This document shows positions 1 to 36,170 of a stretch of DNA of 36,170 nucleotides, in pieces. The first letter of the stretch is position 1; the number at the start of each line of letters is the position of its first letter. The stretch is from Candidatus Methanomethylicia archaeon (GTDB taxonomy: Archaea; Thermoproteota; Methanomethylicia; CALHIW01). The DNA is taken from the NCBI GenBank assembly GCA_038845975.1, contig JAWBQF010000028.1, positions 1 to 36,170 on the forward strand. The letters run 5' to 3'. The notes beneath the pieces are model-generated. The model worked only from the letters and a program-made list of their open reading frames with translations. It was not told where the DNA came from and searched no databases. Position numbers and translations under genes: made by a program.

Positions 1-101
1 TACTTATTAAACAAGACATGGATTAATAAGAAGATAAAGCTAAGAATTCATAGAAACACAAAACAAAATAGAATAATCAACATGCTTAAGTTAACAAAGC
101 C
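1..101 (+). mobile_element. Right end of decayed IS6-family element (lineage A), truncated by window edge
   Basis: Aligns with 22580-22680 (ACATGGATTAA..AAAGCTAAGAATTCATAGAAA..CATGCTTAAGTT); ends GCTTAAGTTAACAAAGCC, reverse complement of the left end GGCTTTGTTAACTTTAG at 21963. Confidence 0.8.
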
Positions 102-109
102 TTACTAAG

Positions 110-625
110 AGACGTAGCAACTCAAGCTTACTTTCTATGTGGTTGTAGATGGTATGAATAGGTTTAGTATTCAATTTTTCTCTTATCATGTAGTTGTTAT
201 TGATACTTTAGTTCTCTACTGAGTAGTATCCTACTTTACTATACTTCTCTTACTGAAAGATACTTCTAAATGTGGTAGTTTAAGTTTTGAGAGGAAGTTG
301 TAGTACATTATCAATGAAGAATATTAATTCCATCATAATGCTTTAATACTTCATGAGAATTGTTTAAACATCATGATATTCCCCATATACTTCCATAGCG
401 AACTTGTCTGAAAACTCTTAAATATTGTTAAGACTTAACTAAACCAATAAGTTAACCACCAATAATTGGTTTCAGACAAACTCACAGAAAGCTATACTAG
501 AATCTTAACATCCAACAGAACTGCATTCTCCTCAAAAACTCCAAGACCTCTAGCCAAGCTCCTAGTACTAAGCATAAAAACAATAAATAGCAAAATTTTA
601 TGTAACTTATTAGGCGCCGTTGTCC
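110..625 (-). mobile_element. Decayed IS6-like element (lineage B), internally deleted and interrupted by a MITE
   Basis: Reverse complements of 484-620 and 300-399 align with 35830-35935 and 36108-36170; end AGACGTAGCAACTCAAG resembles GGATGTGGCAACTTAAG at 35814; broken frames read MLSTRSLARGLGVFEENAVLLDVKIL and RTKV..NNNY..YNHI. Confidence 0.6.
400..483. mobile_element. 84-bp MITE, copy 1
   Basis: Imperfect TIRs GAACTTGTCTGAAA / TTTCAGACAAACTC; inverted second copy at 21692-21780. Confidence 0.8.
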
Positions 626-712
626 TATATTATGCGTTAAGTTTAAATCTAGGGAAACTATTAATTCGTCAACTTATATATTCTGCTCTGTGTTAGTAAT
701 GGAGGATTATGA

Positions 713-958
713 ATGTCTACTCGAAAACTTAATATATTTAGTCACGTACTAGTACCTAAACATGAAATCCTAACTAAGGAAGAGGCTATTAAGATTCTAC
801 ATGAATTAAATGCTAAGCCTGAAGACCTTCCCTTAATTAAAGTATCAGACCCTGTAGTTAAAGCTCTTGGTGCAAAACCTGGAGATATTTTAAAAATATA
901 TAGAAGGAGTCCAACAGCAGGAGTAACCATAGCTTATAGATACGTTACTTCAAGGTGA
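713..958 (+). CDS. rpoH: RNA polymerase subunit H (Rpo5)
   Basis: HVLVPKHEIL, LPLIKVSDPV, GDILKIYRRSPTAG motifs; GGAGGA SD. Confidence 0.97.
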   Translation: MSTRKLNIFSHVLVPKHEILTKEEAIKILHELNAKPEDLPLIKVSDPVVKALGAKPGDILKIYRRSPTAGVTIAYRYVTSR

Positions 959-963
959 TTTAA

Positions 964-3900
964 GTGAACAACTCCATATCCTATAATGATAGATGGCTTC
1001 TAATAGAGTGTTTCATTAAAGAAAAGGGACTTGTAAGACAACATCTTGATAGTTACAATGCTTTAATTGAACATGGCCTTCAAAAAATCATTGATGAGAT
1101 AGGTATGATTTCAAGTAGTGTTGGTGATGTAATTATAAAATTTGGTAAAATAACAATTGGAGAACCCATAGTTAGGGAAGTTGATGGTACCGTCACAAAT
1201 ATTTATCCAATGGAAGCTAGACTTCGTAACTTAACTTATGCATCCCCACTATATTTAGAAATGTCAGTAGTTGAAGGTGGTATTGAGTATGAGCCTTCAA
1301 TAGTATATATTGGTGATTTTCCAGTAATGGTTAAATCGTCAATTTGCAGACTATCAAAACTATCACCGGAAGAACTTATAGCAAGAGGTGAAGATCCGAG
1401 TGATCCTGGAGGCTACTTTATAATAAATGGATCTGAAAGGGTTATAGTAACTCAAGAGGACTTAGCTGTAAATAAAGTTCTTGTCGATTACGGTCCTTCA
1501 GGCAGCTCAGTTACTCATGTTGCTAAGGTATTCAGTTCAACGGGTGCAACCCGTTCACCTGTTACACTTGAACGTTTAAAAAATGGAACAATACAAGTAT
1601 CAGTTTCCCATCTAATCCCAGGCAAAATACCCTTAGTAATAATGATGCGTGCCTTAGGTCTTGAAAAAGATAAAGAAATTTTAGATGCAGTTACAGATGA
1701 CCCTACACTAGCACAAGAACTATATCCATCATTTAATCAAGCATCATCAATACAAACTATTGATGATGCTCTTGACTTTATTGGTGGACGTATAGCAGTA
1801 GGGCAACCTCGTGAAGTAAGAATTCAGAGAGCTAAACAACTTCTTGACACTCATTTTTTACCTCATTTAGGTCCAAGTCCAGCTAATAGAATAAGAAAAG
1901 CGTATTTCTTAGGGCAAATGGCCTGCAGACTTCTAGAACTTGCTAATGGTTACAGGAAACCTGACGACAAAGACCATTATGCTAACAAAAGACTGAGATT
2001 AGCAGGTGACTTGCTTGCAAGCGTTTTTAGAGTGGCATTTAGAAGTCTTTGTAAAGATTTAAAATATCAACTTGACAAAATGCGTGGTAGAGTTAAGAAA
2101 ATTAATCTTGAAACCCTCATTAGAACTGACATAGTAACTGAACGTTTAAAACATGCACTTGCAACTGGTAACTGGGTTGGTGGAAAGGTTGGGGTTAGCC
2201 AGCTTTTAGATAGGACAAATATAGTTTCAACATTAAGTCACTTAAGAAGAGTAGTATCTCCATTAAGCAGAACTCAACCTCATTTTGAGGCACGTGATCT
2301 TCATGCTACACAATGGGGGCGTCTATGTCCAAATGAAAGTCCTGAAGGGCCAAACTGCGGTCTTATTAAACATTTGTCGCTAATGTCTTATATTTCTGTT
2401 GGTACCGATCCTCAGCCTATTTATGAATTCCTAGTAAATGCAGGCGTAATTCCAATTCAGAAAGCAAGAAGTGAGGGTATAAAGGGCACTAAGGTATTTC
2501 TTAATGGTGAGCTTATCGGCATACATCCTAAAGGAGAGCAGTTAGTTAGTTTAATCAGACGAGCAAGAAGAAATGGTGAGCTTAGTGATGAGGTTAATGT
2601 AGCATTTTATGATGAAAAATTTTCAGTTGAAATATATGTTAATTGTGACTCTGGTCGTGTTAGAAGACCATTGATAATAGTTGATAAAGGTAACTCTAAA
2701 TTAAAACCTGACCATATAGATAAGCTTAAGAAAAATAGATGGGAGTGGAAAGATCTTATAGTTAATGGTATAATTGAATACCTCGATGCTGATGAGGAGG
2801 AAAACGCTTATATAGCTGTAGATTTCTCTGATATAACTGAAGAACATACTCATGTCGAAATAGCGGCGCCTGCAATATTTGGTATAGCTGCATCTATAAT
2901 ATGCTATCCTGAACATAATCAATCACCAAGAAACTCGTACGAATGTGCCATGGCAAAACAAGCATTAAGTTTTCCTGCATCAAATCTCCTTGTTAGATTT
3001 GATAGTCGTGCACATTTACTGCATTACCCACAAAAACCACTAGTTACCACTAGAGGTATAAAGCTAGTAGGCTATGATAAACGTCCTGCAGGACAAAATT
3101 TTATTGTCGCTGTACTTTGTTACAATGGATATAATATGGAAGACGCTATTATTTTAAATAAGTCGTCTATTGACAGAGGTTTAGCAAGGTCGACTTTCTT
3201 TAGGTGTTATGAAACTGAAGAAAAAAAATATGTTGGCGGCCTTGAGGATAAAATTGAAATTCCGCCTGAAGACGTCGAAGGTTATAGGTCCCCAGATCTG
3301 TATAGGCATCTAAGTGAAGATGGAATAGTTGAACCTGAAATAGAAGTTAAAGGTGGCGACGTCCTTATTGGAAAAACAAGTCCTCCAAGGTTTGCTGAAG
3401 GGTACATAGAGCTTTCAGGTATTTCTATGCGAAGACATGAAACCTCTATTGTTATGAGGCATGGTGAAACTGGGATTATAGATTCAGTATTAATAACGGA
3501 ATCTATGGATGGAAACAAATTAGTTAAAGTTAGAGTTCGTGATCAACGTATTCCAGAACTTGGAGATAAGTTTGCCTCAAGACATGGACAGAAAGGTGTT
3601 GTAGGTCTTCTTGTTCCTCAGGAGGACATGCCGTTTACTAAGGATGGATTAGTTCCTGACTTAATCATTAATCCTCATGCTATTCCAGCCAGAATGACCG
3701 TTGGACAATTAATAGAAACAGTAGCCGGTAAAGTTGCATGTTTATTAGGTAGAGAAATTGATGGAACGGCCTTTTATGGTGAAAAAGAGAAGGATCTTAG
3801 AGAATGGTTAAAAAAACTTGGCTTTTCACCAACAGGAAAGGAAGTTCTATATGATGGCATAACAGGAGAGAAATATGAAGCTGAAATATTTATAGGAGTT

Positions 3901-4299
3901 GTCTACTATCAAAAGCTTCATCATATGGTTGCAGATAAAATACATGCACGTGCACGCGGTCCAGTTCAAATACTTACAAGACAACCAACAGAGGGAAGAG
4001 CAAGAGAAGGAGGATTAAGATTTGGTGAGATGGAGAGGGATTGTTTAATAGCACATGGTGCTTCCTCACTACTAAAAGAAAGATTGCTTGAAGAATCTGA
4101 TCTTTACCAGATATACGTATGTAATACTTGTGGACTACTAGCATATTATGATAAAAATAAGGACCGTCTATGGTGTCCTGTTTGTGGTGAGAGAGGTAAA
4201 GTAGCGTCAGTTATGGTATCTTATGCTTTTAAGCTATTACTTCAAGAACTTATGAGTTTAGGTATTGCTCCTAAACTAGTTATTGGAGAAAGGGTGTAA
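964..4299 (+). CDS. rpoB: RNA polymerase subunit B (Rpo2), unsplit
   Basis: GYFIINGSERV, GDKFASRHGQKG, GGLRFGEMERD, C-terminal Zn finger; GGTGA SD and GTG start. Confidence 0.99.
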   Translation: MNNSISYNDRWLLIECFIKEKGLVRQHLDSYNALIEHGLQKIIDEIGMISSSVGDVIIKFGKITIGEPIVREVDGTVTNIYPMEARLRNLTYASPLYLEMSVVEGGIEYEPSIVYIGDFPVMVKSSICRLSKLSPEELIARGEDPSDPGGYFIINGSERVIVTQEDLAVNKVLVDYGPSGSSVTHVAKVFSSTGATRSPVTLERLKNGTIQVSVSHLIPGKIPLVIMMRALGLEKDKEILDAVTDDPTLAQELYPSFNQASSIQTIDDALDFIGGRIAVGQPREVRIQRAKQLLDTHFLPHLGPSPANRIRKAYFLGQMACRLLELANGYRKPDDKDHYANKRLRLAGDLLASVFRVAFRSLCKDLKYQLDKMRGRVKKINLETLIRTDIVTERLKHALATGNWVGGKVGVSQLLDRTNIVSTLSHLRRVVSPLSRTQPHFEARDLHATQWGRLCPNESPEGPNCGLIKHLSLMSYISVGTDPQPIYEFLVNAGVIPIQKARSEGIKGTKVFLNGELIGIHPKGEQLVSLIRRARRNGELSDEVNVAFYDEKFSVEIYVNCDSGRVRRPLIIVDKGNSKLKPDHIDKLKKNRWEWKDLIVNGIIEYLDADEEENAYIAVDFSDITEEHTHVEIAAPAIFGIAASIICYPEHNQSPRNSYECAMAKQALSFPASNLLVRFDSRAHLLHYPQKPLVTTRGIKLVGYDKRPAGQNFIVAVLCYNGYNMEDAIILNKSSIDRGLARSTFFRCYETEEKKYVGGLEDKIEIPPEDVEGYRSPDLYRHLSEDGIVEPEIEVKGGDVLIGKTSPPRFAEGYIELSGISMRRHETSIVMRHGETGIIDSVLITESMDGNKLVKVRVRDQRIPELGDKFASRHGQKGVVGLLVPQEDMPFTKDGLVPDLIINPHAIPARMTVGQLIETVAGKVACLLGREIDGTAFYGEKEKDLREWLKKLGFSPTGKEVLYDGITGEKYEAEIFIGVVYYQKLHHMVADKIHARARGPVQILTRQPTEGRAREGGLRFGEMERDCLIAHGASSLLKERLLEESDLYQIYVCNTCGLLAYYDKNKDRLWCPVCGERGKVASVMVSYAFKLLLQELMSLGIAPKLVIGERV

Positions 4300-4301
4300 A
4301 A

Positions 4302-6953
4302 ATGTCGGCTTCTTTAACTACCTACATTAAGGCAATGAAGTTTAGCTTGCTCTCACCAGAAATTATTAGAAAAATGTCTGCAGCTCAAATAATTACCTCT
4401 GATACCTATGATGAAGATGGATTACCTATTGAGGGAGGATTAATGGATAGACGTTTAGGAACTATAGAACCAGGCCGTGCATGCCGTACATGTGGAAACT
4501 TTGTTGGAAAATGTCCAGGACATTTTGGACATATAGAATTAACACGTCCAGTTATACATGTAGGTTTTGCTAAAGTAATTTATAATTTGTTAAGAGCAAT
4601 ATGTCGTGAATGCAGTTCGCTCTTAATTAATCCTAAAGATAAAGATCGATATCTAAAATTATTAGCAAAGTATGAAAAGACATCATTAAGATTAATACGA
4701 GCATTAACAAATCATATTTTTAAGAAGATAGTAAAAAATCCCCTAAAAATCTGTCCAAAATGTGGTGCTGAACAATATTTAATAAAGCTTGAAAAGCCTA
4801 CTTCCTTTTATGAGGAAAGACCTGAGGGATCTATTCAGCTAAGTCCAAGTGATATTAGATCCAGATTTGAAAAAATATCTAATGATGATATTAGACTTCT
4901 TGGCTTTGATCCGGAATGCGCTAGACCGGAATGGATGATTTTAACGGTATTGCCTGTTCCTCCAATTGCAGTTAGGCCATCAATAACTCTTGAATCTGGA
5001 ATACGTTCAGAAGATGATTTAACACATAAACTTGTAGATGTTGTTAGGGCAAATCAACGTCTACGTGAAGTTATCGAATTCGGGGCCCCTCAATTGATAA
5101 TTGATGACCATTACAACCTTCTCCAATATCACATAAATACCTACTTTGACAATGAAATTCCCGGAATCCCTCCTGCAAGACATAGAACTGGTAGAAACAT
5201 CAGAGCACTTGCACAAAGACTAAAGGGGAAGGAAGGCAGGTTTAGAAGTAACCTTTCAGGTAAGCGTGTAGATTTTTCATCTCGTACTGTGATTTCTCCG
5301 GATCCAAATTTAAGCATTAATGAAGTAGGTGTCCCTATAGAAATTGCAAAAGTTTTAACGGTTCCTGAGAGAGTAACGTTTTATAATATAGAATGGCTTA
5401 AAGAACTCGTAAAAAGAGGACCATTTGAATATCCTGGGGCAAATTACATAGTTAGACCAGATGGTAGGAGAATTGATTTAAGATATCCAAAAGATAGAAA
5501 CTCAATAGCTGAGGCATTAGAGATTGGAGCAGTAGTTGAAAGACATCTTCAAGATGGTGATGTTGTTCTATTTAATAGGCAACCATCCTTACATAGAATG
5601 TCGATGATGGCTCATAAAGTAAGAGTTCTTCCATACAGAACTTTTAGATTAAACCTATGTGTTTGCCCACCATATAATGCTGATTTTGATGGTGATGAAA
5701 TGAATTTACATGTACCTGAAAGTGAAGAAGCTAGAGCTGAGGCTGAAGTTTTAATGCTAGTACAAGAGCATATATCCTCACCAAGATATGGCGGGCCAAT
5801 AATTGGTGCTATACAAGATTATATAACGGGAGCTTTCTTACTAAGTTTAAGATCGACATTATTAAGCAGAGAAGAAGTCATAATGCTCCTCTCTAAAGCC
5901 GATTACCAAGGAACATTACCGCCACCCGCTATAAGGAAACCAGCTGAATATTGGACTGGAAAACAAGTCATAAGTATGCTAATTCCAAGAAATATAAACA
6001 TGATATTGAAAGCTAATACATGTGAAAAATGCTTTGAGTGCTTGAAGGAATTATGTCCATATGATGCTTACGTTATTATTAGAGAAGGAGAATTATTAAC
6101 TGGAGTTATAGATAAAAGAACCATTGGCGCGCAAGTTTCTGAAAGCCTCATTCATAGGATAATTAAAGAAAATGGAACAAGCAAAGCAGCTGAATTTATA
6201 GATAAAGTTTTTAAACTCTTTCTATGGTATATATCCACTAGAGGATTTACTACAGGTATAGATGATGAAGACATACCTGAGGAAGCCCAAAAAAGAATTA
6301 AAGAAATACTTAATAGGGCAAAGGAGAAGGTTAAGCTCGCTATAGAATCTTATAAGGCAGGAGAGTTAAAAGCTATGCCCGGCCAAACATTAGAGGAAAC
6401 TTTAGAATCTGAAATAATGAAAATATTAAGTGAAGCTAGAGACTCAACAGGTAAAATTGCAGAATCATATCTTAAACCCGGAACTCCAGCTGTTACTATG
6501 GCTAAAACAGGAGCTAGAGGAAGTATATTAAATATGATTCAGATGATAACATGTGTTGGACAACAGTCCCAAAGAGGTAAAAGGATTAATAGGGGATATA
6601 GAGATCGTACATTACCCCACTTTAAGAAGGGAGATTTAGGTCCTGAAGCAAAAGGTTTTATTGTAAGCTCATATAAGACTGGTTTAAGTCCAACTGAATT
6701 CTTTTTCCATGCTATTAGTGGCAGAGAAGCTTTAGTTGATACTGCAGTACGTACATCTCAAAGTGGTTACATGCAAAGAAGATTAATAAATGCTCTTCAA
6801 GACATACATGTAGATTATAACGAATCAGTTAGAGATTCGGATGGGCATATTATTCAGTTTAAGTATGGTGAGGATGGCGTCGATCCATCAAAAAGCGATC
6901 ACGGTAAAGCCGTTAATATTGATAAAATTATAGAAAGTGTCTTAGGTGCTTAA
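4302..6953 (+). CDS. rpoA1: RNA polymerase subunit A' (Rpo1N)
   Basis: Catalytic [17 protein letters not shown], bridge helix [16 protein letters not shown]. Confidence 0.99.
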
Positions 6954-6955
6954 TT

Positions 6956-8128
6956 ATGGCTTTAACGATCAACATAATAAACGAGAAAATAAATCAGATT
7001 ACTGATAAATTACCCCCATCAATTGTTGAAGAACTTCGCGAAAAATTAATAAAACTTCTAGATAAATTAAGTGAGGATACATTATCAGTTATAATTAACA
7101 AAGTAGTTTCAGCCTATAATTCAGCTCAAGTTGAACCATGCGAAGCTGTAGGTACTATTGCAGCTCAATCTATCGGTGAACCAGGTACACAAATGACATT
7201 AAGAACTTTTCACTTTGCAGGTGTTAGAGAACTCAACGTAACATTAGGTTTACCTAGATTAATCGAAATAGTTGACGCTAAAAAGACCCCCTCAACACCA
7301 CAAATGACAATATATCTTGATGAAAACCATAGGTATGATCTTGAAAAAGCAAAAGAGGTTGCAAATAAAATCGAGCAAATCACTGTTGAAAACGTAACGT
7401 CCTCGATTGAAACAGATCTTCTAACAGGTACTTTAATTGTAAATTTAGATCTTGACGTCCTTGAAGATAAAGGGCTAACTCCAGATGATGTAAGAAAAAC
7501 ACTTTCTAAAATTAGAGGTGTTGACGTTACGATGGAGGATAATCAAAGACTAATTGTTCAACTCAGTTCCTCGCTTGATTTTGTGAAACTTCAAAGATTG
7601 AGAGATAAAGTACTAACTACGAAATTGAAGGGCATAACAGGTATAACAAGAGTAGTAATAAGAAAACAGCAAGATGAATGGGTATTACTGACCGAAGGGT
7701 CAAACTTAGCCTCAGTACTAACAGTAAAGGGAGTAGACCCCACACGTACTACAACCAATAATATCTTTGAAATAATGGAAGTTTTAGGTATTGAAGCTGC
7801 AAGGAATGCCATAGTTAATGAAATGATGGGAGTTTTAACTGAGCAGGGATTGGATGTTAATATAAGACATGTTATGCTTGTAGCTGACTTGATGACGAGA
7901 AGCGGCACTATCAAACAGATTGGCCGTCATGGAGTAAGTGGTGAGAAAACGAGTGTACTAGCTAGAGCAGCTTTTGAAGTTACAGTAAAACATTTATTAG
8001 ATGCTAGTATTAGGGGGGAAATAGATGAACTAAAAGGTGTAGTAGAAAACGTGATCGTAGGACAACCAATTCCTGTTGGAACAGGTAAAGTTGAACTCTA
8101 TGCCATTCTTAGTTCTATGATAGGGTGA
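6956..8128 (+). CDS. rpoA2: RNA polymerase subunit A'' (Rpo1C)
   Basis: Trigger loop [21 protein letters not shown]; [14 protein letters not shown]. Confidence 0.99.
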
Positions 8129-8133
8129 ACTGA

Positions 8134-8454
8134 ATGACAATTGATATTGAGAAAGAGCTTAAGGTAGCTTTTAAGACTGGAAAAGTAACTTATGGGTATA
8201 AATCTTCAATAAAATCAATAATTCATGGAAGGGCTAAGTTAGTCATCATTGCCGAAAATATGCCTAAAATTATGAAAGACCGTATTATTCGACTGTCTAA
8301 ATCTTTAAATGTACACGTATATACATTCCCTGGTTCAAGTTTAAGCTTAGGTAGTCTATGTGATAAACCATTCTTTATATCATCAATAGTTATAGAAGAC
8401 CCCGGTGAATCAGAAATATTACAAATTCAGGAGGATAACTATGCCCACCATTAA
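8134..8454 (+). CDS. rpl30e: 50S ribosomal protein L30e
   Basis: KTGKVTYG, AKLVIIAEN, LGSLCDKPF; conserved position after rpoA2. Confidence 0.95.
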   Translation: MTIDIEKELKVAFKTGKVTYGYKSSIKSIIHGRAKLVIIAENMPKIMKDRIIRLSKSLNVHVYTFPGSSLSLGSLCDKPFFISSIVIEDPGESEILQIQEDNYAHH

Positions 8455-8875
8455 ATTAGCATCAGATGAAATTAGATATATTGCATTGTTTGAAACTTTA
8501 ACTGGTGCACAAGTAAGAGATTGTATAATCGACGATGATAATAATCGCATAATTTTTATTGTAAATCCAGGATATGCTGGAATCGCAATAGGCAAAAACG
8601 GTGTAAATATCAAAAGAATTAAAAAAGTAATCGGCAAGAACATAGAAATTGTTGAATATGCAGAGAATATCGAACAATTTGTGAAAAACGCTTTATACCC
8701 AGCAAGAGTTAAGCTAGTTAAAGTATCTACTCTACCAGATGACAGAAAGACAGCATCCATAGCTGTGGATCCTGTAGATAAAGGATTTGCTATAGGTAAA
8801 GATGGAAGGAATATTCAAAAAGTTAAATTGATTTTAAAAAGATACTTCGACATAAGTAATGTGATAGTAGCTTAG
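8441..8875 (+). CDS. nusA: Archaeal NusA (KH-domain)
   Basis: Two KH motifs AIGKNG and AIGKDG; ATG 8441 follows GGAGGA. Confidence 0.95.
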   Translation: MPTIKLASDEIRYIALFETLTGAQVRDCIIDDDNNRIIFIVNPGYAGIAIGKNGVNIKRIKKVIGKNIEIVEYAENIEQFVKNALYPARVKLVKVSTLPDDRKTASIAVDPVDKGFAIGKDGRNIQKVKLILKRYFDISNVIVA

Positions 8876-8888
8876 CAAAATTTATAAA
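8875..8888 (+). promoter_or_regulatory. Putative BRE/TATA promoter for rps12-rps7
   Basis: GCAAAA-TTTATAAA about 20 nt upstream of rps12 ATG. Confidence 0.5.
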
Positions 8889-8908
8889 TTTAATCACCAG
8901 TGAGCATT

Positions 8909-9349
8909 ATGGCTAAAAAATCCCCTCGAGGACTATATGCTGCAAGAAATCTAAGACGGAAACGACAGGAATTCAGATGGTGCTATAGACATTATAAACG
9001 AAGAATGCTAAGACTTGATGAAAAAGTAGATCCGCTTGAAGGTGCGCCCATGGCCAGAGGTATTGTCTTAGAAAAAGTAGGAATTGAATCACGTCAACCA
9101 AACTCAGCTGTACGTAAATGTGTACGTGTACAATTAATAAAAAATGGAAGGCAAGTCACAGCATTTCTTCCAGGTGATGGTGCATTAAATTTCGTAGACG
9201 AACATGATGAGGTTATAATTTGCGGAATAGGTGGACCTATGGGTAAAGCTTATGGAGATCTTCCAGGTGTTAGATATCAAGTTATAAAGGTTAACGGTGT
9301 TTCATTGAAAGCATTACTATTAGGTAAGAAGCAAAAGCCTGTAAGGTAA
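8909..9349 (+). CDS. rps12: 30S ribosomal protein S12 (uS12)
   Basis: [23 protein letters not shown]. Confidence 0.98.
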
Positions 9350-9355
9350 TCACTT

Positions 9356-9979
9356 ATGGTATCTAATTCAGCTAATAATTCCTACCTAAGTAGCAATCAA
9401 AAAATTCTTTTATTTGGTAAATGGTCCTTTGATGATATCAAGATAGAAGATCCCGGTTTAGCTAGGTATATTTGCCTTAAACCTATCTATATACCTCATT
9501 CTGGAGGTAGACATGCTAAAGAGAGATTTAAAAAAAGTACGGTACCAATAGTAGAAAGACTTGTAAATAACTTAATGCATAAGCCAGGCACTAAAAATCC
9601 TGGAAAAAATTCTGGTAAAAAAATACTAGCTATTAATATTGTAAAGCATGCTTTTGACATTATTTATTTAAAAACAGGAAAAAATCCAATACAAGTACTT
9701 GTAAAAGCTATAGAAAATGCTGGACCAAGAGAAGAAACAACAAGGATAGCATATGGTGGAGTTGTATATCATGTTTCAGTTGATGTGGCACCTCAAAGAA
9801 GGGTTGATCTTGCATTACGTCATATAGCTCAAGGAGCCCGATTAATGACATTTAGAAGCCCTAAGCCAATAGAAGAATGTTTAGCCGATGAAATAATATC
9901 AACTGCTAATAATGATCCAAAATCATATGCAATACAGAAAAAGGATGAAATAGAAAGAATAGCTTTTGCCTCAAGATAA
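9356..9979 (+). CDS. rps7: 30S ribosomal protein S7 (uS7)
   Basis: [39 protein letters not shown]. Confidence 0.98.
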
Positions 9980-10061
9980 GATATACGTAATCTAATTTTC
10001 TATAAATTAAATTAAGTTCTTTTATTCCTTTTGTTTATATAGTTACTGACTATCAAATGCT

Positions 10062-10122
10062 AGATGAGGAATGAAATATTATTTAACTCTACTACTTTAT
10101 GATCCTTGCCCACTCTATGAAT
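10062..10122 (+). ncRNA. Candidate box C/D guide sRNA (degenerate boxes)
   Basis: TTTATATA about 22 nt upstream; ATGAGGA (C-like), TTTATGA (C'-like), GC-richer 14-nt segment TCCTTGCCCACTCT, ATGA (D-like); no clear D' box. Confidence 0.3.
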
Positions 10123-10275
10123 TGACAAATACTAATACATTCCGTACTTCTTATTACCATATTGTATTATATATTCTAATGTGTAGTGCTATGAAAAACT
10201 TATATTATAGTATCAATACATAATATACCAAAAAGTTTAATTAATAGCTTAAATCCATAGTTGAGGGGGAAGTAT

Positions 10276-11580
10276 ATGTCATCTAGTAAGCCACACTTAA
10301 ACCTAGTAGTGATTGGACATGTAGATCATGGTAAAAGTACAACAACAGGCCATTTACTATTCCTAACAGGTCACTTAGATCAAAGAACGCTACAGCAAAT
10401 AGAGGAAGAAGCCAAAAAATCCGGTAAGGAATTTGCAAAATATGCGTGGGTTCTTGATAAATTAAAAGAAGAACGCGAAAGGGATATGACCATTGATTTG
10501 TCATTTTGGAAATTCGAAACCCCAAAGTACTACTTTACAATAATTGATTGTCCAGGACATAGAGACTTCGTTAAGAACATGATAACCGGAACTTCTCAAG
10601 CTGATGCAGCTTTACTTGTAGTTTCAGCTAAGAAAGGCGAAACAGAAGCCGGTATTGGACCTGCTGGTCAGACAAGAGAACATGTATTTCTTGCAAGGAC
10701 TTTAGGAATTACACAGTTAGTAGCTGTGATAAATAAAATGGATGATCCATCAGTAAACTGGAGTGAAGCAAGATTTAAAGAGGTTAAAGAAGCTTTAGGA
10801 AAGCTATTAATGACTGTAGGCTACGATCCATCTAAGATAATATTTGTACCAATATCAGCATGGTATGGAGACAATATTGTTAAAAGAAGCGAACATATGA
10901 CATGGTATAAAGGACCAACATTATATGAAGCTCTTGACACCTTTACTGAACCACCAAAACCAATTGACAAGCCATTAAGAATTCCACTGCAAAGTGTTCT
11001 TTCAATAGCAGGTGTTGGTACAGTACCTGTTGGGAGGGTTGAAACTGGAGTATTAAAAGTTGGTGATGTAGTAGTATTCCTACCTGCAAATAAGAGCGGC
11101 GAGGTTAAGTCAATCGAAATGCATCATACTAGGCTCGAAAAGGCAATACCTGGAGATAACATAGGGTTTAATGTAAAGGGATTAAGTAAAGCTGATATTA
11201 GACGTGGTGATGTAGCTGGACACACTACCAAACCACCAACTGTAGTTGAGGAATTTATAGGACAAATCTTCGTGCTTTATCATCCAACAGCAATCGCAGC
11301 TGGATATACACCTGTTCTTCATGTACACACATCAACAACCCCATGTAGATTTGATGCACTCTTAAAGAAAATAAATCCAAGAACTGGTGAAACAATAGAA
11401 GAAGAGCCGAAATTTATTAAACAAGGAGATAGCGCACTAGTAAAGTTTAAGCCACTAAAGCCTGTTGTAATTGAAAAATACTCTGAAATTCCTCAGCTTG
11501 GACGATTTGCAATAAGAGATATGGGACGAACAATAGCTGCCGGTATAGTGAAAGACATAAAGCCTGCAGTTGTGAAATAG
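10276..11580 (+). CDS. tuf: Elongation factor 1-alpha
   Basis: [30 protein letters not shown]; ATG 10276 after GAGGGGG. Confidence 0.99.
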
Positions 11581-11598
11581 ACCTAAAGATGAACTGAA

Positions 11599-11907
11599 AT
11601 GCCACAAAAAGCCAGGATCAGACTTAGTAGTTCAAATCTAGAAAAGCTTACAAATGTTTGTAATGAAATAAAAGAAATTGCAAAGAAAAATGGTATTAAA
11701 GTCTCAGGTCCAATTCCATTGCCGGTTAAAAGACTTATTGTAACAACAAGAAAAGCTCCGAGTGGGCAGGGTAGCCACACATTTGATCATTGGGAAATGC
11801 GAGTACATAAAAGGCTAATAGATATAGATGCTGATGATAGAACACTACGTCAAATAATGAGGGTACCAATACCTGACGAGGTTTATATAGAAATCGAGTT
11901 AATATAA
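11599..11907 (+). CDS. rps10: 30S ribosomal protein S10 (uS10)
   Basis: [27 protein letters not shown]. Confidence 0.98.
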
Positions 11908-11944
11908 AAGTAACATTTTTATTTCATATTTATCATCACTCACT

Positions 11945-12052
11945 GCCGGGGTGGCCGAGTGGACTAAGGCGCAGTATTGCGTAAGCCTTGAGTTGATTAT
12001 TCAAGAAAGCCTGTGCCCTTTGGGTGCGTGGGTTCAAATCCCACCCCCGGCG
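11945..12052 (+). tRNA. tRNA-Ser(TGA) with two introns: 11975-11984 (10 nt, site 29/30) and 11993-12007 (15 nt, site 37/38)
   Basis: Acceptor GCCGGGG/CCCCGGC, discriminator G, GGTTCAAATCC T-arm, long variable arm; removing both inserts gives an 83-nt body identical to the tRNA at 33281 except nt 34; BHB-like pairing at both junctions. Confidence 0.93.
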
Positions 12053-12237
12053 CTATAATATTTTGAATAAGTTTAATAAACATGTAATCGCTAAATTAAG
12101 TTGAAACTAAAACTGCAACTTGACAAAGATTAAATAAGAATACTGCATAGTCTTTCATTTAGAATAAGTATATCCCATTCACTATTATGGAGATAGTTAT
12201 AAATAAGCTTAATAAGATTCTATTCCTTTTTTCTATC

Positions 12238-12678
12238 ATGTCAAGTTACGATAAAAAATATAGCTATTTACCTCATACATCTGATATTTATATTGTTGCC
12301 TATGGACTAACCCTTAGCGAAGCCTTTGAGAATGCAGCTGAAGCTATGTTCAACATCATAACTGATATTTCTAAAATTCATCCTACCAATGTATTTAAGA
12401 TTTGTATAAGAGGAACCGATGAATACAACTTACTATATAATTGGCTTGAAGAACTACTATATCTTTTCGATACTATGCACCTTGTTTTTTCAAAATTTAA
12501 AGTTTACAAGATTGAAAAGGAAAATTCAAATTTTATACTAAACGGGGAAGTTTATGGAGAGCCATTTAATCCTACTATTCATAAAAAAGGAAGAGAAATA
12601 AAGTCACCTACATACTCACTAATGGAGATCTCCCGATTGAACTCCATATATACTGTAAAATTTGTCTTAGACATATGA
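12238..12678 (+). CDS. Archease (RtcB cofactor)
   Basis: YLPHTSD, AFENAAEAMF, LLYNWLEELL, EIKSPTY, C-terminal VLDI; ATG 12238 preferred over 12187. Confidence 0.93.
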   Translation: MSSYDKKYSYLPHTSDIYIVAYGLTLSEAFENAAEAMFNIITDISKIHPTNVFKICIRGTDEYNLLYNWLEELLYLFDTMHLVFSKFKVYKIEKENSNFILNGEVYGEPFNPTIHKKGREIKSPTYSLMEISRLNSIYTVKFVLDI

Positions 12679-12936
12679 TGAGTTTGCTATAGTATTTTAA
12701 ATAAAATGATAAGTTACAATTAATAGAGGCCATCGAAATTAAGGTAACAAAACAACTTGAAATACCATAGCTAAACCTTTAATTATGTTATAATAAGTAT
12801 ATATCTGGTCTGTTTAGACACTAATTAGGTGGAACTTAAATGTTCCTGGTGAGTTGATTACTCTACGGACCTTATATATGAGAGCATATGTAGGTGATGG
12901 CTTAAGTTAACTAAGGTGAAGCTAATATTTAAAATG

Positions 12937-13861
12937 GTCTTTACTAAGATGTTTTGCTGGTGTTTTTAATTTTATTATTACCATTGGAATTTGAATAGGT
13001 TTAATATGTTTATGTTTTCTTGATATTCCTCTATATATTAGTGGTCATGGTCCTAATAGACTACGCCTATTTCTCATAGTTATTTAGTATGCACTTCGCT
13101 TCTTACATACTATTTTTTGAGTAGCTTACTGATTGATGGTTAAAGCTAAGTCTCCGATTACATTGTATGAGGGAACTTCATCCGCGTAAACGGGATTCTT
13201 GTTTAACAAGGTGCCCACAAACTATCTTCACAATTACGTTAATTGTTTACACTATGGTATATAATCCTATAGGCCTTTGTCCTTAACAACTAAGAATATG
13301 GGCACTTTATCCTCAGCTCATATATCCTTACATCACTTACCTTCAATTTCACATCTAGACTTCTACTCACAAGCTTAATCTTAATTTTATTACTCCTACT
13401 TTTCAACTTCGCCTTAACCTAGATACCATCAATCTCTATTGAGCTAATCATTATATGCTTTAATCTAACCCTTACGGGAAGTATTTATAATCCTTTCGAT
13501 ATATAGTACCCGCAGTTTCCACCCAACTCCTTAGAAGTGGTAAGTATGGATGTATGTAAAAATCCTAAGAGATGCATTAAATAGAATCAATCCTTAAAGT
13601 ATCTTGAATAAACAAACCTAGTCTTATCGTTAAATATCTTGGAGCAATTCCTACAACGATACCTACAATAATACTCCCTACATCAACTCCACCTAATAAT
13701 ATCGTATGAGTTACAATAATAACATCTAACATCATTAACCACCTAACTAACTTAAGTAACTAAGCAACATAAACCCCACTCAGAAAGAAGATAAAAATTA
13801 CATAAACTAAGATTAAGGAGGAAAGAAAGAGAAAGGTACTAACAAACACCTGAGTAAGAGC
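12937..13861 (-). mobile_element. Decayed IS1595-family element, transposase pseudogene
   Basis: Minus-strand fragments: VRW..NDVRCYYCNS..RYRCRNCSKIFNDKT (Zn ribbon), SIEIDGI*VKA, VYADE..SY, YVRSEVHT, RRSLLGP*..YRGIS; degenerate TIRs GTCTTTACTAAGATGTTT vs rc GCTCTTACTCAGGTGTTT; many stops and frameshifts. Confidence 0.8.
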
Positions 13862-13956
13862 AACAGTCTTGTACTAATACATTTACATAGAATCAGTCTA
13901 CTTCCTACTTCTTTGTGGGCATATAAAATCAGGTTAGAAATAATGAGCATTTTTTT

Positions 13957-15414
13957 TTATCCCTTAACAACACCTAATGGAACTAGCCTACAGACTAGTG
14001 TACCTATACCTACTTTATGACTTACTTCTGCTACCCTATCTATATCCTTATACGCTAATGGTGCCTCCTCAGAAATAACATCTCTACTTGCAGCTTTGAT
14101 TAGGATTCCATGACCTTTAAGCTCATTCTCCACTCTAGAGGGTGAGAACTTTCTGATCGCTTCTTCTCTACTCATTACTCTTCCAGCACCATGAGCTGTT
14201 GAACCAAAAGTAATTCTCATGGCTCTTTCATCACCAAGTAACAAGTACGATGCTGAACCCATGCTACCCGGTAGTATTATCGCTTGGCCTACTGAACGAT
14301 GTCTTGTTGGTATGTCAGGATGTTCTTTCGGAAATGCTCTTGTAGCTCCTTTTCTATGTACAAACACTTTCCTATAACTTCCATCAATCTCATGTGTTTC
14401 AAGTTTTGCTATATTATGAGCAACATCATATACTAAATGCAGTCCGAGTTTATCAGCTGAGGTTTTAAATACTTCTTCAAAGGATTCTCTAACCCAATGT
14501 AAAATGCATTGCCTATTTATCCATGCATAATTTGCGGCTGCAGCCATAGCTGAAAGGTAATCTTCTGCCTCACTAGACTTAGCTGGCGCACATGCTAGCT
14601 CTCTATCTGGTAAATGTATATTGTATTTTTTAACGGCATGCTCCATAACTTTTAAGTAGTCGCTACAAACTTGATGACCAAATCCCCTAGATCCTGTATG
14701 TATCATAACTGTCACCTGTCCTTCATGTGTTATTCCAAACACTTTGGCTGCATGTAAATTATAGATTTTTTCAACATATTGTATTTCTAAGAAGTGATTT
14801 CCAGCCCCTAGTGTTCCGAGTTGCGGCGCCCCTCTTTGTTTAGCTCTATTCGATACTTTACTCGGATCGGCCTCTTTCATACATCCATTTTCTTCGCAGT
14901 ATTCTTTATCTTCAGGCCATCCGTATCCTCTACTAATAGCCCAGTCTACACCTTCTACTAAGGCTTTATCCAGCTCTGTAATTGAAAATCTTAGTTTTCC
15001 CTCGCTACCAACTCCACTTGGTACATTCTTAAATATTACATTTAAAAGCTCTGGAAGAACCCTTTTTACATCATCTCCTTCTAAATCTGTTCGCACTAAA
15101 CGTACACCACAATTAATATCGTATCCAACACCTCCTGGACTTATTACTCCCTCATTAGCATCTATAGCTGCAACACCCCCTATTGGAAAACCGTAACCCT
15201 GATGTCCATCAGGAAGAGTTATACTATACTTATAAATTCCAGGCAAAAACGCTACATTAGCACATTGAACTAAGGTAAGATCTTCAAGCATCTTCTTCAG
15301 TAAAAATTCATCTGCAAAAACAATCCCGGGTACTCTCATTCCTTTTTTAAAAGTCATTGGTACTCTCCAGGTATAGTTATCTATTTTTTCTAGCGGTACA
15401 GTAATGCAAATCAC
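13957..15414 (-). CDS. rtcB: tRNA-splicing ligase RtcB (true start possibly ATT at 15405)
   Basis: LPDGHQGYGFPIGG, GVGYDINCG, LGAGNHF, HTGSRG, HRKGAT, STAHGAGR; no intein. Confidence 0.98.
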   Translation of the reverse strand: MICITVPLEKIDNYTWRVPMTFKKGMRVPGIVFADEFLLKKMLEDLTLVQCANVAFLPGIYKYSITLPDGHQGYGFPIGGVAAIDANEGVISPGGVGYDINCGVRLVRTDLEGDDVKRVLPELLNVIFKNVPSGVGSEGKLRFSITELDKALVEGVDWAISRGYGWPEDKEYCEENGCMKEADPSKVSNRAKQRGAPQLGTLGAGNHFLEIQYVEKIYNLHAAKVFGITHEGQVTVMIHTGSRGFGHQVCSDYLKVMEHAVKKYNIHLPDRELACAPAKSSEAEDYLSAMAAAANYAWINRQCILHWVRESFEEVFKTSADKLGLHLVYDVAHNIAKLETHEIDGSYRKVFVHRKGATRAFPKEHPDIPTRHRSVGQAIILPGSMGSASYLLLGDERAMRITFGSTAHGAGRVMSREEAIRKFSPSRVENELKGHGILIKAASRDVISEEAPLAYKDIDRVAEVSHKVGIGTLVCRLVPLGVVKG

Positions 15415-15760
15415 CTCCTATAAGCCACAACCCGTTAAATTATTACTAAACTATTACTATTAAGCTTTATGCTTAACATATTTAAGGCGATCAACTCTAC
15501 CTTATATTTAATTAGTGACATGATGGATTTTTCACAACTCTCTGTTAAGCTCTATAACATGAGAATATATTTTTATCAGTAATAACGTTAAGTAGCTAAT
15601 AGTTCCCATATTGTAGTTTCTAAGAGGCGCTATGGAAAGCTATAATGGTTGGACGTGGCAACTTAGATATTTTAGCTTTCTTCTTAAAGCTACTAAATCT
15701 CCTAATAATTAATCGAAAAGAATTTAGCTAGGGTTTGTTTCATGAAATTAGGTGATATAT

Positions 15761-15853
15761 GTGGGTGGAAGACAGCGTACAACAATTCTTCAAGATATAG
15801 GTTTAAAAAGTGAAAAGCCTGAAGAAAAAAAATTGAAAGAAAAAAAGAGGTAA
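15761..15853 (+). CDS. Putative 30-aa basic small protein MGGRQRTTILQDIGLKSEKPEEKKLKEKKR
   Basis: AGGTGA SD 5 nt before GTG, as for rpoB; ends 17 nt before the SPOUT gene. Confidence 0.5.
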   Translation: MGGRQRTTILQDIGLKSEKPEEKKLKEKKR

Positions 15854-15870
15854 TTATGATTAATTAAAAA

Positions 15871-16731
15871 ATGGTTAAGCACAGGTATAGACTCACGATA
15901 GCAATTCCACAATCTCTCTTTTCTGAAACTCCACATATAAGAGAGAAAACGATGCGTTTAGGATTTATTTCACGTTGTTTTTCAATATTTAAAGTAGATG
16001 AAATCATAATATATAGGGATAGAAGCGGCTATTTCGATAATGCTTTGTTTTTAAGCAAGATACTTAACTATTTAAATACAGCTCCTTATCTTCGCAAGAT
16101 TATATATCCCCTAACGAAGGACCTGAAATATGTGGGTATTTTGCCTCCACTATGTATTAGCCATCATCTAGTTTCAAATGATAGTGTTCAAGAAAATGAG
16201 ATAAGAGAAGGTGTAATTTTATCATATAAAGGGAATAAGGCTATAATTGAAATAGGTTTAAGGAAGCCTATTATTGTAGAGATGAGTGAAAAGCTTCCTA
16301 TTAGGAAAAAGCTTCTTTTCAAAGTTAAATTTATAAACAACAAGCCAAAATTAGAATTAGTAAGTAAGAATGAGCTAAAAAACTATTATGGTTATTCTGT
16401 TAAGATAACTAACAGCTCCCTCCCTCAAATGCTTAGCAAATTTAAAGGACTTAAAATTGCTACGTCAAGACACGGCATATCAATTACAAAAATGTATACA
16501 AATCTCCTTAATGACTTAAATAGTATAGACTCTATTCTCTTAGCCTTTGGTTCTCACTTTGAAGGGTTATACGAGATATGTCTTAGAGAAGGTGTAAATT
16601 TAGATACTGTAGTTGATTACGTAATAAACTTTGTACCAGATCAAGGAACGCAAACAATTAGAACTGAAGAGGCACTATATATTACCCTTTCAATCCTTAA
16701 TTTAGTTATTAATTTTCTAAGTAACCCATAA
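15871..16731 (+). CDS. SPOUT-class RNA methyltransferase (DUF171/MTH1-like)
   Basis: IAIPQS, IFKVDEIIIY, YVGILPPL, IATSRHG, NFVPDQGTQTIRTEEA; usual position upstream of rpl3. Confidence 0.92.
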   Translation: MVKHRYRLTIAIPQSLFSETPHIREKTMRLGFISRCFSIFKVDEIIIYRDRSGYFDNALFLSKILNYLNTAPYLRKIIYPLTKDLKYVGILPPLCISHHLVSNDSVQENEIREGVILSYKGNKAIIEIGLRKPIIVEMSEKLPIRKKLLFKVKFINNKPKLELVSKNELKNYYGYSVKITNSSLPQMLSKFKGLKIATSRHGISITKMYTNLLNDLNSIDSILLAFGSHFEGLYEICLREGVNLDTVVDYVINFVPDQGTQTIRTEEALYITLSILNLVINFLSNP

Positions 16732-16790
16732 ATATAAATACTTATTTTTAAATAGTAAGTCTAAGCTCCTTTAGGAGGATGAAGTAAAGA

Positions 16791-17810
16791 ATGGGTCATA
16801 GAAAGAGTCATGCTCCTCGCAGGGGGTCAATGGCATATTATCCAAGAGTAAGGGTAAAGAAAGTTATACCTAGAGTTAGATCATGGCCAGAAGTTAGTCT
16901 AAGCTCCCCTAAGCTTTTAGCTTATCCCTGCTATAAAGCAGGGGTAACTCACGCTATAGCTACAGATATCAAGCATACAAGTCCATTAGCTGGTAGAGAC
17001 ATCGTTATTACTTCATCTATTCTAGATGCCCCACCAATATTTGTATGTGGATATAGAGCTTATGTTAAAGATTCTCTTGGCTATCTTAAAACTTTAACGG
17101 AAGTATGGAGTGAAAAAATCCCTAATTATATAGATAGAGTATTAACAATAAGTAATGAATATAAGGAAGATATTATAAAAAATGCTGAAAAAAGAAAGAA
17201 AATTATTGCTGAAAACCTTAATAAAATTGCCGAATTTAGAGTTATAGCTTCAACCCAACCATATCTTATTGGTCTTAAAAAGAAGCCAGAGCTTGTTGAG
17301 ATAAAAATAGGTGGAGGTGCTATAGATGCGCAATACAATTATTGTTTACAAATAGTTGGTAATGAAATTTATCCGAAACAAATAATAAGTGAAGGTCAAT
17401 ATGTCGATGTCATATCAATTACAAAGGGTAAGGGCTATCAAGGAGTTGTGAAACGATTTGGTGTTAAAATTCTTCCACGTAAATCAAGAAAGGGTAGAAG
17501 GGATATTGGTGCTATAGGTCCAGCTGCTCCATCAATGCTATTTTATATTCCTAGGTCTGGGCAAATGGGTTTTCATCAAAGAACAGAATTTAATAAGTTA
17601 GTATTAAAGATCGGTGACAATGGTTATGAAGTTACTCCTAAAGGTGGTTTTCTACATTACGGTATTGTTAAGGGGCATTATATAATATTAAAAGGATCTA
17701 TTCCTGGATCTACAAAAAGACTTGTAATACTTAGGCATCCTATTCGCCCCCCAAAAACAACATCTCAATTAAAGCTTGTTACTGTAAACACAGACTCTAA
17801 GCAAGGATAG
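16791..17810 (+). CDS. rpl3: 50S ribosomal protein L3
   Basis: APRRGSMAYYPR, TKGKGYQGVVKRFG, GQMGFHQRTEFNK. Confidence 0.98.
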   Translation: MGHRKSHAPRRGSMAYYPRVRVKKVIPRVRSWPEVSLSSPKLLAYPCYKAGVTHAIATDIKHTSPLAGRDIVITSSILDAPPIFVCGYRAYVKDSLGYLKTLTEVWSEKIPNYIDRVLTISNEYKEDIIKNAEKRKKIIAENLNKIAEFRVIASTQPYLIGLKKKPELVEIKIGGGAIDAQYNYCLQIVGNEIYPKQIISEGQYVDVISITKGKGYQGVVKRFGVKILPRKSRKGRRDIGAIGPAAPSMLFYIPRSGQMGFHQRTEFNKLVLKIGDNGYEVTPKGGFLHYGIVKGHYIILKGSIPGSTKRLVILRHPIRPPKTTSQLKLVTVNTDSKQG

Positions 17811-17819
17811 GTGTTAGCA

Positions 17820-18620
17820 ATGCCTGAACTGGGTCAAGTTATAAATGTTTATGGGTTGGATGGAAATGTTATAGATAAGATCTCAATTCCATCATCTATA
17901 TCATCTGTAATTATAAGAAAAGATATTATTAGACGTGCTTTTATATCCACTTTTACAGCTAAACTTCAACCAAAAGGAAGAGACCCTATGGCTGGTAAAA
18001 GAACAACAGCAGAAAGTTTTGGAGTAGGTCTTGGGTTAGCACGCGTTCCTCGTGTAAAAGGCGAAAGATATCCTAAAGCATCACAGGCTGCATTTGCACC
18101 ATTTACAGTTGGAGGTAGACGATGCTTTCCACCAAGACCTGAGAAAATTTTAAGAGAAAGGATAAATAGAAAAGAAAAGAAATTAGCACTTATATCAGCA
18201 ATAGCAGCATCGTTTAACCCAATATTTGTTAAGCTTCGTGGCCATGCAATAGAGCAAGTACCACAAATTCCCCTCGTCATAGATGATGAAATATCTTCTA
18301 TCAGAAAAGCCTCTGAACTTAGATCGACTTTCATAAAGTTAGGTTTATGGTTAGATGTTCAAAGAGCAAAGAAATCACGTAAACGCTTATCTGGTGTCGC
18401 TAGGAAAAGAAGAAAGAAGATTTATAGAACTTCTAAATCTGTGTTAATAGTGATAGATTCTGATAATGGTATATCAAAAGCTGCAAGAAACTTTCCCGGT
18501 GTTGATGTATGTAATATCTCAAACTTAAATATTTCCCTTTTTGCTCCCGGCTCTCATCCTGGGAGATTAACAGTATGGTCTAAATCAGCATTCATGAAAT
18601 TATTTAAACTATTTGGGTGA
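17820..18620 (+). CDS. rpl4: 50S ribosomal protein L4
   Basis: AGKRTTAESFGVG, ARNFPGVD, APGSHPGRLTVWS. Confidence 0.98.
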   Translation: MPELGQVINVYGLDGNVIDKISIPSSISSVIIRKDIIRRAFISTFTAKLQPKGRDPMAGKRTTAESFGVGLGLARVPRVKGERYPKASQAAFAPFTVGGRRCFPPRPEKILRERINRKEKKLALISAIAASFNPIFVKLRGHAIEQVPQIPLVIDDEISSIRKASELRSTFIKLGLWLDVQRAKKSRKRLSGVARKRRKKIYRTSKSVLIVIDSDNGISKAARNFPGVDVCNISNLNISLFAPGSHPGRLTVWSKSAFMKLFKLFG

Positions 18621-18626
18621 ATACTT

Positions 18627-18896
18627 ACGAGTATTGAAAGCTATTATAAAGTTATTATTGCCATGATATCTACTGAGAAATCTCTAAGTCTAAGAGAATC
18701 TCAAAATAAATTAGTATTTATAGTAGACAGGAAAGCTGATAAAAAAGGGATTAAAGAAACAGTAGAGAAACTCTTTAATGTAGAGGTAGAAAACGTTAGA
18801 ACATACATTACAAATAAAGGTGAGAAAAGAGCTATAGTTAAACTTAAATCAAAGTTTAAAGCATCAGAAATAGCTACAAAACTAGGCCTAATATAG
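18627..18896 (+). CDS. rpl23: 50S ribosomal protein L23 (start uncertain: ACG 18627 vs ATG 18663)
   Basis: YKVII..STEKS, NKLVFIVD, GEKRAIVKL, ATKLGLI. Confidence 0.92.
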   Translation, partial: TSIESYYKVIIAMISTEKSLSLRESQNKLVFIVDRKADKKGIKETVEKLFNVEVENVRTYITNKGEKRAIVKLKSKFKASEIATKLGLI

Positions 18897-18904
18897 GTGA
18901 TTTA

Positions 18905-19621
18905 ATGGGTAAAAGAATTCTTGCTCAAAGGAGAGGGCGCGGTGGTTCAGTATTCATTTGTCCATCATGGAAAAGAGTAGGAAATGTCAAATATAGAGAA
19001 CTTGATGAAAAAGAGAAAAATGGAAAATTAATTGGTAGAGTAGTGGCTATACTACATGATCCTGGTAGAGGCGCACCAGTAGCTAAAATAATTCTTGAAG
19101 ATGGTAGTTCACAATTAGTAGTCGCGCCAGAAGGTATATGTGTAGGACAAGAAGTTGCTATTGGCTCTGAAGCTCCATTAGCAGTAGGCAACATTTTACC
19201 ATTAGCTAAAATACCTGATGGTAGCTTAATATGTAATGTTGAACGTATACCTAATGATGGGGGCAAATTTGCAAGGGTATCTGGGAGTTATGCTGTAGTT
19301 CTTGCTCACGATCCTAATAAAGTAACAATAAAACTTCCATCTGGTAAGATGGTAGCTTTAAATCCAAACTGCAGAGCAACTATAGGTATTGTAGCTGGTG
19401 GTGGTAGAACTGAAAAGCCAATGTTAAAAGCTGGGGCTACTTATCATTTATCAAAGGTTAAAGCATGGAAACCTGTAACCGTAAGGGGTAAAGCTATGAA
19501 TGCTGTAAGTCATCCTCATGGCGGTGGTCAACATCCAACCGGTGGTACTCCTGTTCCTAGAACAGCTCCCCCAGGACAAAAAGTAGGCCATATAGCACCT
19601 AAAAAAACTGGAAAACACTAA
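18905..19621 (+). CDS. rpl2: 50S ribosomal protein L2
   Basis: MGKRILAQRRGRG, HDPGRGAP, AMNAVSHPHGGG. Confidence 0.98.
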   Translation: MGKRILAQRRGRGGSVFICPSWKRVGNVKYRELDEKEKNGKLIGRVVAILHDPGRGAPVAKIILEDGSSQLVVAPEGICVGQEVAIGSEAPLAVGNILPLAKIPDGSLICNVERIPNDGGKFARVSGSYAVVLAHDPNKVTIKLPSGKMVALNPNCRATIGIVAGGGRTEKPMLKAGATYHLSKVKAWKPVTVRGKAMNAVSHPHGGGQHPTGGTPVPRTAPPGQKVGHIAPKKTGKH

Positions 19622-19627
19622 ATTTTA

Positions 19628-19756
19628 GCTTTGTGGCTTAATATTCATTTCTCGTAATCTATATCATTAAATACTATGGTTATAGGAATGTTTATTAAGC
19701 TTTTTCGTACTTTATGTAAACTTGAATTTTCGAATTTCAGAATTAAGCCACAAAGC
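19628..19756. mobile_element. About 130-bp MITE inserted at the rpl2 stop
   Basis: Perfect 15-bp TIR GCTTTGTGGCTTAAT / ATTAAGCCACAAAGC; flanking direct repeat TAAATTTT at 19619-19626 and 19758-19765. Confidence 0.85.
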
Positions 19757-19802
19757 ATAAATTTTTATATTACTGTTCAAATTTAATATTCAAGGTGATT
19801 AA

Positions 19803-20204
19803 ATGCCTGAGTTTACATACAGAGGTCTTACTATTGGACAATTACAGAAACTAAGCATGGATGAATTCATAAGTTTGCTACCAGCCAGACAAAGAAGAAG
19901 TTTAAAGAGAGGATTAAGTATAGAAAAAAGAGTTCTTTTAGAAAAAATAAGAAGCGCTAAAAAGAAACAGGAAGAAGGAAGGAAAGTAGTTGTGAAAACT
20001 CATATAAGAGACCTAATAATCCTGCCTGAAATGGTAGGTGCATTATTAGCTGTATATAATGGTAAAGACTTTATTGAAATTACAATAACACCTGAAATGA
20101 TTGGACGTTACATCGGTGAATTTGTTGCAACAACAAAAATAGTAAAGCACGGTTCTCCAGGTCTTCGTGCAACCAGATCTTCAATGTATGTTCCATTAAA
20201 ATAG
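19803..20204 (+). CDS. rps19: 30S ribosomal protein S19
   Basis: [32 protein letters not shown]. Confidence 0.98.
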
Positions 20205-20520
20205 GAAATCTCTCTTCATGTACATGTTATGATATAATTAAGTTAAGACCACTACTTTTGTTATCTTGTTATAAAAGAAAAGCTTTATTACTTATTTAAT
20301 AATTACTGATCACCTATGTATTATAAGTGTTGCCTGTTACTTTTAGCTTGAGTCTTTGTAGTATTTATTGAGTATAATGTCTCCTTAATGCCCTTCATAA
20401 TATTTACTACATTAATATTGCTTTATGTGATTTTGTCAAGTTATAGTCTTGATTTTTAACATATTCTAACAATTATATACCTGCCAAAGCTTATAATGCT
20501 ATAATAGCTTTGCTCTCTCA

Positions 20521-20768
20521 TTATGAGTTTTGAGGTTAAAATTTAATGAAAGCGTAATATTTTAGTTATGTTTTTACTTTGGATATCTGTTTGTTTTGTG
20601 GATTTCTATGATATTTATTGTAGAATGATTTAGGGTCTAGAATAAGATTTTATGTTAAGATTATTAGACTGATGACGCATCTTATCGTAGGATTACTGAA
20701 ATTCTAGCTAAATTCATATAGTAGATCTGCTGATTAAAGAATCAATAAATAATAAATAAAACTCATAA
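20521..20768. mobile_element. Possible deleted IS/MITE of about 248 bp
   Basis: 11-bp IR TTATGAGTTTT / AAAACTCATAA; internal fragment ASYRRITEILAKF resembles a transposase HTH. Confidence 0.35.
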
Positions 20769-20796
20769 ATTACTATACTTATACTGGTGATTAATA

Positions 20797-21087
20797 GTGT
20801 ATTTCATTTTACCAAAACTTGAAGTATTAGAGCAAACAGGAGCATTAAGAATTTTGTTATATTTATTTAAAAATGGAGAGTCGACATTAAGTGAGTTATT
20901 AAATAACATTTCAATTTCTCCAACGGCAATATATAAAACATTATCTAAGTTACTAGAAGAAAAATTGATTGAGGACAAAGTAATGTACGATCTTCCAAGA
21001 AAAAGAGTTATTCTCCTTACCAAAAAAGGAGAAGAAGTAGCTAAGTATATAGATCTAATACGAAAGGTTTTAGAAAGTACTCTCTAG
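20797..21087 (+). CDS. Winged helix-turn-helix DNA-binding protein (HxlR/MarR-like)
   Basis: LRILLYL..GESTLSEL..ISPTAIYKTLSKLLEEKLIE..LTKKGEEVA; GGTGA SD. Confidence 0.8.
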   Translation: MYFILPKLEVLEQTGALRILLYLFKNGESTLSELLNNISISPTAIYKTLSKLLEEKLIEDKVMYDLPRKRVILLTKKGEEVAKYIDLIRKVLESTL

Positions 21088-21188
21088 TAGGATGCCATTA
21101 CTGATTATTAATGGCAAATGTTATCTGCTTTATGTTTAGAGTTCTCATTATTTTTGTATTCTGTATACGTTCACCGAGTTTATATATT

Positions 21189-21299
21189 GAACTCATTGCA
21201 AAACTTCAGAATTTAAGCATGTTAACAATCTTTTACAATACTATTCTCATGTAGAATTAAACCAGTTAAACCTTAGTAGTAGAGTTTTGCAATGACTTC
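21189..21299. mobile_element. 111-bp MITE
   Basis: 16/17 TIR GAACTCATTGCAAAACT / AGTTTTGCAATGACTTC; ATT on both flanks. Confidence 0.75.
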
Positions 21300-21521
21300 A
21301 TTATCAACATAGAGTTCCGTTTTATTTTTTGGACTTGATTTTATCGCAAGTGTTTTAAAAATAGTTGATTTTTACATTTTGCTTTGAATTTATAGCTGCT
21401 TTAAGAGGTACAATATGAAGGTGAACATTTATCAAGATCTAGAATAATGAAAGACTATACACATCTCTATATATAATAAATTGAAGCAAGTCACAATTCA
21501 AACATACTACAAATAATAAGA

Positions 21522-21580
21522 GGTTCTATGAACTTTAGATATAGGAAGTGCATGTATTTGATTTTTTAAGTTCATAGTAC
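21522..21580. mobile_element. About 58-bp mini-MITE with IS6 lineage A-like ends
   Basis: GTTCTATGAACTTTA vs rc of right end GTACTATGAACTTAA (13/15). Confidence 0.55.
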
Positions 21581-21691
21581 AAAACAAATGTGAAAACTTA
21601 ACAGTCATTTAATTTGGCTTCCATAGCTATTCACATAGAATCCAATAATAGTTTTAATAACTCATTTAAAGATGCTTATAAGATTCTCATT

Positions 21692-21780
21692 GAATCTGTC
21701 TGAAAACTCCATAATTAATTGATGGTTAACTTATTAACCTAATCAAGTCTTAACAATATTTAAGAGTTTCAGATGAATTC
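21692..21780. mobile_element. 89-bp MITE, copy 2 (inverted relative to 400-483)
   Basis: Reverse complement shares AAACTCTTAAATATTGTTAAGACTT and AATAAGTTAACCA with 400-483; ATT on both flanks. Confidence 0.8.
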
Positions 21781-21830
21781 ATTAATTAAAGTTAGTCATA
21801 TATCAATTTAAACTATATTTTACACTTGTT

Positions 21831-21962
21831 GGCTTTTTGAACTTTAGCTTTATTTATTACCCTCTTATTTATGGTGTTAATATAGTTAAAGTTGTTAGGT
21901 TTGTTAGGATAACTCTATTTTTTCTAGCTTTATGTTGCTATATATTTTTGTTCATCTAGATA
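21831..21962 (+). mobile_element. Truncated left-end fragment of IS6 lineage A
   Basis: Starts GGCTTTTTGAACTTTAG; aligns with 21963-22102 and 35364-35490. Confidence 0.75.
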
Positions 21963-22680
21963 GGCTTTGTTAACTTTAGATTTATTTGGGAGTTCTCTCC
22001 CCTATTTATGGTGTTAGTATGTCTAAAGTTATCAAGTTTGTTAGGGAGAGAACTCCATTTACTCTAGTTGTTTATTGCTTATATATATTTTCGTTCTTCT
22101 AGGATGGCTTCAGATATTCTAAGCTTCATTATTGTTAGGAGCTATGTATCTATATTATGGTTTATCTTAATCTTCTATTGATTTTGATAGGAGGGATGTT
22201 AGGATTGTTATGGTTGATGATACTATTATTAATGTGGGATCTATGAGGAAGATTGTTTATGTTCGTTTGAGCCATTATTGAGGAGGATTCTATATGTATG
22301 GGTTTTTATGTTGCAACATACTTACATCACTAACATTAGAAAATTAGAGCTATTTACGGTTCTAATATAGTTGTATTAAGTGATGGAGCTCATTATTATA
22401 AAGCATCATGAGAATATTAAAATTAAAACATGAATTGTATAGTTTAGAAGTTAGGAATCTAATGGAGAGAATAATACAGTATATAGGATAGAACTAGACT
22501 ATTCGATAACTACATACCGTGCATGAAGGATAAATGCGGTAATGAGCATGCATTAATGCTTATGAAGTCAATAGCATAGCTAAACGAAACATGGATTAAC
22601 AGGAAAATAAAAGCTAAGAATTCATAGAAAACATAATACCGAAAATAGAGGTGATAAACATGCTTAAGTTCATAAAGTCC
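21963..22680 (+). mobile_element. Full-length decayed IS6-family element (lineage A), DDE transposase pseudogene
   Basis: TIRs GGCTTTGTTAACTTTAG / CTTAAGTTCATAAAGTCC; frames read FVRERTP, VMVDDTIINVG, FEPLLRRIL, VLSDGAHYY, RNLMERIIQYI, DRTRLFDNYIPC (D-D-E) with several frameshifts. Confidence 0.88.
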
Positions 22681-22750
22681 ATTTGTTGCTATTAAAATTT
22701 ATATAGATGTTTCTCTTTAGATGTTAAGTTAAGCTAATATAGTGGATAAA

Positions 22751-23212
22751 ATGCCAATATGGAAATATTCAGTTACTGGATTGGATCCAGATAAAATGGC
22801 TATTGCAAGTGGTCGTGAATTGCCTATAAGTCCTAAGGCAGCTCGTGAAATATGCGCATCCATTAAAGGTTTATCATTGGAAGATGCAAAAAAAATGCTT
22901 GAAGAAGTTATAGCCTTAAAACGCCCTATACCATATAAAAGATATTTTAAAAAAATTCCTCATAGACATGAGCTTAATAAATGGCCAGCAGGAAGATATC
23001 CTGTTAAAGCTGCAAAGTACATTTTAAAAGTTTTAAAGAATGCTGAAGCAAATGCTGAGAATAAAGGTCTTGATGTTTCCAGATTATATATAACTCATGC
23101 TGCATCTCACCGTGGTTTTAAGATCAGGAAATATATTCCTAGAGCATTCGGAAGATCAACACCATTTTTTCATACACTAACTCACATTGAAATCATTGTT
23201 GAGGAAAGATGA
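22751..23212 (+). CDS. rpl22: 50S ribosomal protein L22
   Basis: ISPKAAREIC, GRYPVKAA, NAEANAENKGL, PRAFGR, HIEI. Confidence 0.98.
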   Translation: MPIWKYSVTGLDPDKMAIASGRELPISPKAAREICASIKGLSLEDAKKMLEEVIALKRPIPYKRYFKKIPHRHELNKWPAGRYPVKAAKYILKVLKNAEANAENKGLDVSRLYITHAASHRGFKIRKYIPRAFGRSTPFFHTLTHIEIIVEER

Positions 23213-23215
23213 CCT

Positions 23216-23833
23216 ATGGTAATAATTAAAAAATATTTTATAAGTAAAGGAATTACAAAAATGGAAATTGATGAATTTTTTTCAAGAGAAGTTAAAAAAG
23301 CAGGATATGCCGGTGTGAATATTAGGAAAACAGCTATTGGTACACGTATTACTCTATATGTTGAGCGACCAGGGCTTGTTATTGGAAGGCATGGTACAAC
23401 AATTCGTGAGCTTGCCCAAAAACTTGAAACTATTTTTAAGATTGAAAATCCTCAAATAGCAGTAACCCCCATCAATATTCCGGAGTTAAATGCCAAGATT
23501 ATGGCAGGTAGGATTGCTTCAGCGCTTGAGAGAGGAATACATTTTAGAAGAGCAGCATTTGCAGCTTTAAACCAAATCATGAGAGCCGGCGCAAAGGGAG
23601 CTGAAATAACTATTAGAGGAAAACTTACAAGTGAGCGTGCACGGTATGAGAAATATCGTGCAGGATTACTTATTAAGGCAGGTGCGCCATATAAGATGTT
23701 TATTGATGAGGCTGTTACCCATGTTTTACTAAAGCCAGGTCTTTATGGAATTAAAGTTAGAATACTTCAACCAACATATTCTCCAGAAGATTTGATATTT
23801 AAACCATTGAAAGCACAAATCCAAGTCGGGTGA
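23216..23833 (+). CDS. rps3: 30S ribosomal protein S3
   Basis: RPGLVIGRHG, GIHFRRAA, GAKGAEITIRGKL. Confidence 0.98.
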   Translation: MVIIKKYFISKGITKMEIDEFFSREVKKAGYAGVNIRKTAIGTRITLYVERPGLVIGRHGTTIRELAQKLETIFKIENPQIAVTPINIPELNAKIMAGRIASALERGIHFRRAAFAALNQIMRAGAKGAEITIRGKLTSERARYEKYRAGLLIKAGAPYKMFIDEAVTHVLLKPGLYGIKVRILQPTYSPEDLIFKPLKAQIQVG

Positions 23834-23838
23834 GTATT

Positions 23839-24063
23839 GTGGCTATTTTTAAGTTGAAGGAGTTGAGACAAATGAAAACTGATGAAAGAGAAAGAAAATT
23901 AAGTGAACTAAGAGCAGAGCTTCTTAGACTTAGAACACAGAAAAATTCAGGTGCTATTGAAAACCCAGGCAGAATTAGAGAAATCAAGAAAGCTATAGCT
24001 AGGATTTTAACAATTGAGAATGAAATTAGAAGAGGTGTAAATGTTGAAGCTAAATCCGGATAA
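23839..24063 (+). CDS. rpl29: 50S ribosomal protein L29
   Basis: ENPGRIREIKKAIARILT; GTG after GGTGA. Confidence 0.95.
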   Translation: MAIFKLKELRQMKTDERERKLSELRAELLRLRTQKNSGAIENPGRIREIKKAIARILTIENEIRRGVNVEAKSG

Positions 24064-24334
24064 TATACTTAATAATTCGATAATAGGAGTAAAGGCAAAA
24101 ATATACTCTCCTTCCCATGCATTCAAACCCGTGTATGGAACTATAATTGATGAGTCACAAAATACAATTACTATATCGACACATAAAGGCATAAAGAAGT
24201 TTCTAAAGAAATCTTTGATATTACGTTTATACCTACATAATGGTTATGTTGTTGAAGTAAATGGTGAAGGACTTGTAGGTACTCTTGCTGAAAGAATTAA
24301 GAGGAGAGGCATACACTATGGTAAGAGATTTTAA
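24041..24334 (+). CDS. rnp1: RNase P protein subunit Rpp29 (Rnp1)
   Basis: IIGVKAKI, GTIIDESQNTI, VNGEGLVG..AERIK; canonical position between rpl29 and rps17. Confidence 0.85.
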   Translation: MLKLNPDNILNNSIIGVKAKIYSPSHAFKPVYGTIIDESQNTITISTHKGIKKFLKKSLILRLYLHNGYVVEVNGEGLVGTLAERIKRRGIHYGKRF

Positions 24335-24647
24335 TATTCCAGAAATAAAACCTCCAGAAAGAGAATGTAACGATAAAAATTGTCCATATCATGGAAATCT
24401 AAGTGTTCGCGGTCATATAATAAAGGGCATAGTTATAAGCACTAAGATGCAGAAAACAGCTACAGTTATGTACGAATACATAATTAAAGATCATAAATAT
24501 AATAGATATGAACGTAGACGGTCAAAAATACATGCACATAATCCTCCATGTATAAATGCTAAAGAAGGTGATAGAGTAGTCATTTATGAATGCCGTCCTC
24601 TTGCTAAGACCGTAGCTCATGTTATTGTTGGAATTTTAGGGAGGTAA
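24318..24647 (+). CDS. rps17: 30S ribosomal protein S17
   Basis: CNDKNCPYHG, YERRRSKIHAHNPPC, ECRPLAKT. Confidence 0.98.
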   Translation: MVRDFNIPEIKPPERECNDKNCPYHGNLSVRGHIIKGIVISTKMQKTATVMYEYIIKDHKYNRYERRRSKIHAHNPPCINAKEGDRVVIYECRPLAKTVAHVIVGILGR

Positions 24648-24653
24648 TATAGA

Positions 24654-25079
24654 ATGGCTAAACGTGGTAAACATTTAGTTGGTATATCATATAGGCCAGG
24701 ACTTAGTAGAGGGATACTGGCTGGGACTATATTAAAATGTGCTGATAATAGTGGTGCTAAAGAGCTAAAAGTTATTGGTGTTGAAAGACTTAAAGTGAGG
24801 CTAAGAAGAATACCTTCTGCTACCGTTGGTGATATGGTGATTGCATCTGTGAGAAAAGGTACACCAGAAATGAGAAGACAAATAGTTAGAGCAATAATTA
24901 TACGTCAAAGAAAACCATATAGAAGAATGGATGGTGTATGGGTACAATTTGAAGATAATGCTGCGGTAATAGTTACGCCCGAAGGTGATCCAAAAGGTAC
25001 TGAAATAAGAGGTCCTATAGCTAAAGAGGCTGCTGATAGGTTTCCTAAGCTTGCAGCACTTGCAACAATGATTCTTTAG
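24654..25079 (+). CDS. rpl14: 50S ribosomal protein L14
   Basis: CADNSGAKEL, FEDNAAVIV, GPIAKEAA. Confidence 0.98.
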   Translation: MAKRGKHLVGISYRPGLSRGILAGTILKCADNSGAKELKVIGVERLKVRLRRIPSATVGDMVIASVRKGTPEMRRQIVRAIIIRQRKPYRRMDGVWVQFEDNAAVIVTPEGDPKGTEIRGPIAKEAADRFPKLAALATMIL

Positions 25080-25088
25080 GTGTAGATT

Positions 25089-25454
25089 ATGAGCCAACCA
25101 AGAAGACAGAGAAAACTTTTCTTCAAAGCTCCTCTTCATATAAGACAAAAAATGATACGTGCAAAGCTTTCTAATGAACTTAGACAACAATATGGTATTA
25201 AAAGATTCTCTATTAGGAAAGGTGATGTAGTTAGAATATTAAGAGGTGATTTTAAAGGGCATGAAGGGAAAGTTGTAAAAGTTGATTTAAAAAGGATAAG
25301 AATACATATTGAAGGCGTTACTATAACTAAAGCTGACGGGTCCTCTATTTTAAGACCTATTCATCCATCAAAAGTTGAAATAGTTAAGCTTGATTTAAGC
25401 GATAAATACCGTCGATTCATCTTAGATCGTATTAAAGGGATAGGTGAAAAATAA
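25089..25454 (+). CDS. rpl24: 50S ribosomal protein L24
   Basis: SQPRRQRK, RKGDVVRILRGDFKG, PIHPSKV. Confidence 0.97.
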   Translation: MSQPRRQRKLFFKAPLHIRQKMIRAKLSNELRQQYGIKRFSIRKGDVVRILRGDFKGHEGKVVKVDLKRIRIHIEGVTITKADGSSILRPIHPSKVEIVKLDLSDKYRRFILDRIKGIGEK

Positions 25455-26197
25455 TGGGTAGGAAAGGTGCTTTAAGACATTTAAAAAGACATGCGTCGCC
25501 AGCATTCTGGCCAATACATAGGAAGGAATACACTTGGACTGTGAGACCATTACCTGGTCCTCATCCAATACGTTTTTCTATACCTCTAGGAATAGTTATT
25601 AGGGACTTACTAAAATATGCGTTAACAATGAAGGAAGCTAAAAGAATAATATCTCAAGGATTGGTTAAAATAGATAATGTAGTTAGAAGAGATCATCGCT
25701 TTCCTATAGGATTCATGGATGTATTAAGTCTAATACCATTAAATAAGAACTATAGAGTAATCCCTAATCAAAGTAAAATCATAAGTTTAATAGAGATCCC
25801 TGAAAATGAAACTTCATACAAGCTTTGTAGAATTGAAAATAAGACATTAGTTAGTGGTAACAATATTCAGTTAACTCTACATGATGGACGTGCGGTGAAA
25901 CTTAAATCTGAAAATAATTCTCTATCTAGTTTATCAAGATTTGATACTGTTAAAATATCAATTCCTGATGGTAAGATAGTAGATTATGTAAAGCTTAATA
26001 GTAATCCACTAGTAATAGTTATTGGCGGAAAAAATATAGGTTTAACTGGCAGGTTAATTGAAATTAGATCTGTAAGGAAAAGAGACCTTAATATAGCCTC
26101 AATTCAAAAAGTAGACGGTACTGTTTTCCAGACAATATTAAAATATGTATTTCCAATAGGTATTGAAAAACCCTTATTAACAATATCAGCGCTATAG
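25454..26197 (+). CDS. rps4e: 30S ribosomal protein S4e
   Basis: HLKRHASPAFWPI, PGPH, FPIGFMDV, LHDGR. Confidence 0.97.
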   Translation: MGRKGALRHLKRHASPAFWPIHRKEYTWTVRPLPGPHPIRFSIPLGIVIRDLLKYALTMKEAKRIISQGLVKIDNVVRRDHRFPIGFMDVLSLIPLNKNYRVIPNQSKIISLIEIPENETSYKLCRIENKTLVSGNNIQLTLHDGRAVKLKSENNSLSSLSRFDTVKISIPDGKIVDYVKLNSNPLVIVIGGKNIGLTGRLIEIRSVRKRDLNIASIQKVDGTVFQTILKYVFPIGIEKPLLTISAL

Positions 26198-26206
26198 GTG
26201 TAAATT

Positions 26207-26722
26207 ATGGAGGGGCTTATGAGAAAAGTTAGAATAGAAAAGGTTGTAGTTAACATTGGGGTAGGCAGTTCTGGAGAAAAACTGAATAAAGCTATGCAAG
26301 TTCTTGAAATGATAACTGGGCAAAAACCTGCACCGAGGAAGGCTAAAAAAACCATAAAGGAATTTAAAATTAAAAAGGGTGAAAACATAGCATGCATTGT
26401 GACTTTAAGAAAGGAAAAAGCAAAGAATTTCTTATCTAAGGCTCTGTTAGCTATTGGTAATAAAATTAAGGCTGGATGGTTTGATGATAGAGGTAATATG
26501 TCATTTGGCATCAGAGAACATATTCAAATACCAGGTACAAAGTATGATCCTGAGCTGGGAATTTTTGGAATGAATATATGCGTATTACTATCAAGACCTG
26601 GATATAGAGTTAAATTAAGAAGACGTAAACGATCAAAAATTGGAAGGAATCATTTAGTTAGTAGAACAGAAGCTATGAATTTTTTTAGAAAAGAATTTAA
26701 TGTTGAAATTATAGGTGAGTAA
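26207..26722 (+). CDS. rpl5: 50S ribosomal protein L5
   Basis: KVVVNIGVG, SFGIREHI, YDPELGIFGM, RPGYRV. Confidence 0.98.
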   Translation: MEGLMRKVRIEKVVVNIGVGSSGEKLNKAMQVLEMITGQKPAPRKAKKTIKEFKIKKGENIACIVTLRKEKAKNFLSKALLAIGNKIKAGWFDDRGNMSFGIREHIQIPGTKYDPELGIFGMNICVLLSRPGYRVKLRRRKRSKIGRNHLVSRTEAMNFFRKEFNVEIIGE

Positions 26723-26725
26723 TAT

Positions 26726-26890
26726 ATGGGAAAGTATAAAATGCCTAAAAAAAGAGAATTTGGTAAAGGGAGCCGGAAGTGTAGACGATGTGGTACATAT
26801 GAAGCAATAATACAAAAATATGGACTATTAATATGTCGTAGATGTTTTAGAGAGGTAGCTGAAAAAATAGGTTTTAAAAAGTATTCATGA
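26726..26890 (+). CDS. rps14: 30S ribosomal protein S14 (Zn-finger type), 54 aa, not in ORF track
   Basis: [50 protein letters not shown]. Confidence 0.96.
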
Positions 26891-26900
26891 GGTAATATAA

Positions 26901-27290
26901 ATGATGCTGGATCCCCTAGCTAATGCCCTCATAATGATTAAAAACTCTGAACATAGAGGATTAAAGGAATGTATAATTAAACCAGCTTCTCATCTTATTG
27001 CTGAGGTACTTAAAGTAATGCAGAAATTAGGCTATATAGGTGAATTTGAATACATAGATGATGGAAGAACTGGAAAGTTCAGAGTTCAACTTTTAGGTCG
27101 AATAAATAATTGTGGCCCAATAAAGCCTCGTTTTCCGGTAAAGCATGATAATTATGAAATTTTTGAAAAAAGGTTCCTTCCATCAAGAGATTTAGGTGCT
27201 ATAATTGTTTCAACAAATCAAGGAATAATGACTCATAACGAAGCTAAACGTAAGAAGCTTGGAGGTGTTCTACTAGCCTATGTCTACTAA
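26901..27290 (+). CDS. rps8: 30S ribosomal protein S8
   Basis: [38 protein letters not shown]. Confidence 0.98.
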
Positions 27291-27855
27291 TGAAGTTCCT
27301 ATTAAGAGATGTCTACACCATGTTTTAATAGAAATACCAAAAAACGTAAGTGTTAAAATAGATGGTAAAATGGTTATCATGCAAGGCCCTAAAGGAGTTA
27401 TAAGTAGAGATTTCTCAAAATGCCCTGTTCAAATAGAATTCGTCAATAACAAACATATTATCATTAAAGCTATTAATTATAAAAAATTTAGTAAAGCTAA
27501 TGTAGAAACTGTTGCAGCACATATTAAAAACATGATTAGAGGAGTAACTAAAGGGTTTAAGTATATACTAAAAATTGTATACTCACACTTTCCAATAACA
27601 GTAGAGGTTAAGGAGGATTTAAGAGAAGTTTGGATTAAGTCGTTTAAGGGAGAAAAAGGTATTAGAAAAGCTAAAATATTTGGTAGTGATGTTTCAGTCT
27701 CTGTTTCAGGTGATGAAATAATAATAACTGGTATTAATATCGAAAATGTAGGTCAAACCGCTGCGAATATTTGTCAGACAGCCCGTATTAAAGGACTTGA
27801 TCCAAGAGTATTCCAAGATGGTATATATCTTTACTCAAAAGGTGAAATCTCATGA
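27280..27855 (+). CDS. rpl6: 50S ribosomal protein L6
   Basis: [34 protein letters not shown]. Confidence 0.97.
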
Positions 27856-28268
27856 AATGGTGGAGCAAAACAGTTAAGAGATACTTTAAGTTAAGAGAGA
27901 AGTTAAATAGTAAAAGGCCCAAATTCATCGTTATGGACTCGTGGAGACTTAAAAGATTACCAGATGGTTGGCGTAGACCACGAGGAAATGAAAATAAAAT
28001 TAGAATATGTAAAAAAGGGTATCCAATACGTGTTAAAGTAGGTTATAGAGGTCCTAAAATTATTCGTGGCTATCATCCATCAGGATTCAGACCCGTAATT
28101 GTTCACAATGAGGAGGAATTGCTTAAAATAAATCCTAAAAGGGAAGCAGCAATAATAGCACACACAGTAGGATTTAGGAAAAGATCAATGATCGAATCGA
28201 AAGCTAAAGAATTAGGTATTAGAATCCTTAATTCAGTAAATACTGAAAGTTCCAAGGTGGGTTCATAA
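27852..28268 (+). CDS. rpl32e: 50S ribosomal protein L32e
   Basis: WRRPRG, VGYRGP, HPSG, IAHTVG. Confidence 0.96.
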   Translation: MKWWSKTVKRYFKLREKLNSKRPKFIVMDSWRLKRLPDGWRRPRGNENKIRICKKGYPIRVKVGYRGPKIIRGYHPSGFRPVIVHNEEELLKINPKREAAIIAHTVGFRKRSMIESKAKELGIRILNSVNTESSKVGS

Positions 28269-28711
28269 TGAGTGTTAAACTTGTAAAAAGACTTGCATCA
28301 GATATACTAAGAGTTGGTAAATCAAGAATTTGGATTGATCCTGAGCAAATAGATAGAGTAGTAGAAGCTGTTACTAGGAAGGATGTTAAAAAACTCATTA
28401 ATGAGGGCTTAGTAAGAAGGAAACCTGAAAAAGGTGTTAGTAAGTTTAGGTCACACTTATTAAGATTAAAACGTAAGAAAGGATTAAGAAAGGGATTTGG
28501 AAGTAGGAAAGGATCACGTAAAAATGTTAAAAGTAGGGAGTATGTTTCAAAAATCAGAGCTATGAGAAGTTTTCTAAAAATACTTAGAAACAGAAAAATA
28601 ATATCTGTAAAGGATTACAGAACACTCTATAAAATGGTTAAAGGTGGTTTCTTCAAATCAAAATCTCAAATAAAAGCATATATTGAAGATAAGGGACTAA
28701 AAAGGAGGTAG
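28268..28711 (+). CDS. rpl19e: 50S ribosomal protein L19e
   Basis: KRLASDIL.VGKSRIWIDP, GSRKG, YRTLYKMVKGG. Confidence 0.97.
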   Translation: MSVKLVKRLASDILRVGKSRIWIDPEQIDRVVEAVTRKDVKKLINEGLVRRKPEKGVSKFRSHLLRLKRKKGLRKGFGSRKGSRKNVKSREYVSKIRAMRSFLKILRNRKIISVKDYRTLYKMVKGGFFKSKSQIKAYIEDKGLKRR

Positions 28712-28715
28712 TAAT

Positions 28716-29312
28716 ATGGCTAGAGGCCCAAGATATAAAGTAAAATTTAGGAGACATAGAAATGGAAAGACAGATTATAGACTTAGAAAAGAAATATTGA
28801 AATCAGGTAAGATTATGTTCACTCCCCGTCCATCTCTTAATGGAATTCTTGTTCAGATAATAATGCCGAAGATCGGCGGTGATGTAACTCTCTCATCATC
28901 ATCATCTAGACTCCTAGTTAGAAAATTCGGCTGGAAATATCATACTGGAAATGTCCCAGCAGCATATCTTGTTGGTTTAATAGCTGGACTAGAGGCTATT
29001 AGGAGAAATGTAAAGGAAGCTGTACTATACATAGGCAGATATACAGTAACAAGAGGATCGAGAATTTTTGCTGCTGTAAAGGGAGCTATCGATGCCGGAT
29101 TAAATATACCATGTAGTGATGAGATGTTTCCATCAACGGAAAGAATTAGAGGTCTTCATATTGCTAAATATGCAGAAAAATTACAGGTAGAAAATCCAAT
29201 TCAATATCAAAGACAATTTTCAAGATATATTTCAAACAATTTATCTCCTATAGATCTTCCACTTCATTTTGATGAAATTAAATTAAAAATATTAAAATCG
29301 TATGGTAGGTAA
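28716..29312 (+). CDS. rpl18: 50S ribosomal protein L18
   Basis: MARGPRYKVKFRR, GKTDY, NVPAAYLVG, KGAIDAGL. Confidence 0.97.
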   Translation: MARGPRYKVKFRRHRNGKTDYRLRKEILKSGKIMFTPRPSLNGILVQIIMPKIGGDVTLSSSSSRLLVRKFGWKYHTGNVPAAYLVGLIAGLEAIRRNVKEAVLYIGRYTVTRGSRIFAAVKGAIDAGLNIPCSDEMFPSTERIRGLHIAKYAEKLQVENPIQYQRQFSRYISNNLSPIDLPLHFDEIKLKILKSYGR

Positions 29313-29316
29313 AAAT

Positions 29317-29946
29317 ATGTCGCTAGCTAAAAATCTTGAAGAATGGATTCCGCGAACAAGAGCTGGAAAACTAGTTAAGGAGGGTAAGATAACATCAATT
29401 AATCAAATTTTTGAGAATAATTTACCTATTAAAGAAGTCGAAATAATTGACCTATTACTACCAAATTTAAAGAGTGAAATAATCGCTGTAAATCTTGTTC
29501 AAAGACAAACTGATGCTGGTGAAACTAGTAGATTTAAGGTCATGGTTGCAGTTGGTAATAGTGATGGATATATAGGTATAGGCGTTGGAAAATCCAAACA
29601 AATACATTTTGCAATTGAAAAGGCAACTCTTGATGCAAAACTTAATGTAATTCCTGTAAGGAGAGGATGTGGTAGTTGGGAATGTCTTTGCGAATCTCTT
29701 CATAGTATACCCTTTAAAGTGATAGGTAAAGCTGGATCTGTTGAAATAATGCTTCTTCCTGCACCTAAAGGTACTGGTCTAGTAACCGGAGAAGTAGCGA
29801 AAACATTGCTTAATCTTGTAGGGATAGAAGATATTTACTCATATACTAAAGGAGAAACTAGAACAACGATGAACTTTGCTCTAGCAACATTTGAAGCCCT
29901 TAAAAAAACTTACGGCTTAAAACTGCCTAAAGATTGGGTGAGATAA
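29317..29946 (+). CDS. rps5: 30S ribosomal protein S5
   Basis: WIPRTRAGKLV, VQRQTDAGE, VRRGCGSWEC, PAPKGTGLV. Confidence 0.98.
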   Translation: MSLAKNLEEWIPRTRAGKLVKEGKITSINQIFENNLPIKEVEIIDLLLPNLKSEIIAVNLVQRQTDAGETSRFKVMVAVGNSDGYIGIGVGKSKQIHFAIEKATLDAKLNVIPVRRGCGSWECLCESLHSIPFKVIGKAGSVEIMLLPAPKGTGLVTGEVAKTLLNLVGIEDIYSYTKGETRTTMNFALATFEALKKTYGLKLPKDWVR

Positions 29947-29948
29947 AA

Positions 29949-30422
29949 ATGTCTAGAATATTTGCTGTAATTAGGTTAAGAGGGACATCGGGTTTACATC
30001 CTGATGTTAAAACTACCCTTTCATTACTAAAATTACATAAGCCCCATCATATGGTTATAGTAGAATGTACTCAATCAATTCAAGGAATGTTAAAGAAGGC
30101 GTCAAATTGCATTACGTGGGGTGAATTATCAGCTGATGTCTTATCATTAGTACTTAAGAAGAGGTGTTATTTAATTGGTAACGAAAAACTTACAGATGAG
30201 CATGTTAGGAAATATACAAAATATACATCAATAGATGAGCTTGCAAAAGCTATTGTAAATAATGAGATTAAATTAAAGGAAATACCTAAATTAAAACCTG
30301 TTTTTCGGCTTCATCCACCAAGTGGAGGATATAAAAAATCAATAAAGAGGCATTACGGAAATGGTGGTGAATTAGGATATCGTGGTGAAGCTATTAATAG
30401 TTTAATCAAGAGAATGATTTAA
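29949..30422 (+). CDS. rpl30: 50S ribosomal protein L30
   Basis: AVIRLRG, ITWGE, FRLHPPSGG, GELGYRGEAIN.LIKRMI. Confidence 0.97.
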   Translation: MSRIFAVIRLRGTSGLHPDVKTTLSLLKLHKPHHMVIVECTQSIQGMLKKASNCITWGELSADVLSLVLKKRCYLIGNEKLTDEHVRKYTKYTSIDELAKAIVNNEIKLKEIPKLKPVFRLHPPSGGYKKSIKRHYGNGGELGYRGEAINSLIKRMI

Positions 30423-30791
30423 AATACTTATATCACACTTTTTGACATGCAACGTTTCTCTAAGATCATCAGATATTTTTCTAAAAAAATTATTATCTAT
30501 CACTTTAACTACCAAATGAATAATTATCTCTTCTCCTTTTTCTTCAAATTTAGCTGTTTTAAGTTCGCTATACTCAGCTAGCTTTAGCATAACATTCGCT
30601 TTAATACCTGGAACATTGTTTACTTGAACTCTAACATACACGACAACATCATTTAAATCTCCTATTCTTTTCAGCATTAACTTCTTACCATGTTTATACA
30701 CTAAAAAGCAACCATCGTCAATATTTAGTTCTCTTATTGGTATAGTTATTTTACCGTTACTAGAAGATAGCAAAATGAACATAACTCCCAC
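30402..30791 (-). CDS. Hypothetical protein, putative N-terminal AbrB-like and C-terminal ACT-like domains
   Basis: SSNGKITIPIRELNI..FLVY..GKKLMLKRI; VRVQVNNVPGIKANVMLKLAE; 129 aa ORF outside other genes except a 21-nt tail overlap with rpl30. Confidence 0.6.
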   Translation of the reverse strand: MGVMFILLSSSNGKITIPIRELNIDDGCFLVYKHGKKLMLKRIGDLNDVVVYVRVQVNNVPGIKANVMLKLAEYSELKTAKFEEKGEEIIIHLVVKVIDNNFFRKISDDLRETLHVKKCDISILNHSLD

Positions 30792-30843
30792 TTTATTACA
30801 ATACTGATTTAAGCTCTCTTTTAAATTTACTTATGAGGTATTT

Positions 30844-31025
30844 TCAAGATATTTAAGTCTTGTGTTTTATGTTTATGGTGGCTTGTAGTTTTGGTAGCGA
30901 ATTGATTAGGTTTCTGCTTTCCTATTTGTTATGATTAAGATATGTTACTTCTATGTTGTTAGTATAAAGACAAAAATAATACCTAACAACAAACCACATA
31001 AAATATAAAACCTAAATATTCTGGA
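30844..31025. repeat. Long imperfect inverted repeat (foldback, MITE-like)
   Basis: Left arm TCAAGATATTTAAGTCTTGTGTTTTATG..GTGGCTTGTAGTTTTGGTA vs rc of right arm TCCAGAATATTTAGGTTTTATATTTTATGTGGTTTGTTGTTAGGTA. Confidence 0.65.
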
Positions 31026-31278
31026 TCTTTATATGTTAGGAATATGAGTGTAATCATTAGTATTAGCAATGTAATGCTATGGCACATCTGCCAAGCATGT
31101 TCAAACTTCTTTCAACTTTAAATTAAATCCTATTTTAGATTTCATTATCCCAATTTTCACTTTTTTATATATTAAAGGAAGCAGGATTCCTACATAGAAA
31201 AGTACTCAGATTCTGCTATTTGCCATAAATTTAAGAGGTTAAATACAGTACATAAAGTTGCAAGCCTGTTAATTTTAT

Positions 31279-31294
31279 CGAAAAATTTAAATTT
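31279..31294 (+). promoter_or_regulatory. Putative BRE/TATA promoter for rpl15-secY
   Basis: CGAAAAA-TTTAAATTT about 35 nt upstream of rpl15 ATG. Confidence 0.5.
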
Positions 31295-31328
31295 CTTATA
31301 GTATTCAAGCACTAATTCTGGTGTCTTT

Positions 31329-31763
31329 ATGGTTGTAAGGAGAAGGCGGAAAGCAAGAAAGCTTAGAGGCTCAAGAACTCATGGATGGGGTCGTGTAGGG
31401 CAACATAGAAAATCAGGTAGTAGAGGTGGTTTTGGTCATGCAGGTATGCATAAACATAAATGGAGCTATACAGTTAAATATGCAAAGAACTATTTTGGTA
31501 AGAAAGGATTTATTAAGCCTAAATCAACAGTATATGCTAAAAATGTAATAAATATAGGTGATCTTGAATCTCTATTATCTGATAGAGGAATAAAATTTAC
31601 TGATAATAAGGTAATCATTGATTTAGAGTCATTGGGTTATGATAAGCTTTTAGGTTCAGGTCGAATAACAAGGCCAATGATTGTAAAGGTTAAAGAAGCT
31701 ACTAAAAAAGCTCAAGAAAAAATAGTTAAATCTGGTGGTGAAGTTTTAATTATGAAAAAGTAA
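31329..31763 (+). CDS. rpl15: 50S ribosomal protein L15
   Basis: RGSRTHGWGRVGQHR, GHAGMHKHKW, KLLGSG. Confidence 0.98.
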   Translation: MVVRRRRKARKLRGSRTHGWGRVGQHRKSGSRGGFGHAGMHKHKWSYTVKYAKNYFGKKGFIKPKSTVYAKNVINIGDLESLLSDRGIKFTDNKVIIDLESLGYDKLLGSGRITRPMIVKVKEATKKAQEKIVKSGGEVLIMKK

Positions 31764-31777
31764 CTATGGTGTAATGT

Positions 31778-33226
31778 TTGAGTAGAATGCTTGATCTTCT
31801 TGAACGTATAAGTAATATATTGCCAGTCATCCAGAAGCCTGAAAAGAGGGTTTCTTTAAGAGATAAATTTATCTGGACTGCGATTGTATTAACAATATAT
31901 TTGATTATGGGGCAAGTACCACTCTACGGGGTCTCAGTAGTTACTGAAGAACCTACAGCTGCCTTTTACCGCATAATATTTGCCTCTAGACACGGTACCC
32001 TCCTTGAACTTGGAATAGGACCAATAGTAACTGCAGGTCTAATAATGCAGCTTCTTGTAGGATCGAAAATAATAAAGTTAGATCTAAGTAAGCCCAGAGA
32101 TAGAGCTATATTTACGTCGTCACAAAAACTTCTTACATTTATAATGATACTAGTTGAAGCCTCAGCTTATGCATTTAGTGGTATGTATGGTCAATTAAGC
32201 CCTAATCTATCTTTAATTGTACTTTTTCAACTTGCAGTAGCAAGTATACTGATAATGTTAATGGATGAGCTTATACAGAAAGGATGGGGTCTCGGTAGTG
32301 GTATAAGTCTTTTTATAGCTGCTGGTGTTGCTCAGCAAATTATTAGATATACTATCGCTCCGATTTCCCTTGGAAGGAGTAATGGATATATCGAATATCT
32401 TGGAGTAATACCAAATGCTATAAGTATTATCATGTCCGGTGGACCAGTGATTGAAGCTATTATAAGACCACATGGAAATATTCCCGGTCTTCTTGGATTC
32501 CTTACCATGATAATCCTACTAGTAGCTATCATATATCTGCAAGGTATGCGTATTGAAATTCCCATTACCCATGCTAAGTATGGTGGAATTAAAGCCAAGA
32601 TTCCTCTTCAATTCCTTTATGTATCAAACATTCCAGTAATACTTGCATCAGCTTTATTTGCGAATATAATGCTTTTTTCAAGATTTCTTCAAAGTACGCT
32701 AAATCCGGATGGTACAAACTGGTTTATAAACGCTCTAGGAGTATTTAACAGCACCATGGGAGCGCTCTCCTCTATACCTACTGGTGGTATTGCCTACTAT
32801 ATTAACCCTCCAAGAGGTTTAAGTCAAATAATTGCTAATCCATCAGAGATTATCCATGCGGTTGTATACACTTTAATTCTATGCACAGTATGCGTATTGT
32901 TTGCAATAGCCTGGGTTGAAACTTCCGGGTTGAGTGCCAGAGATCAAGCTGAACAAATCATTAAATCAGGGTTACAAATACCAGGTTTTAGATCTTCCGA
33001 ATCCATCATTAAAGAAAAACTTAATGAATACATCAAACCATTAACAGTTCTTAGTGGTTTTATGGTTGGTATTATTGCTGCACTTGGAGATTTATTTGAA
33101 GTCATAGGTAGTGGTATTGGTCTTCTCCTACTTGTAGGTATACTATGGCAATATTACCAAATACTTATTCGTGAACGTATAGCTGAAACATACCCAGCCA
33201 TATCAAGATTAATAGGTGAAACATAA
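31778..33226 (+). CDS. secY: Protein translocase subunit SecY
   Basis: ELGIGPIVTAGLIMQLL, KGWGLGSGISLFIAAGVA, LYVSNIPVILASAL, QIPGFR; multiple hydrophobic segments. Confidence 0.98.
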   Translation: MSRMLDLLERISNILPVIQKPEKRVSLRDKFIWTAIVLTIYLIMGQVPLYGVSVVTEEPTAAFYRIIFASRHGTLLELGIGPIVTAGLIMQLLVGSKIIKLDLSKPRDRAIFTSSQKLLTFIMILVEASAYAFSGMYGQLSPNLSLIVLFQLAVASILIMLMDELIQKGWGLGSGISLFIAAGVAQQIIRYTIAPISLGRSNGYIEYLGVIPNAISIIMSGGPVIEAIIRPHGNIPGLLGFLTMIILLVAIIYLQGMRIEIPITHAKYGGIKAKIPLQFLYVSNIPVILASALFANIMLFSRFLQSTLNPDGTNWFINALGVFNSTMGALSSIPTGGIAYYINPPRGLSQIIANPSEIIHAVVYTLILCTVCVLFAIAWVETSGLSARDQAEQIIKSGLQIPGFRSSESIIKEKLNEYIKPLTVLSGFMVGIIAALGDLFEVIGSGIGLLLLVGILWQYYQILIRERIAETYPAISRLIGET

Positions 33227-33280
33227 TCATTAATAATTTTTACTGTTAAACTTATATTCTAATATTCTATATTCTAATAT

Positions 33281-33374
33281 GCCGGGGTGGCCGAGTGGAC
33301 TAAGGCGCAGGCCTGGAGATAAACTAGAAAGCCTGTGCCCTTTGGGTGCGTGGGTTCAAATCCCACCCCCGGCG
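33281..33374 (+). tRNA. tRNA-Ser(GGA) with 11-nt intron 33319-33329 at 37/38
   Basis: Cloverleaf with CAGGC/GCCTG anticodon stem, anticodon GGA at 33315-33317; CTGG pairs with intron CTAG between AGA and AAA bulges; TATA-like CTTATATT about 25 nt upstream. Confidence 0.95.
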
Positions 33375-33839
33375 TTCATTTCTTAAAGATATTTAAAACC
33401 TATTCTCATTAAGCTCTTTCCATTAATTGGATTATTTTTGAACGCTAAATTGATAGGTCACTTGGATGTTCTAATCCCTTTCTTGACGCAGCCCTTATAG
33501 ACGTAAACTCATATTCTTCTGGTTGTGAAAACTTGTCTCTATCTTACCCTGGATAGAATTCTGTAATAGTTTATCTCTTGAAAATATTTTATGTCTTGCC
33601 ATAAGAGCAGAGTTTCATTCTTCTTCTAATAACTTTATTGTTAACCGTTTTTGTCATGCAGATGCCTTGCGAATTTAGATATTGAATATTATGGTTAATG
33701 GCTTAGTTCATAAAGACAATTGACAATAAAAGAAATTTAAATATTTTACAATTAAAAGAATCAATCTTAAACCTTGAACTGAGACTTAATAGGAATTACT
33801 GAATATAGTTAGTAGGTATGTTTAAGTCCATAAACTCGA

Positions 33840-33985
33840 ATCCTCTACTATTTCCCTAAATCACACTAGAAAAAGCTAATAAAACTTACAATATGAGTGA
33901 ATTCTCCTACTAAAATCCATAACTACTAATCATATGAATATATAGTAAGAACATCTTTACTTAACATCTAAAGTTAACAAATAAT
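33840..33985 (-). mobile_element. Degenerate IS6 lineage A-like left-end fragment
   Basis: rc of 33967-33981 (TTTGTTAACTTTAGA) equals 21966-21980; weak similarity continues inward. Confidence 0.45.
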
Positions 33986-34014
33986 GAAATATTAAGTGGA
34001 CCTAACTTAATACG

Positions 34015-34971
34015 TTACCATACTTTAGGATATACTTTCCTTTTCATGATTACTCTTATTGTTTTCACAACTACTCCATAATCCATCTCAAATATTTCCG
34101 AACTGGTCCTAAGTGCAGTACCTAAAGCAATAAGTTCATTTTTTAACGTCATTAATGCAACTAAACTTCCCCTCTTAATCGTCGAATCAAGTCTTACAAC
34201 TCCTTGAGCGTAAAGATTAGCTCCATTACATATGGCATCAACAGCCGAATCTCTTACAAATATTTTAGGTGTATCTGCAACAAGTCTTTCCATAGGCTGT
34301 ATTACCTTTCTTAAAAAAGTTTCATCCTTACTTTCAAGCCACATATCATAGGCATCTTTAAGCTTATGAAGAGTTGTAAGACTTGAATCCTCCTTAAATG
34401 GTCCTGAAGATATTCTTCTTAATTCTTGCATGTGTCCTCCAACTCCAAGTAGTATGCCTATGTGATGACATAGCATTCTTATGTATGTTCCAGATTCGCA
34501 TTTTATATGAAAAAGAACATTTCTATTATCAACTTCTAATACTTCTAAATTATATATTTTTTTAATTCTTAAAGTTCTTTTTACAGCAGATCTTAATGGT
34601 GGTCTTTGATATATATCTCCTATAAAATAGGACATCGTCTTTCTTATTTTTTCTTCATCAACATCATCATGAAGTTTTAAAACACCGATATATTCCTTTT
34701 CAGCTTTAGATATTGCATATAATGCTTTGACAGCGTTTTCTAATGCTACTGGTAATACGCCTGAAACTCTAGGATCAAGGGTTCCAGCATGTCCAGCTTT
34801 ATTAAGAGATAGCATGCGTTTGACCCATGCTACTACTTGATGACTTGTAGGTCCTGGAGGTTTATCGAGGTTAATAACTCCATTTTGAATGTATTCCTTA
34901 ATAGGTCTTTCTTCAGGCCTACATCCATATTTCATATCAGTACTTTCATCGGCCTTAATTAGAACACCCAT
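34015..34971 (-). CDS. cbf5: Cbf5/TruB pseudouridine synthase with PUA domain
   Basis: INLDKPPGPTSHQV, GHAGTLDP, YQRPPLRSAVKR, CESGTYIR, DSAVDAICNGA. Confidence 0.97.
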   Translation of the reverse strand: MGVLIKADESTDMKYGCRPEERPIKEYIQNGVINLDKPPGPTSHQVVAWVKRMLSLNKAGHAGTLDPRVSGVLPVALENAVKALYAISKAEKEYIGVLKLHDDVDEEKIRKTMSYFIGDIYQRPPLRSAVKRTLRIKKIYNLEVLEVDNRNVLFHIKCESGTYIRMLCHHIGILLGVGGHMQELRRISSGPFKEDSSLTTLHKLKDAYDMWLESKDETFLRKVIQPMERLVADTPKIFVRDSAVDAICNGANLYAQGVVRLDSTIKRGSLVALMTLKNELIALGTALRTSSEIFEMDYGVVVKTIRVIMKRKVYPKVW

Positions 34972-34991
34972 TCTTGTCCCTGAATCAAATG

Positions 34992-35270
34992 TTATGCAGT
35001 ATTCTGCTTAGATTTAACTGAATATTCCTGAAGAGATGCTAGTACTCTTCGAACTTCACTATCAGGCGCCCCTCTACTTATATTTATCTTTTGTTCTGTG
35101 ATTGAAAGGTGCTTAATATTTACCCTTCTTCTTCTCACACCTGTAAGGTCCTTAGGACCTGTTATAATTACAAAATTATCATCAACTACGTCAACTATAA
35201 CGCATTTCCTATTCTTTTCTCTTCCTCTTGTCTTAATGCATACTCTTCCAATCAAGTCTAATAACGCCAT
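34992..35270 (-). CDS. rpl14e: 50S ribosomal protein L14e
   Basis: IGRVCIKTRGRE, CVIVDVVDDNFV, TGVRRRRVNIKHL. Confidence 0.96.
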   Translation of the reverse strand: MALLDLIGRVCIKTRGREKNRKCVIVDVVDDNFVIITGPKDLTGVRRRRVNIKHLSITEQKINISRGAPDSEVRRVLASLQEYSVKSKQNTA

Positions 35271-35363
35271 ATACAACCCCGGTATGTCAAAGCAATAGCA
35301 ATATTTTGAACTATTGTACTAGCTTTTTACGAACCTGCTTATAACCTTTTCTAAGATATGAAT

Positions 35364-35813
35364 AGTCTTGTGAACTTTAGCCTTATTTAGAGTTCTTTCC
35401 TTATTTATTGTGATGGCACAGTTAGTTTTGTTAGGGAGAAAACTGCATTTACTCCTATTGTTTATTGCTTACATATTTTTGTTCATCTAGATACTTCAAA
35501 TATTTTAAGCTTATTGTTGTAGATTTATATCTATACTGTCATTGTTTAGATCTTTAAGGTTCTTACTTGGATTTGATAGGAAACGCTAAGATTATTATGG
35601 TTAATGATACCGCTATGGGTGTAAGTTTTAGAGTAGGATTATGTATACTGCTTAAGTTGTTATTAGGGAATTCTTACATATGAATTTGTAAATACAAGAT
35701 TACAAATCTTGTAAATACGTTTACATTTCTACCATTTTCTTAAGAGGATCAGGCTACGTATGACTCTAAGGTAACTGTATTAACTGATGGAACTCTATGG
35801 AGCATCATGTTCA
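35364..35813 (+). mobile_element. Decayed IS6 lineage A copy (left part), interrupted by lineage B
   Basis: Starts AGTCTTGTGAACTTTAG; colinear with 21963-22410 (TTTGTTAGGGAGA, GTTTATTGCTTA, ATGGTT.ATGATAC, GTATTAA.TGATGGA). Confidence 0.8.
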
Positions 35814-36170
35814 GGATGTGGCAACTTAAGGGGTTGTATAAGTTTTGTTGTTACTTTTTATGTTGGTATTGGTGTTTGTAGTATCTTGTGGTTTTGAGGG
35901 GTTTTGTTGGGTGTTGAGGTTCTAGTATAGTTTTTATATTAGATGTTTGGGGTTGGAGTATTATTTGGTTATGGGTTTCTGGATGTTTTGGTAGGTGGGT
36001 GAATAGGTTTAGGGGTGAGTGTGGATCATTCTAGGGGTATAGGTGGGACTGGGGTTAATGCTAGTGTAGATTATTGAGTTATTTAGGTATTTAGGGGTGA
36101 AGTAATAGTTGTGAAGGTATTTAAGGGAATATTATGATGTTTAATTATTAATGAGGTATTGTGATGAGTA
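35814..36170 (+). mobile_element. Decayed IS6-like lineage B copy, runs off window
   Basis: Starts GGATGTGGCAACTTAAG; aligns with rc of 484-620 and 300-399; extremely G+T-rich. Confidence 0.6.

Follow-up and report, generated by a model that had tools for sequence, protein, structure and literature searches.

Fungal RIP converts C to T on both strands in a dinucleotide context; it acts on every copy that exceeds a threshold of length and identity, drives AT-richness and is not known to have end polarity. Linear genomes that are replicated from both ends, as in adenovirus-type replication, carry a strand skew. Gradients in nucleotide and codon usage have reportedly been described along Escherichia coli genes. 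In human genes, a transcription-linked strand asymmetry peaks at the 5′ end. A review (PMC10030826) describes a G+T excess on the non-template strand as the mark of transcription-linked asymmetry in human genes and explains it by deamination.

Here we analyzed a 36,170-nt stretch of DNA (the window) from a hot-spring archaeon. Its mobile-element relics resemble the targets of RIP in being repeated, decayed transposons with a biased transition pattern. They share with adenovirus-type skew a keto-rich 5′ part on each strand, a switch within the unit and invariance under reverse complementation. As with the gradients ascribed to E. coli genes, third-position base use varies with position in the gene. 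The pattern is also similar to the human asymmetry in that the sense strand is enriched in G+T, tied to the transcription unit, at unconstrained sites.

The preliminary description of the window had reported that the larger relics are G+T-rich at the left end and A+C-rich at the right end of the plus strand, whatever the family or orientation. On recounting, all eight of its 60-nt hand counts proved exact. Among 602 non-overlapping 60-nt windows (mean G+T 29.8, sd 4.7), G+T was at least 39 in 24, at most 22 in 31 and at least 50 in two, so that single hand-picked windows of such strength are 4–5% tails, as an explanation by chance would have it. To score whole elements we used D, the keto minus amino excess per base of the left half minus that of the right half. 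D was +0.334 for the family A copy (21963–22716), +0.435 for the family E copy (118–613) and +0.284 for the IS1595-like relic (12900–13900), values reached by 0.47% of 4000 random genomic windows of the same length and by 0.15% and 0.63% of random windows, respectively; the end-polarised skew of the three large relics is significant. Genome-wide, 24 de novo repeat families of at least 400 bp formed 19 clusters unrelated at the DNA level; D was positive in 15 of these and in 10 of the 10 with |D| ≥ 0.19, and ranged from +0.24 to +0.44 in the eight transposon-type clusters. Chance or the hand-picking of windows is already refuted by these figures and retains practically no credence. The part of the earlier claim that concerned orientation carries no information: a left-to-right falling profile is identical on either strand, and because D is invariant under reverse complementation, the resemblance on the plus strand of copies in both orientations is an arithmetical identity and not biology. 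We stress this as a general caution, since agreement across orientations is not evidence for any profile of this kind.

The window begins with the right end of a family A repeat (2–107, plus strand; profile positions 657–766 in an nhmmer match), which is truncated by the contig start and contains the A+C-rich window 1–60; bases 1–127 match the end of contig C23 with 100% identity and represent an assembly overlap. It is followed by a family E copy on the minus strand (108–622; termed IS6-B previously), a noncoding element with inverted repeats at its termini, which was aligned with nine other copies and measures ∼611 bp when complete. Nested in this copy is a small palindromic MITE-like repeat (400–485; de novo family 3, 22 members), with inverted arms at 404–431 and 452–479 and 16–25 other copies found by blastn. 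An intact row of host genes on the plus strand (713–11907) comprises rpoH, rpoB, rpoA′, rpoA″, L30e, NusA, S12, S7, EF-1alpha and S10. These are open frames named by order and length, and by our reading all names other than rpoB are putative; rpoB is 66–69% identical to that of Methanomethylicota, Culexmicrobium and Nezhaarchaeota MAGs. The IS1595-like relic (12869–13878) lies on the minus strand, and the G+T-rich end of its sense strand is the 5′ end. Two MITEs follow, one of ∼150 bp (19619–19771; de novo family 2, 24 members, family D +0.112) and one of ∼130 bp (21177–21311; de novo family 6, 14 members, family mean D −0.161, the opposite sign). Their own D values of +0.132, reached by 25% of random windows, and 0.000 (21180–21311) were not significant against random windows, and no consistent sign of D was seen among short MITEs with 14–24 members. 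Three further family A repeats lie on the plus strand: a partial left end (21827–21960; profile positions 29–173, nhmmer), a full-length copy without an open frame (21962–22716; previously IS6-A) whose imperfect terminal inverted repeat occupies 21970–21984 and 22718–22732, and an old, diverged left part (35360–35813; profile positions 29–492, nhmmer) that differs by ∼20% from the consensus. At its end the window holds 357 nt from the left part of a young family E copy of the C21 type (35814–36170, plus strand), which was placed by alignment, is truncated by the contig end and contains the window with 50 G+T in 60; it is 96.7% identical to C21:22530–22893 and 99.2% identical to the copy in C58.

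The family labels given previously were not confirmed for the copies in the window by Pfam or BLASTP. In read-through translations of the family A and E copies, Pfam recognized no family at E ≤ 1, nor in the best stretch with a cut-off of E ≤ 10, and BLASTP revealed no similarity to the IS6-like families F, 8 and 47 of the genome. The size range of the IS6 family is 0.7–0.9 kb. Family A (∼745 bp, 15-nt imperfect inverted repeat) agrees with IS6 in length and short terminal repeat, and its DD-T...VGS motif resembles the first DDE region only by eye; family E (∼611 bp, ∼17-nt inverted ends in the alignment) was counted as agreeing in the same two respects. The relic at 12869–13878 had no Pfam match, and its Cys-rich, zinc-ribbon-like and DDE-like motifs in a minus-strand frame were recognized by eye. 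PF12762 gave three broken matches elsewhere in the genome, which overlap de novo family 32 (D +0.369).

According to the preliminary description, the relics had acquired their skew by mutation. We found it already in the consensus of family A, a repeat family with 244 hits, whose G+T content per 60 nt is 38, 44, 35, 41, 41, 40, 29, 36, 29, 28, 30, 18 and 24; all 66 aligned copies track this profile with an sd of 2–3.5. The profile lacks mirror symmetry between its two ends: G+T richness extends over the entire 5′ half, and A+C richness beyond the host level is confined to the last ∼120 nt. The reported small indels and decay of the copies, as opposed to the intact core genes, were borne out, in that no open frame in the 61 near-full family A copies is longer than 110 aa and the row of rpo and ribosomal genes is open. 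The consensus has no reading frame either (13 stops in the best frame, longest open stretch 67 aa). Among 65 full-length copies, skew did not correlate with age as measured by transversion divergence (rho between −0.13 and +0.22, p ≥ 0.08 throughout). At ∼5% transversion divergence, little decay of the skew is expected anyway.

An intact element carries the same skew. Family 9 (IS4/5-type; Pfam DDE_Tnp_1, E = 4e-24) has one intact copy with a 290-aa frame and D +0.267, equal to the skew of its seven broken copies, of which the six that are full-length range from +0.254 to +0.294; within the intact frame, four-fold T-A skew declines from +0.569 in the 5′ half to +0.209 in the 3′ half. The preliminary description had itself held that skew in intact relatives would speak against host defence, and the intact family 9 copy does so.

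Nor is the polarity specific to transposons, as had been proposed, since single-copy host genes share it at synonymous sites. ORFs of at least 200 aa (n = 1505) had a mean D of +0.055 and 75% of them were positive. Along 895 ORFs of at least 300 aa, the four-fold skew (T−A)/(T+A) was +0.158, +0.115, +0.101, +0.060 and +0.027 in deciles 1–5 and +0.005, −0.013, −0.057, −0.053 and −0.117 in deciles 6–10; G-C skew at the four-fold sites of the same ORFs was flat. The expectation that the keto skew would set mobile elements apart from non-mobile DNA held for non-repeat spacers (n = 727), in which the gradient is absent (D −0.012 to −0.055), and failed for host genes with their weaker version. With transcription units inferred from gene spacing, T-A skew fell over quintiles from +0.196 to −0.088 for the 411 genes preceded by a divergent gap and from +0.153 to −0.094 for the 387 preceded by a tandem gap, where the ORF starts are first-ATG guesses and upstream non-coding DNA may inflate the first quintile of these unit-starting genes. 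The slope was shallow in 318 operon-internal genes, only +0.046 to −0.034, and 318 tight operon junctions showed no reset, with +0.052 on the upstream side and +0.036 on the downstream side. The gradient follows transcription units, as delimited by spacing, and not reading frames. Where operon genes are highly expressed, codon selection rather than position may flatten their gradient. When 3–5% of each of three metatranscriptome runs from the same study was read, 0, 0 and 8 reads fell on 11.3 kb.

The mobile elements lie far outside the host range and need more than an ordinary transcription unit: among 347 monocistronic-like host genes of 600–1100 nt, 2% reach a D of 0.24 and none reaches 0.33. 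That weak constraint accounts for this extreme is something we can only infer.

On balance, we think that the relics probably carry the base composition of their founders, and that the founders are the extreme of a gradient that runs along every transcription unit and reflects a transcription-linked substitution bias. The sense (non-template) strand would be T-rich near its 5′ end, in mobile elements also G-rich, and A-rich toward its 3′ end. Near the promoter, the non-template strand would gain T and G through C>T, A>G, A>T and G>T changes; near the 3′ end the bias would be reversed, perhaps by antisense or convergent transcription. Mobile elements, being short units that bring their own promoter and experience at most weak coding selection, would drift furthest, and dead copies would inherit the skew and then change little. 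The archaeal pattern departs from the human asymmetry in its host, in a gradient that is mainly T versus A with flat G-C skew in host genes, in a change of sign within the unit and in the extreme values of mobile elements; it is known here from composition.

Either mutation or selection may cause the gradient, and direct observations speak both for and against a mutational origin. When all differences from the family A consensus are counted, complementary rates differ 1.3- to 1.5-fold with the right polarity. In the oldest bin of copies, C>T (30.6%) exceeded G>A (23.3%) and A>G (10.8%) exceeded T>C (7.1%) in the left half, and G>A (28.4%) exceeded C>T (21.0%) in the right half. Rare variants, the best-polarised class of differences, showed no such difference, and their polarity was inconsistent across the four quarters of the element (A>G/T>C 0.73, 0.60, 0.83 and 1.19; A>T/T>A 0.44, 1.54, 0.69 and 1.00). 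The old copy at 35360–35813 differs from the consensus in a manner that is strand-symmetric per base (G>A 19/63, C>T 7/28, A>G 7/67, T>C 13/142). A parsimony count predicted an equilibrium that matches the skew; this count is circular, because reversals and wrong polarity push it toward the present composition.

Selection on the messenger would favour codons ending in U at the start of a transcript and codons ending in A toward its end, for reasons of folding, decay or termination, and transposons would simply have carried strongly graded transposase genes. Such selection is consistent with the gradient at four-fold sites of open genes and in the intact transposase frame, with the lack of polar mutational input among the rare variants of dead copies and with the gradients reportedly described along E. 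coli genes. We nevertheless judge it unlikely, since families A and E lack a reading frame, down to the family A consensus, and such frameless families show the strongest skew, reaching a composition over 305 nt that no protein-coding ancestor could match. The skew of family A is also undecayed with age, a point tempered by the little decay expected. In 72 sampled E. coli ORFs the four-fold T-A skew did not fall from 5′ to 3′ (drop −0.029 ± 0.034), in contrast to the gradient found here.

The strongest composition is that of the family E copy in C21, a close relative of the 35814 copy. Its left half contains 59 A, 12 C, 106 G and 128 T, that is 77% G+T and 4% C over ∼300 nt, with no open frame of at least 40 aa. 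This composition is produced by neither coding constraint nor symmetric mutation and does need a strand-asymmetric, position-dependent cause. To this extent, and in the transitions of reversing polarity on one family E branch (below), the interpretation given in the preliminary description is supported; its further parts, namely the relics as target, a process directed at elements or repeats and acting inward from both termini, and a role in defence, are not.

The counts reported for the two family E copies of the window were reproduced numerically: the 35814 copy differs from 484–620 by 10 A>G and six C>T versus three G>A and no T>C, with 10 transversions and 90 matches. As the copies are in opposite orientations, one was reverse-complemented for the comparison. 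We then compared the clade of the 35814, C21, C58 and C10 copies with the majority of the six other copies along an unrooted branch. Read toward the young clade, positions 1–399 show A>G 34/106, C>T 12/22, G>A 4/73 and T>C 2/140, and positions 400–611 show A>G 5/67, C>T 2/25, G>A 8/21 and T>C 7/42, so that transition polarity reverses near two thirds of the element (∼400 of 611). With the direction unrooted, the transitions are strand-coordinated and partly clustered; their context is weak, the changed A following a purine at 17 of 33 sites and a pyrimidine at 8 of 36.

The reversal is what would be expected of a polar mutagenesis specific to mobile elements and linked to their activity, in which C>T and A>G changes are gained in the 5′ part of each strand through convergent transcription from both ends or single-strand exposure in transposition, and the skew builds in master copies and is frozen in dead ones. 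Midpoint (clock) rooting would assign roughly nine tenths of the branch length to the young clade (hand calculation). C10 and C21 differ at 41 sites, 34 of them in the first 136 nt, where 22 of the 34 are A>G or C>T; the excess of mobile elements over every host gene in D points the same way. Read oppositely, however, the same branch has a uniform, strand-symmetric, AT-biased spectrum in both parts (GC>AT ∼17–33%, AT>GC ∼5–11%; hand calculation), as in simple relaxation from a skewed ancestor, and a search for an outgroup copy of family E found none. On the clock reading, moreover, the left-hand G>A and T>C rates fall far below the 19% and 7.5% of sister copies, and C10 may be a recombinant. 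Family A, with its symmetric old copy and missing age trend, shows no build-up, and host genes that do not transpose share the polarity. We therefore regard this activity-linked process as improbable. The comparison carries a warning of its own: a skewed sequence set against a relaxed relative mimics strand-specific deamination if the direction of change is unknown.

A broader version, which we hold only tentatively and with considerable doubt, is that this archaeon and its relatives may undergo a polar, strand-specific substitution in which C>T and A>G changes (and T at the cost of A) accumulate within each transcribed unit in the 5′ part of each strand, giving a genome-wide T-A sawtooth with the period of the transcription unit. 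Transcribed, unconstrained mobile lineages would be driven to the extremes seen in C21, and the reversing branch of family E would be a direct footprint, suggestive of active elements that undergo convergent transcription or become single-stranded from both ends. The elements differ from adenovirus-type genomes in being chromosomal insertions of 0.6–1 kb with no known end-primed replication, in their off-centre switch and in sharing the sign of their skew with ordinary genes.

A RIP-like host defence, guided by a deaminase or Argonaute and mutating repeats or element ends inward from the termini, could be read from the fact that the strongest skew of the genome lies in its repeat families, from the surplus of A>G and C>T changes that separates the window's two family E copies and from the polarity reversal along the element. 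It is largely refuted by the preliminary description's own yardstick of intact relatives, and we consider it very improbable. Intact and broken copies are equally skewed, older copies are not more skewed (65 family A copies), rare variants are symmetric, the family A profile is not mirrored about its ends, short MITEs are inconsistent in sign, and the polarity is common to host genes rather than confined to repeats. The family E branch bears 74 transitions and 30 transversions; the other copies bear 64–97 changes each, including 43–69 transitions in sister copies, which is close to the branch and therefore argues against hypermutation. RIP differs further from the present pattern, in which A-G differences dominate, G is high on one side and intact copies are skewed. 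A search of the genome (93% complete) gave no match to PF02171 (Piwi; Argonaute) or PF00383 (dCMP_cyt_deam_1; dCMP/cytidine-deaminase fold, none of three candidates scored), contrary to what the defence proposal had anticipated; endonuclease V and UDG genes are present and open. The transposon-directed mutagenesis or defence system is not there as proposed.

The phenomenon that remains is compositional: along transcription units, T-A skew at synonymous sites declines strongly enough to change sign within genes. If mutational, it would offer a readout of transcription-unit boundaries and direction from sequence alone in uncultured archaea, and a route to strand-specific DNA damage and repair at high temperature; if selective, it would reveal a position-dependent constraint on messengers. 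Full-text searches, of a library largely outside the subscription journals, yielded no description of an archaeal gradient of this kind or of a polar skew of insertion sequences. The E. coli elements IS30, IS5 and IS1 are without skew (D ∼+0.06, +0.02 and −0.04, computed by hand), and three relatives with 43–55% GC lack the gradient. Between the two halves of ORFs, 5′ and 3′, T-A skew dropped by +0.131 ± 0.006 in this genome and +0.128 ± 0.022 in its sister genome, and the drop was more than 2 sem above zero in five further relatives among 16 other archaeal genomes sampled (44–400 kb each; kin are not independent).

The window corresponds to the entire contig C28 of a genome (denoted G000) of 2.77 Mb, 76 contigs and 33% GC, and repeats occupy both of its ends. 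Bases 1-127 match the terminus of contig C23 (41443-41317) exactly, which is an assembly overlap within a family A repeat; the window ends are therefore assembly breaks and not biological ends. The rpoB gene of the window shares 66-69% identity with Methanomethylicota, Culexmicrobium and Nezhaarchaeota MAGs, and related sequencing runs originate from hot springs. A row of core genes with open frames extends over 713-11907. Of repeat family A (∼745 bp, previously termed IS6-A), the window contains one full-length copy (21962-22716), two partial ones (2-107, 21827-21960) and an old one (35360-35813); a short repeat with ∼32 copies in the genome (21679-21800) is found just upstream of family A copies. 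The ∼611 bp family E contributes a minus-strand copy at ∼108-622, previously termed IS6-B, and, at 35814-36170 on the plus strand, the leftmost 357 nt of a young copy. An IS1595-like relic (12869-13878) and several MITEs complete the inventory. A Pfam search with read-through frames of the window relics yielded no families, and an Rfam search of the window found only two tRNA genes and no match on the repeats. These two genes (11945-12052, 108 nt, 41.5 bits; 33281-33374, 94 nt, 50.6 bits) are 82.6% identical to each other, were detected by Rfam but not by ARAGORN, and probably contain introns.

The preliminary description had reported that the larger relics are G+T-rich (keto) at the left and A+C-rich (amino) at the right on the plus strand, and all eight of its 60-nt hand counts proved exact. 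Since single 60-nt windows as strong as these represent only 4-5% tails, whole elements were measured instead, using D, the keto excess per base of the left half minus that of the right half. For the three large relics, D was +0.334, +0.435 and +0.284, values reached by only 0.47%, 0.15% and 0.63% of length-matched random windows. The skew of the large relics is thus significant and the observation stands; for two MITEs of the window, D was not significant against random windows of equal length. Occurrence of the skew whatever the orientation, which had been noted, carries no information: reverse complementation exchanges left and right as well as keto and amino, which leaves D unaltered. Copies of one family must consequently share the same left-to-right plus-strand polarity in either orientation. 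The IS6-B copy and the 35814 copy, both members of family E, hence amount to one observation rather than two, and independent families alone count. The 35814 copy and the stretch 484-620 are mutually inverted; when co-oriented, they differ by ten A>G and six C>T against three G>A and no T>C, as had been noted.

Self-comparison of the genome yielded 24 repeat families of at least 400 bp, which fell into 19 clusters without DNA likeness between them. D was positive in 15 of these clusters, including all ten with |D| of at least 0.19. Eight clusters of transposon type displayed D values of +0.24 to +0.44: A and E (unclassified), F and 8 (weak IS240 matches), 47 (IS6-like by eye), 4 and 9 (DDE_Tnp_1) and 32/39 (overlapping PF12762 matches). 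Families of host-gene paralogues ranged from -0.14 to +0.19; families 46, 33, 41, 44, 23 and 31 were called host paralogues by eye from their translations, family 35 matches V4R/ACT in Pfam, and family 24 had no Pfam match. Three active E. coli IS elements gave D values of about +0.06, +0.02 and -0.04, indicating that a strong D is not general to insertion sequences. Five intact SWIM-type IS6-like ORFs from relatives of the class, which are not closely related to families A, E and F, reached only ∼0.01-0.10.

Family A accounts for 244 nhmmer matches (∼95 kb, 3.5% of the genome). No copy is intact: among 61 that are near-full, none contains a frame longer than 110 aa, and the majority consensus likewise lacks a reading frame. 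The consensus nevertheless carries the gradient, with G+T counts per 60 nt of 38, 44, 35, 41, 41, 40, 29, 36, 29, 28, 30, 18 and 24, which is followed by all 66 aligned copies and does not change with copy age. In the old copy at 35360-35813, per-base rates of difference from the consensus are strand-symmetric. The rare variants of family A, the best-polarised class, revealed no consistent strand asymmetry; all differences from the consensus, shared variants included, showed a 1.3-1.5-fold asymmetry of matching polarity. When 5558 changes were mapped by parsimony onto the family A tree, the asymmetry ratios dropped along the element and the resulting equilibrium skews agreed with those observed, but this count was set aside as evidence for polar mutation because the method is circular. 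Family 9, an IS4/5-type element (Pfam DDE_Tnp_1), offers an open copy with a 290-aa frame, whose D is in the same range as that of six broken full-length copies (+0.25 to +0.29 for all seven); four-fold sites of the open frame are T-rich, more so in the 5' half. Taken together, the consensus and copy profiles, the lack of an age trend and the equal D of intact and broken copies demonstrate that the skew predates element decay and was not gained after it. No intact kin of family A was seen in 30 relatives, and diverged copies were found in the sister genome only; family A apparently proliferated when it was already non-coding, mobilised by the transposase of another element. A foldback, in which the left half would be complementary to the right, was rejected: the z values of the global alignment were 1.9 (family E) and -0.6 (family A), and inverted matches spanned only 8-14 nt.

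In family E, the young clade (the copies at 35814 and on contigs C21, C58 and C10) differs from the other copies at positions 1-399 by A>G at 34/106, C>T at 12/22, G>A at 4/73 and T>C at 2/140 sites, and at positions 400-611 by A>G at 5/67, C>T at 2/25, G>A at 8/21 and T>C at 7/42 sites. The polarity of transitions on this branch thus reverses along the element. State sharing among copies is bimodal, so the changes belong to one branch. Taken from the young type towards the other copies, the spectrum is uniform, symmetric and AT-biased, which is plain relaxation; taken in the opposite direction, which clock rooting would favour, it would be polar, strand-specific change in the active lineage. 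An outgroup search in the sister genome (62% complete) gave no match, and rooting through coding remnants was abandoned, as frames of families E and A have no BLASTP likeness to IS6-like families. Within the clade, C10:70611-71228 and C21:22530-23140 differ at 41 sites; the first 136 nt contain 34 of these, including 22 that are A>G or C>T in one direction, and the remaining 475 nt contain seven. The cluster could reflect either recombination in one copy or a burst of strand-coordinated transitions confined to this region. Over 305 nt, the young type has a composition of 77% G+T with 4% C, and none of its frames reaches 40 aa.

The same polarity was present in host genes. The mean D of 1505 host ORFs was +0.055, with 75% positive, and the effect peaks at third codon positions. 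Across 895 long ORFs, (T-A)/(T+A) at four-fold sites dropped near-linearly from +0.158 to -0.117, the G-C skew being flat. Composition resets at gene ends. The T-A drop is steep in genes that apparently start a unit and shallow in operon-internal genes, and no restart was seen at 318 tight same-strand junctions; in 727 non-repeat spacers, D was about zero or slightly negative. The sister genome had a 5'-to-3' drop of +0.128 ± 0.022 compared with +0.131 ± 0.006 in G000. Among 16 other archaeal genomes sampled, the drop exceeded 2 sem in five; three sampled archaeal genomes of 43-55% GC and 72 E. coli ORFs had none. Expressed as 5' half minus 3' half, the four-fold T-A skew was 0.06-0.16 in G000 and the relatives G001, G023, G077, G010, G011 and G002, with no drop in G003, G004, G009 and the E. 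coli sample (relatives sampled at 44-400 kb). Our literature search found no description of such a genome-wide gradient, which we consider the more interesting result.

An excess of G+T on the non-template strand is the described mark of transcription-linked asymmetry (PMC10030826). In view of this mark and of the way in which the pattern follows transcription units, we interpret the relic skew as, most likely, the far end of a strand asymmetry that goes with these units. None of 347 comparable host genes reaches a D of 0.33, and mobile elements exceed all of them; by inference, they would reach such extremes because a mobile element is a short unit that brings its own promoter and is under little or no coding constraint. 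The gradient may be driven by mutation or by selection on messengers, and the non-coding sequences of families A and E speak for a mutational contribution at some stage. In three metatranscriptome runs from the same study, sampled at 3-5% each, 0, 0 and 8 reads were obtained on 11.3 kb. The alternative raised in the preliminary description, a RIP-like or element-directed mutagenesis, would have the host mutate its repeats. The skew, however, was already in the elements before decay, and a search of the 93% complete genome for Argonaute and deaminase genes found no Piwi and no dCMP/cytidine-deaminase-fold gene, with UDG and endonuclease V present. In the light of these and the other results above, we regard that mechanism as very improbable. 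The observation itself and the need for a strand-asymmetric, position-dependent cause were thus borne out, but not the aiming of that cause at relics or repeats, nor its role in defence.

Family F (C7:63587-64294) is IS6-like, with 46% GC inside a 33% GC genome and a lightly broken transposase. Pieces of it that are 97-100% identical lie at contig ends (C30:1-127, C2:157328-157651, C45, C56, C40 and C11). Family F is probably a recently acquired IS that is currently active and responsible for assembly breaks; it is also a candidate for moving families A or E in trans.
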